This document shows positions 1-64,000 of a stretch of 64,000 nucleotides of DNA, piece after piece. The stretch is taken from positions 62,001-126,000 of the forward strand of contig NZ_SBIV01000007.1 in NCBI RefSeq assembly GCF_004765795.1. The letters are read 5' to 3'. Numbering within the stretch: the first letter of the stretch is position 1; every line of letters begins with the position of its first letter. A program made the position numbers and the translations under genes. The notes under the pieces are model-generated. The model did not search any database. It worked only from the letters and a program-made list of their open reading frames with translations, and was not told where the DNA came from. The stretch is from Halorussus marinus. Lineage in GTDB: Archaea; Halobacteriota; Halobacteria; Halobacteriales; Haladaptataceae.

Positions 1-163
1 GATCGTGGACTGTTCCATCTCTAAGGCCCTCCACCCCTTGAGGGCGAGAAAGACAGAACAGACGACTACGTCACCACGTGGCGTCAGGCCATCGCCTCTT
101 CGAAGCACTCGCGAAGCCCATAATATCACTGACCAAACTGATTGGTTTTATTTGATGCCGGTG

Positions 164-802
164 TTATCGAGTGGTTCCAGTCGTATAGTTGCGAACATTC
201 GGTAACTCCCATCCATATCTGACTGCAATAAGTCGTGATCCCACTGTCATGGTCGCACATCCACCGGCTGCGAGCGCACCGGTTCCAAAATGAATCGACA
301 GTAGCCAGTAGAGACCTCCACCAAGCACGGCACAGCTCGCATAAAAGTCCTGAAGTAGAATAAACGGGGGACGATCAAGAAGAATATCAGCGAATGCTCC
401 TCCGCCAACGGCATTAATTGTCGCGACAGCAACTACGCCGAAGGGAGACACTCCGGCATGGGTCGCCACGATTGCTCCGGTGGTTGCGAACGCGCCAAGG
501 CCGATTGCATCGGCAACCAGTGAGACCGGATGCCGATGCGGCTCATCGAGGAGCACCGAGAGTGCTGCGGCTAAAATCACTCCAAGCACTCCAAACCCGA
601 TATTTGAAAGTGTCTGGAGCGAAAGTGGGATTCGCAAGACGAGGAGATCCCGTGTTGTGCCGCCGCCAAATGCAGTAACGAGCCCAACCACACTGACGCC
701 AAACGGATCAAATCCCTCTCGAATGGCTTTACTGGCACCAACGAGTGCAAATGCGACCAATCCGACTGCATTTGCAACCCAGAACAATGCGTTTTCCAAC
801 AT
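164..802 (-). CDS. TRIC/UPF0126-family membrane protein
   Basis: Two internal repeats (TAFGGGTTRDLL and INAVGGGAFADIL) and hydrophobic throughout. ATG at 802 overlaps the upstream stop (TGATG). Confidence 0.85.
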   Translation of the reverse strand: MLENALFWVANAVGLVAFALVGASKAIREGFDPFGVSVVGLVTAFGGGTTRDLLVLRIPLSLQTLSNIGFGVLGVILAAALSVLLDEPHRHPVSLVADAIGLGAFATTGAIVATHAGVSPFGVVAVATINAVGGGAFADILLDRPPFILLQDFYASCAVLGGGLYWLLSIHFGTGALAAGGCATMTVGSRLIAVRYGWELPNVRNYTTGTTR

Positions 803-1776
803 CAATCACTACGAACTTCGTGGTCCGTATGTGCCGATGAATCTGTTTCTCGGAGGCTGACAATCGCTTGGCGCATTGTGGAACGACTGACAAGTGTGAA
901 CCCTGCAGCCACGGCCACAAACCCGACAACGGTTGTCATACTAATTGTTTGGCCAAGGAGTAGGACTGATACGACCGTTGCAGCTACTGGTTCCAGATAC
1001 GCGACAAGTGTCGTTTCAGTCGCGCCAACCTCTCTTACCAACCGGAAGTACAATAGATACCCTCCGGCTCCAGCGACGAGAGTGATGTATACCAACGAGA
1101 CAACTGCTACTGGGGAAAGCGACTGTACATCCGGCACCGATTCACCACGAAGAAAGCTACCACAAAACAGGAGTGTTGCCCCAACTAGCATTGCCCACCC
1201 TTGGAGTGCTTCCATAGGGAGCCCTTCGTCGAATAACTGGATTGTCACAGATCCAACTGCAAACAGTATCGTTCCGAGAAAGACCAAGCCGACACCGAGT
1301 GCCGTCGACGATAGTGATGTAGTACCCACTGATGGTTGTGAGAGAACTACAACGCCACTTATGCCGAGACAGAACCCAATCACGTCGGGAAGTCCACGGG
1401 ATTCCCCGAGGATGGGGACTGCAACAAGAGCTGCGACGACTGGCGACATCGTGGTGACGACGGATGCGACGGCGCCTGTAATGTGCTGTGTGCCCAAGTA
1501 GAGACCCGCTTGATAGCCACCAAACATGAACCCGCCAACGATGCTGATACTCAGGAGTTCGCGTGTCGTTTCTGGTCGCAACCGGTCCGTAGTCAATCGT
1601 GCATACCCGAGGACGATACAGCCAGAGACAGCATATCGAATCCCAGCAGCACCTAGTGGGGGAAGCTGTGAAACGACGATGTCAATTGCGGGGAACCCGG
1701 CTCCCCAGAGAAGACCCAACCCGATGATAGCTAAGCCTGCCGGAATGTGAAATCGGAATGTGTTTGGGGCCCCCAT
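802..1776 (-). CDS. EamA/DMT-family transporter
   Basis: About 10 TM segments with typical EamA motifs (LLWG, LGE, YLEPVAA). Translationally coupled to the TRIC gene. Confidence 0.9.
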   Translation of the reverse strand: MGAPNTFRFHIPAGLAIIGLGLLWGAGFPAIDIVVSQLPPLGAAGIRYAVSGCIVLGYARLTTDRLRPETTRELLSISIVGGFMFGGYQAGLYLGTQHITGAVASVVTTMSPVVAALVAVPILGESRGLPDVIGFCLGISGVVVLSQPSVGTTSLSSTALGVGLVFLGTILFAVGSVTIQLFDEGLPMEALQGWAMLVGATLLFCGSFLRGESVPDVQSLSPVAVVSLVYITLVAGAGGYLLYFRLVREVGATETTLVAYLEPVAATVVSVLLLGQTISMTTVVGFVAVAAGFTLVSRSTMRQAIVSLRETDSSAHTDHEVRSD

Positions 1777-1933
1777 ATTCTGTTGGTCGAGGGTATGTGG
1801 TAGATTGGGAATAAGTGAAGGAACGCGGCATTACTCCGAGCGTATTACGGTAAGTTCGTCATCTATTCGAAACTGAGGCCGCATTTAGTGAATAAGCTGA
1901 AGTAGCTACGAACTATGGCATGAGTCACAGCGT

Positions 1934-2413
1934 ATGGACGAGAAAGATATCCAGATTTTGAAATCGTTAGAAGAACTCGAGACGACGAGTACCGAAGCGG
2001 TGAGTGACGCAACGGGGATTCCGTTATCGACCATTCATTACCGCCTCAACAATCTCCGTGATGCTGGGGTCATCACAAACGAACGATTAGACCTCGATCT
2101 CGACGAATTCGGACTTGGAGTAACAATCCTTGTACAGATATTTACGAAGGATGATCAATCCCATACCGAGAGTGGGCAAGCTATTGCGGGTATTGAAGGG
2201 GTAACAAAAGTCTTCTTCACGATGGGGAGTACTGACTTTATCGCGTTAGCACGGTTGCCAAACAGTGACAGCGTGGAGCGATTGATTTCCGATTTTGAAG
2301 CGCTTGACGAGGTTGCTCGTACTAACTCAACGTTTGTCATCGAACGGGAACTCGATAGTCACTACCCCCTCCAACAGTACAGCGAAGAGACTCTCGTTGA
2401 AGAAGTCGGGTAG
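1934..2413 (+). CDS. Lrp/AsnC-family transcriptional regulator
   Basis: MDEKDIQILKSL N-terminus, HTH (GIPLSTIHYRLNNL) and a C-terminal RAM-like domain. Divergent from the transporter operon. Confidence 0.9.
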   Translation: MDEKDIQILKSLEELETTSTEAVSDATGIPLSTIHYRLNNLRDAGVITNERLDLDLDEFGLGVTILVQIFTKDDQSHTESGQAIAGIEGVTKVFFTMGSTDFIALARLPNSDSVERLISDFEALDEVARTNSTFVIERELDSHYPLQQYSEETLVEEVG

Positions 2414-2559
2414 TAGTTTAACTGACGCGGTCGTATCATCCAGATAGGGGAGTTGCGCGTTGCCACAAGACATTCAATTGTCGCTCGAATCTATAGACGA
2501 TCTCTGCCTCTATCACACCTACTACACCAAACCAGAATTCGAAGTTTGTCGTATTCGCG

Positions 2560-2898
2560 GTTCCGCTCGCCGACGAGACTCGCCATCTCATGTCCACCGA
2601 GGAATTCGCCGCGATGCGCGACGACGCGATTCTGATCAACGTCGCGCGTAGCCCTGTGGTCGACCAGGCGGCGCTCGTCGACGCTCTCGAAGCTGGGGCG
2701 CTCGGTGGGGCTGCACTCGACGTCTTCGAGGCGGAACCGCTGCCCGAGGAGTCCCCCCTTTGGGAGTTCGAGGAGGTTCTCATCACTCCCCACTGCGCAG
2801 GATTCACTGAGGACTACTATCGGAACGTCGCGGATCTCGTCCGGGAGAACCTCGCCCACATTGACGCTGGCGAGGAACTCGTCAATCGGATTGTGTAG
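2560..2898 (+). pseudogene. C-terminal fragment of a D-2-hydroxyacid dehydrogenase
   Basis: LINVAR, AALDVFEAEPLP and ITPHCAG motifs are present. The N-terminal two-thirds are missing; the 5' boundary is approximate. Confidence 0.85.
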
Positions 2899-2959
2899 CC
2901 GAGTGGCTTGGGATTACGCAGATCGCACAGGCCGAACAGAGGCACACGATAGACTTCCA

Positions 2960-3394
2960 CTATAGCTGTTCAGTGATATGTTCCTTGAGCAGCGTCCGGT
3001 GACAGCGTTTCTGGTCGGTGTTCTCGAAACAGACGAAGACGAGGTGTTCGTCGTCACGAAGCCGATCCGTGAGCTCAGCAACTGCCTCCTGAGCATCCGC
3101 TGCTTCGGTGAGATGTGTTCGGTACCGGTCCTCGAATCGGACCTCGTCCCAGGCAGCATTATGGGCGCCTTCGTCACACATCCCCTGCATTTTGAAATCC
3201 TCGTGGCGCTGTTTGAACTCGTCGAGGAAGTCTGGGGGTGGACCGAGTGCCGGGTAGTTCTCGTCGATCGTCGTTCTGAACCAGCCAGTTGGCCGTCGTA
3301 CCACACCCACGAACGTAGCCTCCGGGGAGATGTCTACGAGATCATGCTGTAGCGCTGCGACGTACGTGTCCTCGAGGAGGTCAGAGGTGGTCAC
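2960..3394 (-). CDS. DUF488-family protein
   Basis: VVRRP...ALGP...VCFE...CHRTLL pattern. GTG at 3394 preferred over the longer track ORF. Confidence 0.75.
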   Translation of the reverse strand: MTTSDLLEDTYVAALQHDLVDISPEATFVGVVRRPTGWFRTTIDENYPALGPPPDFLDEFKQRHEDFKMQGMCDEGAHNAAWDEVRFEDRYRTHLTEAADAQEAVAELTDRLRDDEHLVFVCFENTDQKRCHRTLLKEHITEQL

Positions 3395-3684
3395 GATCTC
3401 TGTCTTTGCCGTTCGGCGCCCAGCGTAGTCAACCTCCCGGTGGATGTCTATGGCCCCTGCCCGCTGGGGGGTTTTGTGATCGTTCGCAGAGCGAGAATAT
3501 GGCCGGGCTATGCTGTCGAGACTGTCCAGCGGGTAGGACGACCGACATTGATTCGGGCAGCGGATTGACGCATTACTGCCGGAGTACGGTTCAAATAGAG
3601 ACTGCACGTCCAACAGGTATCGAATCGACGGCTGTCTGCCGATATCGAAAGCTATAGTCCGATTTGTGAGCAAGAGCTAGGGGA

Positions 3685-4008
3685 ATGTCGTGGATCTTGC
3701 TCTTTGTAGCTGGCCTGTTCGAGATCGCTTGGGCAATTGGCTTAGAGTATTCTGACGGCCTCTCAGAACCAATCCCGACAGCGGGTACAGTCATCGCGCT
3801 CATCATCAGTATGGTGTTACTCGCGAAAGCGATACAAGACCTGCCGATCGGGACCGCGTATGCTGTGTGGACGGGGATCGGCGCCGTCGGAACCGCGACA
3901 CTCGGCATCGTCTTGTTCGACGAGCCAGCGACGAGTGCCCGCCTCCTCTTCATCTCCGTGATCGTTTTCGGGATCGTCGGTCTTCACTTCGTCTCTGGAG
4001 GCCACTAA
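3685..4008 (+). CDS. sugE: SMR-family exporter, SugE/Gdx type
   Basis: 107 aa, 4 TM, with AGLFEIAWA (membrane Glu) and LPIGTAYAVWTGIG. Confidence 0.88.
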   Translation: MSWILLFVAGLFEIAWAIGLEYSDGLSEPIPTAGTVIALIISMVLLAKAIQDLPIGTAYAVWTGIGAVGTATLGIVLFDEPATSARLLFISVIVFGIVGLHFVSGGH

Positions 4009-4036
4009 CGACGACTCACCGAACGGAGTCCGGCGG

Positions 4037-4501
4037 TTACCAGCCGTACTCCTGGTGGACCTGGCGACCTTCTTCGTTCAACAGTGGTCCGACCACATCG
4101 CTGACGCCATCCAGAATTTCCGCGCACCGAACTGTTGGCTCGCTCCCCGTGAACGCCGCGATTTCATCACTCCCGACACTGTAGACGACGCGACCGAACC
4201 CAGCTGTGGCCATCCCGCCAGCACACATCGGACACGGCTCGGTGCTCGTATACATGACCATCGCAGCGCGCTCATCAGCGTCGTACTCTCGGCACGCGCG
4301 GTACGCGAGATGGAGCTCGGGGTGGCGGCGGATATCGTCCTCCGTACTCTCGCGATTCGAATCGCTCATGATGACAGTATCGTCGCGGACGAGCACGGAG
4401 CCGAACGGTTTGTCGCCACGAGCGGTAGCCTCGCGCGCTAACTCGAAGGTATCGCGCATATGTGCGTCATGATCGAACTCGTCGAAATTGGGAGCTGCCA
4501 T
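4037..4501 (-). CDS. Zn-dependent nucleoside/nucleobase deaminase (CDA fold)
   Basis: PFGSVLV, HPE and TSTEPCPMC motifs. Confidence 0.9.
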   Translation of the reverse strand: MAAPNFDEFDHDAHMRDTFELAREATARGDKPFGSVLVRDDTVIMSDSNRESTEDDIRRHPELHLAYRACREYDADERAAMVMYTSTEPCPMCAGGMATAGFGRVVYSVGSDEIAAFTGSEPTVRCAEILDGVSDVVGPLLNEEGRQVHQEYGW

Positions 4502-4718
4502 AGCTGTATGGTAGTCTCTCTGGGTGAAGTACTTGGTTGGAACGGCGACTCAGGCTTCGTTTGGCCTGTGACGGTCCCTGTCGGTTGGTCTATCCTTCGG
4601 GAGGTGATGACGGTGATTTTTCACCCCGCTGCCAGCCTACCCTCTGACCTCCAGTATTCTAGATGTAGAGTGGTTAAGAGTCTGCAACGCGGACCTACCG
4701 ACTGAGGAATGATTCTAA

Positions 4719-5669
4719 GTGACGGATAGAATGAAGGCTGTTCGCATGCACGAGTTCGGCTCACCGGATGTCCTCAGATACGAGGATGCGCCCCGTCCGG
4801 ATCCGCTCGATGATGAGGTTCTCGTTCGGGTTCACGCAGCGGGTGTCAACCCAGTCGACTGGCGGATTCGTCAGGGAATGCAGCTGGTGTCGATGCTGCC
4901 CGAGAATCCGTTTCCCCTCATTCTCGGGATGGACGTTTCAGGCGTCGTCGAGGAGACCGGCGCGTCAGTCACTGAATTTGAGACGGGCGATGCAGTGTTC
5001 GGTGTCAACGGGTTCCCAGAGTTAGGTTCCTATGCGGAGTATTCGGCCACACCTGCCGAGCAACTAGCCCCGAAGCCCAAATCGCTCGATCACGGGGAGG
5101 CAGCTGGCGTGCCGGTCGTCACGCAGACCGCTTGGCAAGCGTTATTCGAGTATGCTGATTGCACGGCCGACCAGCGAGTTCTCATCCACGGTGCAGCAGG
5201 TGGTGTCGGACATATGGCCGTCCAGCTGGCGAAATGGAAGGGGGCCGACGTAATCGCCACAGCGTCGGGATACAGCGAAGACTATCTCCGGGAGTTAGGC
5301 GTCGATGAGTTCGTGAACTACCGCGAGGAGCGCTTCGAGTCAGTGATTGATGAGGTCGATATCGTGGTAGATACAGTCGGGGGTGAAACCCCAGCACGCT
5401 CAGTTGACGTGCTCAGGAAAAAGGGGGTGCTCGTTTCAGTCGTTGGACAACCATCCGGAGCGCTCACCACCAACCACGACATTGATGTACAGGTGGTAAG
5501 TGGGCGGTCGAATTCCCCATCGCTCCTAACAACGATTAGCGAACTGATTGACGCCGGAGAAGTGCGCCCCACGATCAGTGCCGAATTCCCACTCGAAAAT
5601 ACAGCTCAGGCACACGAAGTAGGTGAGACAGAACACGTACAAGGGAAACTCGTTCTCAGCGTAGCGTGA
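4719..5669 (+). CDS. NADP-dependent oxidoreductase (zinc-free MDR, quinone-reductase-like)
   Basis: AAGVNPVDW, VLIHGAAGGVGH and GKLVL motifs. Start is GTG 4719 or ATG 4731. Confidence 0.9.
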   Translation: MTDRMKAVRMHEFGSPDVLRYEDAPRPDPLDDEVLVRVHAAGVNPVDWRIRQGMQLVSMLPENPFPLILGMDVSGVVEETGASVTEFETGDAVFGVNGFPELGSYAEYSATPAEQLAPKPKSLDHGEAAGVPVVTQTAWQALFEYADCTADQRVLIHGAAGGVGHMAVQLAKWKGADVIATASGYSEDYLRELGVDEFVNYREERFESVIDEVDIVVDTVGGETPARSVDVLRKKGVLVSVVGQPSGALTTNHDIDVQVVSGRSNSPSLLTTISELIDAGEVRPTISAEFPLENTAQAHEVGETEHVQGKLVLSVA

Positions 5670-5839
5670 TTCGACGTGTCGTACATTGAATTGAGATCCA
5701 CAGTCAGTATCGAGTGGATCTCCCACTCCAATTCTTGTGACAATAGAATTAGAACTATTTCTCCAACACGGATTAGCGTGGCCACCGCCCTGTAGCGGAT
5801 GACTTACGGGGAGCACTTACCGAGAGAGTAATAGAACGG

Positions 5840-7006
5840 ATGGAATGGATACGGAAACTCCGGAATTCGCCAGCAGCGGCCGTGATTTTCGCGAGTACCC
5901 TCGTCGCTGTCATGGGTGTCTCACTCATCAGCCCTGTACTCCCAGCGGTCCAGGAGGCATGGAACATTTCGGAGGCACAGGCCAGCCTCTTGCTGTCGGC
6001 GTTCACGCTCCCCGGAATCTTTCTCACTCTCCCGATTGGACTGCTAACCGACCGCATCGGTCGAAAACCGATTCTAATCCCGGCGCTCGTTGTCTTCGGA
6101 CTCAGTGGTGGCGGTATCATCTTCATTTCCGACTTCACCCTGATCTTGGTCCTGCGAGCCATCCAAGGGGCGGCGAGTAGTGCGATTGCGATGCTCACGG
6201 TCACGCTCCTCGGCGACCTCTATTCCGGTGAACAACGACGAGTGCTAATTGGGACCAACGCGGCGATTCTCGCGGTGGGTGCTGCTGGCTATCCGTTACT
6301 CGGCGGTGCGCTCGCGACAGTCGCTTGGTCGGCGCCCTTCGCGTGTTTTCTCCTCGCGCTGCTCGTCGCTGTACCCGGCATAACCTTGCTCGAGGAGCCA
6401 CAGCGCGACGAGAACAATACGAATTCGAGTATCCGTGCATTCCTCACCGGGCCCACATCGATGACCCCCTTCGTCGTGCTCTATCTCGCAATCTTCGGTA
6501 TTTTTGTCATCCTCTATGGTGCGCAGCTCACCGCCGTTCCGTTCCTACTCGCCAACGAATATCAGCTCTCTTCAGCCGGTATCGGCCTTCTCGTGGGATT
6601 ACCAGCAATTTCAATGGGAGCGACAGCAATGCAAGGTGATCGCGTGCTTCGGTCGCTCACGAGCTTCCAATCGATCGCGCTCGGATTCGTGAGTTACGGG
6701 ATCGGACTCGTCATTGTCGCCGTCGCGGACTCCATATACGTAGTTGCTGGTGCACTCCTTCTATTCGGACTTGGTCAAGGACTTGCAGAGCCGATTACGG
6801 ATACGGCACTCAACGAACGAGCACCGGACGAATTCCGCGGGAGCATTATGAGTATTCGGACGAGTGTTCTCAGACTCGGCACGACGGTCGGTCCGCCGCT
6901 TAGTGTCGGGGCTGCAGCACTGTTCGGCTATCGTCAAACCCTGTTAGTGTCTGGTGCCGCTGCCTTCTTGATCGGAGTAACGTGGTTTACGGTGAGACGT
7001 CAGTGA
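5840..7006 (+). CDS. MFS transporter
   Basis: Motif A (GLLTDRIGRK) and about 12 TM segments. Confidence 0.9.
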   Translation: MEWIRKLRNSPAAAVIFASTLVAVMGVSLISPVLPAVQEAWNISEAQASLLLSAFTLPGIFLTLPIGLLTDRIGRKPILIPALVVFGLSGGGIIFISDFTLILVLRAIQGAASSAIAMLTVTLLGDLYSGEQRRVLIGTNAAILAVGAAGYPLLGGALATVAWSAPFACFLLALLVAVPGITLLEEPQRDENNTNSSIRAFLTGPTSMTPFVVLYLAIFGIFVILYGAQLTAVPFLLANEYQLSSAGIGLLVGLPAISMGATAMQGDRVLRSLTSFQSIALGFVSYGIGLVIVAVADSIYVVAGALLLFGLGQGLAEPITDTALNERAPDEFRGSIMSIRTSVLRLGTTVGPPLSVGAAALFGYRQTLLVSGAAAFLIGVTWFTVRRQ

Positions 7007-7045
7007 ACACTCAAAGTCAGCTAACAGATTGGAGACGGAATGTGT

Positions 7046-7783
7046 TCATTGGTGGGTATCCAGAATTCGACGTACGGTGACCTCGGCAAGCTGTGTGAAA
7101 CCCACTGTATCCGGCATAACATCGACAGCGATCCCATGCTTGTCGACAGCACGTTTTGTTGGTGCTCCTATCGCTCCAACAATCGTCTCCTCTAGCTCGC
7201 GTTGGAGTGCAGCGACAGCGTCACGTTCAGTCGCAATTTGAACGAAGTACTCTACCGTCTTTGGCGAGGTGAACAGTATACCGTCCAGCTTACCGTCTAC
7301 CGCAAGTGAAACCGACTGTCCCGCAGTCTCCGGTCGTTCCAAGCGATATAAGGATGTTTCGCTGACAATTGCACCAGCTGCTTCCAGTCCTTCAACAAGT
7401 ACTTCGCTGCCGTGTGCACTCCGAGCAAGTTCAACGGTTTGGCCCTCGACATCAGTAGATAACTCGTCGACGAGTCCTGTGGATGTGAACGTCGATGGAA
7501 CGATATCGACTGAATAGCCCCGATTGCATAATGCGGTTGCAGTCTGATCTCCGACAGCACAAACAGTGGTTCCTCGTTGTTTCCATCCTGCTGTCGCAGC
7601 TAGATCGACACCGGTCTCGCTTGTGAAGATACAGTAATCCGCATGTTGGGGAACCTGACCGGTCGGTGTGATTGCCAGCATCGGGTCTGGAATCGGGGAT
7701 ACATCGAGTGACTGGAGATACTCGACCGCCTCAACGATACGGCTGTCGTCGGGTCGGAGAACAGCCACCGTCGGCTGGGACAT
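7046..7783 (-). CDS. hemD: Uroporphyrinogen-III synthase
   Basis: Two HemD half-domains: IFTS...VCAVGDQTA and LFTSP...AIG. Confidence 0.85.
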   Translation of the reverse strand: MSQPTVAVLRPDDSRIVEAVEYLQSLDVSPIPDPMLAITPTGQVPQHADYCIFTSETGVDLAATAGWKQRGTTVCAVGDQTATALCNRGYSVDIVPSTFTSTGLVDELSTDVEGQTVELARSAHGSEVLVEGLEAAGAIVSETSLYRLERPETAGQSVSLAVDGKLDGILFTSPKTVEYFVQIATERDAVAALQRELEETIVGAIGAPTKRAVDKHGIAVDVMPDTVGFTQLAEVTVRRILDTHQ

Positions 7784-7874
7784 ATTGAACAGTTAGCCGA
7801 TGCTGGACTTGTGTGTATCGAGAATCGGCGACCAGTCTCGAACGATTCAAACCGGCATCCTGCTAATTGCCGGT

Positions 7875-8849
7875 ATGGACGAGGAGTCTCACGACCACGT
7901 TGTTCCCGGAAGTGATGAAGAGTTGACCACGCCAGACGTGCAGGGCTACGACTTCCGTGGCGAATTCGATTTTCAGGAGATGCTGGAAGCGTATGCAACG
8001 ACGGGCTTTCAGGCGACGCAACTCGCAGAGGCCATCGACATCGCCGAGCAAATGCAAGACGCCGATGCCACGATCTATCTCACATGCACGTCGAATATCA
8101 TTTCGTCGGGATTGCGTGAAGTCGTCGCCTACCTCGTTCGTGAAGGGTACGTCGACGTGCTTATCACGACCGCGGGATCGCTGGCGGAGGATGTTATCAA
8201 AACGGCGAAGCCGTTCAAAATGGGAGAGTGGGATGCGGACGAGGCCGCGCTCCGAGAACAGGGAATCAACCGTCTTGGGAATCTCTTTGTTCCTTCCGAC
8301 CGATACGTCTGGTTGGAGGAGTACCTGTACGACTTCTTCGAGGAGTTCTTCGCCGACGAAAAGGTCCGGACGCCGACGGCGTTTGCCCGCGAGTTAGGGG
8401 AGACACTCGACGATCCCGATTCGGTCCTGAAGCAAGCGGCGGACAACGACGTTCCCGTGTACTGTCCAGCGCTGACGGACGCCGAAGTTGGGAACTTTCT
8501 CTACTATTACAGACAGGGATACGACTCGGAAGTCGGCATCGAAATCCTCGACGATTATGACTCGCTTATCGAGGACGGGATGCTTGCTGACACGACAGGT
8601 CTGATCGCAGTTGGAGGGGGCGTCCCGAAACACCACGCGATTATGACAAATCTGTTCCGTGGCGGGGCGGATTACGTCGTCTACATCTCGACTGGTATGG
8701 AAGGGGATGGCTCACTCTCTGGAGCGCCCCCGAACGAGGCAGTATCGTGGGGGAAGATCAAAGACGATGAGCGGACGAATTACACGCAGGTTGAAGCAGA
8801 AGCAACGCTCGTCTTCCCACTGCTTGTAGCGGGTGCTTTCAGCGAGTGA
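7875..8849 (+). CDS. dhs: Deoxyhypusine synthase
   Basis: GFQA, SNIISSGLRE, GGGVPKHH and DGSLSGAPPNEAVSWGKI (catalytic Lys retained). ATG 7875 chosen as start. Confidence 0.93.
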   Translation: MDEESHDHVVPGSDEELTTPDVQGYDFRGEFDFQEMLEAYATTGFQATQLAEAIDIAEQMQDADATIYLTCTSNIISSGLREVVAYLVREGYVDVLITTAGSLAEDVIKTAKPFKMGEWDADEAALREQGINRLGNLFVPSDRYVWLEEYLYDFFEEFFADEKVRTPTAFARELGETLDDPDSVLKQAADNDVPVYCPALTDAEVGNFLYYYRQGYDSEVGIEILDDYDSLIEDGMLADTTGLIAVGGGVPKHHAIMTNLFRGGADYVVYISTGMEGDGSLSGAPPNEAVSWGKIKDDERTNYTQVEAEATLVFPLLVAGAFSE

Positions 8850-8939
8850 GTGCGATCTGCTGATTAAACTGGCGCTGTAGCAGACTGTAGCTAGAAAGCG
8901 TAGTAGGGTGGTTACAGTTGATGCTTGGCGGTCAACCGT

Positions 8940-11375
8940 TCAGTCCGAGTGTGCGGGAGATCCAAGTTGATCGTTGCCTTCGCTAGAGTCGGTTGCAGCC
9001 ACCTGATCACCGTTCGCCGAGAGCAGGTGGCGCTTCGAGTTGAAGACGACGATGAGACTACTGACCGCCATCATAACGGCGGCGATCAACGGCGTGATCA
9101 CGCCAGTCATTGCCAGTGGAAGCGCGATCGCGTTGTAGCCAGCCGCCCAGAGCAGGTTCTGTTTGATTCGGCCTCGTGTTTCACTCGCCAGCTCGAAGAC
9201 CTCAGGAACGGCGTCGAGACGGTCGTCCAGTACTACCGCGTCGGCCGCCTCGATCGCCAGATCGGTGCCGCTCGAGACCGCGATCCCGAGGTCTGCGCTC
9301 GCGAGGGCGGGCGCGTCGTTCGTTCCATCGCCGATCATTGTCGTCGTCCCGCGCTCCCGGAGACCCTGGACGATCGCTTCCTTGGACTCGGGGCGCACGC
9401 CTGCAAATACGTGATCGATCGCTGGATGGTTTGCAAATGTTTCGGTCATCCGTTCGTCGTCGCCGGTCAGCACGACGATTTCCCGGTCCGCATCCGTGAG
9501 ATCGGAAACCACGCGTTCCCAGTTCTCACGCGGCGTATCTCGGACCGAGACGATCCCCTGGACGACACCCTCCCAGGCAATCGCCGTCGGATGATTGCCC
9601 GATTCGTAGGCGTCCGTGACGGCTGTCTCGATCTCTGCAGGTATCGTCCACTCGTCGGCGTCAAAGGAGTCTGGATGGCCGATAACCACGCGGGTATCGT
9701 CGACGAGGGCTGACACGGTACGGTCGGCGCTCTCGAAACGCGACACAGAGCGTGTGGTCGGCGGGGCGGCATCGTCGATCGCAGCGGCGATGGGGTGGCT
9801 CGACCGGCGTTCGACGGCGGCCGCCATCGCAAGCACTTCGTCAGGATCGTCGCCAGCGACGTCCACAAGCTCCATCTCCCCCGTGGTGAGCGTCCCAGTC
9901 TTGTCGAACACGACGACCGCGGAGTCGTCGATCCGCTCGAGCACTGTCTCGTTGAGAACGAGTATGCGATTATCGGTGGCATCGCGGGTGGCCGCCGCGA
10001 GTGCAAGCGGGGTCGCGATCCCGAGCGAGCACGGACACGAGACCACTAACACAGAGACACCGACCATTATAGCTGTATTCGGGTCGTTGCCGAGGACGAA
10101 CCAGCCAGTGGCAGTTAGCACGGCAAGCCCGAGTACGAACGGAACGAACAGTACCGCAAAGCGGTTGACAATATGCTGGACACCCGTCGCAGAACTCTTG
10201 ACGTTCCAGAGGAGTTCGACGAGGCGATCCATCGTGCTGGTGTTTTCTGGACCAACTTCGACGACAACCGCATTGTCTGTGGGGATCGACCCGCCGAGTA
10301 CAGTGTCCCCGACGGATTTCCGTTGCGGGAGAGATTCACCTGTGACGAGTGCCTCGTCGATCGCGGCAGTCCCGTCGACAATCTGGCCGTCGACTGGGAC
10401 CCGTTCGCCAGGTTTGACTAACAGGTGATCGCCAGGCTCACACGCTTCAATGTCGATGGTTTCGGTGGCCTCGCTGTCGTCGTCGAGCCGGCGGGCGTCA
10501 TCGACGCGTGAATCTGTGAGGTCAGCGCGATTGCCGAGTGCAGCGCGTTTGACCCGTGACTCAATATGGTTGCCGATAGTGACGATCGCGAGCACCATCA
10601 CTGCGACGTCGAAGTACGGGTCGCGCCCGCCCGTGAGGTAGGTGGCCAGCGAGTAGAGGTACGCTGCGAGCACCGCGATGGCGATCAACACGTCCATGTT
10701 CGGGCGACCGACTTTCAGGCTCACATAGGCCCCACGGAAGATCGGATATCCCAACCCGATGACGATGAGCGTACTCCAGACAGCGAGGGGCGCGAACACC
10801 ATCGCCTCAACGGTACTCCCGTAGAGAAAGCTCTCGGGATAGATGCCGAGGTATACCGGATAGATGAACAGGACGTAGAGAATCAACACGGGCATCATCA
10901 GTACCGCCGCGAGCACTGCACGGTATTTGCCGAACTCGACGCGCGAACGCAGCGAGTCGTTTTCCTCGTCAGGACCGTGGGCCTGATAGCCCAGTCGACT
11001 GAGTGCAGCGGAGATCGCGTTACGGTCGATCTGGGCAGGATCGTACACCACCTGCGCCATTTCAGTGGCGTAGCTCGCACGCGCCTCGTGAACACCGTCC
11101 TCTTCCTCGGCAAGGAGTTCGATGAATCCTTCGCAGGTCTGACAGTGCATTCCGTCGATCGAGAGGTAAGCCGTTTCGGCATCCTCGGGGACATCCGGTC
11201 GAGAATCCTCAGCCTCGACGCGGTCACGGACGGCCGCAATCGAGAGGTCGACGTCCTCACCGTTGTCAACCAGGCGTGCGACCTCTAGACAGCCCCCACA
11301 GCAGAATTCGCCGTCGATGGCCTCGTCGATGATTGGGTCTTCGGCGGGGAGGTCACAGAGTGTGCAGGTGGACAT
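8940..11375 (-). CDS. P1B-1 (Cu+) P-type ATPase, FixI/CcoI-like
   Basis: N-terminal CxxC...CCxGC, HMA motif MHCQTC, TGES, CPC, DKTGT, HP, GDGTNDAP, and YN plus MxxSS in the last TMs. Confidence 0.92.
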   Translation of the reverse strand: MSTCTLCDLPAEDPIIDEAIDGEFCCGGCLEVARLVDNGEDVDLSIAAVRDRVEAEDSRPDVPEDAETAYLSIDGMHCQTCEGFIELLAEEEDGVHEARASYATEMAQVVYDPAQIDRNAISAALSRLGYQAHGPDEENDSLRSRVEFGKYRAVLAAVLMMPVLILYVLFIYPVYLGIYPESFLYGSTVEAMVFAPLAVWSTLIVIGLGYPIFRGAYVSLKVGRPNMDVLIAIAVLAAYLYSLATYLTGGRDPYFDVAVMVLAIVTIGNHIESRVKRAALGNRADLTDSRVDDARRLDDDSEATETIDIEACEPGDHLLVKPGERVPVDGQIVDGTAAIDEALVTGESLPQRKSVGDTVLGGSIPTDNAVVVEVGPENTSTMDRLVELLWNVKSSATGVQHIVNRFAVLFVPFVLGLAVLTATGWFVLGNDPNTAIMVGVSVLVVSCPCSLGIATPLALAAATRDATDNRILVLNETVLERIDDSAVVVFDKTGTLTTGEMELVDVAGDDPDEVLAMAAAVERRSSHPIAAAIDDAAPPTTRSVSRFESADRTVSALVDDTRVVIGHPDSFDADEWTIPAEIETAVTDAYESGNHPTAIAWEGVVQGIVSVRDTPRENWERVVSDLTDADREIVVLTGDDERMTETFANHPAIDHVFAGVRPESKEAIVQGLRERGTTTMIGDGTNDAPALASADLGIAVSSGTDLAIEAADAVVLDDRLDAVPEVFELASETRGRIKQNLLWAAGYNAIALPLAMTGVITPLIAAVMMAVSSLIVVFNSKRHLLSANGDQVAATDSSEGNDQLGSPAHSD

Positions 11376-11376
11376 G

Positions 11377-12228
11377 TTACGCAACCGCCTCCGAGCCGGA
11401 GATTGGTTGATAGTACGGGATGTCGGGCAACGGGAGCACGACGCCAAACCGCATGAGCCCCATCGCTAACAGGACGTATCCGAGCCCAATGAACAACACA
11501 CCGAGTCCATAGTGGACCACCTGTCGCTGGCGGGCGCTTACTGACTGGATCACCGTTCCGTAGAGGAACACACTAGGAATCGTCCCGAGCCCAAGCGCGG
11601 CGAGCGAGAGGAGACCATATACAGGCGAGCCCTGTGCGAACGCATACAGGAATGCGGGATAGAGAAGCATACACGGCAACAACCCATGAAGCGCGCCAAG
11701 CCCGACGATGCCGATGCCGTTGACCCAGCGGTCGATCCGTGTCGAGATCACTGTGTAGGTTCGCGCGAATACTGATCCGATACCAGTATCGGCAATCACA
11801 CCTTCGACGGCTCCTTGTTGGTAGCCGGCCAATCGGGTGATCCCCATCCCGAGGATTGCCACGCCGATGCAGATGCCGACGACACCTTGGACTGGCCCGA
11901 GAATCCCGGCGAGCCCGATCGTCCCATAGAGCAGCGCGCCAGCAGCCCCGAAGACAGCCCCGATGAGGGCGTAGCTCATCGTCCGGCCGAGGTTGAACAG
12001 CGCGTGCTGCCGCACTTCATAGAGAGTGAGTGCGCCAGACCAGCGGTCGTCGGTTTCCATACGCTCGGCGTAGGTTGCAACGAGCGGGCCGCACATTCCA
12101 ATACAGTGTGCACCGCCGAGGAGACCAATCAGAAAAAACACCACCAGTCCGTAGCCACTCGCGATGCCGATCTCACTCAGTTGTACTAGGACTGCCGAGA
12201 TCATACTCACGGCTGGCAAAGCCAGCAT
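11377..12228 (-). CDS. DsbD_2/TauE-like membrane protein
   Basis: HCIGMCG and GLLPC motifs. Stop lies 1 nt before the ATPase start. Confidence 0.85.
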   Translation of the reverse strand: MLALPAVSMISAVLVQLSEIGIASGYGLVVFFLIGLLGGAHCIGMCGPLVATYAERMETDDRWSGALTLYEVRQHALFNLGRTMSYALIGAVFGAAGALLYGTIGLAGILGPVQGVVGICIGVAILGMGITRLAGYQQGAVEGVIADTGIGSVFARTYTVISTRIDRWVNGIGIVGLGALHGLLPCMLLYPAFLYAFAQGSPVYGLLSLAALGLGTIPSVFLYGTVIQSVSARQRQVVHYGLGVLFIGLGYVLLAMGLMRFGVVLPLPDIPYYQPISGSEAVA

Positions 12229-12301
12229 AGATTAGAGTATACCACCCGTCCTGTGTAGTTGGTTTCGGTTCGGGCCGTGACTTCGAAGGTCACTGATGAG
12301 A

Positions 12302-13689
12302 GTGAATGTTACCCCGCGCACGGTGGCGCGGGGAATCCTGCTCTCACGAGGGCAGGCTTCCTGTTTCGATGACGTGACGTGCAGACACAAACTCAAACTG
12401 AGTCGTGTCCGTAGCGGTCACAGTCTCCACAGGCGTGTCTTCGGGCCATCCCAGCCCTAGTTCAGCAAAGCCGCGTTGGAGGATGTTCATTGCCGCGTTC
12501 GCATCTCTGTCCGTCTCGAACCCACAACTCGGACAGGAGTGTTCCCGAACCCAGATTGGCTTCAGCGTCGCCACATCACATCGGGCGCACTCCTTCGTGG
12601 TTCCCTTCGTCTCGACCTGCACGACGTGTGTGCCGTACAAGTTTGCTTTGTATTCAAGAATCTGGATGAACTGTCGCCATGCCGCATCCTGCTTGTTGCG
12701 AGCGTTGCCGTCGCCCTGAAGCATCCTCTTTACGTCGAGGTCTTCCACGAACACGGCGTCGTACTCGTTGACGAGCCACGTCGTAAGTTTGTGCTGATAG
12801 TCCAGTACTTTCCGGCGAATCCGGTACTTCACTTTGGCGACCTTCTGGCGTTGCTTCTCGTAGTTGCGACTCCCGTGGTCTTTCCGCGAGAGTTTTCGTT
12901 GCTCGCGCCGCAGACACTCGTAGTCGTCTTCGAGATCGAGCCAATCCACGGTTTTGCCATCGCTGGTATGGATGTAGTTCAGGATACCGAGGTCAATCCC
13001 GACGCTATTGCTCGCATCCAGCGAGTCAACGTCGGGCTTCTCGGGGAGGTCGGCGTCTTCGGTTTCCAGCCCGAAGGAGACGAACCACTCGCCAGTCGTC
13101 TCTTTTTTGAATGTGACTTCTTTGATGGTGGCGTGGTCTGGAATCGATCGGGAGTATCGGATTTTCACCCAGCCGATTTTACTGAAGCGGACGTATGCGT
13201 ACTTGTCGTGGCCCCTCTTTTCATCGAGGTCGAAACCAGACTGATTGTACGTCACGCTTCGATATTCGGCGGGTGCTTGCCGTTTGAGACGACCGACGCT
13301 GTACCCCTTTTCTTTGAGTTCACTCAGGACGGTGAGATTGTGATGGAAGCGGGCGACGGTGGCTTGTGCGGCCTTCGAGTGTAGTTCACCGAACACCGGC
13401 CACCGTTGCTTCCACTCAGGGAGTTTGTTGTTCTGGTCGTACTCACTCGGCCTGTCGTCTTCGGGACTGTTCTCGTAGTCCCAGCGGACGTGGTTGTAGA
13501 GTTGGCGATGAACATCGAGATGGTGTTCCAGTCGTTCCGCTACCTCTTGTGTCGGATAGGCGTGGTAGCGGTGACTGTATTCCATTGACGTCTGTTGATT
13601 ACCGATGTGTTCACTTAATGGTTTGTACCACGAGTTGTCGGCTTCATCCCCGACCACGGCGGGTCGGGGTATTCGCCTCGCTGACCAGT
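12302..13689 (-). mobile_element. IS200/IS605-family element, IS1341-type (tnpB only)
   Basis: Subterminal hairpins ccccgacc-6-ggtcgggg (13648-13669, left end) and ccccgcgc-6-gcgcgggg (12312-12333, right end). Minus strand shows TTTAT just outside the left end and TTCAC at the right end. Junctions are inferred to within a few nt. Confidence 0.85.
12344..13585 (-). CDS. tnpB: TnpB RNA-guided endonuclease
   Basis: RuvC triad GIDLG / VEDL / DRDANAA and Zn ribbon CARC...CPSC. 413 aa, uninterrupted. Confidence 0.95.
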   Translation of the reverse strand: MEYSHRYHAYPTQEVAERLEHHLDVHRQLYNHVRWDYENSPEDDRPSEYDQNNKLPEWKQRWPVFGELHSKAAQATVARFHHNLTVLSELKEKGYSVGRLKRQAPAEYRSVTYNQSGFDLDEKRGHDKYAYVRFSKIGWVKIRYSRSIPDHATIKEVTFKKETTGEWFVSFGLETEDADLPEKPDVDSLDASNSVGIDLGILNYIHTSDGKTVDWLDLEDDYECLRREQRKLSRKDHGSRNYEKQRQKVAKVKYRIRRKVLDYQHKLTTWLVNEYDAVFVEDLDVKRMLQGDGNARNKQDAAWRQFIQILEYKANLYGTHVVQVETKGTTKECARCDVATLKPIWVREHSCPSCGFETDRDANAAMNILQRGFAELGLGWPEDTPVETVTATDTTQFEFVSARHVIETGSLPS

Positions 13690-13725
13690 ATAAATAGGAA
13701 CACACAGCCCGAATGTTCATTAGAT

Positions 13726-15171
13726 ATGCCCGAATTCATGCAGCGATCGGCACGGGAACTTGCGTCTGAAATCCGTACTGGACGTCTATCTGCCCTTGCC
13801 CTCCTCGAGTCAACCCTAGAGCGTATCGGAGCAATCGATGATTTGAACGCGTTCATCACGATCACTGAGAAATCGGCACGGGAGCGTGCTCACGCGGCCG
13901 ACGCTGCAGCGGCCCGTGGAGAAGACCTCGGCCCACTTCACGGTGTGCCAGTCGCAATCAAAGATCTTCGGAGCCGGAAAGAGGGTGTCAGGAATACAAT
14001 GGGACTCGCACCATTGGCCGATAACGTGGCCGACGAGGATTCCATCACAGTCGAACGACTAGAAGCTGCCGGTGCCGTCATCGTCGGTACGACCAACACA
14101 CCGGCACTCGGTCACACTATTAAGACAGAGAATCGGCTTGTTGGAGCGACCCCGACCCCGTTCGACCCCGATCATTCCGCTGGCGGCTCATCTGGTGGCT
14201 CGGCAGCGGCGCTTGCGGCGGGTATAGTACCGCTTGCCACCGGGTCGGATATCGGTGGCTCGCTCCGGGTTCCGGCCTCCTGTTGTAACGTCATCGGGCT
14301 GAAACCGACGTTCGGGCTTGTTCCCGAACGTATCCCATTCGACGGATTCGGCACCCACTCTCCATTTTTTGTGGGTGGGCCGATGGCACGAACAGTTGAG
14401 GACACAGCTCTCTTACTCGATGTCCTCGCAGGCTATGACGACCGAGACCCATTTAGTGTGCCCCGTTCAGAGACGGAATACGTCGAGGCCACTAACCGGC
14501 CGACTTCTGAGCTATCGGTTGCGTACAGTCCGAATCTGGATTTACAACCAGTTGCATCGGCAGTGCGTGAAACAGTTGATGCTGCCGTCACGGACCTAGC
14601 GGCCGGCGGTGCGACAGTCGATACTGTAGACGTCTCGCTCCCGTCGTATGAAGAGCTCTCGATGGCATACGTCACGCAGGTTGGCGCCTTCTTCAGTGCA
14701 TTCGCTCAACAAATCGAAGACCGGTACGACATCGACTTCGAGACGGCAGATGTCGAAGACACGGTTCGATCGACGATCGCATTAGGAACAGAGACCGACG
14801 CTGCCGACAATCGATTACAGAACGCGCCACGGACTGATGCATACGATGGCATTCAGGACGCGCTGACTGGCTACGACGTTCTCGTGACACCCACTCTTAC
14901 CGTCCCACCGTTCAGCAAGCATCTCACCGACGGCTATCCAACGGAAATCAACGGTCAATCCGTGATTGGTGTCCCGACAGACGTGATGTTGACATGGGTG
15001 TTCAATATGACTGGCCACCCTGTGGCGTCAGTTCCTGCTGGGATTACCGACAACGGGCTTCCAGTTGGATTACAGATTGTTGGCCGGCGGTTTGCTGAAG
15101 CAGATATTTTGAGCGTCGCTGCAGCGCTTGAACGATGCCGGCCGTGGATGGATCAGTATCCTGTACGGTGA
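13726..15171 (+). CDS. Amidase signature-family protein
   Basis: GPLHGVPVAIKD, GGSSGGSAAA and GSDIGGSLRVPA. The track's 5' extension runs into the IS and was trimmed. Confidence 0.92.
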   Translation: MPEFMQRSARELASEIRTGRLSALALLESTLERIGAIDDLNAFITITEKSARERAHAADAAAARGEDLGPLHGVPVAIKDLRSRKEGVRNTMGLAPLADNVADEDSITVERLEAAGAVIVGTTNTPALGHTIKTENRLVGATPTPFDPDHSAGGSSGGSAAALAAGIVPLATGSDIGGSLRVPASCCNVIGLKPTFGLVPERIPFDGFGTHSPFFVGGPMARTVEDTALLLDVLAGYDDRDPFSVPRSETEYVEATNRPTSELSVAYSPNLDLQPVASAVRETVDAAVTDLAAGGATVDTVDVSLPSYEELSMAYVTQVGAFFSAFAQQIEDRYDIDFETADVEDTVRSTIALGTETDAADNRLQNAPRTDAYDGIQDALTGYDVLVTPTLTVPPFSKHLTDGYPTEINGQSVIGVPTDVMLTWVFNMTGHPVASVPAGITDNGLPVGLQIVGRRFAEADILSVAAALERCRPWMDQYPVR

Positions 15172-15276
15172 ACTGACCAGTCATCGGTGGCTGACACAGC
15201 GTCTGAATCTCTTGAGCAGTTCCCGAGATCAAACACAGTAACTGGTTTTCTCATTGTGCGAAATTATTTTTCATTC

Positions 15277-15690
15277 CTATAGAAGACTGCTTACTATATC
15301 AGCGAGATATACTTGGACAGCCCCAAATGTGACTCGCATAGTAGCGGCCCCAAATCCAAGAGCGATGAAACTCATAATGACAACGAAATTGGCCTTCGAA
15401 TCGTTGGGGCTAAGCAGGAGCGTGAGTACAGCAAGCGTTCCCGCCATCGTACTGATGAAGAATCCTGCCAGAAATGACAAACCCGTGAAAAATGGGTCAG
15501 TGAAATCCATCACGGAGTACGCTGGATCATAGATCCCGACGACGGATAAGCTAAAGCCGATGACGACGTATCCAACAAAGCAGATAGTAACGAGGAAAGC
15601 CCCGGGGCTAGCAAGTTGATACAGTCGAAATAGTCCTCGTTCAAGCGGGGTGGTTGGCTGTCGAATCCGTCTGAATGGTCGATGATCCAT
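15277..15690 (-). CDS. Hypothetical membrane protein (~3 TM)
   Basis: 137 aa, hydrophobic. ATG lies 5 nt after the gdh stop. Confidence 0.6.
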   Translation of the reverse strand: MDHRPFRRIRQPTTPLERGLFRLYQLASPGAFLVTICFVGYVVIGFSLSVVGIYDPAYSVMDFTDPFFTGLSFLAGFFISTMAGTLAVLTLLLSPNDSKANFVVIMSFIALGFGAATMRVTFGAVQVYLADIVSSLL

Positions 15691-15694
15691 CTCC

Positions 15695-17002
15695 CTACGG
15701 CCAGAGCCCCCGCGCCTCGTGGGCTTCAGCGATTCGTGAGAGTGCGACAATATAGGCAGCATCGCGCCACGTGACGTCGCGGTTCTCGTATTCGTCTTTG
15801 ACTGCTCGCCAGGCAGCCTGCATCTCCGCTTCGAGTTCATCGTTGACTCGTTCGAGCGACCACGCTCGCCGATTAATGTCCTGGAGCCACTCGAAATAAC
15901 TCACCGTGACACCGCCTGCGTTGGCGAGAATATCGGGAATCACGGCGACATCCCGGTCGGCGAGAATCGAATCAGCCGTAGACGTCGTCGGGCCGTTCGC
16001 GCCCTCGACGACGAGATCGGCGGCGATTGCTTCCGCGTTCTCTTTCGTGATCACGTTCCCCAGGGCGGCCGGAATGAGGACATCGACGTCGAGGGTGAGA
16101 AGCTCCTCGTTCGAAATCACGGTGTCCGCGTACGTGGTGACGGCTTCCGGCTCTTCGTCGTGGGACGGAACTGAAGCTGTATCGATTCCGTCCGGCTCGT
16201 ACATCGCTCCATTCACATCGCTGATCGCGACGATGGTCGCGCCCCACTTGTCGAGGAGTCGGGCCGCATTCGCTCCGACGCTCCCGTACCCCTGAACTGC
16301 CACAGTGGTCTCATCGAGCGGCTGGTCGTAGTACTCGCAGACCAACTGTGTGATGATCGCAACGCTCCGTCCGGGGGCTTCTTCACGCCCTTCGCTGCCG
16401 CCGACCACTGGCGGTTTTCCGGTGACGACGCCCGGTGTTGTCTCGCCTTCCTGCATCGAGTACGCGTCCATCAACCACGCCATCGTCTGCGGATCCGTCC
16501 CCATATCCGGAGCGGGGATATCTTGGTTGGGCCCGATAACGTCGCGAATTTCTTGTGTGAACCGACGGGTGAGCCGCTCCTTCTCTTCCGGACTCAGCTC
16601 CTTCGGGTTGACCGCGACACCACCCTTGGCTCCGCCGAACGGGAGGTCCATGACGGCGCATTTCCAGGTCATCCACATGCCGAGGCCAACACACTCGTCT
16701 CTGGTCACGTCGGGGTGGTATCGCAACCCGCCCTTGTATGGCCCTCTGACGCTGTCGTGCTGCGCGCGGTAGCCCGTGAACACCTCGACCGTGCCGTCAT
16801 CCCGTTCGATGGGGATCGTCACCTCGTGGACCTTTTTGGGATATTTGAGCCGTTCGACGATGTTCTGGTCGATATCGAGATAGCTGGCAGCATGGTACAA
16901 CTGGCGGCGGGCGGTTTCGAGTGCCGATTCGGGTTCGGTCGAATCTGCCGCCTCGTCGCCTGACTCGTCGTGGGTGCTATCAGATTTCGATGCCATGGTC
17001 AT
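15695..17002 (-). CDS. gdh: Glutamate dehydrogenase (GdhX-like)
   Basis: [39 protein letters not shown] and [12 protein letters not shown]. Confidence 0.97.
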
Positions 17003-17142
17003 TCGAGCGGCATTCGACGGTTTCGCATCGGGCCGCTACAGTCGGGACACTGGCCCGGGCTATCCTCCGCGATGATGATTTTGCCACATTCGAAGCACTC
17101 GTAGGGGGTTTCTTCGTCTGATTCAGGGTCGACATCTTTCAT
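16999..17142 (-). CDS. 47-aa CxxC...CPxC zinc-finger microprotein (not in ORF track)
   Basis: Hand translation gives [47 protein letters not shown]. Its stop overlaps the gdh ATG (ATGA). Confidence 0.85.
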
Positions 17143-17254
17143 TGTGAGTTCACGAGTGCCGCCAGGCGGAGTGGCGCACTCTATAAGGTGTAATAAGTGT
17201 ATAAGGAAATACTCGGCAGTTGATTACCAAACAGCACTCCAACCAGTGGATTTG

Positions 17255-20137
17255 TTATTGAACTGTCTCCGCTTGGGCCGCCACCGGGAGATTGTTCTCT
17301 TCGAAGAGTGCAGCAAACAGTTTCCGTTGGACGGTCCGCGCGTGTTGATAGAACGCGGGTGGGGAGATGCCGAGTGTCTCCGCTACGTCTTCGCCCGTGC
17401 TCTCACGGGGCGACTCGAAGAACCCACTGTAGTACGCCGTCTGGATCACCTCCAGTTGCCGCTCCGTCACTGAATCGAGGAACTTCGAGTAGAGATTGTG
17501 TTCTGCGGTCTGATCGAGCGTCTGCTTGGCACGGAGTTCAGCGCCAGCGAACGTCTCACGGACGAGCTGCGTGATCGTTCGGACGTCGATGCTGTCCGGG
17601 ATATCGATGACGAGCGTCGTCGTGGTTGGATCAGCGGTCGCTTCGCGGAAGACGGCACCGTGATCGGCCAGCTCCAAGGCGAGGAACGGTTGTGTGAGCC
17701 GGAGCCGTAGAACACCCCCCTCGCCGTCCGCGCTGATCTGCTGCACGTCGTCGATACCGACCAGTTGCGAGGCCGCGTCTGCCACGTCAGTTACCGCCCG
17801 GTCTTCGACGGTCACGAACACGTAGCTGCCTTCCGTGGACTGCTGGACGCCACCCTGATACGAGAGGGTGCACTCCGCCTCCGCTGCGAGCCGTGAGAGG
17901 ACAAACTTCGGGTCCTCGATGGTGAACTCGACACATGTCATCGACGTCGTGAGCAACGCATTCTTCCGTTCGATCGCACTGAGAGCGGACGCGATGGTTT
18001 CGCCGAGTTCTCCCAGGACGGCCTTCGCCGTCTCGTCGAACGCATCCTGGGTCGGTGCGTACACCGTCAACACACCGTGGGTAAGGTCGTTGTACACGAG
18101 CGGGATGCTCAATACGGACAGGTAGTCCCGGGAGATGGCGTCTTTCCGCCACGCCTCGTCACGGAGACCAGCAGCGACGTTCGTCACCATCGTCACGTCG
18201 CCAGTGGCTGCGGTTTGTCCGGCCGGTTCTGCACCCGATGCCTGGACGGCGAACGACTGACTATCCAAGTACCCCTGTTCGGTCCCGGCCCAGGCACGAG
18301 GCTCCAAGGTGTCGGTCGTCGGATCGATCGTCCCGATCCAGGCGAACCGGAACCGGTCGTCGGCGGTCAGCAGTTCACAGACCGTGTGATCGATTTCCTC
18401 GCGCGTCTCCGCCTGTACGAGAGCCTGATCGATTTCCCGTATCGTCTCGTTGATGCGGTTCAGGGCGGTCAATTGCTCGTTTTGCGTCTGGAGTGTTCGG
18501 TCCTGTTCCCGGAGTCGTGATTCCCGTGTGACGCGGTCGAGGGCTGCTTCGGCAGTAGCCGCGAGCAGATCGGCCAACTCTCGCGTCACCTCATCGAATG
18601 CACCGACCTGGTTCGAGCCCGCAACGAACACCCCGTGGTTGCCGAGCGGGATGTAGGCCGCAGTTCGGAGGTCAGTTGCTCGATTTTCGAGCCGATCTGC
18701 GTCGTGAACGTCGTCGAAGAACAACGCTTCGTCTTCAACGAAACTGTAGCTCGGGAGCGTTTCCCCGTCGGCGTGCACGGTCGGGAGTGGGCCGTTCAGC
18801 TCGGTCATCGTCGCCGAGTGGGCTGCGGGTCGAAGATTGTTGGCCTCACCGTCGAAGAGGTAGACCGCACTCGCATCGAGAGTGAGCACACCAGGTGTGT
18901 CGTCGACGACGTGCTGGGCGATTTCTTGGTGAGTTTCGGCGTAGAGGAAATCGCGGGCCGTCTCGTGGAGCGTGGCGAGTGCCTCTTCGCGTTGCTTGCG
19001 TTTCGTGATGTCCCGACAGCTGAAGAGGAGAGTCCCGTCCTGGATCGAGACTTCGCGCACGTTGACGAGGAGCGTGTGCTCGCGCCCGGCTTTATCGGTC
19101 GCCGTCGTCTCAATGTTCTTGAGGACGCCGTCTTCCGCGAGTTCCTCCCGGTCGAAGAGGTCGTCGCCGAGGAGGTCATTGATCGTTCCGAGATTCCGGA
19201 TCTCGTCGACGGTGTAGCCGAAGATGAAGTGGACGTTGGGACAAACGTAGGTGTACTCGCCGGCTTCGTCCGTGATGAGGACGGTATCGGTCATGTTGTT
19301 GAGCGTGACCCGGTGCAGTTCTTCGGACTCTCTGAGATTCCGTTCGAGATCGACGCGCTCGGTGATGTCGACGCCTTCGACGACGATAGAGACGAGATCG
19401 CCGCGCTCGTTTTCGACCGGGCGCACGGAGAGATCGATAACGCGCGGATCATCGACGTCTGGCAGCTGTGGGACGACCGCGTTGCCGAACGTCCCGTCGA
19501 GTGCTTTCTCCACGAGTTTTTGGACATCCGTGTTCGTTGTACCAGCTTGTGACCACCACGGAAGCGTCCAGAACGGTTCGCCGACGAGCGTGTCGATGGC
19601 TTCATCGACCATCTCTCGTGCTGTTTCATTCACACGGGCAAGTGCACCATCCGGGTCGAGCACCCACGTCGCAGTTCGCGAATCGTTGAAGATCGCGTCG
19701 AACTGTCTGGCCCGGTCCCGTCGCGTGGCCGACCGCTGTGCGGCCCGGATCGCACGCTCGGTTCGTTCGATGAGTCCGTCGGTCATCTGTGCTGGCGGGT
19801 CCGAGAGCGCGATGTAATCGGTGACACCGGCTTTGATGGCCTCGCTGGCGATGGCTTCGCTCCCGGCAGTAGTCCCGAGGAGGACCGGGAGCGCAGGCGA
19901 TTCCTCGCGGATTTCTCGGAGGAGGTCGAGTCCGGTTGTCTCTTCGAGTGCGTACTCGGTAATGAGGCAGTCCGTAGGGTGCGTCCGGATGATGTCGATT
20001 GCCTCCGTCTTGGTTCGAACGTGGTGTACGCTGGCATCAGTCCGTTTCTCGAGCGTCGTGGCGAATTGTGTGAGCCAGTCGTCTGTCCCGACGAGCAACA
20101 CCGTCGACGCATCCAGAATGGGTGGGGTAGCGGTCAT
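17255..20137 (-). CDS. Bat-like sensor/activator (REC-PAS-PAS-GAF-GAF-HTH_10)
   Basis: N-terminal receiver-like domain, PAS ends (DITER, DITKR), GAF segments and C-terminal TERQLEV...AYYSGFFESPRE. Confidence 0.9.
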   Translation of the reverse strand: MTATPPILDASTVLLVGTDDWLTQFATTLEKRTDASVHHVRTKTEAIDIIRTHPTDCLITEYALEETTGLDLLREIREESPALPVLLGTTAGSEAIASEAIKAGVTDYIALSDPPAQMTDGLIERTERAIRAAQRSATRRDRARQFDAIFNDSRTATWVLDPDGALARVNETAREMVDEAIDTLVGEPFWTLPWWSQAGTTNTDVQKLVEKALDGTFGNAVVPQLPDVDDPRVIDLSVRPVENERGDLVSIVVEGVDITERVDLERNLRESEELHRVTLNNMTDTVLITDEAGEYTYVCPNVHFIFGYTVDEIRNLGTINDLLGDDLFDREELAEDGVLKNIETTATDKAGREHTLLVNVREVSIQDGTLLFSCRDITKRKQREEALATLHETARDFLYAETHQEIAQHVVDDTPGVLTLDASAVYLFDGEANNLRPAAHSATMTELNGPLPTVHADGETLPSYSFVEDEALFFDDVHDADRLENRATDLRTAAYIPLGNHGVFVAGSNQVGAFDEVTRELADLLAATAEAALDRVTRESRLREQDRTLQTQNEQLTALNRINETIREIDQALVQAETREEIDHTVCELLTADDRFRFAWIGTIDPTTDTLEPRAWAGTEQGYLDSQSFAVQASGAEPAGQTAATGDVTMVTNVAAGLRDEAWRKDAISRDYLSVLSIPLVYNDLTHGVLTVYAPTQDAFDETAKAVLGELGETIASALSAIERKNALLTTSMTCVEFTIEDPKFVLSRLAAEAECTLSYQGGVQQSTEGSYVFVTVEDRAVTDVADAASQLVGIDDVQQISADGEGGVLRLRLTQPFLALELADHGAVFREATADPTTTTLVIDIPDSIDVRTITQLVRETFAGAELRAKQTLDQTAEHNLYSKFLDSVTERQLEVIQTAYYSGFFESPRESTGEDVAETLGISPPAFYQHARTVQRKLFAALFEENNLPVAAQAETVQ

Positions 20138-20396
20138 TATTCGACCATTGAGGGACGGCGAATGGTCCTCTCGGTGCCGATGCGAACTCGCCTCCAGCTC
20201 CGGTACTGGCCCGGATCGGAATGTACGTCCATTGCTAGTTAACTATCTAACCGCCCCGCGCCAAAGACGTTTGTTGTTTAACCCCTTGCGATAGGGGGCG
20301 CGCTACGGAATATGAAAACGCGATTATCGGGACTTTTCGCGGTCGACCGACTCTTCCCGATTTCAGCGTTCCGCTATCCAACCAGACTCTCGAGGA

Positions 20397-21635
20397 ATGA
20401 CTACCCGACCTCCCACCACCCAGCCCGAAGACGCCACGAGCAAGGAACCGCAACAGCAGCGCCAGTCGGCGTGGAGACTCGTCGCTGGAGCGAGTCTCAT
20501 CTCGACGGGGCTCGCTGCCTATGAGATCGTCCCGGCGAGTGTTACCCCGCTCATTCGCGACGCACTGAATATTGGGCCGACGATCGCAGGGTTCCTGGTC
20601 GGGGTCATGTTCGGCACCGCGGTGATCGCAAGCCTCCCAGCTGGAGCGGTGCTCGACCGGACGGATTCCAGGACTGCGATGGCACTCGCAGTGCTGACAC
20701 TCGTTGTCGCCGGGACGTGGGGATGGATCGCTGGGCGGCGAGGGGACTATCGATCTGTGATCGCGTCACGAGCGCTTGGTGGGGTCGCCTACGTCGTCGT
20801 CTGGAACGCTGGCATCGACATCGTGAGTCGGGCAGCGACCAGCGAGAATCGAGCGACTGCTGTCGGCATCTTCACTGCGAGTGGCCCGATCGGATTCGCG
20901 CTCGGTCAGGGGACCGGGCCACTGATTGCGCATCGGTTCGGGTGGCCCGCCATCTTTGTCGCATTCACCGGCCTCACGGTCGTCGGCCTCGTCCTGTTCT
21001 GGCCGGCCAGTCGCGGACTCGGAACGAGCCAGGGGGACGCTCCCTCAATTCAAGAGTTCGGTGCGGTCCTCCGGAACCGGAGTGTCTGGTCGGTCGGGCT
21101 GCTCGGCTTTCTCGGCTATTCATTATACCTATTCGTGAATAGCTGGGGTGCGTCGTATCTCACCGCCGAACTTGGCCTGTCACTCGCAGTGAGTGGCCTC
21201 TTGGTGGCAGTATTCCCCGCAATCGGGGTGGTCTCCCGGATCAGTAGTGGTCTCCTGTCTGATCGTGTCTTCGGTGGCCGTCGCCAACCCATCGTCCTCG
21301 GATCCTTCGCAGTTGCGGCTCCGCTCGTGCTCGTCTTTACGCGGTTTCGGTCGCTGCCCCTACTCGTCGCGCTCCTCCTCCTCACTGGATTTGCGGTCCA
21401 GTTGACGCTCGGCCTGTCCTTTACGTACGTCCGGGAGGTGGTTGATTCGCGGGTCGCCGCGACAGCGGTCGCGTTCCAGACGAGTATTGGGTTGGCAGGC
21501 GCGTTCCTTGCCCCGATTGCAGGCGGGGTTGTTGTCGATCTGGCCGGCTTCGATACGGCGTTCCTCCTCGCTGGACTTCTCGCTCTCTGCGGGATCGCAG
21601 TCGCGTGGCGAGCACCTGAGCCAGCGCGTTTGTAG
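20397..21635 (+). CDS. MFS transporter
   Basis: GAVLDR and GLLSDR repeats, about 12 TM segments. Confidence 0.88.
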   Translation: MTTRPPTTQPEDATSKEPQQQRQSAWRLVAGASLISTGLAAYEIVPASVTPLIRDALNIGPTIAGFLVGVMFGTAVIASLPAGAVLDRTDSRTAMALAVLTLVVAGTWGWIAGRRGDYRSVIASRALGGVAYVVVWNAGIDIVSRAATSENRATAVGIFTASGPIGFALGQGTGPLIAHRFGWPAIFVAFTGLTVVGLVLFWPASRGLGTSQGDAPSIQEFGAVLRNRSVWSVGLLGFLGYSLYLFVNSWGASYLTAELGLSLAVSGLLVAVFPAIGVVSRISSGLLSDRVFGGRRQPIVLGSFAVAAPLVLVFTRFRSLPLLVALLLLTGFAVQLTLGLSFTYVREVVDSRVAATAVAFQTSIGLAGAFLAPIAGGVVVDLAGFDTAFLLAGLLALCGIAVAWRAPEPARL

Positions 21636-21837
21636 CAAAAACTTCGCTATCGAACGGGGTCGACACCTGAGAGCACAATCACAGCTACGACGACGTGACC
21701 CGGTCGCTGCTGAGTCTCACCTGGGACGCTCATCACGGCCGCGAATCACTCGTTGAGGCCACCTTCTCGGTGTCTGGATGCTTGAGAAGTCCTTTCCAGT
21801 CGCTACTGAGGCATACGACTCCTGCCAATCCTTGAGA

Positions 21838-22393
21838 TTAACCATCGGCCTGCCGGTGCCGGCGTACCTGCTCTGGATTCGGCACCCACGGATGGGCATC
21901 CCAGCAGTGGAGGGCGTGCTCTCGTGGTGTTTCGAACAGCGCCTCGCATGACCCACACACGTAGGTGGTTTCGGGCCAGCGTTCGGTGACGAACATCGCG
22001 GTCACCGTCGTTCTGACCGGGTCTGGGGCGGTCGCCCGCCGAACGTAGTTGTACCCGATCGTCGTCCGTCGACGAATAGCTGACCGCACCAGCCGTTCGG
22101 GCGATCTCGGTTGGCTTGTCCTCGGGGAGATACACCCAGCGAACGAAGTCGTCGACCGATTTCTTGGCTGAGGGCTGGAGGATGAACCATCGCTCGTGGT
22201 CATCTCGGAATAGGTAGCGTTCGGTCCCCCTGTTTTGGAGGTATATTGGGTCACCCCTGCCCGGTACGAGCCGTAGTCCGAGCGACGGCGATACCGGTTT
22301 CAAAAGCTGGTCGACGACCGATGGGCCGTCATCTGTCTGGCTGTCCGAATCAGCCTCCGCTACGAATTCATCGAGACTGGCATTCGTGGTCAC
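21838..22393 (-). pseudogene. Frameshifted C2H2 zinc-finger protein
   Basis: GTG 22393 has a GGAGGTG RBS and overlaps the upstream stop. Coding-like sequence changes frame near 22100 into YVCGSC...HALHCWDAH. Confidence 0.65.
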
Positions 22394-23055
22394 GGGGACC
22401 ACCTCCCGAGTGAGGCCTGTTCCCGGTCGGACTCAGCTGGAACTTCGCAGAGAAACCGCCACTTTGGCTGCTCTCGGATCTGCTTATCGGGGCGATTTCC
22501 CGCTTGGCCGGGGTCCGTTTTACCGGCACAGTGCCAGCCCTTGTCTCTGAGCGCTTTGATCATCGAGCCGTCGAAGTCGGCTCGCACGAACGTCAGCAGG
22601 AGCCGAACGCCTCGTCGCCGACCGTGCCGACGCACGAATCGTTCCATCGACCGGGCGAGGGCGGCAGAGGCGAGATTGGGGAAATCGACGCCGATGCAAA
22701 TCCGTGCTGCCTCGACGATTTCGTCACCCTCGAATCGCGTCCCGTCGTACTCCAGCGAGCGAATCAGCGGATAGCGCCACGTAATCGCACCTAGTAGCTG
22801 GTCCTGGTAACAGAGTCCGTGATGGACGAGATTCGTCCGGGGGATATCGTCCATATAGGAGTGATGCGCTTCGTAGATCGCGCCGGCGACGTGGCGCGGG
22901 ATCGATTCGATATGGACGCGCTCTGCGAACCCCAAACCGAGCGGCGCCGTGACCGGCTGGCCTTCCCGATGGATGGGACACGAACACCCATCGGGGGTAG
23001 GCGTATACTGGAAGCCGGTACTCCGTATTTGGTCTAGAGAGTGAGTTTCGGTCAC
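22390..23055 (-). CDS. Mom-like GNAT-fold DNA-modifying protein (putative)
   Basis: HHSY...HGL...LLGAITW...EAARIC...PNLASAAL...LLTF...DGSM...GW..G.T follows the motif order of the phage Mu Mom family. Confidence 0.6.
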   Translation of the reverse strand: MTETHSLDQIRSTGFQYTPTPDGCSCPIHREGQPVTAPLGLGFAERVHIESIPRHVAGAIYEAHHSYMDDIPRTNLVHHGLCYQDQLLGAITWRYPLIRSLEYDGTRFEGDEIVEAARICIGVDFPNLASAALARSMERFVRRHGRRRGVRLLLTFVRADFDGSMIKALRDKGWHCAGKTDPGQAGNRPDKQIREQPKWRFLCEVPAESDREQASLGRWSP

Positions 23056-23183
23056 GAGTCGGTGTCGTCGGTGCGCTCCTGTCGGTCGTTGTATCGCTCC
23101 AGTTCGCGCCCGATATTCTCGAGCGCCTCGACACCTCGTTCGAGGAGCTGGTGGGTGGCTCGCGCCAGTCGAAGCGTCTCCAT
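23052..23183 (-). CDS. 43-aa helical microprotein (not in ORF track)
   Basis: METLRLARATHQLLERGVEALENIGRELERYNDRQERTDDTDS*. Overlaps both neighbours (TGATG upstream, GTGA downstream). Confidence 0.7.
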   Translation of the reverse strand: METLRLARATHQLLERGVEALENIGRELERYNDRQERTDDTDS

Positions 23184-23692
23184 CAGTGCTTCCTCTCCGG
23201 GGGTTCGATGAGGTCGTTGCTCTCTTCGGCGAGTTCCCGGATTACCTGTTCCACGTCAGCCTCTTCGGCAACCGTCCGATGTGCGAGCGGGGCAGGATAT
23301 GCACGGTCGCCCTGACTGCAGAGCACGACCAGCCACTCGTCGCTTCCATCCCCGAGTACGATGTAGTGGTCGCGATCAGCGCGCTGGAAGACCCGCCGGT
23401 CCGGACGGGAGACGGTTCGCCAGTTCTCGGGGAGCGTCGGCGACGGCCGTCCGCCGTCGGGGAGGTCGACGACATCGTCGGGAGGGTCGCCATCGCGGCG
23501 TCGAGCTCCTCGCCGGTTCGGGGCCGCCTCGCGTGGGTCTCGACGAGGAATGTCGAACTTCTGCATCCACTTCGAGACCGTCTGTTGTGTACAGCCTAGT
23601 TCATCCGCGATCTTGACCGTGCTCAGCTCCTGTTTCCAGTAGAGTTCGTGGAGGAGCGATTCGTCTCGCCAGGGGTGATGTGCATCTGTCAT
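23183..23692 (-). CDS. HTH-domain protein
   Basis: WRDESLLHELYW...STVKIADELGCTQQTVSKWM. First gene of a coupled four-gene operon. Confidence 0.75.
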   Translation of the reverse strand: MTDAHHPWRDESLLHELYWKQELSTVKIADELGCTQQTVSKWMQKFDIPRRDPREAAPNRRGARRRDGDPPDDVVDLPDGGRPSPTLPENWRTVSRPDRRVFQRADRDHYIVLGDGSDEWLVVLCSQGDRAYPAPLAHRTVAEEADVEQVIRELAEESNDLIEPPERKH

Positions 23693-23834
23693 AGCTGTGT
23701 TCGAAAGTGTCCGTTAAGGGACTCCCGCCCCCTTCAAGGGGGAAATAAACCTCTCTGCCGCAGTAATGGCGGCTGTTCAAGCGGCTCTTTGACTCTCCAG
23801 AAAGCGTTTATCAGCCGCTTGAAAACAGGGAACT

Positions 23835-25337
23835 ATGCGCCGCCGCACTGTCCTCGCAAGTCTCACTGCCGGCATCGGATCACTTGCCGGGTGTAGTACA
23901 ACGCTCGGCGGGACAACGGAGACACCGACTACGACACCAACCGAACAGCCAACTGAATCACCGACACCGACCTCCAATGATCCCAGTGAAAACGAGGAAT
24001 GGGAGCTCGGGGCCGCGAGCATCATCGACCTGACGACAGCCAACCGTACCTATGCACTTGCGCCTCTCCGCTATCGCTCCGACGATGGCGCAAGCATCAG
24101 GATGCGGTTCTCGTCGACGGCGACATCGGAGGGACCTGCGACGGTCGAAGCAACGCTCACCAACGAGAACCCCTTCGAGAACACATTTCGGTTGGACTGG
24201 ACGCCCCCTTTCGGGCGACTCTTTAGCGATATCCCCCATCCGATGGGAGAACGGAGTGGCGACTTTACGTATCGTGTCGGGTTGATATTTGCTCCGACGG
24301 CGAACCACGATCTCGTCGAGGATCCGCCTGACATCCAGCGTGCCGACGATGGCTACTGGCGACTTGCCTCTGATACAACCCCGGAACTCCCCGAGCGAGT
24401 TCGCCTTTCGCCGGGTGAAACTATCCATGGAGAGTACGCTCTGGTCGGTCGCGCCGAAGGGGTGGGACGTGGACGGCCACCAGGCGTCTACGAGTTCTCC
24501 CGAGCGGGCGAGCGGCCGCTTCGAGTGGCTGTTTGGCCGACCGACTCGCCCGGCCCAGCCACCGACTCGCAGTTCGCAGGCATGTCGGTTCCTGCGCTTC
24601 CGGGTGACAGCGATACGGCATGGTTCCACAACGCTGACGCGAGTTCACCGACGTTCGTCCGCCCAAGCACCGAGCAGACGAGTTTACCAGCCCGTATCGA
24701 GTTCACGTTCATTAATCGGGCTCGGGAGGCGGTGGGGTGTGGCCACTGGAACGTCTACAAACTTCAGGGTGGAGAATGGTTCCACCTCGGTCCGTACGTT
24801 CAGGATGCTGTCTGCCATCGCCTCTCACCCGGACATGCAGAAACCTGGGCTCTGCGGGCTGCGACTTCCGAGATGGCTCCGTGTGAGGCGCAGAGCTATC
24901 CGTTCCTCGGCGGCGGACGTTACGCCGCCGTCGCGGGCTACGGCCACGCGACAGCCCAAAGTGGAGCCCTCGTCGAGATTGACGCGCCACCAGTGACTGT
25001 CGTCCCGACCGATGATGTCACGACCCAGCGTGACAGCGGAACAGTGACGGCGACCTCGGATCGCTGGCGAACGGCTCCCGACTCTGAGGGACGTTCACGC
25101 GTGTCCCTTGTGCTCGAACCGGTAGGCAATGCTAACCGACGGCTTATCGCCGAACAGGTGATGCGCCGCCGCTATCGCGGGTATCGGAATACCCTCGCGT
25201 TTGTTGCCTCGGACGTGGAGCGTGTCGTCCTTCGCACAGACGACCGAACGGCTGACTGGACCGCTGGTTACGACGATGGGACAGCCCAGTTCCGATACGA
25301 AGAGCAAGCGTACCGCATTACGAAGCGTACACCCTGA
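23835..25337 (+). CDS. Tat-exported lipoprotein of unknown function
   Basis: MRRRTVL twin-arginine signal, LAGC lipobox and a T/P-rich linker. Confidence 0.8.
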   Translation: MRRRTVLASLTAGIGSLAGCSTTLGGTTETPTTTPTEQPTESPTPTSNDPSENEEWELGAASIIDLTTANRTYALAPLRYRSDDGASIRMRFSSTATSEGPATVEATLTNENPFENTFRLDWTPPFGRLFSDIPHPMGERSGDFTYRVGLIFAPTANHDLVEDPPDIQRADDGYWRLASDTTPELPERVRLSPGETIHGEYALVGRAEGVGRGRPPGVYEFSRAGERPLRVAVWPTDSPGPATDSQFAGMSVPALPGDSDTAWFHNADASSPTFVRPSTEQTSLPARIEFTFINRAREAVGCGHWNVYKLQGGEWFHLGPYVQDAVCHRLSPGHAETWALRAATSEMAPCEAQSYPFLGGGRYAAVAGYGHATAQSGALVEIDAPPVTVVPTDDVTTQRDSGTVTATSDRWRTAPDSEGRSRVSLVLEPVGNANRRLIAEQVMRRRYRGYRNTLAFVASDVERVVLRTDDRTADWTAGYDDGTAQFRYEEQAYRITKRTP

Positions 25338-25433
25338 CTATTGTATCCGTTTCAGGGTTCGTATACCGGCTAGAATCAGCTCGATTTCGGGGTCAGAATC
25401 GGCGACACATTCTCGCGCCGGTTCAAATGCAAG

Positions 25434-25697
25434 TTATGGTGGGAGGTGACGGTCGTAGATATTCCGGCGATGCCCAACCGCCTCAACGATCAGGACATCC
25501 TCATCCCGGTCCCAGGTGATGATCGCACGATAGTCGCCAGCACGAAGCTTGTAGTATGGATACCCGGTGAGCTTTTCGAGACGATGAGAGGTCCAGTCCT
25601 TTGCTTCGTCGAGTTTCTTCACCAACCGCTCTTGGGCTTCCGATTCGAGCCCCTCCAGCAAATCGAGTGCTTTTGGCGTCCACTCGACCTCAGTCAT
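25434..25697 (-). CDS. relE: RelE/ParE-family toxin
   Basis: EVEWTPKA...YKLRAGDYRAI...VGHRRNIY. Confidence 0.9.
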   Translation of the reverse strand: MTEVEWTPKALDLLEGLESEAQERLVKKLDEAKDWTSHRLEKLTGYPYYKLRAGDYRAIITWDRDEDVLIVEAVGHRRNIYDRHLPP

Positions 25698-25968
25698 CGA
25701 TGCCCAGCCGGTCCTTCACGTCGTCCTGCGACACCGTCTCGCCCTGCTCCCGCTGTTTGCGGCTCTCGGCCAGATGATCCAGGGCTTCCTCGGACAGCTG
25801 CGTTGGCGGATTGACGGCGTCCCGAAGCGCGTCGCGGATGAACTCGGATTTGTTCGCGTAGCCACGCTCCTCCCAGACGTCGTCGACCTGTGCCAGCAGC
25901 GACTGTGGCACGCGGACGTTGATCTTCTCCATCTCACCGTCGCCGCCGGCATCGCTGTCAGTGCTCAT
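25690..25968 (-). CDS. Ribbon-helix-helix antitoxin
   Basis: KINVRVP...YANKSEFIRDALR. Overlaps the toxin start. Confidence 0.88.
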   Translation of the reverse strand: MSTDSDAGGDGEMEKINVRVPQSLLAQVDDVWEERGYANKSEFIRDALRDAVNPPTQLSEEALDHLAESRKQREQGETVSQDDVKDRLGIDD

Positions 25969-25987
25969 ATGCTGTGATACGCCTGTA

Positions 25988-26197
25988 TCACGTAAGTAGC
26001 TTCGGTTGGATACGCGAACTGTGGTTAACGAGGTCGAGACTGCGTGCGAGGGAGAGCCGCCGATGCTCCGAGAAGTTCAGGACGACGGCTTGGCCGTCGA
26101 CGCGGAAGCCGACGTATTCGACTGCGTCTCGGTGAGCCTGACCTGGCGATGCGACTGGAACCGATTCCGAACTGGCCATAGGTACATTCCCGTTCAT
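25988..26197 (-). pseudogene. Truncated DUF6166-like backbone gene
   Basis: EYVGFRVDG...RSLDLVNHS ends abruptly at the TA module. Preceded by a copy of the leader motif. Confidence 0.5.
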
Positions 26198-26399
26198 TCG
26201 TTGCTCGCGGGCGGTTCGGTGACCCCCGCACCCCTCTCGGGGGCAATAAACACCACCAGCCCAGAATTGTCCTTGAGTTACAACGGATCCGCTGATTTGC
26301 TCTACGAGGGTGGAGCTGCTCAGACCATTTCCTGTTGGAGTAATTCCTGTAAACACGGGAGTCCCGAACGTTAACTACCGGGGAAGCATAGGTCTATGT

Positions 26400-27077
26400 A
26401 TGACAATTACGACTGAGTTTTCCCTCAGTTCACCGTCTCTCCCGCTGGTCAGTATCACTGAGAGACTCCCACCGGACCAAATTGAGTGCGTCCATGGGCT
26501 CTGTTTCGAACAGGACGCCCGGATGTTCATCGTCAAAATCGATTCCGATGTCAACGTTTCAGAAGCCGACTTGGAATCGCTGGACGAAGTCCAAGAGGCG
26601 ACAACGATCGGCTACGCGGGCGAGCAAACCGTCCACAACCTTACGATAGACCTCGCCGACGCGATCTCGGAAGTATTCAGTGGTGGCAGTTCCGTAGCGG
26701 CCAAACTCGAGCCGACCGTCGTCACACCGGACGGATGGTACGAAAGGAAAGTGTACAAGGACCGTGATGCGTTCATGGAGTCCCGGATCCGCTGTGAGAA
26801 CTACGGGATCTCGCTCGACCTCATCTCGATGACCTCCACTTCCGCTGCATCGGACGATGCTATCCCGTTTGGGTTGACTGAACGGCAATACGAGGCGCTG
26901 ACACTCGCACTCTCTCGTGGCTACTACGAGAGCCCACGACAGACCTCGACTGAGGAGCTCGCTACGGAACTCGGCATCTCACAACCCTCGCTCTCGAGAC
27001 TCCTCAGGCGGGGTGAGCGTCAGCTACTCTCTTCGGCACTCCAAACACAGGAGCACTTAAACACGGTTTCCAATTAG
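26400..27077 (+). CDS. HTH_10 (Bat-type) transcriptional regulator
   Basis: LTERQYEAL..ALSRGYYESPR...LATELGIS. Confidence 0.88.
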   Translation: MTITTEFSLSSPSLPLVSITERLPPDQIECVHGLCFEQDARMFIVKIDSDVNVSEADLESLDEVQEATTIGYAGEQTVHNLTIDLADAISEVFSGGSSVAAKLEPTVVTPDGWYERKVYKDRDAFMESRIRCENYGISLDLISMTSTSAASDDAIPFGLTERQYEALTLALSRGYYESPRQTSTEELATELGISQPSLSRLLRRGERQLLSSALQTQEHLNTVSN

Positions 27078-27129
27078 CACCGTCGCTATCTGGCCGTAGT
27101 CCCTCTGATTTTGTAGACAGAGACCTACT

Positions 27130-27981
27130 ATGAAGACAGTTGAACTCAACAACGGTGTGGAGATGCCGATTCTCGGATTCGGCACGTATCAAATCGAGGA
27201 CCTCGACGAGTGCGAACGAAGTGTCTCGGAAGCACTCGATACGGGGTATCGACTCATTGATACCGCGGCGGCGTATGGGAACGAGAAGGCGGTTGGGCGG
27301 GCAATCGAGAAGAGCGACGTGCCGCGAGACGAGGTGTTCGTTACGTCAAAACTCTGGGTGCAGGACACCGGCTACGAGGCTACGTTGGACGCGTTCGAGC
27401 GATCGTTGGACCGACTGGGCCTCGACTACCTCGACCTGTTTCTGATTCATCAGCCCTACGGCGACGTCCACTGTTCGTGGCAGGCTATGGAAGACCTCTA
27501 CGAGGACGGCAAAATCAGGGCCATTGGGGTCAGCAACTTCCACCCCGACCGGGTGATGGACCTCATGGTCCACAACGACGTCGTCCCGGCAGTGAATCAG
27601 ATCGAGACGCATCCCTTCTACCAGCGAACCGAGGATGCAGCATTCCTCGAGGAACAGGACATCCAACACGAGTCGTGGGGGCCGTTCGCCGAAGGCCAGA
27701 ACAACATCTTCGAGCACGACGTGTTGACCACGATCGGAGGCCGCCACGGCAAATCCGCTGCACAGGTAGTGCTTCGATGGCTCATCCAGCGCGAAATCGT
27801 CGCCATTCCGAAATCGGTTCACGCCGACCGGATCGCCGAGAACTTCGAGGTCTTCGACTTTGAACTCACCGACGAGGAGATGGAGACGGTCGCCGAACTA
27901 AACGAGGGTGAAAGCCAGTTCTTCGACCACCGAGACCCGGGAATGGTGAAGTGGCTGGGGGAAGCTGAGCGCGAGACCTAA
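27130..27981 (+). CDS. Aldo/keto reductase (2,5-DKG-reductase-like)
   Basis: [24 protein letters not shown] and IPKS. Confidence 0.93.
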
Positions 27982-28118
27982 ATCTCGATTACAGAGCGCT
28001 CCCTTCGGCCAGCACTCAATGTGACTGCGGTACGCATCGCTTACGGATACTTAAACGCGGTATCTCGTTAGCATCACGCCCAAGCGATTCACGTCCTTTG
28101 TTCAAACCGAGCACGACG

Positions 28119-29132
28119 ATGGAATACACGACTCTTGCTTCGACCGGAATGGAGGTCAGCCGCATCTGTCTCGGCGGGATGAGTTTCGGCGTGAGCGACT
28201 TCCACGACTGGACGCTCGACGAGGAGGGCTCGCGCGAAATTATCGAACGCGCGATTGACCTCGGTATCAACTTCTTCGACACGGCCAACGCGTACTCAAA
28301 TGGAGAGTCCGAGGAGATCATTGGGAATGTTCTCGGAGAGTACGACCGCGACGAACACGTCGTCGCCACGAAATGCTACTTCCCCACGAACCTCTTCTCC
28401 GATGCAGACGAACCGCACCCGAACGCGTCGGGACTCTCCCGGAAGACTGTCGAGCAAGAACTGGAGAATTCGCTAGACCGACTGGGGATGGATACCATCG
28501 ACCTCTACCAGATCCACCGGTGGGACTACGAGACACCCATCGAGCAAACGCTGCGTACCCTTGATGACGCAGTTCGACGCGGGAAGGTTCGATACATCGG
28601 CGCGTCGTCGATGTGGACTCACCAGTTCGCCGAGGCACTGTACACCAGCGAGCACCTAGATCTTGAACAGTTCATGACGATGCAGGACCACTACAACCTC
28701 GTCTACCGCGAAGGCGAGCGGGAGATGTTCCCCTTCTGCGAGAAAGAAGACATCGGCGTCATCCCGTGGAGTCCGCTCGCACAAGGATACCTCACCCGCC
28801 CCCACGAAGAGATGACGGCGACGACCCGCGGCGAAGAGCTCACCGAGACGCACGAGGAATACCGGATGGGCGGCGGACCGGCCGTCAACGAGCGCGTCGA
28901 GGAACTCGCTGCGGAGAAGGGGGTGACGATGGCACAGCTCTCGCTGGCGTGGTTACTCTACCAGGACGTCGTTGATGCACCGATCGTCGGCACCACGAGC
29001 GTCGAACATCTCGAACAAGCCGTCGACGCACTCGATATCGACCTGACGGATTCAGAGCTAGAGTACTTGGAAGAACCGTACGAGCCCCTGCCGATTGCCG
29101 GCACTCCTGTCCCTGGGTCGGAAGCCAACTAG
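28119..29132 (+). CDS. Aldo/keto reductase (aryl-alcohol-dehydrogenase-like)
   Basis: GINFFDTANAY, IDLYQIHRWD and WSPLAQG. Confidence 0.93.
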   Translation: MEYTTLASTGMEVSRICLGGMSFGVSDFHDWTLDEEGSREIIERAIDLGINFFDTANAYSNGESEEIIGNVLGEYDRDEHVVATKCYFPTNLFSDADEPHPNASGLSRKTVEQELENSLDRLGMDTIDLYQIHRWDYETPIEQTLRTLDDAVRRGKVRYIGASSMWTHQFAEALYTSEHLDLEQFMTMQDHYNLVYREGEREMFPFCEKEDIGVIPWSPLAQGYLTRPHEEMTATTRGEELTETHEEYRMGGGPAVNERVEELAAEKGVTMAQLSLAWLLYQDVVDAPIVGTTSVEHLEQAVDALDIDLTDSELEYLEEPYEPLPIAGTPVPGSEAN

Positions 29133-29165
29133 AGCTCGATGATCTGTGGCTTCAGTCACTCCATA

Positions 29166-29849
29166 ATGAGAGAGAATACCCTACGTACTTCGGACGATTC
29201 GGAGATCGATAGAACGAGTCGGCGTAAACTGCTAGGGGCAGCTGCAGTGGCAGGAGGTGGCTTCCTTGCGGGATGTATACACCAGAGCGGGTCCGAGACG
29301 GAAGAGCAGAATACCCCCTCCCAAACTGCGGATGAGGACAGCGTACTGATCGTGTTTTTCTCTCGTACGGAAAACACCCAAGCTGTCGCTGAAATCATTC
29401 AGCAAGAAGTGGGTGGAGAGCTGTTCGAAGTGTTGCCGGCAGACCCGTACCCCGTCGATTACGACACGCTCGTCTCACAGGTAGACCAAGAAAACGAAGA
29501 GGGCTACACCCCGCCTCTCCAATGTAACGTGGAGAATATCGAGGCGTATGACACCGTATTTTTCGGTGCCCCGACGTGGGATATGCAGTTGCCACCGCCG
29601 ATGAAGACCTTTCTGAGTGAACACGATTTGGGCGGGAAGACTGTGGTCCCGTTCAATACGAATGGTGGGTATGGCGTCGGGAGTAGCTTTCAAACGATAG
29701 AAGACCGCTGTCCAGATGCCGATGTACGGGAGGGCTTCTCCACGAGGGGTGGGTTGGAGAGAGATGGTGTGTACCTGGCAATCAAAGACGATCGGCGGGA
29801 GGAAGTCAGGGCGGAAGTGACTGAGTGGTTACAGAGGATTCAGATGTAA
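29166..29849 (+). CDS. Flavodoxin with Tat lipoprotein signal
   Basis: SRRKLL and LAGC in the signal; FMN loop FFSRTENT, PTW and PFNTNGG. Confidence 0.85.
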   Translation: MRENTLRTSDDSEIDRTSRRKLLGAAAVAGGGFLAGCIHQSGSETEEQNTPSQTADEDSVLIVFFSRTENTQAVAEIIQQEVGGELFEVLPADPYPVDYDTLVSQVDQENEEGYTPPLQCNVENIEAYDTVFFGAPTWDMQLPPPMKTFLSEHDLGGKTVVPFNTNGGYGVGSSFQTIEDRCPDADVREGFSTRGGLERDGVYLAIKDDRREEVRAEVTEWLQRIQM

Positions 29850-29899
29850 CCTCAGCCTTGCCGGTGCCGCGGCCGCACCCCTCTCATGGAATTGTTGCG

Positions 29900-30769
29900 T
29901 CACCGAAGTCGAACCGTTTCACCATCATACTCGAGAATATCCTTCGTGACCAGTCGCTCAATCGCGTCATTGACGGCGTCCTCTTGATCGCCAGAAAGCG
30001 CCCGCACATTCGAAAGGGCCCGCTCTTGAATTGCTTCGACGCCGTTGATGCCCTCGTCAACAGCTTTCAATATGGTGTACTCGATCTCGAATGCTGTCGC
30101 GAACGTTTCGATGCGGTCGATGAACGCATCCGGGAGCCCGGACAATGAGTTCACCGCTATTTCGATTGCGAATAGCGGGTGGGAGCGGTCACGGATCTGT
30201 CGTGCTTCAGTGGAGCCAGTATTGAACGGTCGCTGATCGTCAATCTCCGTCAGAATCACCTCATAGTCTAACCCACGCTGGGCATACGTTCGCATATCTT
30301 CGATGTCGCGGCGTCGGCCACTCCCCAGATCTCCGCCGGAGACCGCTTTTAGCAGAAACATATCCTCATCGGAGAGAATGTGTGCTGTTGCGTGACGGCC
30401 GGTCCAGAACTCTTCAGCCCGGTCGTGCATTCGGTCGGTGATCCACACTTTCCCGACGACCTGCCGTTCGAAGAGGTCAATCTGGAGTCCACGCTCTGCG
30501 TGATGCAGTTCGACGGTTTTCCCGACGCCCTCAAACGACTCTGTTGGCTCGCCGACCACTGAGAATCCCTTGGATGTGAGCGTCTGATAGACGTGTTCGA
30601 ACTCAGAGACCACACCAAGCGCGAGGTCGATATCCTCCGTCTGGTCTTTCAACCCGTGAACTGTCATCGCCGATCCCCCAAGGAGATACACAGTTACGGA
30701 CTCTGACAGCCAGCTGTCGAACTCTTCGAGAAACGCCCTGATTGCCTCGCTACCACTAAATACAGTCAT
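29900..30769 (-). CDS. DUF6036/AbiEii-like nucleotidyltransferase
   Basis: LLGGSAM...TEDIDL, LLK and RRDIED. Confidence 0.8.
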   Translation of the reverse strand: MTVFSGSEAIRAFLEEFDSWLSESVTVYLLGGSAMTVHGLKDQTEDIDLALGVVSEFEHVYQTLTSKGFSVVGEPTESFEGVGKTVELHHAERGLQIDLFERQVVGKVWITDRMHDRAEEFWTGRHATAHILSDEDMFLLKAVSGGDLGSGRRRDIEDMRTYAQRGLDYEVILTEIDDQRPFNTGSTEARQIRDRSHPLFAIEIAVNSLSGLPDAFIDRIETFATAFEIEYTILKAVDEGINGVEAIQERALSNVRALSGDQEDAVNDAIERLVTKDILEYDGETVRLR

Positions 30770-31716
30770 GCGACTCCGTACTGCTCTTTGAGTGCCCTGA
30801 ATTCTGCTTCACTCGGGAGGACGACAGGAAGGTCCTCAGCGATGTCGAACTCTCCTTGGAGTGACCGATACATCGCAGTCACCGTAGACTCTAGACCATA
30901 CCACTGCGAAGTCCTTGTCAGCGTCTCTTGGCCGATGTCCGATGTCTCGATCAAGAGCATTGCATAACTGACACGGCGGGACCCGCTATCGAGGACGAGC
31001 GTGTGGCACACTACGTCGGCAGGTGTGAGTTCCATGTCTGGAGCATACCAGAACGCGGGTTCGCCAGCGAGGAAAAATTGCAGGCCGTACTCGGCAAACC
31101 GAGCAAGCCCGGTCAGTTGCCAGTCGGTGGCGCCCTCGAGTGCCTCCGTATCCTCGGCTGTCTGCACGCGGACGAGTGCTCGCTTCGGATCACACCATTC
31201 GACGGTCGCACTCGGTGCAAGTCTTCGGACGCGCGACCGGTGCTCGTGCCGGACGACTGCACGAGCGAACGTCAGCAGCGGCGAGAGGTCCTCACTCAAC
31301 GCGTACTCCGGGCCGGAGGGGGATAGCATCGAGCGATGTTTGAGCGGTGACAGCGCCTTGTGGGCGCCTTGCCGAGTAATCTTGAGTCGCTCAGCAATCT
31401 CAGACACACGTCGGGGCTCGTCGAGATACCAGCATACCCGGAGTGTAGCCGGCGAGAGAAGGTCGGGCCATTCGACGTGTCCAAGTTCGGATCGAAGGGC
31501 CCGGTACGCTTCGACGACTGGGTGGTCTGTGAGGGAGACCTCCCGCTGGTTGTTTGCCCCACGGTGTTCGGCGAGCAACCCCGATTCGAGTAGCTTGTCG
31601 AGTACGTCGTAGAGATGAGTCTGCGAATATTCGGTTTCCATCGCGAGATCAGCTGCTGTGGCTTCCCGGCCGGTGCTCAACGCGTCGATGACGGCGAGTC
31701 CAGCCTTAGTGAGCAT
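30766..31716 (-). CDS. Tandem wHTH protein (putative cognate antitoxin/regulator)
   Basis: Two HTH segments. ATGA overlap with the nucleotidyltransferase. Paralog of 42824..43747. Confidence 0.75.
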   Translation of the reverse strand: MLTKAGLAVIDALSTGREATAADLAMETEYSQTHLYDVLDKLLESGLLAEHRGANNQREVSLTDHPVVEAYRALRSELGHVEWPDLLSPATLRVCWYLDEPRRVSEIAERLKITRQGAHKALSPLKHRSMLSPSGPEYALSEDLSPLLTFARAVVRHEHRSRVRRLAPSATVEWCDPKRALVRVQTAEDTEALEGATDWQLTGLARFAEYGLQFFLAGEPAFWYAPDMELTPADVVCHTLVLDSGSRRVSYAMLLIETSDIGQETLTRTSQWYGLESTVTAMYRSLQGEFDIAEDLPVVLPSEAEFRALKEQYGVA

Positions 31717-31863
31717 CTGTGTCTACTGTAAGAACCATACCTATAAATACGTTTGCTGATTTAGGTTGACGACAATCGATTCAACAACGATTCGTCAATG
31801 CGATCTGCGAGCGCAGTCTCCAATGATCTGTTGAGTTACTATCTGAATGGGGAGCGAACATCG

Positions 31864-32259
31864 CTAAGCCAGATGTGACACCTCATCTGGTTCCTCCACA
31901 TCGTCGAATTCGCCACGTTCGACCGGCTCCCAGTCCTCATTTGGCTTCGGACTCCACCAGTCGACCTCATAGTCGTCTGGGGCACCGAGGACCTTCACCC
32001 GTGCCGACCCATCGGGTAGGTCGCGACGGAGCTTCTCGTCGACGTGGAGGTTCCACGTCGAGTGGGTGTCGAAGCAGGCGAGGACGGCCTCCTCGTAGCC
32101 GCGTGTCTCTCGGGATTCTTGGAGTTCGACCTGCGTGTTGCAGTTCTTGCAGAACACACCCTCGAACAGAATGTGACTGAATACCTCGTGCCCGCAGACG
32201 GGACACCAGAGGAACTCGAACAGTGCTTCGCTGTGACGGTCGATAACTTCCAGACTCAT
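31864..32259 (-). CDS. Hypothetical Zn-ribbon protein
   Basis: CPVC...CKNC, acidic, with the leader motif upstream. Confidence 0.75.
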   Translation of the reverse strand: MSLEVIDRHSEALFEFLWCPVCGHEVFSHILFEGVFCKNCNTQVELQESRETRGYEEAVLACFDTHSTWNLHVDEKLRRDLPDGSARVKVLGAPDDYEVDWWSPKPNEDWEPVERGEFDDVEEPDEVSHLA

Positions 32260-32337
32260 CTGTGAACCTGGCCCGATTGAGACGGGCCACCCCTCTCGGC
32301 CCAAAAATAAACGCCCTCGCAGATGCACCCTTATCAA

Positions 32338-32703
32338 TCAGCGCTCGGCGCCGTACACGATTCTCGAGGATGCTTCGTACCCACAGCTCCGACACTCAAA
32401 CCAGCGCTGAACTTTCGCGCCGTCAGCCGTTTTCCCACCGATTGCCACGTCGCTACTCGGACACTCGGGACAGCTCAGCTCGGGCGCTGGCCGGTCACGG
32501 AGCTCGTCACGGAACGATTTCGCGTCTTTCGTCTCGTACCCCCGCGACCACACCGGGTAGCCGTCGACGAGGATTGCGCCACGCCACTTGTAGCGGTACG
32601 AGTCCGGGGCTCGGTGTAGGACAGCCCGAGCGCCGGTCTCCGTATTCCGGTATGCGAGTGTGGGCGTGCGGCTCTCGCGCTTCCAATTTGTGATCCGGGA
32701 CAT
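32338..32703 (-). CDS. Hypothetical protein with C-terminal Zn ribbon
   Basis: CPEC...CRSC. Starts 3 nt after the upstream stop. Confidence 0.75.
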   Translation of the reverse strand: MSRITNWKRESRTPTLAYRNTETGARAVLHRAPDSYRYKWRGAILVDGYPVWSRGYETKDAKSFRDELRDRPAPELSCPECPSSDVAIGGKTADGAKVQRWFECRSCGYEASSRIVYGAER

Positions 32704-32706
32704 CTG

Positions 32707-33198
32707 TTAGAAGTGGACGTCGGCGGGCACGATCCAGAGCTCCTCGCTCACCTCCAGCACTCGATCCAGGTGGTCACGGTGACGGATCCCGTTCGCGTAT
32801 TCGTTGTACAGGAAGATCGTCGGACCATCGTACGCACCGACCTTGTGGAAGGCGTGCCGGGCGAGGTCCTCGTCGCGCATGATCTCCTCGTCGGAGAGCT
32901 CGTCGATGGCCTCCTTCACCCGGCTGAGATTCCGCTCGAACTCCTCTTTCGTCGCCTCCCAGCCACGCTCAAGCAGGTCTTGGCCGTCATCGGAGTCGAT
33001 GGGGGCTGCAGTCGGCAACTCACCCCATCGCGCCTTCCCCGCAACGGACGTATCCTCCTCATCGAACGTGATGTAGTAATCGAAGACGGCGCCGGCGTGT
33101 GGGTCCGCGCCGACCAGGCGGTCGAACACCGTCTTTCCGGTGGCCAGTGCGTCGTCGTGGGTCGATTCTTCTACCAGAGCGTAAATTACCATGTGCAT
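32707..33198 (-). CDS. Hypothetical acidic protein
   Basis: MHMVIYALVE start with a GAGGTG RBS and halophile composition. Confidence 0.75.
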   Translation of the reverse strand: MHMVIYALVEESTHDDALATGKTVFDRLVGADPHAGAVFDYYITFDEEDTSVAGKARWGELPTAAPIDSDDGQDLLERGWEATKEEFERNLSRVKEAIDELSDEEIMRDEDLARHAFHKVGAYDGPTIFLYNEYANGIRHRDHLDRVLEVSEELWIVPADVHF

Positions 33199-33306
33199 CT
33201 CGAACACCTCGAAACGCCGACGCACCGGGAGTGATTGCTCGCTCGCTCCTGCTGCGCCGGCACCCATCGCCGGCGCTCGAAAAACTCTCCTCGTGACGGA
33301 GGATTC

Positions 33307-33723
33307 TCAGGCCTCGTCCGCTCGTCCGACAGTGATGGTCAGGTCGCCCGACGCGTAGTCAGCCTCGAAGTCGACCACGAACGCGTCCGCCTCGTAGGCG
33401 GCGTGGTAGGCGCGGTGGCGTTGGAGTGAGCCTGTCGCCTTGAAGTGGAAGAACGCGGCCGCCGTGTAGGGCTTGCTCTGTGTTTCGACCTGCGACTCGA
33501 CGGATGCGGGGCGCGCGATCTGGGGCGTCTCCGTGTCGATACTCGCAGCGAACTCCTTCGCTTCCTCGACGGTTGCTTGCGAATGTGCCGGTGTCTCGCC
33601 GGTGAGCACGTTCACCGGGGTTTCCGTCTCGTCGGTGAACAGGACGTCTTCGAAGGTATGTGTCCCGAGGACCGCCTCGGGATCCAACTCGCGGTCGTGA
33701 AACGGGTCGTCATCTGAGGTCAT
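33307..33723 (-). CDS. Hypothetical acidic protein
   Basis: 138 aa, halophile composition, leader motif upstream. Confidence 0.75.
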   Translation of the reverse strand: MTSDDDPFHDRELDPEAVLGTHTFEDVLFTDETETPVNVLTGETPAHSQATVEEAKEFAASIDTETPQIARPASVESQVETQSKPYTAAAFFHFKATGSLQRHRAYHAAYEADAFVVDFEADYASGDLTITVGRADEA

Positions 33724-33926
33724 CGAATCACGAGCCTATGGCGGGGCTCACCCATTCCCGCCCCTGAAAAACAGCAGCTGCCACGAAGCAAATCATCTCT
33801 GTAGCTTCCGCTCCTCGAAGATGGAGGAGACGACTACCGGCGTCTGATCGTCATCATATGTGACTACTGGAGCTGACTTCCGAAAAATACCGATCGTGAA
33901 CAGTGTTTTCTGTTCTTCGACGCGAT

Positions 33927-36305
33927 TCAGGCGTCGAAGAACCGGTCGGGCGTCATCCGCGATAGGCGCATCGCGTTCCCGGTGACGCCGAGGCTCATCC
34001 CCATGTCGCCGACGATGACCGCGACCGCGACGCTCACCAGTCCCAGCGGGACGCCGAGTGCAAGCAGGGCTTTCACGCCGAGGCTCGACCAGATATTCTG
34101 GCGGATCACGCCGTTCGCCGTGTGCGACAGCCCGTAGAGATACGGCAGCTTGCCGATGTCGTCGCCCATCAGCGCGATGTCGGCGGTCTCGATTGCGGTG
34201 TCCGTTCCGGCCGCGCCCATCGCGATGCCGACCTCAGCGGTCGCCAGCGCGGGCGCGTCGTTGATGCCGTCGCCGACCATCGCCACGTCGCCGTACTCCG
34301 CCTGTAACGCCTCCACGGCATCGACCTTCTCGTCGGGCAATAGTTCTGCACGATACTCGTCGACGCCGACCTGTTCGGCGATCGCACGGGCCGTCCCCTC
34401 GTTGTCGCCGGTCAGCATCACGACATGCGCGACGCCGAGTTCGTGTAGCCGTGCGACCGCCCGTTCGGCGGCCGGCCGTACCTCGTCGGCGATGGCGATA
34501 ATGCCGATCAATTCGGTATCCGTGCCGACGAGGACGACCGTCTTCCCCTCATTCTCGAACCGCGAGATCGCGCCGTCCTCGAGGTCGGCACAGTCCTCGC
34601 GTTCGCACTGTTCGTGGGCCACTTCGGCGACTGCGCCGCCGTCGGCACGGAGGTGGGCGTGCGACAGGTCGAAGCCCAACTCCTCGAAGAGGGCGGGCTT
34701 GCCTGCATAGTACGTCTCGCCGTCGATGTCTGCGCTGATCCCCTTTCCGGTGATGCTCTCGAATTTCTCGATACTCGGCACGTCATCGCCGGCATCCTTT
34801 TCGGCGCGTTCGAGTATCGCCTCGGCGATTGGGTGTTCGCTTCGCTGCTCGAGTGCAGCCGCGTGCTGGAGTACCGTCTCGTCGTTCGTACCGCCAAGCG
34901 CTACGACGTCCGTGACCGCGAGTTCGCCCTTGGTGAGGGTACCAGTCTTGTCGAGGGCGATGGCGTCCACCTCGCCCATCGCTTCGAGGTGGTTGCCGCC
35001 TTTGATGAGGACACCGTTCTTCGCGGCACTGGTGATCCCCGACACCACGGAGACTGGCGTCGAGATGACAAACGCACACGGGCAGGCGATCACCAGCAGA
35101 GTAAGCCCCCGAATGAACCACGCCTGCCAGTTACCAGTGAAGGTATGTGAAAAGCCGGCGAGACCGAGGGTTGCGCCCCCGTTGATGAGCAGCGGCGGGA
35201 GCGCGGCGGTCAGAATCGCAAAGGCGACGACTACCGGCGTGTAGTAGCCAGCGAACCGGTCGACGAACTGCTCCTTCTCGGTCTTTTGCTCCTGTGCGCC
35301 CTGCACCATTTCGATGATCTGTGAGAGCGTCGATTCCGAGGCGGGGGCAGTAGCCTCAAATTCGAGGTAGCCCTCTTCGTTGATGCTGCCGGCATATACC
35401 TCGTCGCCGACGGTCTTGTCGACGGGGACGCTCTCGCCCGTGATCGGTGACTCGTCGACCGCACTTCCGCCGTCGACGACGGTGCCGTCGAGCGGAATCT
35501 TGTCGCCGGGGCGGACGATGACGGTCTCGCCGACGTCGACCTCGTCGGCGGGGACGGCGACCTCCTCCCCGTCGCGGCGGACTGTCGCCTCGTCGGGCGA
35601 CAGCTCCATCAGCTCGCGCAGGGAGTTCCGTGCCCTGTCCATCGCGTAGTTCTCGAGGATTTCGGCAGTGCTGAACAAAACAGCCAGCGTCGCCGCCTCG
35701 ACAAAGTAGCCGATGCCGGTCGCGGCGATGATCGCCGTCCCCATCAGCAGGTCGATATCGAGACTCAGGTTCTTCGCCGAGTAGTACCCGCCGCGAACAA
35801 CCGGGACACCGCTGGCGACGGTTGCCACGAGGAAGAGTACGTCCGCAATGTGAAGCGGGTAGTTGAGGACACTTGCGATGGCGATGTTCTGTCCTGCGAG
35901 GAGGAACTCGAAGAGGAGCCCGACGGTGAGGAACGCCGCTCCAATCCACGTCTTCTTCGCTCGCGGGCTCGTCCACACCTCTGACGGGGGAGCAATCTCC
36001 ATCCCGCCCTCCGATGTCTCTTCGGTGTTGTGTCCACCGTTGACGACCTCGTAGCCTGCGTTCTCGATTGCCTGAATAACCTCCGCCTCGGTCGTGCGGT
36101 CGGAATCGTAGGTGACGCTGGCTGTCCCGGTTGTCGGTTGGAGCGTGGCGTCGACGACACCGTCGACGCGCTGGAGGCTCTTGTCGACCTTTTGGGCACA
36201 CGAGGGACAGTCCATTTCGGGGACGGTGAGGCGGGCGGTCAGCTCCCGTCGCTGTCCGCCGCCGCTCGCTGGCCCCGTTGTATCCGCATCCGGGTTCTCT
36301 GTCAT
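33927..36305 (-). CDS. cadA: P1B-2 (Zn/Cd/Pb) P-type ATPase
   Basis: MDCPSC, TGES, CPC, DKTGT, EHP and GDGINDAP; Lys in TM7 and DMG in TM8. Confidence 0.92.
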   Translation of the reverse strand: MTENPDADTTGPASGGGQRRELTARLTVPEMDCPSCAQKVDKSLQRVDGVVDATLQPTTGTASVTYDSDRTTEAEVIQAIENAGYEVVNGGHNTEETSEGGMEIAPPSEVWTSPRAKKTWIGAAFLTVGLLFEFLLAGQNIAIASVLNYPLHIADVLFLVATVASGVPVVRGGYYSAKNLSLDIDLLMGTAIIAATGIGYFVEAATLAVLFSTAEILENYAMDRARNSLRELMELSPDEATVRRDGEEVAVPADEVDVGETVIVRPGDKIPLDGTVVDGGSAVDESPITGESVPVDKTVGDEVYAGSINEEGYLEFEATAPASESTLSQIIEMVQGAQEQKTEKEQFVDRFAGYYTPVVVAFAILTAALPPLLINGGATLGLAGFSHTFTGNWQAWFIRGLTLLVIACPCAFVISTPVSVVSGITSAAKNGVLIKGGNHLEAMGEVDAIALDKTGTLTKGELAVTDVVALGGTNDETVLQHAAALEQRSEHPIAEAILERAEKDAGDDVPSIEKFESITGKGISADIDGETYYAGKPALFEELGFDLSHAHLRADGGAVAEVAHEQCEREDCADLEDGAISRFENEGKTVVLVGTDTELIGIIAIADEVRPAAERAVARLHELGVAHVVMLTGDNEGTARAIAEQVGVDEYRAELLPDEKVDAVEALQAEYGDVAMVGDGINDAPALATAEVGIAMGAAGTDTAIETADIALMGDDIGKLPYLYGLSHTANGVIRQNIWSSLGVKALLALGVPLGLVSVAVAVIVGDMGMSLGVTGNAMRLSRMTPDRFFDA

Positions 36306-36365
36306 CACCTTACGGTAGGAGCGGGAGTTCGATATGTCTTTGTTGGAATATTCCAAACCCGTGCG

Positions 36366-37115
36366 TTAGCGCGATGCCAGCCGTTCTTCCGTGACCCGCT
36401 CGCCGGCAACATGTTGCTTCGCCAAATGTTCTTCCGCCCGACGGAGTCGGTAGGTGAGTGTTGACCGCGGCACGTCGAGATGCTCGGCGAGCTCGCCGAC
36501 GTCGACCTCGCGGGGCGACTCGTAGTAGCCGTGTTCGACCGCGGCCTGAAGCGCGGCCTCCTGGGCTGGCGGGAGGCCGCTCGGTGTCCCGTCGCGTCCC
36601 CCAGCTGCTGTCGTCGTGTCCGCTGTGCGAAGCATCTCCATCTGGGCGCACTCCCCGACGGCGACCTCAAGCGCGTCGAAGAACGCCGCCACGTCGCCAT
36701 CGCCGGAGTGGATGAGTCGCCACGTGTAGTGGCGACCCTCGTGACGAGTCTCGAACAGCACGCCGTCGCCGAGGTGGTCGCGAGCGATGTGGGGGACTGA
36801 GGCGCAGGTAGGGGTGCGCTCCCAATCTGAGTAGAGGATGAGCGCGTCGTCCGTGCGGTCGAGGACGCGGGTGGTCTGTGTGGCGTTGCAGTCCTCGGTG
36901 GCGAGACAGTCAGCGTAGTAGTCGCCGTTGAGAAAGGCGTCCTCGATGGCGTTGAGCGCCTCAGGCGTACCGGTGGCATGGTCGACCCGCCAGAGACGCT
37001 CGGCAGTGGCGTGCAGCGAGAGCGAGCGAACGCGAGCGTCGGGGTGGTCGGCGAGAGCGTCCGCCACCCTGTTGCAGCCGGGCTCGTATTCGAGAGCGAA
37101 GACGAGTTCGCGCAT
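36366..37115 (-). CDS. HTH_10 regulator, Cys/His-containing (probable regulator of the ATPase)
   Basis: AAVEHGYYESPRE...LAEHLDVPRST. Directly upstream of cadA. Confidence 0.85.
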   Translation of the reverse strand: MRELVFALEYEPGCNRVADALADHPDARVRSLSLHATAERLWRVDHATGTPEALNAIEDAFLNGDYYADCLATEDCNATQTTRVLDRTDDALILYSDWERTPTCASVPHIARDHLGDGVLFETRHEGRHYTWRLIHSGDGDVAAFFDALEVAVGECAQMEMLRTADTTTAAGGRDGTPSGLPPAQEAALQAAVEHGYYESPREVDVGELAEHLDVPRSTLTYRLRRAEEHLAKQHVAGERVTEERLASR

Positions 37116-37176
37116 ACCCCGTCTAAGGTCTGCTACGACATAACCCATGGCCTGCAGCGTTGTCGACCAGTAGACC

Positions 37177-37461
37177 TCAGATTACGTCGTCAGGGTCGTG
37201 AACTTCCTGCATTCGCTGTGCTTCGGCCGCGTATTGCTCTTGGAGGTCGGGGTCATCGACCATGCCAAGATTGCCGGGTTCAGCATCGACTGCTGCTGTC
37301 GTGTCTCGGACGTCGGTGAAGGACGTGAGTGCGCGTTCCTTCCGATAGTACTGTTCTCCATCGGGCGTCGCGTAGGTGAGGATGATCAGGTTCTGTTCGT
37401 CATCGGAGTACGTTCGTTCGACAAGCCAGACACGAAGACCGTCTTCAGATTGATTTGACAT
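37177..37461 (-). CDS. Hypothetical protein
   Basis: 94 aa acidic ORF (VWLVERTY...YATPDGE). Confidence 0.7.
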   Translation of the reverse strand: MSNQSEDGLRVWLVERTYSDDEQNLIILTYATPDGEQYYRKERALTSFTDVRDTTAAVDAEPGNLGMVDDPDLQEQYAAEAQRMQEVHDPDDVI

Positions 37462-37498
37462 ACTTGTGTGTTCCCCGGTATCCACTAAGGGATTGGTG

Positions 37499-38161
37499 TT
37501 ACGGCTTGCCGAGACTCGCTGTCTCGAAGGGTGATTCTTCGGTCGGAATGAGCAGCTCCTGTCGGTCTCCGACTCGCTCAGCGAGCTTCCGTTTCAGGTA
37601 CTGTCTCGCCGTCGACGGCGTGAAGACGCCCTTGTCGAGCATATCGCCGACGACGTCTTTGAGGGCCGCGAACTGGCCCTGCAGGTGGCCGTCGCCGACC
37701 GGCTCGCCGTCGTACCAACGCACCGTCGCAAGCGCGCCGTTCCCGACTGTTTCTCCCTGTTCGACCGTCTCCGAGTCGTACTGGAGGCCGAACCACAGCG
37801 TCCGATAGGCGGCCACCTCGAACGTCGTCGACACCACGAAGAACGCCTCGTGGTGGAGGTAGTCGAGGTGGTCAGCGACGATCTCCTCAAGGGTGAGCCC
37901 GGTGGCGCGGGGCTTCAGCTCGACGACCGTCGACGGTCGATCCTCGTCAGCGAGGTAGCCGTCGATCGCATCTGCCTCAAGGCCATCGGCCAGTTCAGCC
38001 AGCAGCTGTTTCGCCCACTTGGAGTCGGTGTCGTCGCCACCGAACGGCGACTCAGCCGAAATTCGGTGCTTGAGCTTGAGATTCGCTGCACCCCAATGAG
38101 AGTAGTGGAGCGTGTACTGTCCGTCAGTTCGTTCGTACGCAACGAGTGCGCGGTGGCCCAT
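37499..38161 (-). CDS. DUF6735-like hypothetical protein
   Basis: MGHRALVAYER...LHYSHWG start with a GAGGTGA RBS. Confidence 0.75.
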   Translation of the reverse strand: MGHRALVAYERTDGQYTLHYSHWGAANLKLKHRISAESPFGGDDTDSKWAKQLLAELADGLEADAIDGYLADEDRPSTVVELKPRATGLTLEEIVADHLDYLHHEAFFVVSTTFEVAAYRTLWFGLQYDSETVEQGETVGNGALATVRWYDGEPVGDGHLQGQFAALKDVVGDMLDKGVFTPSTARQYLKRKLAERVGDRQELLIPTEESPFETASLGKP

Positions 38162-38229
38162 TGAACAATCACCTCGCAGGACGACCCACGACTGGATCGC
38201 CCCGCACCCCTCCCGGGGGACGAACAACG

Positions 38230-38610
38230 CTACTCGTCGATCAGGTCGGGGGAACTGAGGTCCGCGTACAGCACCTCACCGTCGCGGACGACGTACCGTT
38301 TCGCCAGCACGGGAAATCGGCACTTGGTAAATCCGGCTGTCTGGATGTCGAATTCTTCGTCCGGTTCGAGATACTCCGCGAGCGACCGGAGGAACTCGTG
38401 GGTGACGATGCCACCGTCGTAATCAGGAAGACCGTTCTCACGAGCCTCGTACACTTCGAAGCTGTCGTAGCCCCAGATGATCAGTTCGCCGTCGTCATCC
38501 ACCTCCCAGTTGAGCGTCCCGAAGCAGTGGTTCTCACAGAGTTCGCGGACTTCCTGTGGATCCGATACGAGCGCGCCGGTCGATGTCGTTGCGGCTTGGA
38601 GTGTTGCCAT
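38230..38610 (-). CDS. Hypothetical acidic protein
   Basis: 126 aa, leader motif upstream. Confidence 0.75.
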   Translation of the reverse strand: MATLQAATTSTGALVSDPQEVRELCENHCFGTLNWEVDDDGELIIWGYDSFEVYEARENGLPDYDGGIVTHEFLRSLAEYLEPDEEFDIQTAGFTKCRFPVLAKRYVVRDGEVLYADLSSPDLIDE

Positions 38611-38718
38611 GGGTTGTTCTCGGGAGCGGTCTCGCGCCCCCGCACCCCTTCAGGGGGGGCGAACAACCACTCACGCTGTGACGGCCACAGGACGCTGCGT
38701 TGCCGACGCGTCGTGCTG

Positions 38719-38907
38719 TCAGGATTCTTCGTTGGCGTCACCGTCCGCCGTCGTATCCGGTCGGGTGAGGAGCTCTACCTGCTCTAGAAGCGTCGTTGCT
38801 GTGCTGATCCGCTCTCGATCGACGGACTCCAATTGCTCGCCGTCGATACTGGTGAGATTGTTGAGCGCGCGGTGCAGCCGGTAGCCGGGTGTGTCGCGTG
38901 GGTCCAT
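38719..38907 (-). CDS. Hypothetical small protein
   Basis: 62 aa, helical and acidic, leader motif immediately upstream. Confidence 0.65.
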   Translation of the reverse strand: MDPRDTPGYRLHRALNNLTSIDGEQLESVDRERISTATTLLEQVELLTRPDTTADGDANEES

Positions 38908-39051
38908 ATGTGCGCCTCCGCCAATTCTCGGCGCCGAAAAACACCGGCGGGTAGTCAGCAGGTGTGGTATCGTCGGGTGGTCGCGAGCTGGCTTCTGTTA
39001 ACCAACAACTTCGAGCCGACACCAGAATTGTTGGTTAATTTGACGTCATCT

Positions 39052-39936
39052 TTACTGACCGGCTTCGGGTTCGGGTCCATAGCGGGGCGTGCCGCACCGC
39101 TGACAGCCCCACATTGGCTGCCCGGTCCACTCGTCATCGGGGATAGCCTCGAATTCGCGGAATCGATGCTTAGTCTCCCGATCACACTCTCGACACTCGA
39201 GGTGGGTTCTGTTTGGACGCTCGCGTCGTGGCTGTTCGGTATCGGTCTTGTCAACGGATTCCTGGAGCGCAATCGCTGGCACCAGCCAGAGGTCGTCTGC
39301 GTCCTCACGTAGGCTTGCAAGACGATCTTCGGAGCGAACCCCACCCCCGGTTTCCTCGTAGAGAAACGTCGCGTGCTCACCGTCGTGACGGGGCTGCGTC
39401 GTCTCTGTCCACGGTGTCCGGTTGCGAGCGGACGCGAGCAGCTGATTACCACATTCAGACGTGACCCGTGTCGCCGAGGGGAGCGAGGGCCACTGATCAA
39501 CAAGCTGTGGGGCCGGTTCCTCGTCGAGATCGTAGATTAGCTTGCAGTCATCGACTACTGGGTCATCATCTGCCTTCGCGAGGAGGGTCGCCGCAGCAGA
39601 TCCCTTCCCGACGGCGGCGTAGAACGTTGACGCCTCGACGAGCAGCTGGATGACGTGGAGGAGAGTCCGTTCGGCATTCGCTGTGTCCTGGCCGTCGGCT
39701 CCTTCGAGATGGTTCGTGAGACAGAATCGGCACTTCGACTGGCCAGCGGGGATCGACGCTCCACAGGAAGCGCACTCGGTCTCATCTGCTGTCGGGCCAT
39801 CTGGATAGTCCGTGTCGACGCCACCAGAGCGTTGCCGCCGGGGCTCGCCACTACTACTGGCGAGTTGATCGTCGGGAACGTGGGTCGCTTCACCGAGCGG
39901 TCGGAGGGCTTCGTAGTCGGCGTACTGGTCGGTCAT
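39052..39936 (-). CDS. Hypothetical protein with two Zn-ribbon motifs
   Basis: CASC..CRFC and CREC..CQRC. Confidence 0.75.
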   Translation of the reverse strand: MTDQYADYEALRPLGEATHVPDDQLASSSGEPRRQRSGGVDTDYPDGPTADETECASCGASIPAGQSKCRFCLTNHLEGADGQDTANAERTLLHVIQLLVEASTFYAAVGKGSAAATLLAKADDDPVVDDCKLIYDLDEEPAPQLVDQWPSLPSATRVTSECGNQLLASARNRTPWTETTQPRHDGEHATFLYEETGGGVRSEDRLASLREDADDLWLVPAIALQESVDKTDTEQPRRERPNRTHLECRECDRETKHRFREFEAIPDDEWTGQPMWGCQRCGTPRYGPEPEAGQ

Positions 39937-40036
39937 AGAGTATTCTGGCCGTATCATGCTTCGTCTTCGGGTTTAAACAATAGCTCTCACATCAATCATC
40001 CTACAGGTACACAATCGAAAATCAGCAGTGTGGGCC

Positions 40037-40963
40037 TTAGACAGCCAGTTCGTCCAGCGCGTCGCGGTGGGTCCGCACGGTGACCACCGAGACGTTCGCA
40101 ACGTCAGCGACGTCCGATTGGGTGAGCCACCGTCCGTCTTCGCGTCCGGCCTTGTACAGACAGGCTGCGGCGAATCCGGATGGCCGAACCCCCGTGGTTG
40201 TTCCGGTCGATTCGGATGCTTCCGCCAACTGCCGAGCCCGCTGCCGGATCTGATCGGAGACGTCGAGCTCCGATGCCAACCGTGGAATGAACGCACTGGG
40301 CGTCACGGGTTGGGCCGGCAGGCCAAGTTCCGTGTTCAGCGTCGTGTATGCGTTCGTCACCCGCGATTGCTCGACGCGCGCCGACTCGGTGATGTCGTCG
40401 AGCGTTCGCGGCCGCCCGTTACACCGACACGCGCCGTAGACACTCGCGGCGGCCATCGCCTCGATCGACCGGCCCTGCAGGAGGTCCTCGTTCTGAGCGC
40501 TGCGGAAGAGCTGGCAGGCCTGGTCACGGATCGTCTCGGATAGTTCGAGCGCACTACTGATCCGGCGGACTTCACTAAGCCCGTGTGCGAGGTTGCGTTC
40601 GGCTTTCGACTGAAACCGCCCACGCGTCTGTTCACGGCGCATCCGAGCGAGCCGCCGTCGCTTCTGTCCTGAGAGTTCGTTCCCGTTCGCATCGGTCCCG
40701 TGGCCGATCTCCGTCGACAACCCACGATCGTGCCGCGCCGCTGTCAACGGAGCACCCGTGCGCTCCCGTTCGTCTTCGTCGAACCCTCGCCACTCTGGCC
40801 CGTGGTCGATCCGCTGCTCGTCGACGACGAGTCCACAGTCCTCGCAGACGGTTTCAACCGCGTTGGTTGTAACTTGCCCGTTACACTCGGGACACTGCGT
40901 AGCATTCGAGTCGGTCTGGACGTCTTCGTCGAACGTCGTTTCGTAGATCTCTCTGGTTGCCAT
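40037..40963 (-). CDS. tfb: Transcription initiation factor IIB
   Basis: CPEC..CEDCG Zn ribbon, IDHGPEWR, HDRGLST, GRSIE and two cyclin repeats. Confidence 0.95.
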   Translation of the reverse strand: MATREIYETTFDEDVQTDSNATQCPECNGQVTTNAVETVCEDCGLVVDEQRIDHGPEWRGFDEDERERTGAPLTAARHDRGLSTEIGHGTDANGNELSGQKRRRLARMRREQTRGRFQSKAERNLAHGLSEVRRISSALELSETIRDQACQLFRSAQNEDLLQGRSIEAMAAASVYGACRCNGRPRTLDDITESARVEQSRVTNAYTTLNTELGLPAQPVTPSAFIPRLASELDVSDQIRQRARQLAEASESTGTTTGVRPSGFAAACLYKAGREDGRWLTQSDVADVANVSVVTVRTHRDALDELAV

Positions 40964-41165
40964 GGATACTCACGAGGGGACTCACGCGGATCGCGTCTCT
41001 CGGAGTGCCCCTCACCCATCAGGGGCACATACACACCACACGGAACAGCGCTGACACTGGAGGGCTGCGGTGGCGAAAGCCCGGCCGCGAAACGGCGCGT
41101 GAGCGCCGTGAGCAGCCCGGACCGTGGAGGTGGTGGGAGGTGGCGGTGACCGCGTACACACCAGC

Positions 41166-41171
41166 AAAAAA
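41166..41171 (-). terminator. Oligo-T tract, possible archaeal terminator
   Basis: T6 on the minus strand about 17 nt after the SSB-like stop. Confidence 0.4.
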
Positions 41172-41187
41172 GGGGTGCGCCGACCGG

Positions 41188-42084
41188 CTATTCCCACCAC
41201 CGACCGCGCTCAGGGAACATAATGGTGCTCCACCCAGTGACAGCCAGTGAGACGCGCCCCTCGTACCAGTTCCGGGCTACCTTGTGAATACGCACCTGCT
41301 CGCCCTCTTCAATCCACGGCGCATCTGATTTCTCCCAGATCGTCACCTTCGTTTTTCCACTGTCGTCTGCGATCAGCCCGACTTGAGCGATGGCCGGCGA
41401 GTCCGCATCCCAGAGTACTTCGACTCGACCCTCGATGCTCACCTCTTTGCGATTGACGTCCTCGAGCTTCCCAATGGGGATCACCGTCCCAGGCGCCGTC
41501 TGCAACTCCTCGAACACCCCGACGACTGCACTCGTTAGGTCTTTCCCACCGACGACGGCTTCACCCAACCGCCGGCCAATCGCTGCTCGCGACCAGCCAT
41601 CCAGTTTTTCCGCCAACCGCATCGACTGCTTGTTCACCGCCGCCAACTGCTCCTGCGTGAGCTCTGCACGAGGATCGTCTCGCTCCGGGTCAGCCATCGG
41701 ATTCACGCTCGCTGCCCGCTTCTGGAACTTCACACGCCGCTCAGCGCTTCGCTTCGCTGCGATGTCTCGCGTCCGCTTCGCACGCCCCTCCTGCTGACTG
41801 AGTTCTGCCTGGGCACTGATGTGTTCCAACTCGGCCTCTCGTGCCTTGATGCGCTCTTCCTGTTCGAGGGTCTTCCCGAACAGGTGATCCGGGCCTTCCT
41901 CGACGCGCGCGTCTGGGTGGTTGGAATCGACTTTGGCCTGGACTTCCATGTCGACCGTCGCCCGGAACTCCGGGGTCTCGTCGACGACTTCGAAGCCATC
42001 CTCGTCGACCTCGCCTTCATCGTGTTTCTCGAAAGCCTGTTCATCGACCGAAACTACATCCGTGGTGACGTTGTTACTAGACAT
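41188..42084 (-). CDS. OB-fold ssDNA-binding (RPA/SSB-like) protein
   Basis: C-terminal VSIEGRV...QVGLIADDSG...VTIW...EGEQVRI OB fold, with a coiled-coil N-terminal half. Confidence 0.8.
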   Translation of the reverse strand: MSSNNVTTDVVSVDEQAFEKHDEGEVDEDGFEVVDETPEFRATVDMEVQAKVDSNHPDARVEEGPDHLFGKTLEQEERIKAREAELEHISAQAELSQQEGRAKRTRDIAAKRSAERRVKFQKRAASVNPMADPERDDPRAELTQEQLAAVNKQSMRLAEKLDGWSRAAIGRRLGEAVVGGKDLTSAVVGVFEELQTAPGTVIPIGKLEDVNRKEVSIEGRVEVLWDADSPAIAQVGLIADDSGKTKVTIWEKSDAPWIEEGEQVRIHKVARNWYEGRVSLAVTGWSTIMFPERGRWWE

Positions 42085-42476
42085 TGGAATCTACCCTGAT
42101 TCCTGAAGGCGCTCAGCGCCCGACACCGCGATGCTACAACATCGCGGATTTCCTCGACGACAACGACCGACAGACTCGTCTGCGCGCTCTCGCTCGCGCC
42201 TTCGCGAGCGCCCCTTGGGGCGCGAGCGAGAGCGCGCCATAGGGAGGCCACTCAACCAGCACCGCGCGCCGACCCGCCCGGAGCGAGCGGCCAGCGGGAT
42301 ATGCCCGCTCGTGTCCGGCCCGATGTGCGGGTCCGTGTCCAGGGCGACTGTCGCCGAGAACGCGCGCCGCGGTGTGGCGCGCGACAGCGCAGGCGGCACC
42401 AAGCGCTGGAACGCGAAAGCCCGCAAGGGGCGCAACCGACGGGGATACCCGCTGGCGCCGAGGGCACATGCATTTT
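42070..42476 (-). repeat. Structured leader, copy 1 (inverted relative to 56986-57283)
   Basis: Perfect 19-bp stem (42182-42200 / 42219-42237) and 8-bp hairpin (42126-42147). Long near-identical blocks are shared with copy 2. Confidence 0.9.
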
Positions 42477-42823
42477 AGCCCGGAACGGGCGCGGGCGGTG
42501 CGGAGAGCGCCCGCACGCCCGGAATGGTCGGTCGCGAGCGACGCGGAGGGCGGAACGCGGCGAGCGGTGCGGGCCATAACGGACACACCTGTCCACCCAG
42601 CCGCGACACTCAGCGACCCAACTACTGCCCTGGCGGACTCAGAAAGGGCGAGGCCGTCTCGGTCACCGGGAAAGCAGGCTCTCCCGAGCTAACGGGCGGC
42701 GCGCCGCCCGTGAACGGCCGAGGGCCTTCATCGTGTTGCTCACCCAGCAACCTCAGCTGAGTCAGTCATACTCGTTGCGAGATAGCGAAGTTATTTAAAT
42801 ATCGGTTCGTATCTACGCAACAG

Positions 42824-43747
42824 ATGCTTACCGAAGGCGAGGTTCGCGCGCTCACCGTCCTTCACGGTGAGCAGACAGTCTCCGAATTTGCGACCCAGCT
42901 GGACCGCAGTCTCAGCTACACGTCTGAACTTGTCGATCGTCTCGAAGCGACCGGACTCGTCGAGACGCGTCGACAAGGGAAAACAAAGCAGATCCGGCCA
43001 TCGGACGCGAAAGCACTCGAACTCCTCGCAGACATCACCCAAGAGTATTCGCACATCGACTGGCCTGAACTGTTGTCGGGTGCGACGCTCCGCGTTCTCT
43101 ACTATCTTGAAACACCGCGGGTCGTAATGGAGCTCGCACGCCGGGCCAACATTCACAGGAGTACCGTCCATCGCGCCCTCGATCCACTTCAGCATCGAGG
43201 GATCATCTACGAAACTGACGAGGATGCATATGTGCTGAACGAGGGATTCGAACAACTGAGTACGCTTGCTCGGGAACTCGTTCACCACGACCATCGCCAG
43301 ACCGTCGAACAACACACCGACACCTACACGATTCTCTGGGAGTCACTCGACGAGTTCCTCGTCCAGACCGCAGATGAGATTACCGCCGAGGACTTCCTTT
43401 CGACGGGGCCAGAGCGTTTCCAGACCTACGACCTGCCCCTTCTGGCCCGCGACCGTCGGTACTATTTCCATTCAGAGACGATGAATGATCTCTCGCCGGC
43501 GATGCTGTGCTGTCATATGCTCGTAATCGATTCGGGCGCACGTACCCAGTCATACTGTCTGCTCCTGCTCAGCCACGTTGACGTCGACCGTGACGAACTG
43601 CGTGACCAGGCCACAAAGTACGGCGTCGACGATCTCGTCGAGGACTTGCTCACGTATCTCGACACGAGTGGCGAGGAGCGGGCATCTCGACTTCCCGAGT
43701 GGGAAGAGTTCCAAGAATTGGCTGCGGACTACGGGGTGTCAGCATGA
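42824..43747 (+). CDS. Tandem wHTH protein (putative antitoxin/regulator)
   Basis: Shares HIDWPELLS.ATLRV.YYL and CH.LV.DSG with 30766..31716. Confidence 0.75.
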   Translation: MLTEGEVRALTVLHGEQTVSEFATQLDRSLSYTSELVDRLEATGLVETRRQGKTKQIRPSDAKALELLADITQEYSHIDWPELLSGATLRVLYYLETPRVVMELARRANIHRSTVHRALDPLQHRGIIYETDEDAYVLNEGFEQLSTLARELVHHDHRQTVEQHTDTYTILWESLDEFLVQTADEITAEDFLSTGPERFQTYDLPLLARDRRYYFHSETMNDLSPAMLCCHMLVIDSGARTQSYCLLLLSHVDVDRDELRDQATKYGVDDLVEDLLTYLDTSGEERASRLPEWEEFQELAADYGVSA

Positions 43748-44556
43748 GGGCGCGATTCGACAGTTCGTACATTCGGTCGGAACTCGAGCGCATCGGCGAG
43801 CAGCTAGACGATCCACTCACTGTCTTCTTGATCGGCGGTGGGGCAATGGCGTTCCAGGATCTCAAGACCACTACCAAGGATATCGATCTCATCGTCGCAT
43901 CCGGTGATGACCTCGGGCAGCTCCAAGCAGTACTGCTCGAACTTGGTTACGATATCGTTCGGGAACCGGACGAAGAATACGAAGCGCTCGGTGCTCAGCG
44001 AATCCTCGAGAACGATGATGGGTGTCGAATCGACATCTTTCACCAGCAGGTAATCGATAAACTGGTTCTTTCTGACGGGATTCGGAAGCGTAGCGAGCGG
44101 TACCTCAACCCCAGCAACTTGGTGGTCGAACTCGTGAGCCCAGAGGACATCTTCCTATTCAAGGCGGTCGCCGGACGGGTGGACGATATCGAAGATATGT
44201 TTTCGCTGCTGCAGACTGACCTCGATTTCGACGTCGTCGAAGCAGAACTCGCCGCGCAGATCGACCTCTTGGATCAAGAGCTATTCGTAACATACGTGAA
44301 CGAGGCGTTGGCCGATCTCACCGAGCAACACAACGTGAGGACACCCCTGCATGAGCCGGTCGCGGAGATTACAGAGCGCGTATACGAGGAACTCGAAGTG
44401 CTTCACGCCCTCGACGAACCGAAATCTATGCCTGCCCTCCAGCAGGAACTCGATTACACCACGGTTGAATTACAGGATATCGTGAGTCGTCTCGAGGAGA
44501 AAGACGCAGTCAAGGGAACCGCTGATCGCATCGAGCGTCTTTCGACGACGATCTGA
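43744..44556 (+). CDS. DUF6036/AbiEii-like nucleotidyltransferase
   Basis: LIGGGAM...TKDIDL, LFK and GRVDDIED. ATGA overlap with the upstream gene. Confidence 0.8.
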   Translation: MRARFDSSYIRSELERIGEQLDDPLTVFLIGGGAMAFQDLKTTTKDIDLIVASGDDLGQLQAVLLELGYDIVREPDEEYEALGAQRILENDDGCRIDIFHQQVIDKLVLSDGIRKRSERYLNPSNLVVELVSPEDIFLFKAVAGRVDDIEDMFSLLQTDLDFDVVEAELAAQIDLLDQELFVTYVNEALADLTEQHNVRTPLHEPVAEITERVYEELEVLHALDEPKSMPALQQELDYTTVELQDIVSRLEEKDAVKGTADRIERLSTTI

Positions 44557-44721
44557 CGGCGAGGGATACCGGAATCTATGGCGTAATGCCAAGCGGTGCG
44601 GCTTATTGGATACTTTCCCTATCCATGGATAGGGAGACTCCCCATTAGTCGCGGTCAAGCGCGACGTCGACTTCGTCAACGAGGTCCTCCATGGAAACGG
44701 TGTAAGCGTCGGCAACATGTC

Positions 44722-45045
44722 TCACTCAACGAGATGCTCATCGAGGTCGTGCGTCCAGTACGTCGCGGGCCCGCCAGGACTACATCGCGCACACAGCTGC
44801 AGCGGCCCCTCGAGATGGCCGAGTTCCACACGGAAGCGCGTGAGCGCCGCGAGAGCGTCGACGACGAGCCCACAGCCATCGCAGGCGTCGCGATCGCGCT
44901 CGTCGGGATCCGGCTCCATCTGGATCGCGCAGTCGACGCAGATAGGGTGGGTGACCCGCTCATCTTCCCCCCAGGTGTGGGCCTCGCCAGTCTCGGTGCT
45001 GGGCGGAGCGTCGCAGAACGCACACCCTGTAAGCGTCTGCTGCAT
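44722..45045 (-). CDS. Hypothetical double zinc-finger protein
   Basis: Four CxxC pairs. TAATG overlap with the upstream gene. Confidence 0.75.
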   Translation of the reverse strand: MQQTLTGCAFCDAPPSTETGEAHTWGEDERVTHPICVDCAIQMEPDPDERDRDACDGCGLVVDALAALTRFRVELGHLEGPLQLCARCSPGGPATYWTHDLDEHLVE

Positions 45046-45335
45046 TACTCCGCCTCCGCGTCGGCGTCGCGGCCGGCCGTCCAGCCACGGTGGAAGACGG
45101 CCAATTGCGTCGTCGAGTCGAAGGTAGTAACACTCGGCTCGTGAACGAGAACGCGATCCTCGGGAACGGGTGTGACGACGTCCGCGTCGATGAGGTCGTC
45201 GACTAGGCTGCGGGCCGTTGCGTCGTCGACGTCCGCGGTCGCGACGCTCGCGGCGTCACGGTCCTGTGCGAGGAGTTCGGTTTCGAGCTGTTCGTGGTCG
45301 GCACTCGTGTCGTCGTGAGGATCGGGACCAGCCAT
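45045..45335 (-). CDS. Hypothetical acidic protein
   Basis: 96 aa, leader motif upstream. Confidence 0.7.
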   Translation of the reverse strand: MAGPDPHDDTSADHEQLETELLAQDRDAASVATADVDDATARSLVDDLIDADVVTPVPEDRVLVHEPSVTTFDSTTQLAVFHRGWTAGRDADAEAE

Positions 45336-45555
45336 GGTGAATCACGCCGCGCACGCTCTCGCGCGCTGCACGCCTCCCGGCGCCGATAAACAGCCCAGTC
45401 GGAGGGCGTCAGTCCGACCCTGGGTCGCGATACTCGAAAACGGCAACGTCGCGGAGGGATAGGGCGGTGGGCGGGGGTTGAGGGCATGAATTCTGGCAAC
45501 GTCGTTAACCAACACTTCGACAGAACTGGTCCCGAGTGTTGGTTAAGAGTGTGGC

Positions 45556-45996
45556 CTATGGAGTCCGGAGTTCCTGAACCGGCTTCACGTTGAACGTGTC
45601 CGGCTCGCTGGCTGCTGCTTCTCGTGTGCGTTCCGCTTGTGAGGCTGCCGACCGGGTGAGCTGGGTGACGAGTTCGTCGCGAACGATCTCCCGAGGAACG
45701 GTTGTCTCGTGCCAGCCCAGCCGGGCGTCGAAGTGCCGCTTTTGGAACTGCTCGCTGACGTCGTCGACGGCGACGTACTGCGTGCGGTTTGTCCCCCGGA
45801 CCTGGTGGGTGACGACGACTGCCCCCACGTGCTCGTGCGTCAGCTCGATTAGGGCACACTCCACGAGCGCGACGAGCGACGCGTGATCGCGGTCGTTCGG
45901 GATCGCCACCTCGAGGTCTGCCCACGGAGCCTCCCCGTCGGAGTTGGTTGCTGCTTGCTGTACCGTCTGCGTTTGGGTCGTACGTTCCGAAGCCAT
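45556..45996 (-). CDS. Hypothetical protein
   Basis: 146 aa, leader motif upstream. Confidence 0.7.
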   Translation of the reverse strand: MASERTTQTQTVQQAATNSDGEAPWADLEVAIPNDRDHASLVALVECALIELTHEHVGAVVVTHQVRGTNRTQYVAVDDVSEQFQKRHFDARLGWHETTVPREIVRDELVTQLTRSAASQAERTREAAASEPDTFNVKPVQELRTP

Positions 45997-46070
45997 CGTC
46001 TATCGGGGGCACGTGATGTACCCCGCCGCCCCCTGGCGGGGGTGACAGACGTGCCGCTGCGGTCGCAACG

Positions 46071-47324
46071 CTACTTGGACCGACCGCCGAATAACCGACC
46101 CAACAGTGAGGATGACTCTGACTCACTACTGTTCTCACTCGTAGTAGCGGCGTGCTCGCCCTGGCACTCCTCCTCCTGGCCACGGGTGGCGAGTTCGTCA
46201 GTGAGTCGCTTGACCTCCGCTTCGAGAGCGTCGATGCGCTCGGTTTTCTCCGTGAGTGTCGCCTCGAGCTCGTCGACGCGGTCGCTCAAGATCTGGTTCT
46301 TCTCGGCGAGATACGCGCGACTCCGCTCCGAGTCAGCAGCGCCGACGTCTGGCGACGATGTGGCGGGGATCTCGTCCGCGGTATCGTCGCCGGCGTCCGG
46401 GTCGTAGAACTCCGAAGTAGTCGCAATTGCTCGCTCGATGGTCTTCTCCCCATACGTCGACCCATCAGCGTAGTGGACCTCGTCCCACTTCTCCCGAAGC
46501 AATCCTGACTGGCGAAACAGGTGATCCATCTGCGTCCGGTCGCCGCCGGTCCAGAACGCCAGCAGACAGCACAGCGCCATGTCGGCCTCGGACTGGCTGT
46601 CGTAGCCGGCTGTGTTCCCGTTCCAGAGCCGCTCGAACTTCTCGCCGTTCGATGCATTCCGCGCTTTCTCGAGGAGGTCCTCGTCTTCGAGGTCGACGTC
46701 AACGCCGGCTGCACCGGTCGTCGGTGACTCGTCGTCAGCGCTACCACGCTGTTCGGACTCTGCTGCCGTGTCACGCTCTGTCTCCTGAACGTACTCACGG
46801 TGAATCGCTCTGAGCGCGTCCTGTCGACGTGCGACGCACGTTGGTGTCCGCTCGACGTGATCGCCAGTGACGGTGAAAAATCGTGCCGTGTCGTACAGTT
46901 CGATGCTCCCGCGACGGTTCCGCCCCTCGGGAAGTTCGCCCCTGATGAGGACGTGATAGCCGGTGCCGGACGGTGACACCTCCGTATAGGAGTCGAGGCG
47001 CTCGATGATGTCTAGTGCCGCGTCGTCGACGTCGCCGGTTTCAGGATCACGGCAGTCGTCCAGGTCGACACCGACGATGGGATCGTCGTCGGTAAACACG
47101 AACCCAACGCCATCGGCGTGTGCCGTCTCGGTGTAGTCGAGCGCTGTCTCGAAGCTCGCCCAGGTCTCCGACTCTGTTGATGACGCGAACCCCCCACCTC
47201 CCGGCGTCACCGGAATCTTCGTCGACTTGCCGTCCCGCTCCTCTTCGCGCCAGCACACCCACTGGTCCCGTTCGCGTAGCGTCTCCGGAATCGCCTCCGA
47301 TTCGTCGATACTACTCTCACTCAT
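46071..47324 (-). CDS. Primase-polymerase (AEP, NrS-1-like) with helical C-domain and coiled coil; no helicase domain
   Basis: QWVCW, GVDLDDC, EVSPSGTGYH, IELY..RFFTVTG and DSQSEADMAL. Confidence 0.88.
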   Translation of the reverse strand: MSESSIDESEAIPETLRERDQWVCWREEERDGKSTKIPVTPGGGGFASSTESETWASFETALDYTETAHADGVGFVFTDDDPIVGVDLDDCRDPETGDVDDAALDIIERLDSYTEVSPSGTGYHVLIRGELPEGRNRRGSIELYDTARFFTVTGDHVERTPTCVARRQDALRAIHREYVQETERDTAAESEQRGSADDESPTTGAAGVDVDLEDEDLLEKARNASNGEKFERLWNGNTAGYDSQSEADMALCCLLAFWTGGDRTQMDHLFRQSGLLREKWDEVHYADGSTYGEKTIERAIATTSEFYDPDAGDDTADEIPATSSPDVGAADSERSRAYLAEKNQILSDRVDELEATLTEKTERIDALEAEVKRLTDELATRGQEEECQGEHAATTSENSSESESSSLLGRLFGGRSK

Positions 47325-47413
47325 CCTCACATAGCACCTCGCATGGCTCTCACTGGCTCTGAGCCAGCACAGACTTCACGCTGCTCTGCGTGTCGATCCA
47401 ATCCCTTGGTCCC

Positions 47414-47622
47414 AACGGGGAACCCCCGTTCTATCCTAGTTGGTTTTTGCCGTAACAGATCATTCAAATCAGTGAAATCCTGGGTCTGAGGCTCCCGATA
47501 CGTGCATACAGCAAAATCTCTCCAGAATGCTTGTGTTACGGCATTTCGGTTGGTTGCCGTAACCCCTCTCCGTCTGCTGATTTCGGTGCTGCGGAGACGA
47601 TATGCCTCGATGTTTCCGTAAC
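47414..47622. repeat. CCGTAAC iteron-like repeats and hairpins (candidate ori/oriT)
   Basis: CCGTAAC at 47450, 47557 and 47616. Inverted repeat 47535-47543 / 47555-47563. Hairpin at 47414-47430. Confidence 0.55.
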
Positions 47623-47712
47623 GCGAGAGGCATTTCCTGTTATGCAAACTCAAATTTACATTTACGATATATTTGGCGCTGAGTGTGGATTGCATTGTAT
47701 TCCCCTCCAGAT

Positions 47713-50700
47713 CTATTCTGATTTGAGTGCAAGCCCCTCGTAGTATCGAACAGAGTCGCCGTTCTCATTGTCTGTGTTCCGCTCGAACGTGACATAGTTC
47801 CCGAGGCGACGGCCGAACCAGGGTTTGCTATCTGTATCAATCCCGTGAGCCTCAGCCCACTGCTCGTAGATTTCGTAGACATCTCCGGCGGCTACTCTGC
47901 TTTCCGGATCTTCGACGAGGTGTGTCTCTGCGAATCGCTCAACAACCGCCTCTGGATCCTCAGCAATATCGTCAATCGATGGCTGAGGCGCCTGCTGAAT
48001 ATGGTCTGCCTGTTCTCCTGTCGTTTCTTCGCACCCACTTGTGGTGACGGTATCGAGTAAGGTGTCCATCGAGTACGTACCGTCAGTATCGTACACGACC
48101 GGGTTGCCTTCTTCAGGGAGAATGACGATAGCGTACGACGTGGGGCTATAATCGGGTGTCTGGAGTTCGGCTTCGGGGACGAATGGCTTCTTGATACGCA
48201 CCCAGTCGCCCTCGAACGCCGATTTCGTCTCGTAGATGTGTTGCTCACCGTGCTCGTATACGACGTACTCGTCGGCAGCGTGGTCGTAGCTGTAGATAGC
48301 TGGAACACGATCTTTCGAGAGTTTTCCAAGCGACTCGAGGCGGATATGTTCCGTCCCGCTGGCATCACGAAGGACGATCTCGTCGCCATCACGCTGCCAG
48401 ATGTTCTGAGTCCCGTTCTCGTCGTCGGTCGCCGGTCGGACGGCCGTCACTCCACCTTCTTCGGTCGCTCCACCGTTGAACGTGAGATTCGAGTCAGTCG
48501 TGTAGAACCGTGTCTCACCATTCTGGAGTGTGCGAACGGGTGGTGTGAGAATGCCGTCGACACGCTCGGCCCACTCAGTTTCGTCGTTTCCTGGTCGAAC
48601 GACAAACAGCGGGATATCCCCTGCTTCTTGGGCTTTCCGGAGATTCGTGAGCACCTTCGCGGGATTCTCGGGTGTCGTCGTTTCGACTTCGATGGCGAAT
48701 CGGTCGGAAACGTCGGGGTGGCTCGCCCTCGCGTCAGGTTTCTCGCTGCCATCCTGTGCGAGGATCGAGACGGTGAAACCGAGTGCAGTGAGTTCTTCTT
48801 CGATCTGAAGGAGTGCTGCGTCGTGGGCACTCCCACCGGCGGCCTGCACGCCACCAGTATCGGGTGTCGCGACCTTTTCTCCGGCGTCAGTGAGCCGGAT
48901 GCGGAGCTCGTCGGCGTCGATATCGACGGTCGTATCGAGGTATCGTGATCGTTCGCGAATGTCCGCGAGTGCATCATACGATGGCGGCTCGGCGTCGACG
49001 TCGTCAAAGAGGCGTCTGAGTTCGTCGTCAACCGCTTCAACGGCCACCCAACCGTTCTCCTCACGGCATCCTTCTCGAAGCTGGAGACTCCGGACCACCG
49101 TCGCAATCGCGACGTCCAGGTCGTCGCTCGCGATATCGAGCACTCCGTGTCCGTCGGTCGGTGTTCTCGTTGTTGAGGCGTCTGTTGCAGCCGGCACGCC
49201 GTGTTCCTCGCTGATGTTCTCGTGCATCGAGGAGAGTGTCTCAGTGAACTGCTCCTCTTCACGCTCTGTGAGCGGAGATTCGCTCTCGGGGTGGCCCGGT
49301 GGAATCGGGAGTGGTTCGAGACTGAACGGATACGGCCCCGTTTCACCGAACGTCGGGCTTGGCAGGCTGGCGATCCACTCCCCTCGTGGCAACGAACGAA
49401 TCCGATTGGCGAAATCCGCGGGGTCCATCTCTTCGTGGGCCATCGCTCGCGCCAGTTCCCGGTCGACGTTGATTTTCCCGATGAGTGAACTGCCGATGTT
49501 GTTCAGAGCATTCAGGTAGATCTTCCGCCCACCTTCAGCCTCCATCTGTTCGGGGAACTGCATCGACAGGCCAACAGAGAGCCGGAATCCCCGGCCTTTC
49601 TCGAGGAGATCATTCATGATGTCGGAGACTACGACCGACGCTGCCTCGTCGACGAGCAAGTTCACGACGTAGTCGTCCGAGTGCTGGGAGAGGGCCTGTT
49701 TGCGGTCCTTGAGAGCTGCATCGAGATTGGTCAGGATCACACCAGTCATGATCCGGGCAGCGTCGTCGCGGAGATCTCCGAGGTCGAAGAGGATGACCGT
49801 ATCCTCGTCGAGGACATCCCGAAAGTCGAACTGGTTCTCGGTATTGTTGAAGATCTGCCGCAGGTGCGTATCCTGTGAAATGTACGCAAGGCGGTTTCCG
49901 ACACCCCCCATCACGTTCGCGAAGGTGTTCGAATCTAACTGGAGTTGCCGTCGAATCGTCCGCGTGACTTCCTCGTCGCTCGACCGTGGGGCGTCGCCGA
50001 TGTTCTCGTTCGGTGGCCCGGCCTCCCAGAGCTGGTCGACGACGTGTTCGAGCTGTCGGTGGGCAAAGTAATCCGTCGACGCTCGGTAGAGCCCGTTCTC
50101 ACGCCCGTATTCCTCGTCGAACAGTGCCTTGATGAGTGTCTTGATGAGAGTTGGAGCCACAGTCGCCCGCTCGTAGCGGTCGGTTCCCATCACGAGCTTC
50201 AAAATCTCTTCGTAGTGGTCGGCCTTCCGTTGGACGGCGTCTTCGCGGCGCCGTCCGCTCTCCATCGACGGTTCGAGATCGAAAAACGAGAACCCGGGGA
50301 GGACGTCCGGAATCGGGAAGTGGACGACGTTCTCTTCGAGGTCGGTCATTCCGAACCGACGCGCGTGAGCCCGCATGTAATTCTGGGCCATATCGTCGTT
50401 TTTCGGGATGATGAGGATCGTCGGCCCCTCGGTGTTGTCGTACAGCGACAGCATATCGTTGATGAGGGCTTTCGACTTCCCAGAGCCGGTTGTTCCGAAC
50501 CGGCCGTAATGAGTGGGCAGCAGTCCGGGTGGAATGTGTGTCGGCTCGTCTTCGGCCTCGCCGGTGTCGTCGAGGGCATACCCGATTGCCATCCCGTCTC
50601 GGAACTCACTCATGAGGTCTTGGTGCGGACGGGGCAACGGATTCCGACTCTGCTGTTCCGCACGCGTCCCCCGTGTCCCCTCGACAGTAAGCTGTTCCGA

Positions 50701-52008
50701 GGAGGGGACGAGTACGAAGTGCGCGAGTTCTCGGCCGCTCAGGACGAACTCCGGTCGGGTCTTTCCACGGCCAGTCGTGATCTCACGATCCAAGAGCCGC
50801 TGCAGCGCCGCTCGGGCGTTTCGTTCTTTCGTGGCTGCCCGGAAGCCGCTGTTGCGTACCCGTTCGGCCGCAACCTGGTAGTACGGTCCATCAAGCGGGT
50901 CGAATACCGGGACAAGTGATTGCATCCGCTCATCGAGTTCACCGCGACCGTCGTCACCGGATGGAATCCCGATTGCTCGGACATTCGCAGTGAACGACCG
51001 CTTCGGATTTTTCGCCTCAATCGCCTCGACACGTTTTGCAACCGCATCGCTCAGCTGGTTTCTGTCCCGGCTCTCCGACTGATCGTCGAGTTCGAAAAGG
51101 GAGCCAATAATTTCCTGAGCGAGTGTGTCTCGTCCGTCGATGACGTCCTCCTTGCGAAGGTCGGCATCGGACTGCCAGCTCTCGCGTCGTTGGAAGACGA
51201 CCTGGAACGCTACTGGTGCTGTCGCCTCCATCAGATGGTCGACGAGTGACGCGAGCGCACCTCCTGGCTGATCGACGGCTGGGAGTTCTGCTTCGTCGTC
51301 GGCAGTAACTGGCAAGAGTGAGGTCATCCAGTCTTGCTTCCGAGTCGCCGACCCTTGCCACCGTACGCCGAGTGGGGAGACGGATTCGGTCGCTGGCCGT
51401 GCGAGTATCGTCCCCTCCGATGTTACCGTTGGTTTGGCAAGCGTGGTGAGTGGCTCATCCTCAGGAATCGCATCTGGTGGGGCGAGTTCGAGGGCAGTAT
51501 CACCAATCTCGATGAAGTGGTCGGCAGACTGGTCACCGACTGTTCCTCCATCCGCGACTGATTCGGCGTCTGCTGGCCCCGCTTGTTTGTTGTCGTCAGT
51601 GCCACGTTCGTATTGCTCGTCAGGGCCGAACTCATACCTGAGCCCGCCCGAGTTATACTGCTCGACGAATGTCTCTCGGTCGAATTCGACAGGCTGCACG
51701 AGTCGGGATGCGACGTCGACCTCGGTACGCTCGATGTCGAACGTCTCGGGATAGACCGACTGGAGCCGCTTCTCAAGGGTATCTAGATGGTCGTCGGCAC
51801 CGTAGTAGAATTCGACGGGGTCATCTGCCCCCTCGCTCAGCGCGAGAAATTCGAATTGTATCGGTGTGTCGCTATGTAGCGGATTGAGTTTGTCAACTAG
51901 CCCTGTCGAGTCCGTTGAGGTCAGTTTGTGGAGGCTCTCCAGTGCCTGCGGCAGACGCTCCGGATTGAGGCGTTCGGAGGTTGGCGTCACGCGAAGATAC
52001 TCACGCAT
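47713..52008 (-). CDS. VirD4/TraD-like ATPase fused to putative wHTH + PD-(D/E)XK nuclease and a C-terminal D5/P4-like wHTH
   Basis: Walker A GTTGSGKS, Walker B LLVDEA, KGRGF...QFPEQ and LPRGE. ATG 52008 has a GGAGGTG RBS and overlaps the virB4 3' end. Confidence 0.8.
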   Translation of the reverse strand: MREYLRVTPTSERLNPERLPQALESLHKLTSTDSTGLVDKLNPLHSDTPIQFEFLALSEGADDPVEFYYGADDHLDTLEKRLQSVYPETFDIERTEVDVASRLVQPVEFDRETFVEQYNSGGLRYEFGPDEQYERGTDDNKQAGPADAESVADGGTVGDQSADHFIEIGDTALELAPPDAIPEDEPLTTLAKPTVTSEGTILARPATESVSPLGVRWQGSATRKQDWMTSLLPVTADDEAELPAVDQPGGALASLVDHLMEATAPVAFQVVFQRRESWQSDADLRKEDVIDGRDTLAQEIIGSLFELDDQSESRDRNQLSDAVAKRVEAIEAKNPKRSFTANVRAIGIPSGDDGRGELDERMQSLVPVFDPLDGPYYQVAAERVRNSGFRAATKERNARAALQRLLDREITTGRGKTRPEFVLSGRELAHFVLVPSSEQLTVEGTRGTRAEQQSRNPLPRPHQDLMSEFRDGMAIGYALDDTGEAEDEPTHIPPGLLPTHYGRFGTTGSGKSKALINDMLSLYDNTEGPTILIIPKNDDMAQNYMRAHARRFGMTDLEENVVHFPIPDVLPGFSFFDLEPSMESGRRREDAVQRKADHYEEILKLVMGTDRYERATVAPTLIKTLIKALFDEEYGRENGLYRASTDYFAHRQLEHVVDQLWEAGPPNENIGDAPRSSDEEVTRTIRRQLQLDSNTFANVMGGVGNRLAYISQDTHLRQIFNNTENQFDFRDVLDEDTVILFDLGDLRDDAARIMTGVILTNLDAALKDRKQALSQHSDDYVVNLLVDEAASVVVSDIMNDLLEKGRGFRLSVGLSMQFPEQMEAEGGRKIYLNALNNIGSSLIGKINVDRELARAMAHEEMDPADFANRIRSLPRGEWIASLPSPTFGETGPYPFSLEPLPIPPGHPESESPLTEREEEQFTETLSSMHENISEEHGVPAATDASTTRTPTDGHGVLDIASDDLDVAIATVVRSLQLREGCREENGWVAVEAVDDELRRLFDDVDAEPPSYDALADIRERSRYLDTTVDIDADELRIRLTDAGEKVATPDTGGVQAAGGSAHDAALLQIEEELTALGFTVSILAQDGSEKPDARASHPDVSDRFAIEVETTTPENPAKVLTNLRKAQEAGDIPLFVVRPGNDETEWAERVDGILTPPVRTLQNGETRFYTTDSNLTFNGGATEEGGVTAVRPATDDENGTQNIWQRDGDEIVLRDASGTEHIRLESLGKLSKDRVPAIYSYDHAADEYVVYEHGEQHIYETKSAFEGDWVRIKKPFVPEAELQTPDYSPTSYAIVILPEEGNPVVYDTDGTYSMDTLLDTVTTSGCEETTGEQADHIQQAPQPSIDDIAEDPEAVVERFAETHLVEDPESRVAAGDVYEIYEQWAEAHGIDTDSKPWFGRRLGNYVTFERNTDNENGDSVRYYEGLALKSE

Positions 52009-54208
52009 CGTCGCCACCTCCCGTTTCGCCGCCATCAGTCTCTGTTGGCGTCCGCTCAGATTGGAGTTGTCCGTTGTCAGTCCTTCGGCGTTCAATCTCG
52101 TCTTGGAACGCCTGCACGTCCGCGTCCACGGCGTTCTCACCAGTCCCGGGGAGTGAGGATCGCCGTTGCTCGGTTGGCTCGAAGTCGATGACTTGCTTCT
52201 CTTTGGGCATCGCTTTGACCTGGATGCCGCGCCACTCGCCGTCGACGCCCACCAGCGCCTCGGAGAAGCCGGCGTCCTCGTTGCCCGGCACGGCGTCCTG
52301 GACGAACCGCATCTGTGCGTAGTTCAGGCCGAACTCGTCGGCCCACTCCTCGTCCATCCCGTCGAGGCGGTGGAACTGCTTGACCGCACACTGGTCCAGA
52401 ATCGCCTCGGATTCGGCGTGCTCGAAGAACTCGTCGACCGTCTGCGTGACCAGCCGGATCGAGAGGTCGTGATGCCGGTGATGGCGGAATACCGTTTCGA
52501 GGAACGCCAGGCTCGCGGCGTCCTGCATAATGTAGCGCGCCTCGTCGATGTAGAACACGACCTCCTTCTCCGAGACTTTCGCCCGCTCATACACCAGCGA
52601 GATCAGGAGCTGCATCGTCAGCGCCGTGCTGCTGTCGACGCTGCCCTCCTGCTGAGCGAGGTCGAGGTAGATGACCTTCTCGTCCCGGATGTCGAAGTCG
52701 GACTCTTGGCCGAGGTTGGCGTGCCGCCCGTCGTCCTCGAAGGGGCGGAGCTGGTCGAGGAGCCACGTCGCGTCCTCCTTGATCTTCCCCGCCTCCTCGT
52801 CGGACCGGACGACGAACTCCTCGGGGTCGTTGACCATCTCCTCGAAGACGTCCATCATATCCTGAATCGTCGGGCTCGGGTTGCCGTGCGTGGAGATGTC
52901 GTCGGTAATCCCGTTGCGCTTGTACGCCCGCTTGAGCCCGAGTTCCAGCGTCGTCCGGCGGTCACCCAGCGAGATGCCCCGCAGCGCGAAGAAGTTCGTG
53001 AGGAAGCTCATCGCGTCGTCGAGCTTCTCGTTGAATGGGCTCGCGTCCTCGCCCATCGCCCGCTGGACATGCTCGGGCGTCTCGCGGATCTCCAGGGGGT
53101 TCAGCCCGAGCGTCCCGCCGACAGTGATGCGTTTGGCGTCGAGGGCTTCGGCGACGCCGGCCCAGTTGTTCAGCGGTTCGAGGATGATGCCGATACGGTC
53201 CTTGCTCTGCTCGATCGACCGGATGAAGTTCTGCTTCGAACTGAACGACTTCCCCGACCCCGTGTCGCCGACGGTGAACATCGCGTAGCCGTTGTCCCGC
53301 GCGAACGGGTCGATGACCACGGGACTCTGGTTGTCCTTGTGAATCCCGAATTCGACGCCGCCCTCCTCGAGGATCGTCGCGTTGTGCGGCGAAGACAGTA
53401 ACGCGCCGACGGCGCCGCCGAGCGCAATCGACGTCCGCCCGAACTCGTTGTCGCCGATGGGCGCGGCGGACTGGAGGGCGAGGTCCTGCCGGCAGATCGC
53501 CGTTTTCGGCGTGAGGTTCGCCGGATCGTCGCGGAGTGCGCTCTTGACCTTCTGGACGGCGTCCCTGAGTTCCTCCTTCTCGTCGGCTCTGACCGTGATG
53601 AACATCCCCTGGTCGAAGACATTCGCGCCGTTCTCGACGGCCTTGTACGTCGCTGCGGCCTCGTTGGCACGTTCCTGTAGGTAGGCACTCCGGACGCTCT
53701 GTTCGAGGTCAGCGTCCACCTGGAGGTCGTCAGCGATGTCCTGCAGTTCGTTCCGGGCCCGCTCCTGGTTCTTCGGCGTGATGTGGGCCGTCAGGTCGAA
53801 CTGCACGTCGGTCATCTCGAAGAGCTCGGAGAGGTAGCCGTCGTTGGGGTAGTCCGGGTAGTCAGCGATGTACAGCGTCGTCGTCCACTGCTCGCCGACC
53901 CGTGCCGCGCGCGTCTCCCACTCGATCGCCGCCGGCGCCGTCACCATCTTGTGTGACTCAGCGATGTCGTCGAGGAGTTGGCGTTCGGCCGCGCCCTGTT
54001 CGATGGTCTCCTCGTCGAGCAAATCCGAGAACTCGACCTCTTCCTCGTCGTCTTCGGTGTACCAGTCCCAGAGGAGTTTCCCGCCGATCCCGACCAGTAC
54101 CGCGAGCAGGATGTAGAGAGCCGCACCTTCCGCTGAGGTTGGGTTCGTGAGCCACTCCGTGAGCTGGCCGACAGCTCCGCTGTCCGTCTGGAGGATGAGG
54201 TTACGCAT
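52001..54208 (-). CDS. virB4: VirB4-like T4SS ATPase
   Basis: GDTGSGKS, LNPLE, FYIDEA, RH...LVTQ and an N-terminal TM segment. Start is 54208 or 54217. Confidence 0.9.
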   Translation of the reverse strand: MRNLILQTDSGAVGQLTEWLTNPTSAEGAALYILLAVLVGIGGKLLWDWYTEDDEEEVEFSDLLDEETIEQGAAERQLLDDIAESHKMVTAPAAIEWETRAARVGEQWTTTLYIADYPDYPNDGYLSELFEMTDVQFDLTAHITPKNQERARNELQDIADDLQVDADLEQSVRSAYLQERANEAAATYKAVENGANVFDQGMFITVRADEKEELRDAVQKVKSALRDDPANLTPKTAICRQDLALQSAAPIGDNEFGRTSIALGGAVGALLSSPHNATILEEGGVEFGIHKDNQSPVVIDPFARDNGYAMFTVGDTGSGKSFSSKQNFIRSIEQSKDRIGIILEPLNNWAGVAEALDAKRITVGGTLGLNPLEIRETPEHVQRAMGEDASPFNEKLDDAMSFLTNFFALRGISLGDRRTTLELGLKRAYKRNGITDDISTHGNPSPTIQDMMDVFEEMVNDPEEFVVRSDEEAGKIKEDATWLLDQLRPFEDDGRHANLGQESDFDIRDEKVIYLDLAQQEGSVDSSTALTMQLLISLVYERAKVSEKEVVFYIDEARYIMQDAASLAFLETVFRHHRHHDLSIRLVTQTVDEFFEHAESEAILDQCAVKQFHRLDGMDEEWADEFGLNYAQMRFVQDAVPGNEDAGFSEALVGVDGEWRGIQVKAMPKEKQVIDFEPTEQRRSSLPGTGENAVDADVQAFQDEIERRRTDNGQLQSERTPTETDGGETGGGDDA

Positions 54209-55322
54209 CGTGGTCATCCTCCCGGCGCGAATGGCCGATGATGGGTCGTTCGCGAACGACGCTCTCTGCGTCGTCGTACTCGTGTTCGCGGCCGTTCCAG
54301 AAGTCCATATTCAACACGAAGAGTTCGACCGTGCTGAGCCGGCGTGCGGACCAGCCAGACGCCTGCTGGATGAACTCCGAGCGCACGTCGTTGACCCGGC
54401 TATCCAGCTTCTCGAACATCTGTGCGCGGCGCTCGACGTCGGTGAGGTCCTCGCGGCGGGTGACGAACGGGTTGAACAGGAACCCGATGACGGGGAACTG
54501 CGTCAGCTTCTCGGCCGGCGTCCCCTCGTCTCGGAAGCGGTCGTAGACCTCCAGCGGGGTGACTTGGACGCCGATGTAGTACCGCATCTGCTGGATGCCC
54601 CGTTCGCGCATCTCCTTCGGCCGGGTCTCTCGGTATTCCTCGAGGAGTTCTCGGAAGATGGGGTTTTCTTTGACGTCCTCGTCGTTCAGGCGGTCTTCGA
54701 TGTTCTCGGTGATCTGTTCGACTGGGAACGAGCGGGTCGTGGCGTGGAGTTTGAGCTTCGAGTCCAGTTCCTTGTTGGCGAACTCCTCGCCGGCGTCCTG
54801 GAGCTGTGCCCAGTCGTCGGACATCGCGAAGTCCATGTTGCCGGGGTCGATCTCGATGAACGCCTCCATCGTGCCGTCCGCGCGCTGGATCGCGCCAGCG
54901 CCCGGCCACGCCCGTTCGATGTTCGTGAGGACCTGTGTCCGCTCGTCGGGCTTGAACGGCGTGTAGTTCGCGAGCCCGCCCTCGTTGCGCTCTGTCTCGT
55001 TGGTACTACTGTCGGCCTCCTCCGGGGCACTGAACGTGATCTGGGGGCGCTTGACGTAGCGATAGACGTCTTTCGTCCACGTCCACGCGTTGAGGTGGTC
55101 GGGCGAGACGTAGACGATCGCGACGCCGAACCCGAAGCCACCTGCGACGAACGGCAGGGCGAGTGATTCGATGCCGGTGAGGCCAGCGATGAACAGGCCG
55201 ACGATCGGGAAAGCGATCAGGACGCTGACGTCGCCTTCCTCGATGTTGAGGTAGGGGATGCGACTCTCCTCACCGAACTGGTCCATGATGCGCCGTGCGG
55301 CTGCGTCTTCGTCGATGGCCAT
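54201..55322 (-). CDS. Membrane-anchored T4SS component (PrgI/VirB3-position gene)
   Basis: Two N-terminal TMs. Overlaps the virB4 start. The call rests largely on position. Confidence 0.65.
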   Translation of the reverse strand: MAIDEDAAARRIMDQFGEESRIPYLNIEEGDVSVLIAFPIVGLFIAGLTGIESLALPFVAGGFGFGVAIVYVSPDHLNAWTWTKDVYRYVKRPQITFSAPEEADSSTNETERNEGGLANYTPFKPDERTQVLTNIERAWPGAGAIQRADGTMEAFIEIDPGNMDFAMSDDWAQLQDAGEEFANKELDSKLKLHATTRSFPVEQITENIEDRLNDEDVKENPIFRELLEEYRETRPKEMRERGIQQMRYYIGVQVTPLEVYDRFRDEGTPAEKLTQFPVIGFLFNPFVTRREDLTDVERRAQMFEKLDSRVNDVRSEFIQQASGWSARRLSTVELFVLNMDFWNGREHEYDDAESVVRERPIIGHSRREDDHDA

Positions 55323-55328
55323 GGATTG

Positions 55329-55593
55329 TTAGTAACCTCCAGGGTCGTTCTCGGTCCGCCGGTACGACGGCGTCCCGCTGTCTTCGTCGCTGTTCGCGCC
55401 CCGGGCTGCAGCTTTCTGCGCCACAGCGTGTCCCGCTGCGGCCTTCGGTCCCCATCGGGCCGCTGTTGTCGCGACGCCGGCGCCGCCGATGTAGGCTCCA
55501 GCGGCGACACCGCCGATGAGGGCCGCTCCTTTCGTCGCACCACCGAGAACCTTCGCCGTCAGTGGGGTTGCGTATTTGAACGTCTTCCAGGTT
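55329..55593 (-). pseudogene. 3' remnant of a T4SS membrane gene (VirB6-like position) cut by ISH3
   Basis: Open frame TWKTFKYATP...GGVAAGAYIGGAG...ENDPGGY* begins at the IS edge. Confidence 0.7.
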
Positions 55594-56985
55594 CAGTACC
55601 TCACAAAGCTCGCAAGTTGAAGGAGTCCGCTTGCTGAGTTGTGTCCAAGCAAGCAAAGCAAGCGGACAATGAAATCCACGAGGACCAGCTCCTTAACTTC
55701 CTCGTCAACTGCCTTGACGAGGAAGTTTCTCTCAACCTCGCCAACAACGCTGAAATCGGTGCAGAGGACATCTACGAGGTCCTCGTCGGCGCGACCGCCG
55801 ACGGGACCTCGATCTCGACGCTGTGCAACTCCAGTGAAGACTCGCCATCGGCGAACACAGTTCTCTATCATCTACGGACGAAGTTCGAGCCCGAACGGCT
55901 CGAACGAGTCGCTAACACGCTTCTTCGCCGAGACATCGTCGAACTGCTTCCCGAGCAGGTGGAGGTCTGCGCAGACCTCCACCTGCGGCCCTACTACGGT
56001 GATGAAGACGACACGGAGAACCTCTATCACTCGGAAGCCAAGCGTGGAACCACCGCATTCCACGCCTACGCCACACTCTACGCGCGTGTGAAGAACAAAC
56101 GCTACACGCTGGCGGTGCGCCGTCTCGAAGACGGCGACACCGCCAGCAGCGTCCTCGCTGAGTTCCTTGGTGTACTCGACGGCCTTGACACCGAGGTCAA
56201 GGCCGTCTACCTTGATCGCGGATTCTACGACAGCAAGTGTCTCACGCTGCTTCAGGCGCACAACTACGCCTACGTGGTCCCAATCATTCAGTGGGGTGAG
56301 GCGATTCAGCAGGAACTCTCGGAAGGATGGAGTCGCATTATTCAACACAACCTGACAGGGAAACTCGACGGTCACAGCTGGACCGTCGAGTTTCCCGTCT
56401 ACATCGACTGTACGTACCTGAACGGACGATATGACGAGAACGGTGTAGCGCGTCACGGCTACGCCGCTGACGCGCCGTTCATCGAGACGCCACGCGAAGC
56501 GCGATACCACTACAGCAAACGCTTCGGTATCGAATCGAGCTATCGCTTGTCCGAGCAAGCGATAGCGACGACAACGACACGAGACGCGACGGTGAGACTG
56601 CTGTACGTCGTAGTGAGTCTGCTGCTACAGAATGTTTGGCGGTATCTCCACTACGAATACGTGGCGACGCCGCGCCGAGGCGGGCGTCGCCTCTGGTGGT
56701 GGCCGTACAAGGAGTTCGTGAATATGGTTCGACGGGCTGCGTGGACGGCCCTTGCGGTGCGTCGGGCCGTCCCCGCGAACCGACCACCTGACGACCGATT
56801 CCACCGCTAACCACTGACCGGGACAGCCCCCGCACTGAGTGGCGACGCTGTCGCGTCGGCGGCTAAGCGCCGCCGACAGCGACAGCTTCCCGTCGATCTG
56901 TGAGGAGATCGCGGTCGGTCACTGCACTCCGCAACAGAAATCAGACCTCAGACTGACTCAACTGAGGACGCTTTGTGAGGTACTG
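55594..56985 (+). mobile_element. ISH3-family insertion sequence
   Basis: Perfect 16-bp terminal inverted repeats cagtacctcacaaagc / gctttgtgaggtactg. 1392 bp. Flanks (aggtt, aaatt) do not match. Confidence 0.95.
55641..56810 (+). CDS. ISH3-family DDE transposase
   Basis: ADLH, YLDRGF and YSKRFGIESSYR. 389 aa, intact. Confidence 0.95.
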   Translation: MSKQAKQADNEIHEDQLLNFLVNCLDEEVSLNLANNAEIGAEDIYEVLVGATADGTSISTLCNSSEDSPSANTVLYHLRTKFEPERLERVANTLLRRDIVELLPEQVEVCADLHLRPYYGDEDDTENLYHSEAKRGTTAFHAYATLYARVKNKRYTLAVRRLEDGDTASSVLAEFLGVLDGLDTEVKAVYLDRGFYDSKCLTLLQAHNYAYVVPIIQWGEAIQQELSEGWSRIIQHNLTGKLDGHSWTVEFPVYIDCTYLNGRYDENGVARHGYAADAPFIETPREARYHYSKRFGIESSYRLSEQAIATTTTRDATVRLLYVVVSLLLQNVWRYLHYEYVATPRRGGRRLWWWPYKEFVNMVRRAAWTALAVRRAVPANRPPDDRFHR

Positions 56986-57283
56986 AAATTGAATGTGCCC
57001 TCGACGCCAGCGGGAAAGCGCGGGGGGTTGCGCGGCGTGGCTGCTCACCCCCCACGCTTTCTCCGCTGGTCGCTCGCTCCGGGCGGGTCGGCGCGCGGCG
57101 CTGGTTGTATCCCTCCGTGCGGGCGCGCTCTCGCTCGCGCCCGGTAGGGCGCTCGCGAAGGCGCGAGCGAGAGCGCGCAGACGGCTCTGTCGGTCGTGAC
57201 GTCGAGGAAATCCCCGTGCTGGAACACGGGGTGTCGGGCGCTGTGGTGAGCGCCTTCGGGTTACCGCAATGTCGAGTAACAAC
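56986..57283 (+). repeat. Structured leader, copy 2
   Basis: Same 19-bp stem (57123-57141 / 57160-57178) and a hairpin at 57212-57231. Ends in ATG-Ser-Ser-Asn-Asn like copy 1. Confidence 0.9.
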
Positions 57284-58348
57284 GCGAGCGAAAAGACGGT
57301 TTCGGACGTACAGAATACGACCACCGAAGAACGCGGTCACGAGCCGACGGTCGAACACGAGCCGTCGGGGCGATCCACCTGTCCGGAGTGTGAGGGCCAG
57401 GTAATCACCGAAGACGAGCAGTCGTTCTGCACGGACTGCGGGCTGATCGTCGCCGACGAGTGGGTTGACCTGAGCCCGACGCTGAACGACCTGGGCCTGG
57501 CCGGAGACGCCGACCAGAGCATCGAGACAGTGGACCCGCTGCGGACGGACAAGGGCCTGCACACGAAGATTGGGAGGAACACCGACGGTCGCGGTAATCC
57601 CCTGAGCAACAAGCAGTGGGAGAAGGTCCAAAGCCTCCGGAAGTGGCACAAGCGGATGCAGTTCGGTGAGAAGCGCAAGCGGACGAAGCGGCTCAACGAG
57701 GGGCTGCGGGACGTCGAGATGATCGGCGGCAACCTGAGCTTGCCGGACCACGTCGTCAAGCAAGCAGCGCAACACCTCCGGAGCGCCTCGGAAGCGCGGT
57801 TGCCGGGCAGGCGGATGGCCTGGGAGGCACTCGCCGGCGGCGCCGTCCTCCTGGCCGCGCGGGCCTCATCGGTCGACCGAGACGAGATCGATATCGCGGT
57901 CGCGACGCACACCAAAGCGCCCCACGAGCGGGTGTGCGCTGCGGCACGGAAGATCCGGTGTGAATGCGGGTTCGACGCGCCGCTCATCAGGCCCAACGCC
58001 GTGATGGCGGTCGTCGACGCGCTCGATGACGATGCCATCCCCGGGGCGCGAGCGGTGCGGACGTGGCGACTGGCCCAACACCTGATGAAACTCGGCGACC
58101 AGGTGCCGATCGGGCCGGGAACGCCACGGTGCACCGTCGCGGCGTCAGCGCTGTACGCGGCGGATCGCTTGCTCTCGCGCAAGCATCTCACCCAGGAGCG
58201 GGTCGCTGCGGCGGCGAGCACGATTGTGCCGACGTCCCGAAACCGGATCGCGCGGTACAGTCGGGAGCTTGTCGACGCCTACGAAGCCGAACACAGCACT
58301 GACGACCCGGGTGTCGGGCTCGAAGAGGAACGGGACACCCTCCGCTGA
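57269..58348 (+). CDS. tfb: Divergent TFB-family protein
   Basis: CPEC..CTDCG, DKGLHTKIG and cyclin-like repeats (LPGR, G..P..VAASALY). The B-reader GPEWR motif is absent. Confidence 0.8.
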   Translation: MSSNNASEKTVSDVQNTTTEERGHEPTVEHEPSGRSTCPECEGQVITEDEQSFCTDCGLIVADEWVDLSPTLNDLGLAGDADQSIETVDPLRTDKGLHTKIGRNTDGRGNPLSNKQWEKVQSLRKWHKRMQFGEKRKRTKRLNEGLRDVEMIGGNLSLPDHVVKQAAQHLRSASEARLPGRRMAWEALAGGAVLLAARASSVDRDEIDIAVATHTKAPHERVCAAARKIRCECGFDAPLIRPNAVMAVVDALDDDAIPGARAVRTWRLAQHLMKLGDQVPIGPGTPRCTVAASALYAADRLLSRKHLTQERVAAAASTIVPTSRNRIARYSRELVDAYEAEHSTDDPGVGLEEERDTLR

Positions 58349-58544
58349 GCGGGGCACTCCCCCGTTTTTTAGTGGCGACCACCGCCCGTGGACGCCCCTC
58401 CGCCCCACCCACCGCTCCGTGCTCGCTCCCTGCGGTCGCTGCGCGCGCAGCCACAACCTCACTAACACCGGTATGGAGTCTCATCAACGGGGATGGAGAC
58501 GGTGTGTGGTTTGTCGCATCCAAGAGGAACGGAGTGAGAAACGA

Positions 58545-59168
58545 ATGAACGCTGTCCCATCATACACAGTCGATAGAGAGACTGCAGCGACGCTCCGAGA
58601 ATGGTTGTTCGAGAACGCTGTCGAGAAACACGGGGAGTCCGAGATCTCCGAGCCACTCGCGGAACTGGCGGCTGCCATCGACGGCGTGCTCTACGAGGAG
58701 GCAGAGGCCGTCGAACTCGGTGCGTGGGCACGGGCGGGTCCTCTGGGCCACCGAGATGCGTCACACGTCGACGGGAGCCCAGTCGATGAATCCCGATCAG
58801 ATGACGCATGCGAACCAGCTGGGCCTGATGCTCTCGATATTGGTAGCAGCAAGTCAGATCGCATCTCCGACACGCTTCCCGATTCGGCCTGGCAGCTCGA
58901 TCACGAGCAGTCCATGACGAACCAAGAGCGATCCCCGACAGCAGCGTCTCACGGCAAGACGACAGCGGGATCGAACCCCCGCACACGACGGCAACACCAC
59001 CGTCCGTCAGTCCGGTACCGCACAGCGTACGAGTGTTCCGTGTGCGGGAGCGTTCGTGAGTTAGAAACCTCGCTTCGAGTCTGTGCGTTCGTCGACGAGT
59101 GTCCCAGCTGCGGAGCAGTCGCTCGTTTTACCGCAGGCGGGATTCCTACGCCACTTAGAAAGGACTGA
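58545..59168 (+). CDS. Hypothetical protein with C-terminal Zn ribbon
   Basis: YECSVCG...CPSCG. Confidence 0.6.
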   Translation: MNAVPSYTVDRETAATLREWLFENAVEKHGESEISEPLAELAAAIDGVLYEEAEAVELGAWARAGPLGHRDASHVDGSPVDESRSDDACEPAGPDALDIGSSKSDRISDTLPDSAWQLDHEQSMTNQERSPTAASHGKTTAGSNPRTRRQHHRPSVRYRTAYECSVCGSVRELETSLRVCAFVDECPSCGAVARFTAGGIPTPLRKD

Positions 59169-59182
59169 TCGCAGCGCGGCGG

Positions 59183-59350
59183 TTACAGATCGCGCGGTTG
59201 GACCGTCTTCCGGTCATTCGCCTCAGCCCGTCGTGCGGCGTCGTCAAGCAGGTCGGCGACTTAGTCGTCCAGCGCCTCGTAGAAGTCTGCGGAGACGTTG
59301 GTGTCATCGAGTGCGTCCTTCACGGCCGATTTGACGATCAAGTCTGCCAT
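59183..59350 (-). pseudogene. Small acidic histone-fold (DUF1931-like) gene with premature stop
   Basis: MADLIVKSAVKDALDDTNVSADFYEALDD*VADLLDDAARRAEANDRKTVQPRDL. In-frame TAA at 59261-59263. Confidence 0.85.
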
Positions 59351-59544
59351 ACGCCCCAGTTCAGCCATCGCTCACATAAACGTAGATATTCTTCCTCGGA
59401 TTGTCGTCGCTCTTCGGCAATTACGAACAACAAGAAGCCGAATACGGCTCGTATCTTACCAAACACTGGAGGATGATACTGCGCAGCAATGTATGGTAAG
59501 GTTTCTCGAAAGGATCGAATGGTTATTCTCGTGAGGACGGTCGT

Positions 59545-59769
59545 TTACGGCGGACGAAGATCTCGCCATCGGACATCAACTTCCGTGTCATCACCCACCT
59601 GCACACGGTACAGCACAGTATCACGAATGTCTCCTGTGACCTCGCCGGCGTCGTCATCCAGGATCGCAGTGATCTCGCCCCGACTGCCGTGGAGACGGTC
59701 ATGATCTGGATCCGTCTCATCAGGGATGTCGATCCGGACACAGTCTCCCACGTCGAACCGACCTTTCAT
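59545..59769 (-). CDS. Small SH3/KOW-like hypothetical protein
   Basis: FDVGDCVRI...GEI...YRV...DLRP. Confidence 0.65.
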   Translation of the reverse strand: MKGRFDVGDCVRIDIPDETDPDHDRLHGSRGEITAILDDDAGEVTGDIRDTVLYRVQVGDDTEVDVRWRDLRPP

Positions 59770-59850
59770 CGTAGTCGCCCTCCCCAATACGTATCTGCCC
59801 TAAATCGATAAGCTGCAAGTCCAGATCTTTCTCTAAACAAGACGCCCATC

Positions 59851-61875
59851 CTACGTGAGGTTCCTAATCCTCCCAAGCATCCTCCTAAACTCTTCCACAT
59901 CGCTCTCGGTGACTTCCCGATTATTTGTCAATCTATCTTGGATCTCACGAGCCACCATAACTTTGTCCAAATCACCTCTATTTCGGTCCTCTAAAGCGTT
60001 CTCTACTCGATTTACTATTTTCCGACCTTTGTATTCCCGATCATCAATAGACCATACTTCGTCCTCAATTCCAATCTCGATTGGATCGAAATCATCGAAC
60101 TGCTCCTGATAAGCAGCGTTGACACTATCTATGTAGAATTCTGGGTCAAACAGATCCTCTATTTCGATGTTGAAATTCCGCTCATCATCGTCTTTTTCGA
60201 GTAGAACAATACGCTCTGGATTGATTTCATGATGCTGTTCTTCGATCTCCTGCTCTACCTCTTTGCCCTTGCTATCATTATCTAATAGCAACACGTATGA
60301 GAACTCCTCTGAAGCCACCCATTTCGCTGCTTGAACCATATTATTCCCACCATTTGTTGGCATAATCGTGATCTCATCCCACGATAAGATGTCTTCTTCA
60401 AGATGATCTCGATAATAGTTTGCCAGACCCGTCAGAATATCGTAGTCACTAACACCCTCTACGAGTATTTTCCTCTTCGAGACAAAAGGTGAATCACCTA
60501 ACCCTATCCCCAGAGCATTTCTGAGAGGTTCCAATGTCATCGCATCTGACTTGTGAAAGTCTTCTGTGACGACTGTCCCATCGTCTTCCCGATCTTCTAC
60601 AACCCGGATTCTATTCGGGTACTCTTTCCTGATGAGAAACGGGGAGTGAGACGAATATATGATCTGTGCGGACTCAGACAGTTGTTCAATCGCTCTGAGC
60701 CAGTTCTTTTTCCCTTCTGGATGAAGGAATACCGCTGGATCGTCGAGGAGGATTATCTGGTTAGGTGATTCTTCGTTATCCGTTTCGGCCCTCAAATTAA
60801 TGTAAAACGACAAGAACCACTGGAATCCCTTGCTACGTTCAGATGGTCGTTTGAGAGAACGGCTTACGTCCTGCTCCTCTCCATCTTCAGAATCTAAATG
60901 AGCAAGGGCGGTATCCTTGATACCTACTGTAAACCGATTATTCCGATAGTTGATTTCTACATCGACTTCTTTCTGCTCCCACAGCTCGTTTACCTGACCA
61001 CGTATCGTACCACTTGCCGATTCAAGGACTCGGTTCTGTTCATGGAGCCCCAAATTATCGAAATTCTCATAATCAAGCTCAACTATTCCTAATAGATTTC
61101 TAAACGTTCGATGTTCGTCAGAATCAACTGAATTCACTTGTACATCGTCACTAATCGTATCGAACCCGCCGTGATAGACTATTGGGGGGAGTAGATATCG
61201 AGGATCATTTTCTTCATCAATATGTTTGATGACATTATTGAGATCTTCAATTTCAGTACGCCATTTCTCCTTAGCATCTCTGATATCATCATTTTCTGCG
61301 GGTATATTTTCTAAAGCGTCCAGAAGATTACGTACCCAAGACTCCACCTGAGATAAGTCGGGGTTTTCGTTATTTCGTATTCTGTTTGCAGGGTTCTTTA
61401 TATTATTATCAAAGTGATTGCGGTAATTCCCTGAGTTCTCATTCCGAAGTGAATTCAGCTCTTGCCACATTTCCTCTACCGTCTCTTGAGCATTCTTTAC
61501 GGGATCAACATACTCACCGAGTTCCCTACCCTGCGGCGTGGAGAGTTCCCGAGTTCCGTCTGAATATTTTGTCGCTATTATTTCGTCGCCTTGTTCGAGG
61601 TCTCGAAACTCAGAAAATCTATCAGCGGCTTCACCACTAAGTTCAATCCTTAGACTTGTTATTGGGGCGTGATGATTCTCGGAATACTCCTTTCCGTCAT
61701 TCAGTTCACGATCTTGGATTTCTCGGTCCTGGTCAAAGTACCGTATTGCTTCTAAGAAGGATGTCTTTCCACTCTCGTTTCGACCTAGAAGTGTTGTTAT
61801 ATCGTCTTCAATCGGAACCCATTCTGTATCCACGATTGATTTATAATTCTGAATTCGAACCTGAGTGAGACGCAT
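59851..61875 (-). CDS. OLD-family ATP-dependent nuclease (ABC ATPase + TOPRIM)
   Basis: GRNESGKT, SKG, LLDDP..LHP and SHSP; TOPRIM LVEGVSD...GG...LLDND. Visibly AT-rich. Confidence 0.88.
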   Translation of the reverse strand: MRLTQVRIQNYKSIVDTEWVPIEDDITTLLGRNESGKTSFLEAIRYFDQDREIQDRELNDGKEYSENHHAPITSLRIELSGEAADRFSEFRDLEQGDEIIATKYSDGTRELSTPQGRELGEYVDPVKNAQETVEEMWQELNSLRNENSGNYRNHFDNNIKNPANRIRNNENPDLSQVESWVRNLLDALENIPAENDDIRDAKEKWRTEIEDLNNVIKHIDEENDPRYLLPPIVYHGGFDTISDDVQVNSVDSDEHRTFRNLLGIVELDYENFDNLGLHEQNRVLESASGTIRGQVNELWEQKEVDVEINYRNNRFTVGIKDTALAHLDSEDGEEQDVSRSLKRPSERSKGFQWFLSFYINLRAETDNEESPNQIILLDDPAVFLHPEGKKNWLRAIEQLSESAQIIYSSHSPFLIRKEYPNRIRVVEDREDDGTVVTEDFHKSDAMTLEPLRNALGIGLGDSPFVSKRKILVEGVSDYDILTGLANYYRDHLEEDILSWDEITIMPTNGGNNMVQAAKWVASEEFSYVLLLDNDSKGKEVEQEIEEQHHEINPERIVLLEKDDDERNFNIEIEDLFDPEFYIDSVNAAYQEQFDDFDPIEIGIEDEVWSIDDREYKGRKIVNRVENALEDRNRGDLDKVMVAREIQDRLTNNREVTESDVEEFRRMLGRIRNLT

Positions 61876-62212
61876 TTCTACTTAAACGCGAATACCACGC
61901 AAGATTGGTAAAGGTTCCTGTGCTTAAATCGATACAGTCGGTTTCTACGTATTTCATCTTCACAAATACTCAGTAAATCGAGGGCAGGACCACAGATCAG
62001 CACTTTCGTGGAGACAACCGAATCAGAGGATCTTACCAAACAATAGCAATCTTCACACCTATTCGTTAGGTAAGACATCGTCTCGAAACATCATATCACC
62101 ACGTTCTCCCCGTTAGTCAGCCAAAAGACCGAAGTTAGGATTGCTAAACTCAAATGGGAAATGTGTTTCTAGCACCCAAACTACTATGTGGTCGTAGTGT
62201 GCCAAACAAATT

Positions 62213-62863
62213 ATGCGCCTCACGGAGGCTCGTGAAGGGAAAACCAGAACCCAGGTCCTTGCGGCCGTCGCAGACTTACAGCGGAGCGATGGCCCGCCGA
62301 TCCAGAAGGACCTCGTTGAGAAGCTCCCGATGACGAAGGGTGCCGTCTCACAGAACTGCAGTCGACTCGTCGAGGAGTCACTACTGCAAGAACACGATGG
62401 CCGGTATCGCGTCGATACAGGCCGTCTCCTCGATGATTATCGAGAGCACTTCGAGGAATACCTGCGACGCGCACCACAGAGTGAGCTCTACGAGCAGGAG
62501 GTAGCAGATACCAACGAAACCCGCACGCGGACCAAGCGCTCGGCGACTGAGTACTTCGAAGCCGACCTCCTCGAAGACATCCTCCTCACGTCGCTCGTGA
62601 GCTCGCTCGGAAAGAACAATATCCAGACCCTCCGGGAGGTGTTCCTGTACACGGACGATATGCTCTACCACGTCGCCTACCGTGCTGTGAGCGCGGAGAC
62701 CGACGTGCCAGCAGAACTGAAGCCGATCCTCAGGCTGGCGGCGTGTCTGGACACCAGTCCTGACCTGGTAGAAGAACTCGCGAACAGACACGGTCTCCAC
62801 GCCGAACTCGCTGGCCAGTCGCCGGCGACCGAGATCGCCAAACACGCCTACGGAGGAGCCTAA
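62213..62863 (+). CDS. MarR-like wHTH protein upstream of hsdM
   Basis: QKDLVEKLPMTKGAVSQNCSRL. Stop lies 2 nt before the hsdM ATG. Confidence 0.75.
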   Translation: MRLTEAREGKTRTQVLAAVADLQRSDGPPIQKDLVEKLPMTKGAVSQNCSRLVEESLLQEHDGRYRVDTGRLLDDYREHFEEYLRRAPQSELYEQEVADTNETRTRTKRSATEYFEADLLEDILLTSLVSSLGKNNIQTLREVFLYTDDMLYHVAYRAVSAETDVPAELKPILRLAACLDTSPDLVEELANRHGLHAELAGQSPATEIAKHAYGGA

Positions 62864-62865
62864 CT

Positions 62866-64000
62866 ATGTCAAAGATCACCTCGTATACTGACTCGATCAC
62901 GCTGGAAGAGCTCGAAAACCACCTGTTCGAATGTGCGGACATCATCCGCAACACCGTCGACAAGACCGACTACAAGGACTACATTCTCCCGATGGTCTTC
63001 TACAAGACGCTCAGCGACACGTACGAAGACCAGCGGGAGGACGTCCTCGAGGAGTTCGGCGACGAGGAAATCGCCGACGACCCGAGTTTCTACGACTTCC
63101 CGATTCCCGAAGGCTACCGGTGGGCCGAGCTCCTCGATACGAACAAGAACGTCGACGAGTTCCTGAACGAGGCGTTCGAGGCGATCGAACGGGAGAACCC
63201 GGAGCTGCAGGATGCGTTCCGGGCCGACTACGTGAGCGCCGACGCACTGGACGACGACCGCCTCAAGGACCTCGCCCACCATCTCGACACGTACAATCTG
63301 AGCGCCGAACGCGTCCCGCCGGACATGCTCGGCGAGGCGTATATGGACCTCGTGAAGCACTTCGCCAGCGAGGAGGGGAAGGAGGGCGGCGAGTTCTTCA
63401 CCCCGCCGAATATCGTGAACATGATGGTCCGGCTTCTCGCACCCTTCGAGCCGGGCGATTCGTTCCACGACCCGACCTGTGGCTCCGCCGGGATGCTTGT
63501 CGAGGCGGCCCGGAACTTCCGGGAGGAGCAAGACGGCGATCCTACGAAGCTCCGGCTCACGGGCCAGGAGATGAATCCCGACGTCGCCGCTATCGCGAAG
63601 ATGAACCTATTCATCCACCGGTACGAGGGCGAGGTCGCACGGGAGGACTCGCTTCGCAATCCGCAGTTCACGACCGGCGACGCCGACCTCGAGACCTTCG
63701 ACTACGTCCTCGCCAATTTCCCGTTCTCGGCTGATTGGGCGAAAGACCAGCTGCAAGAGGACAAGTTCGGGCGCTTCGACTGGGCCAATAAGCTCCCCCG
63801 TGCGGATCGTGGCGACTATTCCTTCATCATGCACATGGAGGAACAGCTCAACGAGACAGGGCAGGCGGCGATTGTTGTCCCGCACGGCGTGCTGTTCCGA
63901 AAGCACGAGCAGCGGTATCGAGAGCCGATGATCGACCGCGACATCGTTGAAGCGGTGATCGGCTTACCCGAGAACCTGTTCCAAAACAACTCGATTCCGT
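62866..64000 (+). CDS. hsdM: Type I restriction-modification methyltransferase subunit (partial, runs off the window)
   Basis: YKDYILP, GEFFTP, DPTCGSAGML, GQE, NFPF, PHGVLFR and LPENLF. Missing from the ORF track because it has no stop in the window. Confidence 0.95.
   Translation, partial: MSKITSYTDSITLEELENHLFECADIIRNTVDKTDYKDYILPMVFYKTLSDTYEDQREDVLEEFGDEEIADDPSFYDFPIPEGYRWAELLDTNKNVDEFLNEAFEAIERENPELQDAFRADYVSADALDDDRLKDLAHHLDTYNLSAERVPPDMLGEAYMDLVKHFASEEGKEGGEFFTPPNIVNMMVRLLAPFEPGDSFHDPTCGSAGMLVEAARNFREEQDGDPTKLRLTGQEMNPDVAAIAKMNLFIHRYEGEVAREDSLRNPQFTTGDADLETFDYVLANFPFSADWAKDQLQEDKFGRFDWANKLPRADRGDYSFIMHMEEQLNETGQAAIVVPHGVLFRKHEQRYREPMIDRDIVEAVIGLPENLFQNNSIP

Follow-up and report, generated by a model that had tools for sequence, protein, structure and literature searches.

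A divergent Mom-like GNAT gene in a leader-associated gene array of haloarchaeal plasmids

The window analysed here, a stretch of 64,000 nucleotides from Halorussus marinus (contig C7), carries on its minus strand four tightly overlapping frames at 23183-23692, 23052-23183, 22390-23055 and one starting at 22393, joined by a TGATG at 23183 and by a GTGA at 23052-23055 and again at 22390-22393. Before them on the same strand lies a leader (23693..23749) composed of a T-run, a CCCC-n-GGGG hairpin, the GCGGG arm of a second hairpin and a short spacer leading to the ATG. A preliminary description of this DNA had named the block a four-gene operon, with the leader motif in front, encoding an HTH protein, a 43-aa peptide, a 221-aa protein with Mom-like motifs and a C2H2 finger protein; the frames, the overlaps and the leader are all present in the sequence, but two of the genes as named do not stand, the first being a deletion chimera and the fourth frameshifted. 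The second gene, for an acidic 43-aa peptide of no family (23052..23183, minus strand), is intact, as is the third, for the 221-aa Mom-like GNAT protein (22390..23055, minus strand), even as two of its neighbours are damaged. The host holds a further plasmid with the full array (C14:14907-33156), in which a second copy of the operon is intact and encodes a Mom-like protein 92% identical to that of the window.

Gene 1 (23183..23692, minus strand, 169 aa), which had been read as a plain HTH protein, is a fusion of the start of an HTH-HNH endonuclease with the tail of a DUF6166-domain protein. Its residues 1-61 are the HTH of the endonuclease gene, whose intact form matches HNH_3 at E 7.7e-12, and residues 72-169, the last 98, are the C-terminal domain of the DUF6166-domain protein; some 590 bp were lost and a 1-nt deletion restored the frame, so that the HNH and DUF6166 domains are both gone. 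The junction recurs in another locus (L002) and in contigs of all four of four DNA runs. The leader copy at 23693..23749 arrived with the HTH-HNH gene, and the original leader survives with a 5' remnant (first 60 codons) of the DUF6166 gene at 25988..26250 on the minus strand, separated from the operon by inserted genes. Elsewhere, the HTH-HNH gene together with its own leader copy has been inserted before the DUF6166 gene at L001:5420-5905 and in six other loci, bringing a replaced 5' end of the DUF6166 gene, a pattern that looks like homing into a leader-controlled array. At 25434-25968 of the window a toxin/antitoxin pair and a lipoprotein-like gene have been inserted into the DUF6166 gene; the pair, which we take to be a RelE-like toxin and a ribbon-helix-helix antitoxin, occurs in several loci as well.

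Gene 4 (21838..22393, minus strand) does not encode the intact C2H2 finger protein that had been proposed: the frame starting at the last GTGA overlap specifies 196 aa with no Zn finger, and the CxxC...H...H finger lies in a different frame that ends at 21838. An intact gene 4 is a single frame of 177-181 aa in 22 of the 32 homologous loci examined. The gene in the window is a mosaic of two alleles joined 13 nt out of register near 22100, its 5' half 96-100% like L001 and its 3' half 74-88% like L027/L034, the closest to it. This junction was absent from the first 52 loci and had no match in JGI metagenome contigs, and one of 101 loci, in the genome L082 from another family, has it exactly. 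The exact match therefore identifies a real allele and rules out an assembly error at the join, as does the finding that the host's C14 copy is a different allele. Neither the intact Zn-finger protein, nor the 43-aa peptide, nor the neighbour found in the second clade described below received a Pfam, PHROG or NCBIfam name.

The 221-aa protein matches the Mom-like family phrog_1384 at E 6.9e-8 and PF25680 at E 3.7e-5, the latter with 23.9 bits against a curated Pfam cut-off of 27.1 bits; PF25680 matches 18 of 21 diverse family members at E<=0.01 (best 1.2e-11), and the Atlas assigns Mom clusters at 0.95. These profile matches, together with our alignments, confirm the Mom-like order of motifs noted earlier. 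An AlphaFold model of the protein (pLDDT 83.5) retrieves Mu Mom, 8BV8, as the top solved structure in Foldseek (E 4.7e-9; next GNAT, 1.0e-6) and in VIA-align among 48,161 chains (Z 15.7, 162 aligned, rmsd 3.5; next 14.1, ordinary GNATs), with a TM-score to 8BV8 of only 0.57. Searches of the PDB by sequence reached 8BV8 only at E 0.69 with the A1 query and not at all with the single 221-aa protein. The model thus predicts a Mom-like GNAT fold, as the preliminary description had supposed, and Mu Mom is its nearest solved structure.

The gene is under purifying selection, with dN/dS near 0.1 (0.07-0.24 in 19 of the 24 alleles compared, the other five being too close or saturated). R118 and S130 are invariant in 58 of 58 sequences; a set of 21 sequences with 22-48% identity keeps H65, Y67, R118, N127, G163, A168, G173 and K198 without exception. 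The protein has a pI of 7.8, against 4.2-5.0 for most neighbour clusters, and is unusually basic for a halophile; the plasmid proteins also carry an extra N-terminal CxCPIH motif. The Mom-like gene is broken in 3 of the 32 loci, including that of Haloferax volcanii pHV4. In the latter (L051, pHV4 47744-48402) it is frameshifted and followed by ISHvo2, providing a natural null background.

Mu Mom moves glycine from a charged tRNA to adenine N6 in a Gly-tRNA-dependent synthesis of 6-NcmdA, and it depends on H58, Y59, R111, S124, D149, R151, Y159 and an HTH-like insertion that is modelled as DNA-binding and whose deletion kills the enzyme (PMC13219725). We aligned Mu Mom and 10 other phage Moms with 9 members of the haloarchaeal group, adding a pairwise check. 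The plasmid protein and Mu Mom are both basic and have in common the GNAT fold, H58, Y59 (within an H-x-Y motif), R111, N121, S124, G156 and A161. R111, described as the Mom-specific catalytic residue (PMC13219725), corresponds to R118, S124 corresponds to S130, and H58-Y59 correspond to H65 and Y67, with one inserted residue in all 9 group members; the R111 equivalent and the H-x-Y motif are features of Mom-type enzymes rather than of GNATs in general (PMC7261163). D149 is present in 10 of 10 bacterial-phage Moms and, in register, in 0 of the 9 group members, the plasmid proteins having R158; 7 of the 9 have an Asp two residues past this register, which may or may not stand in for it. Y159 is Tyr in 10 of 10 phage Moms and in 2 of the 9, with I, V or L in the plasmid proteins (I166 in the query). 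R151 is absent from the query and from all 10 other phage Moms, and is therefore no family marker. Where Mu Mom has the HTH-like insertion (175-209), the group has a loop of about 19 residues joining the flanking strands, modelled with one short helix at 192-195 and bearing a conserved basic motif of its own, N187-R188...K198 (N-R...I...K). Mu Mom differs in having D149 and Y159 in register, the insertion, Com and a phage setting, whereas the plasmid protein lacks these, resides in an archaeal host and adds CxCPIH. Because three Mu features failed (D149, Y159 and the insertion), we stop short of calling it a Mom enzyme proper; judged from alignment and model, it looks like a divergent subfamily of common stock with Mom. 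The residues of the active homologues A and B of PMC13219725 could bear on all three differences.

Homologous loci fall into two clades that differ in their neighbours. The short form (31 loci) combines the Mom-like gene with genes for a DUF6166 protein, the 43-aa peptide, the Zn-finger protein (24/31) and a DUF932-like protein (27/31; assigned by the Atlas at 0.96). The DUF6166-domain protein opens the operon in 30 of the 31, a count that includes the L002 chimera, and the 43-aa peptide gene adjoins the Mom-like gene in 30 of the 31 and in 0 of the 17 loci of the long form. In the latter, mostly from Haloarcula and Halorientalis, none of the three neighbours, DUF6166 protein, 43-aa peptide or Zn-finger protein, occurs in any of the 17 loci. 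Both clades share, nearly always on the Mom strand, an ArdC-like gene (17/31 and 8/17), a DUF6610 gene (17/31 and 8/17), a gene for a 73-aa protein (25/31 and 12/17), an N6-methylase gene (1/31 and 6/17) and TFB. Over all loci, ArdC-like, DUF932-like and N6-methylase genes lie on the Mom strand in 25, 28 and 7 of the 48, respectively, and such genes nearby agree with the anti-defence-like setting suggested for the block; on the host's C7 the ArdC-like gene is 4 kb left of the window, with about 22 kb of cargo between it and the operon. DUF6610 and DUF6884 genes (L005:13431-14432, L043:6396-7259), which accompany both Mom-like clades or the long one, and whose phage relatives are of unknown function, are candidates for further DNA-related anti-defence functions.

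The block had also been compared with the com-mom control module of phage Mu, in which Com is a zinc-finger translational activator of mom. The likeness lies in a Zn-finger gene that overlaps the Mom or Mom-like gene, but Com is a 62-aa CxxC...CxxC protein encoded upstream, whereas the plasmid protein has about 180 aa with the C2H2 finger at its end and is encoded downstream of the enzyme. The Zn-finger protein shows no similarity to Mu Com (BLASTP E 15), and its gene is missing or broken in 10 of the 32 loci, frameshifted in the window and without a counterpart in 17 of 17 long-form loci, which together do not sustain the idea of four genes forming one such module. The term four-gene module is overstated: the three neighbouring genes are best read as passengers on the enzyme's transcript, particular to one clade and not dedicated to its control, and the conserved unit is the array.

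The leader, about 57 nt long, folds into the CCCC-n-GGGG hairpin and a second hairpin. We counted 113 matches in 863 kb of loci, 113 of 113 on the Mom strand, whereas the six largest host contigs have 0-0.4 matches per 100 kb (C8 has 3 in 201 kb). In 27 copies, pairing within hairpin 2 is stronger with the copy's own 3' arm (-15.5 kcal/mol) than after arm swapping (-11.9 kcal/mol), with relatedness of the copies uncontrolled, and an ATG follows the leader core by 25-46 nt in 30 of 36 distinct copies. Rfam has no match in the window, leader included. In 29 of 29 short-form loci the Mom-like gene has the leader 0.7-1.3 kb upstream of it; for L010 the loose match that lies nearest is inside a gene, and the real leader is at 871. 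In the long-form loci a shortened leader, 36 nt before the Mom-like ATG in L030-L045, abuts the ATG in 14 of 17, a count anchored on GAGG(G)ATG, chosen after eight examples had been seen, where a stricter pattern gave 1 of 17; its predicted stem covers the Shine-Dalgarno-like GGGTGAGAGG. A stem over a Shine-Dalgarno-like sequence recalls the translational control of Mu mom. As the leader lies upstream in both clades and the three neighbours belong to the short form only, the association with the leader is more widely conserved than the operon itself. The leader may act as a promoter, an operator or an RNA element. Bacterial parallels include the Frpo promoters (PMC11541004) and repressor-controlled establishment operons (PMC6294495), though a leader of about 57 nt with two small hairpins is unlike Frpo as presented in PMC11541004.

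The Mom-like gene is present in 53 of 401 Halobacteria genomes and 28 of 91 genera, chiefly on plasmids that also encode VirB4, and a profile search of 1.84 billion representatives returned only 69 matches, so the group is compact. Copies that are 98-100% identical occur in Salarchaeum, Halorubellus, Halorubrum, Halolamina, Halobaculum, Haloarchaeobius, Haloplanus, Halarchaeum, Halosegnis and Natrinema, and 26 plasmid records of the 70-640 kb range match the gene; pHFX5 matches it too. A VirB4 homologue is found in 238 of the 401 genomes, by comparison with which the Mom-like gene is accessory; by hand count, 49 of the 53 genomes that carry the Mom-like gene have a VirB4 homologue, against 189 of the 348 others, with related genomes in these counts not being independent. 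Among the 150 of 359 matches listed, at least 14 contigs of plasmid size carry the two genes together, in every case on the same strand. In the window, a VirB4-like ATPase gene (52001-54217, minus strand, E 4e-39) and a coupling-protein-like gene (47713-52140, minus strand; a weak TraD match, with relatives annotated as conjugal transfer protein) lie 25-30 kb upstream of the Mom-like gene on the same strand. These genes, with the near-identical copies in many genera, support the earlier view that the block is carried on a transferable element. Long inverted repeats at 42163-42476 and 56986-57197, with arms of 76, 45 and 29 nt that are 90-96% complementary and contain internal palindromes, flank a 15-kb block of VirB4-like, coupling-like and primase-like genes and are possible recombination or transfer sites.

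Among viruses, HRTV-4 gp19 (AGM11113, annotated as hypothetical) was the only phage match among 50,697 records, and its gene stands two genes before that of the large terminase. It is 35% identical over 78% of the query (TM 0.71/0.86), with the same H-x-Y motif and short loop and with D149 and Y159 likewise missing; it differs from the plasmid proteins in being viral and unannotated and in lacking the CxCPIH extension. An IMG/VR scan, run without the diverse alignment, returned no locus, leaving HRTV-4 as the sole viral context. In BFVD, R4TMA3, a 275-aa protein of Haloarcula hispanica tailed virus 1 with no sequence similarity by tblastn, matches the model at E 6.2e-7 and is possibly, on this structural comparison, a second haloviral Mom-like lineage.

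The contig of the window joins a VirB4/VirD4-like cluster, SSB, TFIIB, ArdC-like and Orc1/Cdc6 genes on one replicon. It shares this backbone with the pHdsl9-3-like haloarchaeal plasmids (PMC13532300), to which ZntA cargo and gene exchange across families add a further likeness; the main text and two searchable supplements of that work make no mention of Mom, DUF932, DUF6166 or the leader, and the Mom-like gene is accessory to the backbone, not core. At the head of the conserved one-strand array stand a plasmid TFB gene and an RPA/SSB-like gene (40037..42084, minus strand), and two further leader copies (38170..38666, minus strand; T-runs at 38227 and 38666) precede conserved backbone genes. 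The backbone gene at 39052-39957 scores above the cut-off for NCBIfam 'biosurfactant protein 1' (MBSP1), with a weaker match on another conserved array gene, and the name probably hides a plasmid function. The leading or establishment regions of bacterial conjugative plasmids (PMC11541004), including the p576 operons (PMC6294495), likewise combine anti-restriction and methylase genes on one strand, repeated upstream elements and genes downstream of an SSB-like gene (PMC11541004, PMC6294495); the main text of PMC11541004 mentions neither Mom nor archaea. No oriT or relaxase was mapped at the haloarchaeal loci, in which respect they differ from the bacterial regions, and since strand bias is what they offer, a 'first-entering region' is used here as an analogy only.

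We give about an even chance to the proposal that the 221-aa protein is an acyl/aminoacyl transferase for DNA bases, derived from Mom and acting transiently while a plasmid establishes itself, drawing on the fold, the closest relative, H65/Y67/R118/N127/S130, purifying selection, the plasmid location, the neighbours and the leader in both clades. As a divergent GNAT of the Mom type, encoded in the one-strand array that VirB4 plasmids of haloarchaea conserve, it would attach the acyl or aminoacyl moiety to a base in DNA, with adenine N6 the probable site, and the donor, by analogy with Mu, would be a charged tRNA. Its expression would be transient after transfer and controlled by the leader, and the newly arrived plasmid, thus marked, would resist the restriction enzymes of the recipient. 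An intact operon lies on pNG600 of Haloarcula marismortui ATCC 43049, and the methylome of this strain bears on the proposal: the SMRT results given in PMC6606915 list only two m4C motifs and no adenine motif, and any modification is therefore not constitutive. This excludes a common constitutive adenine mark in the pNG600 carrier and is compatible with tight control of the kind seen in Mu or with another substrate. RNA runs yielded scattered contigs only.

Another substrate is the core of the alternative that survives best, although we think it unlikely: a Mom-derived GNAT with a changed acceptor, still serving establishment, that acylates a recipient protein (a defence protein, for example) or a tRNA. 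GNATs switch substrate readily (PMC13219725), the insertion modelled for DNA binding in Mu is absent, D149 and Y159 differ and the carrier's methylome lists no adenine motif (PMC6606915), all of which such a switch would accommodate. Against it, R118 and H-x-Y are Mom-type rather than general GNAT features (PMC7261163), Mom is the closest structure in both Foldseek and VIA-align, the short loop has its own conserved basic N187-R188...K198 motif and the haloviral homologue HRTV-4 gp19 is encoded near the terminase. DNA modification might, improbably, be the protective half of a restriction or exclusion pair of the plasmid's own, the partner being a nearby Mrr-domain nuclease; Mom domains are reported to occur fused to restriction-fold nucleases in jumbo phages (PMC7824862), and an Mrr_cat nuclease gene (E 1.7e-26) lies on the opposite strand within 10 kb in 24 of 31 short-form loci. 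However, that nuclease gene is found in 0 of 17 long-form loci and is absent beside the window's copy. Mrr-type enzymes, moreover, usually cut modified DNA, which counts against such a pair. A self-protecting mark should also be constitutive, and none is listed for the pNG600 carrier (PMC6606915). Least probable of all is a Mom descendant that has lost catalysis and serves to bind nucleic acid or to regulate: even though D149, Y159 and the insertion are lost, neighbours are frequently damaged and the gene is dispensable in most VirB4 plasmids, its eight invariant residues across 21 diverse sequences form an active-site pattern and dN/dS is about 0.1.

Building on the transient base-modifying transferase, we advance a broader proposal only tentatively: haloarchaeal conjugative plasmids and haloviruses may share an archaeal Mom branch whose re-built active site (without D149, Y159 or the HTH-like insertion) modifies a base in DNA, hence possibly with a new base or donor; once transferred, the plasmids may turn it on by way of the repeated leader with two hairpins, which would define an archaeal establishment regulon. 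Mom-type hypermodification has so far been characterised in phage Mu; in literature listings and in passages of PMC13219725, PMC11541004 and PMC13532300 we found no paper that places it on archaeal plasmids, and a 2013 survey of DNA-modification enzymes (doi 10.1093/nar/gkt573) may list archaeal Mom-like proteins. With copies 98-100% identical in many haloarchaeal genera, such a gene would go some way to explaining how these plasmids get past restriction barriers. An enzyme able to work in the absence of Mu's insertion and of two Mu active-site residues would put the proposed mechanism to the test or lead to a new modified base. The window itself holds an OLD-like ATPase-TOPRIM gene in a low-GC patch at 59851-61875, and a type I restriction-modification system lies just to its right (L054:340-6107).

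Follow-up and report, generated by a model that had tools for sequence, protein, structure and literature searches.

A TATA-like tract and a conserved-loop GC hairpin ahead of backbone genes in a haloarchaeal megaplasmid family, a possible core-promoter class

The haloarchaeal core promoter consists of a BRE, a TATA box at about -28 and WW at -10/-11, and the BRE upstream of TATA is read by TFB. Archaeal transcription tends to end at T5-7 runs. Protein-controlled RNA switches with competing hairpins include the RAT/terminator systems of BglG/SacY.

The early promoters of phage N4 carry a GC-rich heptamer centred at -11 and flanked by inverted repeats. According to excerpts of PMC4496689, their loop and closing bases are conserved, and non-conserved stem bases matter for pairing alone; plain duplex DNA gives no promoter activity, and an SSB assists activation. 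The stoperators (Cluster A) and start-associated sequences (Cluster K) of mycobacteriophages are described, in excerpts of PMC9283540 and PMC3203893, as many short asymmetric copies placed in one orientation to transcription in short intergenic gaps by gene starts, and bound by one genome-silencing repressor.

A signal of about 32 bases, in which a T-tract resembling a TATA box leads into a GC hairpin whose loop is conserved, was found ahead of plasmid backbone genes in the window, which is the whole analyzed stretch of 64,000 nucleotides from Halorussus marinus. A first-pass annotation had listed 12 full copies and a cut copy, and all were recovered at their positions on the minus strand, each ahead of a minus-strand gene. 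The tract variants of the full copies were GTTTATT, GTTTTTC, GTTGTTC, GTGTATG, GTCTGTC, and GTCTTTC. Behind the tract, GC inverted repeats enclose GA(G/T/A)GGGTG or a degenerate version of it, and ATG stands 4-55 nt downstream. The degenerate copies at 23724, 38912, 45362, and 46021 have the cores GGGGG, TTGGCG, GGCGTG, and GGGGGC, respectively. The stems named in the annotation do vary and do pair and, as it had noted, no copy was found ahead of any cargo gene (P-type ATPase, HTH_10 regulator, aldo/keto reductases). The features are as follows.

26 to 54, minus strand: copy 12, tract GTCTTTC (48-54), hairpin 26-45 with stem GCCCTC/GAGGGC and loop AAGGGGTG, 29.8 bits; ATG 7 nt past the hairpin, gene continuing beyond the window start.
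23724 to 23750, minus strand: copy 1, tract GTTTATT, degenerate core GAAGGGGGC, 27.8 bits; in a divergent intergenic region, target HTH_23 gene 23183-23692.
26223 to 26251, minus strand: copy 2, tract GTTTATT, stem CCCCCG/CGGGGG, loop AGAGGGGTG, 39.4 bits; in a divergent intergenic region, targets 61-aa ORF 25988-26173 and an RHH/ParE pair.
29872 to 29885, minus strand: cut copy, core GAGAGGGGTG and partial 3' arm, without tract or 5' arm; at the border of the aldo/keto reductase cargo block.
32284 to 32312, minus strand: copy 3, tract GTTTATT, stem GGGCC/GGCCC, loop GAGAGGGGT, third arm GGGCC 9 nt beyond; target DUF7567 gene 31864-32262.
33254 to 33285, minus strand: copy 4, tract GTTTTTC, stem GCGCCGGC/GCCGGCGC, loop GATGGGT, third arm GCGTCGGC ahead of the start codon, 36.3 bits; targets ORF 32707-33228 and DUF7568 gene 32338-32703.
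33740 to 33772, minus strand: copy 5, tract GTTTTTC, stem GGCGGG/CCCGCC, loop AATGGGTGAGC, 28.3 bits; target 138-aa ORF 33307-33723.
38200 to 38228, minus strand: copy 6, tract GTTGTTC, stem CCCCG/CGGGG, loop GGAGGGGTG; target DUF6735 gene 37499-38161, its leader with an alternative hairpin H2 and Shine-Dalgarno-like GAGGTGAT.
38635 to 38667, minus strand: copy 7, tract GTTGTTC, stem CGCCCCC/GGGGGCG, 13-nt loop, third arm CGCTCCC, 34.6 bits; target 126-aa ORF 38230-38610.
38912 to 38942, minus strand: copy 8, tract GTTTTTC, stem GCGCC/GGCGC, degenerate core TTGGCG, 31.1 bits, E 0.0064; target 62-aa ORF 38719-38907, ATG 4 nt past the hairpin.
41005 to 41034, minus strand: copy 9, tract GTGTATG, stem GTGCCCCT/AGGGGCAC, loop GATGGGTG; target plasmid TFB gene.
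45362 to 45391, minus strand: copy 10, degenerate core GGCGTG, 30.2 bits; target 96-aa ORF 45045-45335.
46021 to 46050, minus strand: copy 11, tract GTCTGTC, stem CCCCGCC/GGCGGGG, degenerate core GGGGGC, third arm CCCCCG, 27.9 bits; target 146-aa ORF 45556-45996.
40037 to 40963, minus strand: plasmid-encoded TFB, TFIIB repeats and Zn ribbon, own gene preceded by the motif.
41188 to 42084, minus strand: RPA-like single-strand-binding protein, OB fold at residues 206-288.

Likely counterparts of copy 10 elsewhere, with similar tract and stem, are well-formed (GCGCCG/CGGCGC, core AAGGGTGA).

The window was searched with a hairpin descriptor, i.e., GGGTG inside a 6-13 nt loop on a mismatch-free stem of 5 bp or more. 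Twelve hairpins were detected on the minus strand and two on the plus strand; eight of the former are claimed copies (26, 26223, 32284, 33254, 33740, 38200, 38635, and 41005), and the remaining four have no tract. Tract and hairpin together occurred nine times on the 217-kb contig of the window and four times on a related 39-kb contig, with five weak-looking matches in the remaining ~3.5 Mb. The 217-kb contig holds two motif clusters in opposite orientations, each cluster on one strand. The composite motif is not due to chance, whereas GAKGGGTG alone was mildly enriched (10 vs 4.35 ± 2.21; 10 was reached by 2 of 100 shuffles).

A covariance model built from the window copies, which it matches by construction, scored the 12 copies at 24.5-39.4 bits; the next best score in the window was 11.6 bits, and no plus-strand match appeared there. 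A second model, built from 150 copies of other loci, recovered five of the 12 at E<0.01, and the copies missed have stems unlike the two commonest stem types. The cut copy reached 9.9 bits with the second model (E 0.76), plausible but not significant.

Across 85 related loci, 462 model matches were counted. Of the 151 Halobacteria genomes sampled, 77 had hits. The motif-bearing megaplasmid family occurs in roughly one haloarchaeal genome in two, and Haloferax volcanii pHV4 carries seven copies. Rfam gave no match for the motif even at E≤1, and no description was found in the literature searched; the motif class appears to be undescribed.

The tract follows the consensus G-T-y-T-w-T-y, and GGGTG lies at a fixed 17-21 nt from it, flanked by inverted repeats of 5-9 bp with at least 113 different stem sequences. 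For 280 of 353 unique gene-strand hairpins with a GGGTG loop, a tract lies no more than 45 nt away. The spacing was 17-21 nt in 269 of these, independent of stem length (5-9 bp), and a longer stem goes with a shorter spacer between tract and hairpin. A co-oriented ORF starts 24-170 nt after 413 of 430 copies, in most cases 48-69 nt from the tract. Upstream, the stop codon lies at a variable distance (1-195 nt), with many copies beginning 1-25 nt past it. Motif type goes with the downstream gene and not with the upstream gene, and 114 distinct upstream contexts were counted. For 1180 locus pairs with a common downstream gene, the homology break fell at position 0 in 355, at -5 to -1 in 258, and at +9 to +12 in 307. 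Because homology ends at the motif edge and co-oriented ORFs start so regularly after it, the motif is tied to the downstream gene. Stem changes within families comprised 31-33 'other', 10-11 A.C, 18 G.T, and 7 compensatory events; with so many disruptive changes, selection on pairing is moderate. The motif is an element-wide, strand-specific gene-start signal with genuine stem variation around a conserved loop. The element-wide control system proposed in the annotation is partly supported; a core promoter with a TATA-like tract was not among its options.

Since haloarchaeal TATA boxes match the tract, and the hairpin's 3' foot is as far from it as a start is from its TATA box, a core promoter of a plasmid-borne regulon is the leading reading, adopted here tentatively. 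The tract would be the TATA box, and transcription would start about 31 nt past the tract G, at the 3' foot or 1-3 nt beyond. In H. volcanii promoters of Babski 2016, the T-run of boxes such as GATTTTTCAC and GATTTATCAC occupies -30 to -26. When these boxes were aligned with GTTTTTC/GTTTATC, +1 was calculated at motif position 31, the foot of 8-bp stems, and this is the predicted start. With such a start, the conserved GA(G/T)GGGTG would be centred near -11, at the upstream edge of the melting region, and the inverted repeat, free in sequence with complementarity kept, would let the unwound stretch fold on itself. The ATGs of copies 8 and 12, 4 and 7 nt past the hairpin, fit an mRNA that begins at the hairpin foot and has little or no leader, the copy 8 mRNA then being leaderless. 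In the divergent intergenic regions of copies 1 and 2, the tract is the clearest TATA-like element. No fixed-distance AT-rich box was found upstream in the 114 distinct contexts or in 89 'start-like' contexts; there was only a weak bump at -32 to -25, and the tract is the only fixed AT element of the start-like contexts.

The N4 promoters are counted as precedent for the core-promoter reading because of the matching geometry and the variable but paired stems, as far as the N4 excerpts go. The motif loop is likewise centred near -11 relative to the predicted start, its stems differ but pair, and the element encodes an SSB. However, N4 has three promoters, used by a single-subunit phage RNAP, whose loops measure 3 nt and stems 5-7 bp and which lack a TATA box, whereas the motif has a dozen copies per element, loops of 7-13 nt, and a TATA-like tract 20 nt upstream. 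Its enzyme would be the host multisubunit RNAP with TBP and TFB, and hairpin extrusion is putative. The T-rich box is of the same sequence type as in canonical haloarchaeal promoters, equally far from the predicted start and directly upstream of genes, including the two near-leaderless cases. Unlike these promoters, the motif has no A-rich BRE-like element ahead of the tract, GGGTG in a GC palindrome takes the place of the -10/-11 WW, and no start was seen at seven copies in H. volcanii dRNA-seq. With the mycobacteriophage sites, as the excerpts describe them, the motif shares many one-orientation copies by gene starts on a mobile element. Those sites are bacterial 13-14 bp duplexes without hairpin or TATA box, whereas the motif core sits in a covarying hairpin and its reader protein is at candidate level.

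With plasmid-type TFB called at a best E≤1e-100, the motif was found in 58 of 63 sampled genomes with this TFB vs 19 of 88 without. The arrangement resembles alternative sigma factor regulons, with TFB paralogues as sigma-like selectors: the element encodes a general factor that is found together with a private promoter motif, and the factor's own gene carries that motif, although mere linkage on one backbone could explain the co-occurrence. The conserved element lies downstream of TATA, unlike in known TFB reading, and TFB is a candidate reader.

In the H. volcanii dRNA-seq table, no forward TSS was mapped within 100 nt downstream of the seven pHV4 copies, and the motif cores are missing from its 70-nt upstream column, whereas genes neighbouring the copies do have TSSs. 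A transcript end of HVO_A0024 was located at 25725, 35 nt ahead of a motif copy. The class is therefore silent on pHV4, and the lack of any sense TSS over ~6.6 kb holding five copies points to transcriptional rather than post-transcriptional silence.

The motif could instead be transcribed, in polycistronic RNA or from promoters further upstream, and act as an RNA leader hairpin or switch; this is possible but the less probable view. Hairpin H1, with loop GAKGGGUG and a 5' U-tract, would be bound by an element-encoded protein and compete with H2, in which the 3' arm pairs with a third arm at the start codon, and the choice would set translation, stability or processing per cistron. The third arm, complementary to the 3' arm and 3-16 nt ahead of the start codon, beats shuffles in 7 of 21 gene families, and counts against a promoter because RNA beginning after the 3' arm cannot form this pairing. 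In DUF6735 leaders, H2 is 97% paired vs 34-54% when slid, shows one-sided GC<->GU variation at 4-5 positions, and its arm is kept in variants with unrelated loop sequence. The DUF7567 family has an H2 of 7 bp with GC/GU changes, and TFB leaders have an extra hairpin abutting H1, with some double changes. Sense-strand folding is slightly more stable than antisense (-13.2 vs -12.5 kcal/mol; 136 vs 51 of 252), and G.U pairs are commoner (179/2130 vs 94/1946). RNA-library contigs, in which DNA carry-over is possible, run across copies 9, 10, and 11, and one stops within the copy 6 tract; motifs 1-25 nt past a stop codon are expected inside operons. As in RAT/terminator switches, a conserved-loop hairpin shares an arm with an exclusive second hairpin, but no U-run follows the latter, two thirds of families have none, and the presence of the motif hairpin in RNA is putative. 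Against an RNA leader stand the tract-to-core distance, fixed in linear sequence whatever the stem length, the TATA resemblance of the tract, and T5-7 runs that would tend to end transcription right ahead of the hairpin. The start-like contexts also offer no consistent upstream promoter, the ~6.6 kb of pHV4 lack a sense TSS, and Rfam matches no family; the H1 changes, 18 G.T vs 10-11 A.C, are not decisive. The protein-bound 5'-UTR or RNA-processing site of the annotation stays a live rival through the alternative hairpins, ranked below the core promoter.

A single-stranded DNA site, extruded or exposed on the sense strand (lagging-strand template or transferred strand), is unlikely. It would be a priming site for an NrS-1-like PrimPol, the loop showing 5'-GTG-3', or a cassette-exchange recombination site. 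Backbone genes include those for a PrimPol carrying an NrS-1-type helix-bundle domain (E 5.5e-32), for a very large D5-like protein and a VirB4-like ATPase, and for the RPA-like SSB. HBD primases of pRN1 and NrS-1 recognize 5'-GTG-3' in ssDNA (excerpt of PMC8718748); GTG alone, however, is ubiquitous by chance. One strand per cluster and the opposite clusters of the contig would suit such a site, but replication polarity is inseparable from transcription because gene and motif strand are always equal. The 114 upstream contexts and the homology break at the motif edge lend indirect support to the cassette shuffling suggested earlier, but no HUH or tyrosine recombinase was found in Pfam/NCBIfam scans of window ORFs, and the tight start-codon link (413/430) and motif types moving with the downstream gene speak against such a site. 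The Frpo-like ssDNA promoter, also suggested, is not supported since the sole TATA-like element is outside the hairpin and would stay single-stranded. It is very improbable that the motif is a terminator or insulator, with the T-run ending upstream transcription and the hairpin merely stabilizing a 3' or 5' RNA end. Tracts like GTTTTTC are T5 runs and a hairpin-plus-T site overlaps the copy 4 tract, but the motif hairpin comes after the T-run, many tracts have no T-run (GTCTATT, GTGTATG, GTTGTTC), and the motif moves with the downstream, not the upstream, gene. The single mapped pHV4 3' end is outside the tract, and terminator-like sites in the region are no commoner than in shuffles (9 vs 9.8). 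Such a role could coexist with a promoter.

No start site was observed, the pHV4 data giving only absence, and the third arm, the RNA-library read-through, the missing BRE, the moderate selection on pairing, and the possible TFB linkage also count against a promoter. Nevertheless, a special class of promoter that is silent under normal conditions is the most likely identity of the motif. The hairpin stretch would be its specificity and control element, read by an element-encoded factor, with the plasmid TFB as first candidate and the RPA-like SSB, which may bind the extruded loop, and Zn-ribbon proteins as others. The start site is thus predicted, the reader a candidate, and the use of the hairpin in DNA putative. 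When the factor is absent or the site is occupied by a repressor, the GC-rich promoter would stay closed, which would account for the silence of the whole set in an established plasmid.

The first-pass annotation had described a signal, i.e., a T-tract followed by a GC hairpin (H1) with the loop GA(G/T)GGGTG, at 13 sites before backbone genes of the window. All 13 sites were as described. The 12 full copies (copies 1-12) lie on the minus strand, and an ATG follows each of them at 4-55 nt. In eight copies, a stem of 5-8 bp without mismatch closes a loop with exact GGGTG; four copies are degenerate, and one site (29872-29885) is a remnant. A covariance model (R1) was made from 21 copies of this genome. 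On the window it scored the 12 copies at 24.5-39.4 bits, a match that holds by construction; the next match reached 11.6 bits, and none was found on the plus strand. Support independent of R1 came from a tract-plus-hairpin descriptor. It found 9 sites on the window's own contig (C7) and 4 on C14, a related contig, whereas the remaining contigs, about 3.5 Mb, had 5 weak sites. The observation was further supported by other genomes, in which copies stand at the corresponding gene starts. The 150 best copies from other loci went into a second covariance model (R2), which was over-fitted to two stem types and recovered only 5 of the 12 window copies at E<0.01; it was discarded as a general model. 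The first-pass annotation knew of no description of the motif. Rfam gave no match at gathering score over the whole window and none at E<=1 over 32200-41100, and in the papers searched nothing relevant was found on the motif, on the DUF families, or on the pHV4 genes. The motif is thus a real and widespread one that the sources searched do not describe.

Contig C7 is 217 kb long with 57.6% GC, and was recognized as a megaplasmid because the large contigs of the genome have about 69% GC. A backbone on the minus strand lies at 30-56 kb of the window and includes the following genes.

40037-40963, minus strand, TFB gene
41188-42084, minus strand, RPA-like SSB
46071-47330, minus strand, NrS-1-type PrimPol
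within 30-56 kb, minus strand, DUF7567, DUF7568, and DUF6735 genes
within 30-56 kb, minus strand, D5-like protein of 1475 aa
within 30-56 kb, minus strand, VirB4-like ATPase

Cargo was found within the backbone, i.e., aldo/keto reductases (27130-29849) and a P-type ATPase with an HTH_10 regulator (33927-37148). The latter insert, a P-type heavy-metal ATPase with an HVO_2928_N/HTH_10 regulator, is placed between the DUF6735 gene and the next backbone cassette. It is missing from pHV4, a Haloferax volcanii plasmid, and a contig from an RNA library bridges it, linking 33794 with 37515. The 301-aa protein encoded at 39052-39957 (minus strand) matches NCBIfam NF051898 'biosurfactant protein 1' at equivalog level (E 3e-136). 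Its gene is conserved in the backbone yet has no motif, and ORF 32707-33228 is a partial paralogue of it. At 25434-26251 (minus strand), a well-formed motif copy stands on a 61-aa ORF, behind which an RHH/ParE toxin-antitoxin pair was found; this pair may be part of the motif regulon. A second, more distant TFB-like gene is located at 57269-58348 (plus strand). An AT-rich island was seen at 60001-62000 (GC 0.43 vs. about 0.60 in the surroundings). No Orc1/Cdc6 gene, which would have served to set the replication polarity of the copies, was found near this island. The same plasmid has a second, partial backbone copy in opposite orientation (C7:156930-164004, plus strand), and contig C14 (38.8 kb) has a third. 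One hairpin of these extra copies (GCGCCGGC/GATGGGT) is identical to window copy 4.

The DUF6735 protein showed 344 relatives at E<=1e-10, the best of which are 85-97% identical and come from many genera, and it is encoded at 148 genomic places. Eighty of these were fetched with 10-kb flanks, and the motif block precedes the DUF6735 gene in all 80, including those with unrelated upstream sequence. In 85 sources (1.61 Mb), R1 gave 462 matches at E<=0.01, and all of the best 300 lie on the gene strand. A two-box scan (tract, then GGGTG 18-22 nt on) gave 506 matches on the gene strand vs. 111 in block-shuffled sequence, both strands together. The other strand gave 33 matches, a number that includes the window's own copies, the window being scanned in native orientation. 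Of the related loci, numbered with L, L003 and L085-L088 were left out of the stem, gene-tie, and later locus analyses. R1 matches were found in 77 of 151 sampled Halobacteria genomes (35 of 57 genera), and 65 PLSDB plasmids have the DUF6735 region, including pHV4 (L089) at 92.9% identity. A weaker, often split DUF6735 paralogue (E 1e-14 to 1e-28) is placed on the chromosome, at C2:295585-296091 in this genome. It is widespread on many chromosomes of one family, and genomes with only this paralogue often lack the motif. A viral origin was considered and rejected; the pattern had 0 matches in viral contigs, and for DUF6735 there was no more than a partial match of 32%, to Haloarcula hispanica tailed virus 2.

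The tract has the logo G-T-y-T-w-T-y, i.e., G, T, and T are invariant at positions 0, 1, and 5, T is dominant at 2 and 3, and W stands at 4. Measured without presupposing its value, the distance from tract to GGGTG was 17-21 nt in 269 of the 280 unique hairpins with a tract at most 45 nt away (353 hairpins in total), and it was independent of stem length. A stem score of at least 5 was reached by 408 of 511 gene-strand instances (80%) vs. 2 of 25 on the other strand (8%). The 113 distinct stem pairs include CCCCG/CGGGG, GCGCCGGC/GCCGGCGC, TCGCCCCCG/CGGGGGCGA, CCCCTC/GAGGGG, GGGGT/GCCCC, GAGCCTC/GAGGCTC, and TCGTCCCGC/GCGGGACGA. In TFB leaders (27 of 30 unique leaders given), H1 was 93% paired, and three pairs had changed on both sides. 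Stem changes within families comprised 7 compensatory, 18 G.T, 10-11 A.C, and 31-33 other events. The stems named in the first-pass annotation vary in sequence and are able to pair; within families, selection on pairing is moderate. Internal mismatches of H1 were 4 G.T vs. 8 A.C, plus 20 C.C register artefacts. G.U vs. A.C asymmetry, tried as an RNA test for H1 on these mismatches (4 vs. 8) and on the polymorphisms (18 vs. 10-11), was not decisive.

Starts were taken from a crude ORF caller. Of the 430 copies whose stem score was 4.5 or more, 413 had a co-oriented ORF start 24-170 nt further on, in most cases 48-69 nt away from the tract G. The upstream stop lies 1 to 195 nt from the copy. A total of 381 leaders (244 unique) with a start codon 40-120 nt from the tract were assigned to 21 downstream-protein families, i.e., TFB, DUF6735, DUF7567, DUF6166, DUF6610, two TnpB-like proteins, an HNH+HTH protein, and an ArdC-N/IrrE-like protein, among others; Pfam gave no match for 10 of 20 family representatives. 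One gene family stands behind up to 22 unrelated upstream contexts, and 114 contexts were seen in all. In 1180 pairs of such loci, which are not independent and match in the tract by definition, homology broke at position 0 in 355, at -5 to -1 in 258, and at +9 to +12 in 307.

In related plasmids, TnpB-like genes with a motif leader (Cas12f1-like TNB domain, 420-602 aa) were located at L047:6502-8307, L035:8516-9775, and L020:6007-6291. The window's own TnpB gene (12344-13720) has no motif leader. Before DUF6610 genes, the motif is preceded at a distance of 16-60 nt by a separate inverted repeat of long range, TTAACCAAC ... GTTGGTTAA. This repeat is kept in five unrelated contexts (L052:19490-19548, L071, L082, L083, and L037) and resembles the NrS-1 primase site TTTGGTTA, or an operator.

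The motif could be a silent, factor-dependent class of core promoter with a hairpin at -11; this is the reading we favor, at a little under an even chance. By eye, the tract is like boxes such as GATTTTTCAC and GATTTATCAC of the H. volcanii TSS table. T-runs of the tract type lie at -30 to -26 in H. volcanii promoter rows, which predicts +1 at motif position 31, where long stems have their 3' foot. With this start, the octamer of the loop would fall at -14 to -7, i.e., the core at motif positions 17-24 would be centred near -11 with inverted repeats flanking it. In 89 start-like contexts, no other AT-rich element was found at a fixed upstream place. Upstream of the tract no purine/A-rich BRE was seen, only weak G/T preferences at -7 to -1. 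Copies 1 and 2 lie within divergent gaps. Crowding by divergent genes was not seen, as the nearest divergent ORF start is 62 nt upstream of the tract and always leaves room for another promoter. Under the predicted start, copies 8 and 12 would give near-leaderless mRNAs.

The motif tracks the plasmid-type TFB better than DUF6735. These counts include related, and hence non-independent, genomes, and linkage could also account for them. The motif was present in 58 of 63 genomes with this TFB and in 19 of 88 without it, and the TFB was present in 51 of 60 genomes with at least 3 motif matches. All 42 genomes with backbone-type DUF6735 have the motif, yet so do 34 of 104 with at most a weak DUF6735 match.

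Plasmid pHV4 has seven copies, with the tract G at 25760, 29196, ~29627, 30383, 30868, 45802, and 46851. The TFB gene of this plasmid has its CDS at 25828-26754. No forward TSS was found within 100 nt downstream of these copies (Babski 2016, supplement 2, parts 60 + 61); the forward TSSs around them are 25002, 25577, 25599, 26978, and next 32224 (Babski 2016). The motif genes are therefore silent there, and the missing sense TSS shows silence, not a start elsewhere. The silence fits a repressed or factor-dependent class. In the 70-nt upstream column of Babski 2016, five motif cores gave 0 matches, and the shortest string gave 1 unrelated chromosomal match. A 3' end is located at 25725, 19 nt past HVO_A0024 (Berkemer 2020). 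Strong antisense TSSs were seen on the reverse strand at 30319 and 25713 (coverage 312 and 18; Babski 2016), the sense strand being silent; the former is opposite the DUF6735 gene, and the latter falls in the gap that immediately precedes the motif copy of the TFB gene. The processing-site tables of PMC8303175 list nothing for pHV4, for NC_013966, or for the HVO_RS tags of motif genes, and the Laass 2019 supplement has none of six HVO_A tags. Raw-read RNA runs with the window stretch were not found. Four RNA libraries showed backbone relatives, with contigs across three copies; being contig-only, they give no starts, strand, or level.

Like an archaeal core promoter, the motif has a TATA element of the host's consensus type, but it has no BRE and, at the seven pHV4 copies, no mapped start. 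In phage N4 early promoters, as described in PMC4496689, a conserved element at -11 lies inside an inverted repeat of free sequence and is activated by SSB. With the predicted start, the motif would resemble these in having a conserved element near -11 between pairing repeats of free sequence. N4-type promoters also involve a dedicated polymerase and hairpin extrusion that depends on supercoiling and SSB; extrusion at the present motif is putative. It is rather unlikely, but conceivable, that an archaeal 'hairpin promoter' class exists in which the plasmid TFB, sigma-like and possibly with the RPA-like SSB, opens GC-locked promoters via an extruded GAKGGGTG loop. In such a class, the inverted repeat would be centred at -11, downstream of an ordinary TATA box, in a dozen or more promoters, and the TFB would recognise the loop extruded from it. 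If true, this class would be the multisubunit-RNAP counterpart of the N4 early promoters and an on/off switch of the megaplasmid backbone, perhaps at entry into a new host.

It is possible, though less likely, that the motif is instead an RNA leader switch. For DUF6735 leaders (24 sequences, picked for diversity from family 1 and 8 loci), the structure preferred by RNAalifold is a second hairpin (H2), i.e., the H1 3' arm with the segment just before the Shine-Dalgarno-like GAGGTGAT. This H2 is 97% paired vs. 34-54% when slid. Six of its pairs vary one-sidedly, with C and T alternating opposite G at four; as the 5' side does not vary, shuffling is no informative control for it. Compared with shuffles, 7 of 21 families had a significant three-arm layout; the same DUF6735 site accounts for two of the seven, and leaders with <12 nt downstream were skipped. 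The layout was found in 18 of 19 DUF7567 leaders, and in 28 of 41 leaders of family 0 an alternative long helix joins the tract and arm with the third arm and SD. An RNA starting at position 31 would be unable to form these structures, and the promoter reading leaves them unexplained. Sense-strand folding is only slightly favored; the lack of an Rfam family, both window-wide and over 32200-41100, speaks against a leader RNA. As a candidate binder, DUF6735 has an AlphaFold pLDDT of 82.1, and no PDB chain matched it at Foldseek E<=0.001.

A single-stranded DNA site is improbable. The loop shows 5'-GTG-3', which HBD primases read in a single-stranded template according to PMC8718748, and the backbone looks conjugative or replicative. 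The PrimPol-type GTG occurs in every well-formed loop and is a trinucleotide, and such a site would leave the tie to gene starts and the TATA-like tract unexplained. The motif is very improbably a terminator or insulator only, as the T-run comes before the hairpin, the other strand has the hairpin and then AATAAAC or GAAAAAC, and terminator-like sites numbered 9 vs. 9.8 in shuffles. What probability remains falls to other readings. The first-pass annotation had suggested a Frpo-type ssDNA promoter, but the only TATA-like element lies 0-4 nt outside the 5' arm, and the stems are 5-9 bp of GC with the boxes not within them. Its cassette-shuffling site has indirect support in the break of homology at the motif edge, and the motif does not match integron attC. 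Such sites are imperfect palindromes of 60-150 nt with R''-L''/L'-R' boxes; they stand 3' of the cassette, and an IntI integrase is found close by. The present unit measures about 32 nt and goes with the gene downstream of it, and Pfam/NCBIfam found no integrase in the ORFs scanned. A Frpo-like promoter, attC, and an intrinsic terminator are unsupported because each fails in a defining feature.

The genes with the motif form a coherent regulon, so far uncharacterised, whose plasmid backbone is found across genera with 85-97% protein identity, i.e., a megaplasmid backbone common to about half of haloarchaeal genomes. The regulon genes include TFB, DUF6735, DUF7567/7568, DUF6166, DUF6610, ArdC-like, and TnpB-like genes. 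Because pHV4 of the genetic model H. volcanii carries a silent set of seven copies, activation of the backbone is directly testable. If the promoter reading is true, a TFB paralogue would have a private promoter class, possibly with DNA-hairpin-dependent initiation by archaeal RNAP; if the RNA reading is true, the motif would be a plasmid-wide post-transcriptional switch in archaea. On either reading, the motif can help to annotate such elements and the gene starts on them.

What the first reader, a model, noticed from the sequence alone, without database searches (positions are those of the whole stretch)
42070..57283. Structured leader duplicated with compensatory changes before the SSB-like and TFB-like genes
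Seen: 42070-42476 (minus) and 56986-57283 (plus) share several features. These are an identical perfect 19-bp stem with an 18-nt loop, the block cgctcgctccgggcgggtcggcgcgcgg, and an upstream atgtgccctcg.cgccagcggg. A second hairpin changed sequence but still pairs (ccgcgatg/catcgcgg vs ccccgtg/cacgggg). Both leaders run into unrelated proteins that begin MSSNN, and both genes end before a gcac.cc..T6 tract. Inference: a portable expression or replication cassette, such as a structured ncRNA, a single-strand origin or priming signal for the primase-polymerase, or an ssDNA promoter. A hairpin-rich region ahead of ssb recalls Frpo/ssi in bacterial conjugative plasmids.
Basis: partly seen in the sequence, partly recalled or inferred. 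Interest (0 to 1): 0.85.

Follow-up and report, generated by a model that had tools for sequence, protein, structure and literature searches.

The report
Single-strand DNA switch on haloarchaeal plasmids
A conserved, heavily folded stretch of DNA sits in front of a single-strand-DNA-binding gene on many salt-loving archaeal plasmids, and its folding pattern suggests that it works only while the plasmid is single-stranded, probably to switch the gene on as the plasmid enters a new cell.

Summary
The duplication is real and is one case of a family. A modular ~410-620-nt leader precedes the Rfa5/Rfa6-type RPA gene (85 of 103 sites) or a TFB-like gene (7 of 103) on haloarchaeal VirB4-bearing elements. 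It matches 167 plasmid records and 14 of 24 genomes of the order versus 0 of 126 outside. Copy A spans 42082-42575; copy B is clipped by an ISH3 element, so its opposite orientation is secondary. Helices covary (11 of 39 pairs). The 5' domain carries DNA-type GNA-triloop hairpins on the template strand (154 vs 15, background even), as do F/ColIb-P9 leaders (11 vs 1); the 3' part has sense GNRA loops, like a 5' UTR. H. volcanii dRNA-seq lists no sense start site for it. A conserved trailer behind the gene ends on the template in GTGG, the site preferred by the prim-pol's closest solved homologue. Best reading: an archaeal functional analogue of Frpo plus a priming signal; not homologous to Frpo; no activity shown; transferred strand unknown.

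The parts
42082..42575 (-). Leader A, complete, in front of the RPA gene
   Evidence: (CM hits 201.7 and 146.7 bits)
42256..42575 (-). 5' domain: multibranched structure closed by two long-range helices (arms 42541-42575 and 42256-42295); predicted to fold on the template (+) strand as ssDNA
   Evidence: covariation; strand bias; DNA fold -110.7 template vs -100.4 sense
42478..42490 (+). 5-bp hairpin with GAA triloop on the template strand, next to the only A/T-rich unpaired segment (within 42451-42483)
42296..42450 (-). Exchangeable long stem module V2 (55 distinct versions in 61 parsed leaders) with strongly covarying base
42182..42237 (-). 19-bp stem with 18-nt loop (can refold as three-way junction)
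42082..42147 (-). Three short hairpins before the start codon; probable transcribed 5' UTR; last one holds an SD-like word in many homologues
   Evidence: (62 of 101)
41188..42084 (-). RPA/SSB-like gene, 298 aa, one OB fold; family of Hbt. salinarum Rfa5/Rfa6 and HVO_A0019
41166..41178 (-). T-tract, likely terminator
   Evidence: function inferred
41070..41150 (-). Trailer type 2 (C-rich on sense, several GTGG and a mini-hairpin on template)
40037..40963 (-). Full-length TFB gene behind trailer type 2
56986..57271 (+). Leader B, 5'-clipped (lacks the left arms of the long-range helices)
57269..58348 (+). Divergent TFB-like gene (Zn ribbon, one cyclin repeat detected) that has taken over the leader and the RPA-type first codons
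58354..58370 (+). T-tract, likely terminator
58374..58458 (+). Trailer type 1; template strand has G-tracts, a tandem-G.A/GCA hairpin and a terminal Y-GTGG; candidate priming signal
55594..56985 (+). ISH3-family IS with 16-bp terminal inverted repeats, flanks not duplicated; clips leader B and the gene on its left
46071..47330 (-). Primase-polymerase, NrS-1 type with helix-bundle domain
   Evidence: E 1.5e-37 to PDB 7rr3
47713..52140 (-). TraD/CedB-like ATPase with C-terminal winged helix, PD-(D/E)XK-like motif and D5-like tail; relaxase role unproven
52001..54217 (-). VirB4-like ATPase
   Evidence: NF045975 E 4e-39, below cutoff

Best explanation
The leader is an establishment-control element of a family of haloarchaeal VirB4-bearing plasmids and integrated elements that acts as single-stranded DNA on the template strand, like the Frpo promoters of F and ColIb-P9 but unrelated in sequence. 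SHOWN by computation: conservation, position, covarying helices, template-strand bias of DNA-type hairpins in the 5' domain, sense-strand GNRA loops in the 3' part, a conserved trailer. INFERRED: when the plasmid is single-stranded (most likely on entry into a recipient) the 5' domain folds and recruits host RNA polymerase; transcription starts near the 19-bp stem, yields a structured 5' UTR and a burst of RPA (or of the TFB-like protein), and stops at the T-tract; the trailer behind the gene is primed by the NrS-1-type prim-pol at its GTGG; second-strand synthesis then turns the leader off.
For: Position: 85 of 103 motif sites lie directly before RPA, 7 before a TFB-like gene, 11 before neither; 314 of 316 neighbouring gene hits are co-oriented; in 18 contigs that I could match by hand the nearest leader is 6-31 kb downstream of the coupling ATPase on the same strand. 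Recent spread: 531 nt 100% identical in plasmids of three genera. Structure: 87.6% cells paired, 11 of 39 pairs with two-sided change, 0 of 500 shuffles as high on score, slid controls 38-54%. Strand: GNA triloops 154 (58 distinct) template vs 15 (11) sense in 5' domains of 101 leaders, background 1.10 vs 1.18 per kb; tandem-G.A/GNA hairpin 37 vs 0 in 81 leaders; F/ColIb-P9 controls 11 vs 1; peak confined to leader and trailer; helix mismatches A.C 33 vs G.T 18 on sense (p 0.049) against G.T 11 vs A.C 3 in tRNAs. GNA mini-hairpins are more stable as DNA and occur at G4, ssiA and N4 ssDNA signals (PMC13037366, passages). No sense TSS for the pHV4 copies in dRNA-seq (PMC4983044 supplement). No conserved TATA-like word (21 of 101). 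Trailer: 107 of 108 end in the same 8-mer, then conservation collapses; NrSPol prefers GTGG/GTGA and starts just 5' of it (PMC8718748, passages). An ArdC-like gene lies co-oriented 25 kb downstream on the H. trapanicum plasmid.
Against: No activity was measured. No oriT or relaxase is identified, so neither ssDNA transfer nor the transferred strand is known; if the template strand is transferred, the transfer genes would not enter last as in F. Some modules favour the sense strand: V1, D3 and the 3' part fold lower on sense, one common V1 version keeps three G.T pairs on sense, D5 has G.T 5 vs A.C 3. The strict tandem-G.A motif is in only 21 of 81 leaders and in neither window leader; neither window copy has the GNRA tetraloop that most homologues have. 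Homologues are related, so counts overstate independence; the mismatch test is marginal and an earlier version was uninformative (3 vs 6). rfa5/6 mRNA is detectable in resident cells (2% of eef2; PMC5924565 tables), and a transcript over HVO_A0374 is listed in PMC6490895. GTGG is a short, common word; trailer type 1 is not found on the H. trapanicum plasmid; prim-pol was within 10 kb upstream in only 19 of 59 sites. How an archaeal polymerase would start here without a TATA box is unexplained.
Confidence: 0.5

Rival explanations
1. Structured RNA control: the leader is a long 5' UTR or read-through barrier (EGeRS1-like attenuator) that keeps RPA/TFB-like genes off in resident plasmids; the fold that matters is on the transcript.
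For: Sense GNRA loops 55 vs 3 in the 3' part; SD-like word near the start in 62 of 101 and an invariant 8-nt complement between the 19-bp stem and the pre-start segment in 92 of 101, which could make a switch or pseudoknot; sense folds lower for V1, D3, 3' part; EGeRS1 of pLS20 are 400-600-nt structured repeats without a dsDNA promoter that block read-through (PMC8708921, passages).
Against: 5' domain hairpins and purine-rich mismatches fit only the opposite strand; A.C exceeds G.T on sense even in the hairpin next to the start (8 vs 1); no Rfam match; no upstream or internal sense TSS on pHV4.
Confidence: 0.2
2. Priming signal only: leader and trailer are single-strand initiation sites for the plasmid prim-pol (or for RNA-polymerase-made primers); the link to RPA is positional.
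For: Same template-strand signature; prim-pol with helix-bundle domain upstream, always same strand (19 of 19); RepB'/ssiA precedent (PMC13037366); Frpo was described as both promoter and primer source (title of reference seen).
Against: The leader always ends exactly at a start codon, with hairpins and SD-like word tied to it, and was captured with the first codons by a second gene; the invariant GTGG is in the trailer, not the leader.
Confidence: 0.17
3. Trailer type 1 is an origin of transfer (palindrome, 7 nt, nick at the sharp edge, sense strand transferred) and the leader is an accessory binding or donor-side signal.
For: Perfect palindrome followed by 7 invariant nt and a sharp edge resembles relaxase sites (recalled); cargo beyond the edge differs in 55 hexamers among the sites counted; repeated gene-tail plus trailer units flank cargo; the coupling ATPase has a conserved nuclease-like motif.
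Against: Several trailers occur on one element; a recently spread plasmid has no type-1 trailer; hairpin signatures lie on the other strand (92 vs 19).
Confidence: 0.08
4. Neutral duplication or MITE.
For: Multi-copy, palindromic, GC-rich; copy B borders an IS.
Against: Fixed position before two gene types, module exchange and covariation, no terminal repeats of its own, order-wide conservation.
Confidence: 0.02

Closest known systems
Frpo1/Frpo2 of F and ssi elements of ColIb-P9 (ssDNA promoters of leading-region genes)
   Same: Several hundred nt, multi-copy, structured, directly before ssb on a conjugation-type plasmid; same template-strand GNA-hairpin bias; silent in donors and induced on entry in F (PMC9849209, passages).
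   Different: No sequence or CM similarity (plasmid blastn rows shown are all haloarchaeal); no sigma-70 boxes and no sigma factor in the host; also drives a TFB-like gene; has a paired trailer; position relative to oriT unknown.
EGeRS1 of Bacillus pLS20/pBS72
   Same: 400-600 nt, GC-rich, branched, multi-copy, before establishment genes, no dsDNA promoter found (PMC8708921).
   Different: No CM match to pLS20; the authors argue against ssDNA promoter function because pLS20 transfers the non-template strand; strand bias of GNA loops in EGeRS1 was too weak to call (5 vs 2).
ssiA/ssiB of RSF1010 (RepB') and GTG-type sites of pRN1 and NrS-1 prim-pols
   Same: Hairpin next to a short ss motif, plasmid-encoded primase with helix-bundle domain; trailer ends in GTGG preceded by a pyrimidine.
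   Different: Those signals are ~40 nt or less and sit in replication origins; the trailer is ~85 nt, G-tract rich and sits behind a gene; no assay.
Phage N4 virion RNA polymerase hairpin promoters
   Same: Template-strand hairpin with 5-bp stem and GAA/GGA loop (PMC13037366; window 42478-42490).
   Different: N4 brings its own single-subunit polymerase; none is encoded here, and that hairpin is absent from many leaders.
Rfa5/Rfa6 (Hbt. salinarum), HVO_A0019/A0374/A0409 (H. volcanii)
   Same: The gene behind the leader belongs to this plasmid RPA family and these loci carry the leader (A0409 only a weak 28-bit remnant).
   Different: The passages and tables read in PMC5924565 treat them as DNA-repair genes and do not mention an upstream structure.

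Membership tests
Frpo/ssi ssDNA promoters (F, ColIb-P9) | Directly upstream of ssb-type genes on a plasmid with transfer genes | tested here: met
   85 of 103 sites before RPA; VirB4/coupling ATPase co-oriented upstream
Frpo/ssi ssDNA promoters (F, ColIb-P9) | Folds on the template strand as DNA | tested here: met
   By sequence signature only: 154 vs 15 GNA hairpins, 37 vs 0 tandem-G.A hairpins; some modules disagree
Frpo/ssi ssDNA promoters (F, ColIb-P9) | Sequence homology to Frpo/ssi | tested here: not met
   CMs R1 and R2 give no significant hit in the F and ColIb-P9 leading regions
Frpo/ssi ssDNA promoters (F, ColIb-P9) | Reconstitutes sigma-70 -35/-10 boxes | tested here: not met
   0 sites in 40900-42900 by linear scan; archaeal host lacks sigma factors (established knowledge)
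Frpo/ssi ssDNA promoters (F, ColIb-P9) | Lies in the leading region on the transferred strand | not testable with these tools
   No oriT or relaxase identified
Frpo/ssi ssDNA promoters (F, ColIb-P9) | Silent as dsDNA, active on entry | tested here: inconclusive
   No sense TSS in dRNA-seq; low but detectable rfa5/6 mRNA; no mating data
EGeRS1 (pLS20 family) | Multi-copy 400-600-nt branched GC-rich region before establishment genes | tested here: met
EGeRS1 (pLS20 family) | Sequence homology | tested here: not met
   R1 gives no hit in pLS20 45000-65774
EGeRS1 (pLS20 family) | Blocks read-through in native orientation | not testable with these tools
   needs a reporter
Primase-specific ssi (RSF1010 ssiA/B, GTG-type) - for the trailer | Hairpin next to the primase's recognition word on one strand; cognate primase encoded nearby | tested here: met
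   107 of 108 trailers end in Y-GTGG on template; NrS-1-type prim-pol; short word, so weak
Primase-specific ssi (RSF1010 ssiA/B, GTG-type) - for the trailer | Primer synthesis by that primase | not testable with these tools
   needs an assay
Known ncRNA or riboswitch (Rfam 15) | Match at gathering score | tested here: not met
   0 in window; best E 0.27 in three own loci
MITE | Own terminal inverted repeats, target duplication, dispersed contexts | tested here: not met
   Fixed context; the only TIRs belong to ISH3

The most novel reading that the evidence does not exclude
The first archaeal single-stranded-DNA promoter: a template-strand structure that recruits archaeal RNA polymerase without a TATA box, paired with a downstream prim-pol priming site, so that an incoming plasmid strand expresses its own RPA and TFB before it becomes double-stranded. 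It would also be indirect evidence that this large haloarchaeal plasmid family moves as ssDNA, with the template strand transferred.
Probability: 0.4. Interest if true: 0.9.

Novelty: new variant of a known kind. Interest (0 to 1): 0.74.

Why it matters
A 2025 review says archaeal relaxases, and how ssDNA reaches the pilus, are still unknown and that only one euryarchaeal plasmid was shown to be conjugative (PMC12282955, passages). This element gives a strand-specific, cloneable handle on that question in genetically tractable hosts (pHV4 of H. volcanii, pHS3 of Hbt. salinarum carry it). If it is a promoter, it shows TATA-independent initiation by archaeal RNA polymerase on ssDNA and convergent evolution of zygotic induction in archaea. 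It would also give a role to the plasmid RPA and TFB paralogues of haloarchaea. My searches found no description of the element (library limited to open-access papers and bioRxiv).

Tried and rejected
Rfam: nothing. Viral contigs and phage records: no match. Homology to F, ColIb-P9, pLS20 leaders: none. Public RNA runs: only contigs, no strand or start information, uninformative. PMC6490895 lists no pHV4 transcript between 18,202 and 53,856, but that whole block is blank, so I do not count it. Mismatch test on strand-neutral MFE pairs: too few events. tRNA control from ARAGORN brackets is biased, since only G.T shows as non-standard, and was discarded with its Fisher p; replaced. Shuffle z-scores per strand timed out; plain energy comparison follows G+T skew and is mixed. 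Leader-trailer duplex folds gave no consistent helix. TATA model: A/T-rich segment present in 82 of 101 leaders but missing in others. Relaxase test of the ATPase's C-terminus: single-sequence fold failed (pLDDT 37.7); alignment fold pLDDT 71.6 gave no match at E 0.001; Atlas gave only a 0.81 lead to a cluster with 11% Replic_Relax; the wider fold search was not obtained. Opposite orientation of A and B as an argument against one-strand function: rejected, as B is IS-clipped and natural tandem leaders share orientation (L209, L215). Earlier-findings look-ups returned nothing. Rows dropped: 57 of 140 motif sites could not be parsed to a start codon, 18 of 79 failed block parsing; alignments A2 and A3 used 51 and 27 selected sequences with short modules.


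Full report
Observation. The window lies on G000:C7, a 217-kb contig of 57.6% G+C in a genome whose large contigs are 66-69%. Leader A runs 42575-42082. Leader B begins where an ISH3 element ends (55594-56985); the IS flanks are not duplicated, the gene on its left has lost its 5' part, and an intact 95.6%-identical leader-gene unit lies elsewhere on the contig. B's truncation and orientation are therefore secondary. The genome has four copies.

Distribution. blastn found matches in 32 of 61 related genomes, some weak, and in 167 of 72,556 plasmid records, three of them 100% identical over 531 nt in three genera; all 60 rows shown there and all 60 rows spread down a second ranking are haloarchaeal. 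A covariance model hit 14 of 24 other genomes of the order and 0 of 126 in the rest of the phylum.

Context. Of 103 motif sites with enough downstream DNA, 85 precede the RPA-like gene, 7 a TFB-like gene and 11 neither, the latter mostly truncated half-leaders. The RPA has one OB fold and belongs to the Rfa5/Rfa6, HVO_A0019 family (the A0019 label is inferred from position). TFB-like proteins behind the leader begin with RPA-type residues, so the leader moved with the first codons. Prim-pol lay within 10 kb upstream in 19 of 59 sites, DUF7558 in 30 of 59, always on the same strand; 314 of 316 neighbouring hits were co-oriented. In 18 contigs matched by hand the nearest leader is 6-31 kb downstream of the coupling ATPase on its strand. 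The complete H. trapanicum plasmid shows transfer genes, prim-pol, leader, rpa, tfb and later an ArdC-like gene in one direction. Two other genomes hold leader-tfb-like and leader-rpa units in tandem, same orientation.

Anatomy. Conserved blocks alternate with exchangeable hairpin modules (31 versions of V1 and 55 of V2 in 61 parsed leaders). RNAalifold and hand pairing agree on two long-range helices closing the 5' domain and a long V2 stem. For 39 named pairs in 27 sequences, 87.6% of cells pair, 11 pairs change on both sides, no shuffle of 500 reached the covariation score, and slid structures pair 38-54% (relatedness inflates the shuffle test). The 3' part has the 19-bp stem, nearly invariant in 51 close sequences (4 of 36 pairs covary) but rewritten with pairing kept in distant members (seen by eye), and three small hairpins; the last has 38 distinct left arms in 101 leaders.

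DNA or RNA, and which strand. GNA mini-hairpins are very stable as DNA, less so as RNA, and occur at G4, ssiA and N4 ssDNA signals (PMC13037366, passages). In the 5' domains of 101 leaders they number 154 (58 distinct) on the template strand and 15 (11) on the sense strand; upstream of 1,237 chromosomal ORFs the rate is even. A hairpin with tandem G.A pairs and a GNA loop occurs 37 times on the template strand and never on the sense strand, in 21 of 81 leaders. Six F and ColIb-P9 upstream regions that I chose give 11 vs 1. Across 20-kb loci the excess is confined to leader and trailer (98 vs 10 at the leader). Recurrent mismatches in the long helices are pyrimidine-pyrimidine on sense, purine-purine on template. 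Distinct helix mismatches are A.C 33, G.T 18 on sense (p 0.049); tRNAs give G.T 11, A.C 3. Against this: V1, D3 and the 3' part fold lower on sense, one V1 version keeps three G.T pairs, and the window leaders lack the strict tandem motif. The 3' part shows no GNA bias (7 vs 11) but GNRA loops on sense (55 vs 3) and an SD-like word in 62 of 101, as a 5' UTR would; neither window copy has that tetraloop.

Expression. In the H. volcanii dRNA-seq table (PMC4983044, supplement part 60 and term searches) there is no forward start between 17,923 and 21,904 on pHV4, where leader and rpa lie, only a weak reverse one, while neighbours have starts; none is listed for A0374 or A0409 (leader confirmed at A0374, weak at A0409). 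PMC6490895 (supplement parts 17, 18 and term search) lists a transcript over A0374 beginning inside the gene. In Hbt. salinarum rfa5/6 mRNA is 2% of eef2 and rises 2.75-fold after mitomycin C, p 0.06 (PMC5924565, sections 25 and 34). Public RNA runs were contigs only and uninformative.

Trailer. Behind the T-tract lies a second conserved element. All 58 type-1 sites in the leader-centred loci were directly behind rpa (53) or the TFB-like gene (5); in loci picked for multiple copies 6 of 19 lay behind other genes. Anchored on its 5' part, 107 of 108 end in the same 8-mer, after which conservation collapses; 77 of 201 genomes carry the 21-mer against one control match. Template-strand GNA hairpins number 92 vs 19 in 79 regions and 60 of 66 sites have four G-tracts. 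The end reads pyrimidine-GTGG on the template; the prim-pol's closest solved homologues are primases at E 1e-37 (Pfam calls its domain NrS-1-like), and NrSPol prefers GTGG/GTGA and starts at the base 5' of it (PMC8718748, passages). The word is short, and copy A has a different trailer type, so this is a lead.

Mechanism. Shown: conservation, position, covariation, strand signatures. Inferred: single-stranded state on transfer, polymerase recruitment by the folded template, a start near the 19-bp stem, priming at the trailer, shut-off on duplex formation. Unknown: oriT, relaxase, transferred strand; the coupling ATPase has an invariant HD...PD...ExE motif but no structural match at E 0.001. 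I put 0.5 on the promoter reading, 0.2 on an RNA attenuator, 0.17 on priming only, 0.08 on oriT.

Comparison and novelty. It works like Frpo/ssi (PMC9849209 and PMC11541004, passages; the latter has no word beginning 'archae' in its main text) but is not a member: no homology, no sigma-70 boxes. EGeRS1 is the other analogue (PMC8708921, passages), also not homologous. Searches for an archaeal description (listings and abstract starts seen, PMC12282955 as passages) found none, within a library that lacks most subscription journals. Verdict: a real, apparently undescribed ssDNA element family; new variant of a known kind; interest 0.74.

Noticed in passing
window 47713-52140 (-), residues ~1005-1215 and C-terminus: The TraD/CedB-like ATPase carries a winged helix plus an invariant HD...PD...ExE nuclease-like motif and a D5-like tail; candidate for the missing haloarchaeal relaxase (58 of 151 genomes match; only a weak Replic_Relax lead).
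   Followed up: partly
L059, L063, L068, L086, L093: Truncated 5' half-leader, then A/T-rich foreign DNA, then a full leader and rpa: the leader region looks like a cargo-exchange or deletion hot spot.
   Followed up: partly
L092, about 10001-10330: A half-leader lies directly before what looks like a CRISPR repeat array.
   Followed up: no
L212, L213, L216: Trailer, in two cases with the rpa gene tail and T-tract, is repeated after cargo, so cargo is bracketed by trailers.
   Followed up: partly
window 55335-55598 (-): 3' remnant of a transfer-operon gene cut by ISH3; close homologues of the upstream transfer genes were not found in the assembly, so this element may be immobile.
   Followed up: partly
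window 23722, 26223, 38637 (+): Short repeat family D7 (34 nt, CCCC..GGGG hairpin) lying before start codons of minus-strand genes in the co-oriented block.
   Followed up: no
window 39052-39957 and 32707-33267 (-): MBSP1 'biosurfactant protein 1' family gene sits in the conserved block behind tfb, with a weaker paralogue; it has a possible zinc ribbon.
   Followed up: no
window 42824-44556 (+): HTH plus DUF6036 nucleotidyltransferase pair (toxin-antitoxin-like) inserted upstream of leader A; paralogue at G000:C7 54783-55943.
   Followed up: no
window 59851-61875 (-): OLD-family ATPase/TOPRIM gene in a 43% G+C island behind trailer B, defence-like cargo.
   Followed up: no
G000:C14 1679-31807: A second element of the same family on another contig, syntenic with the window block.
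   Followed up: partly
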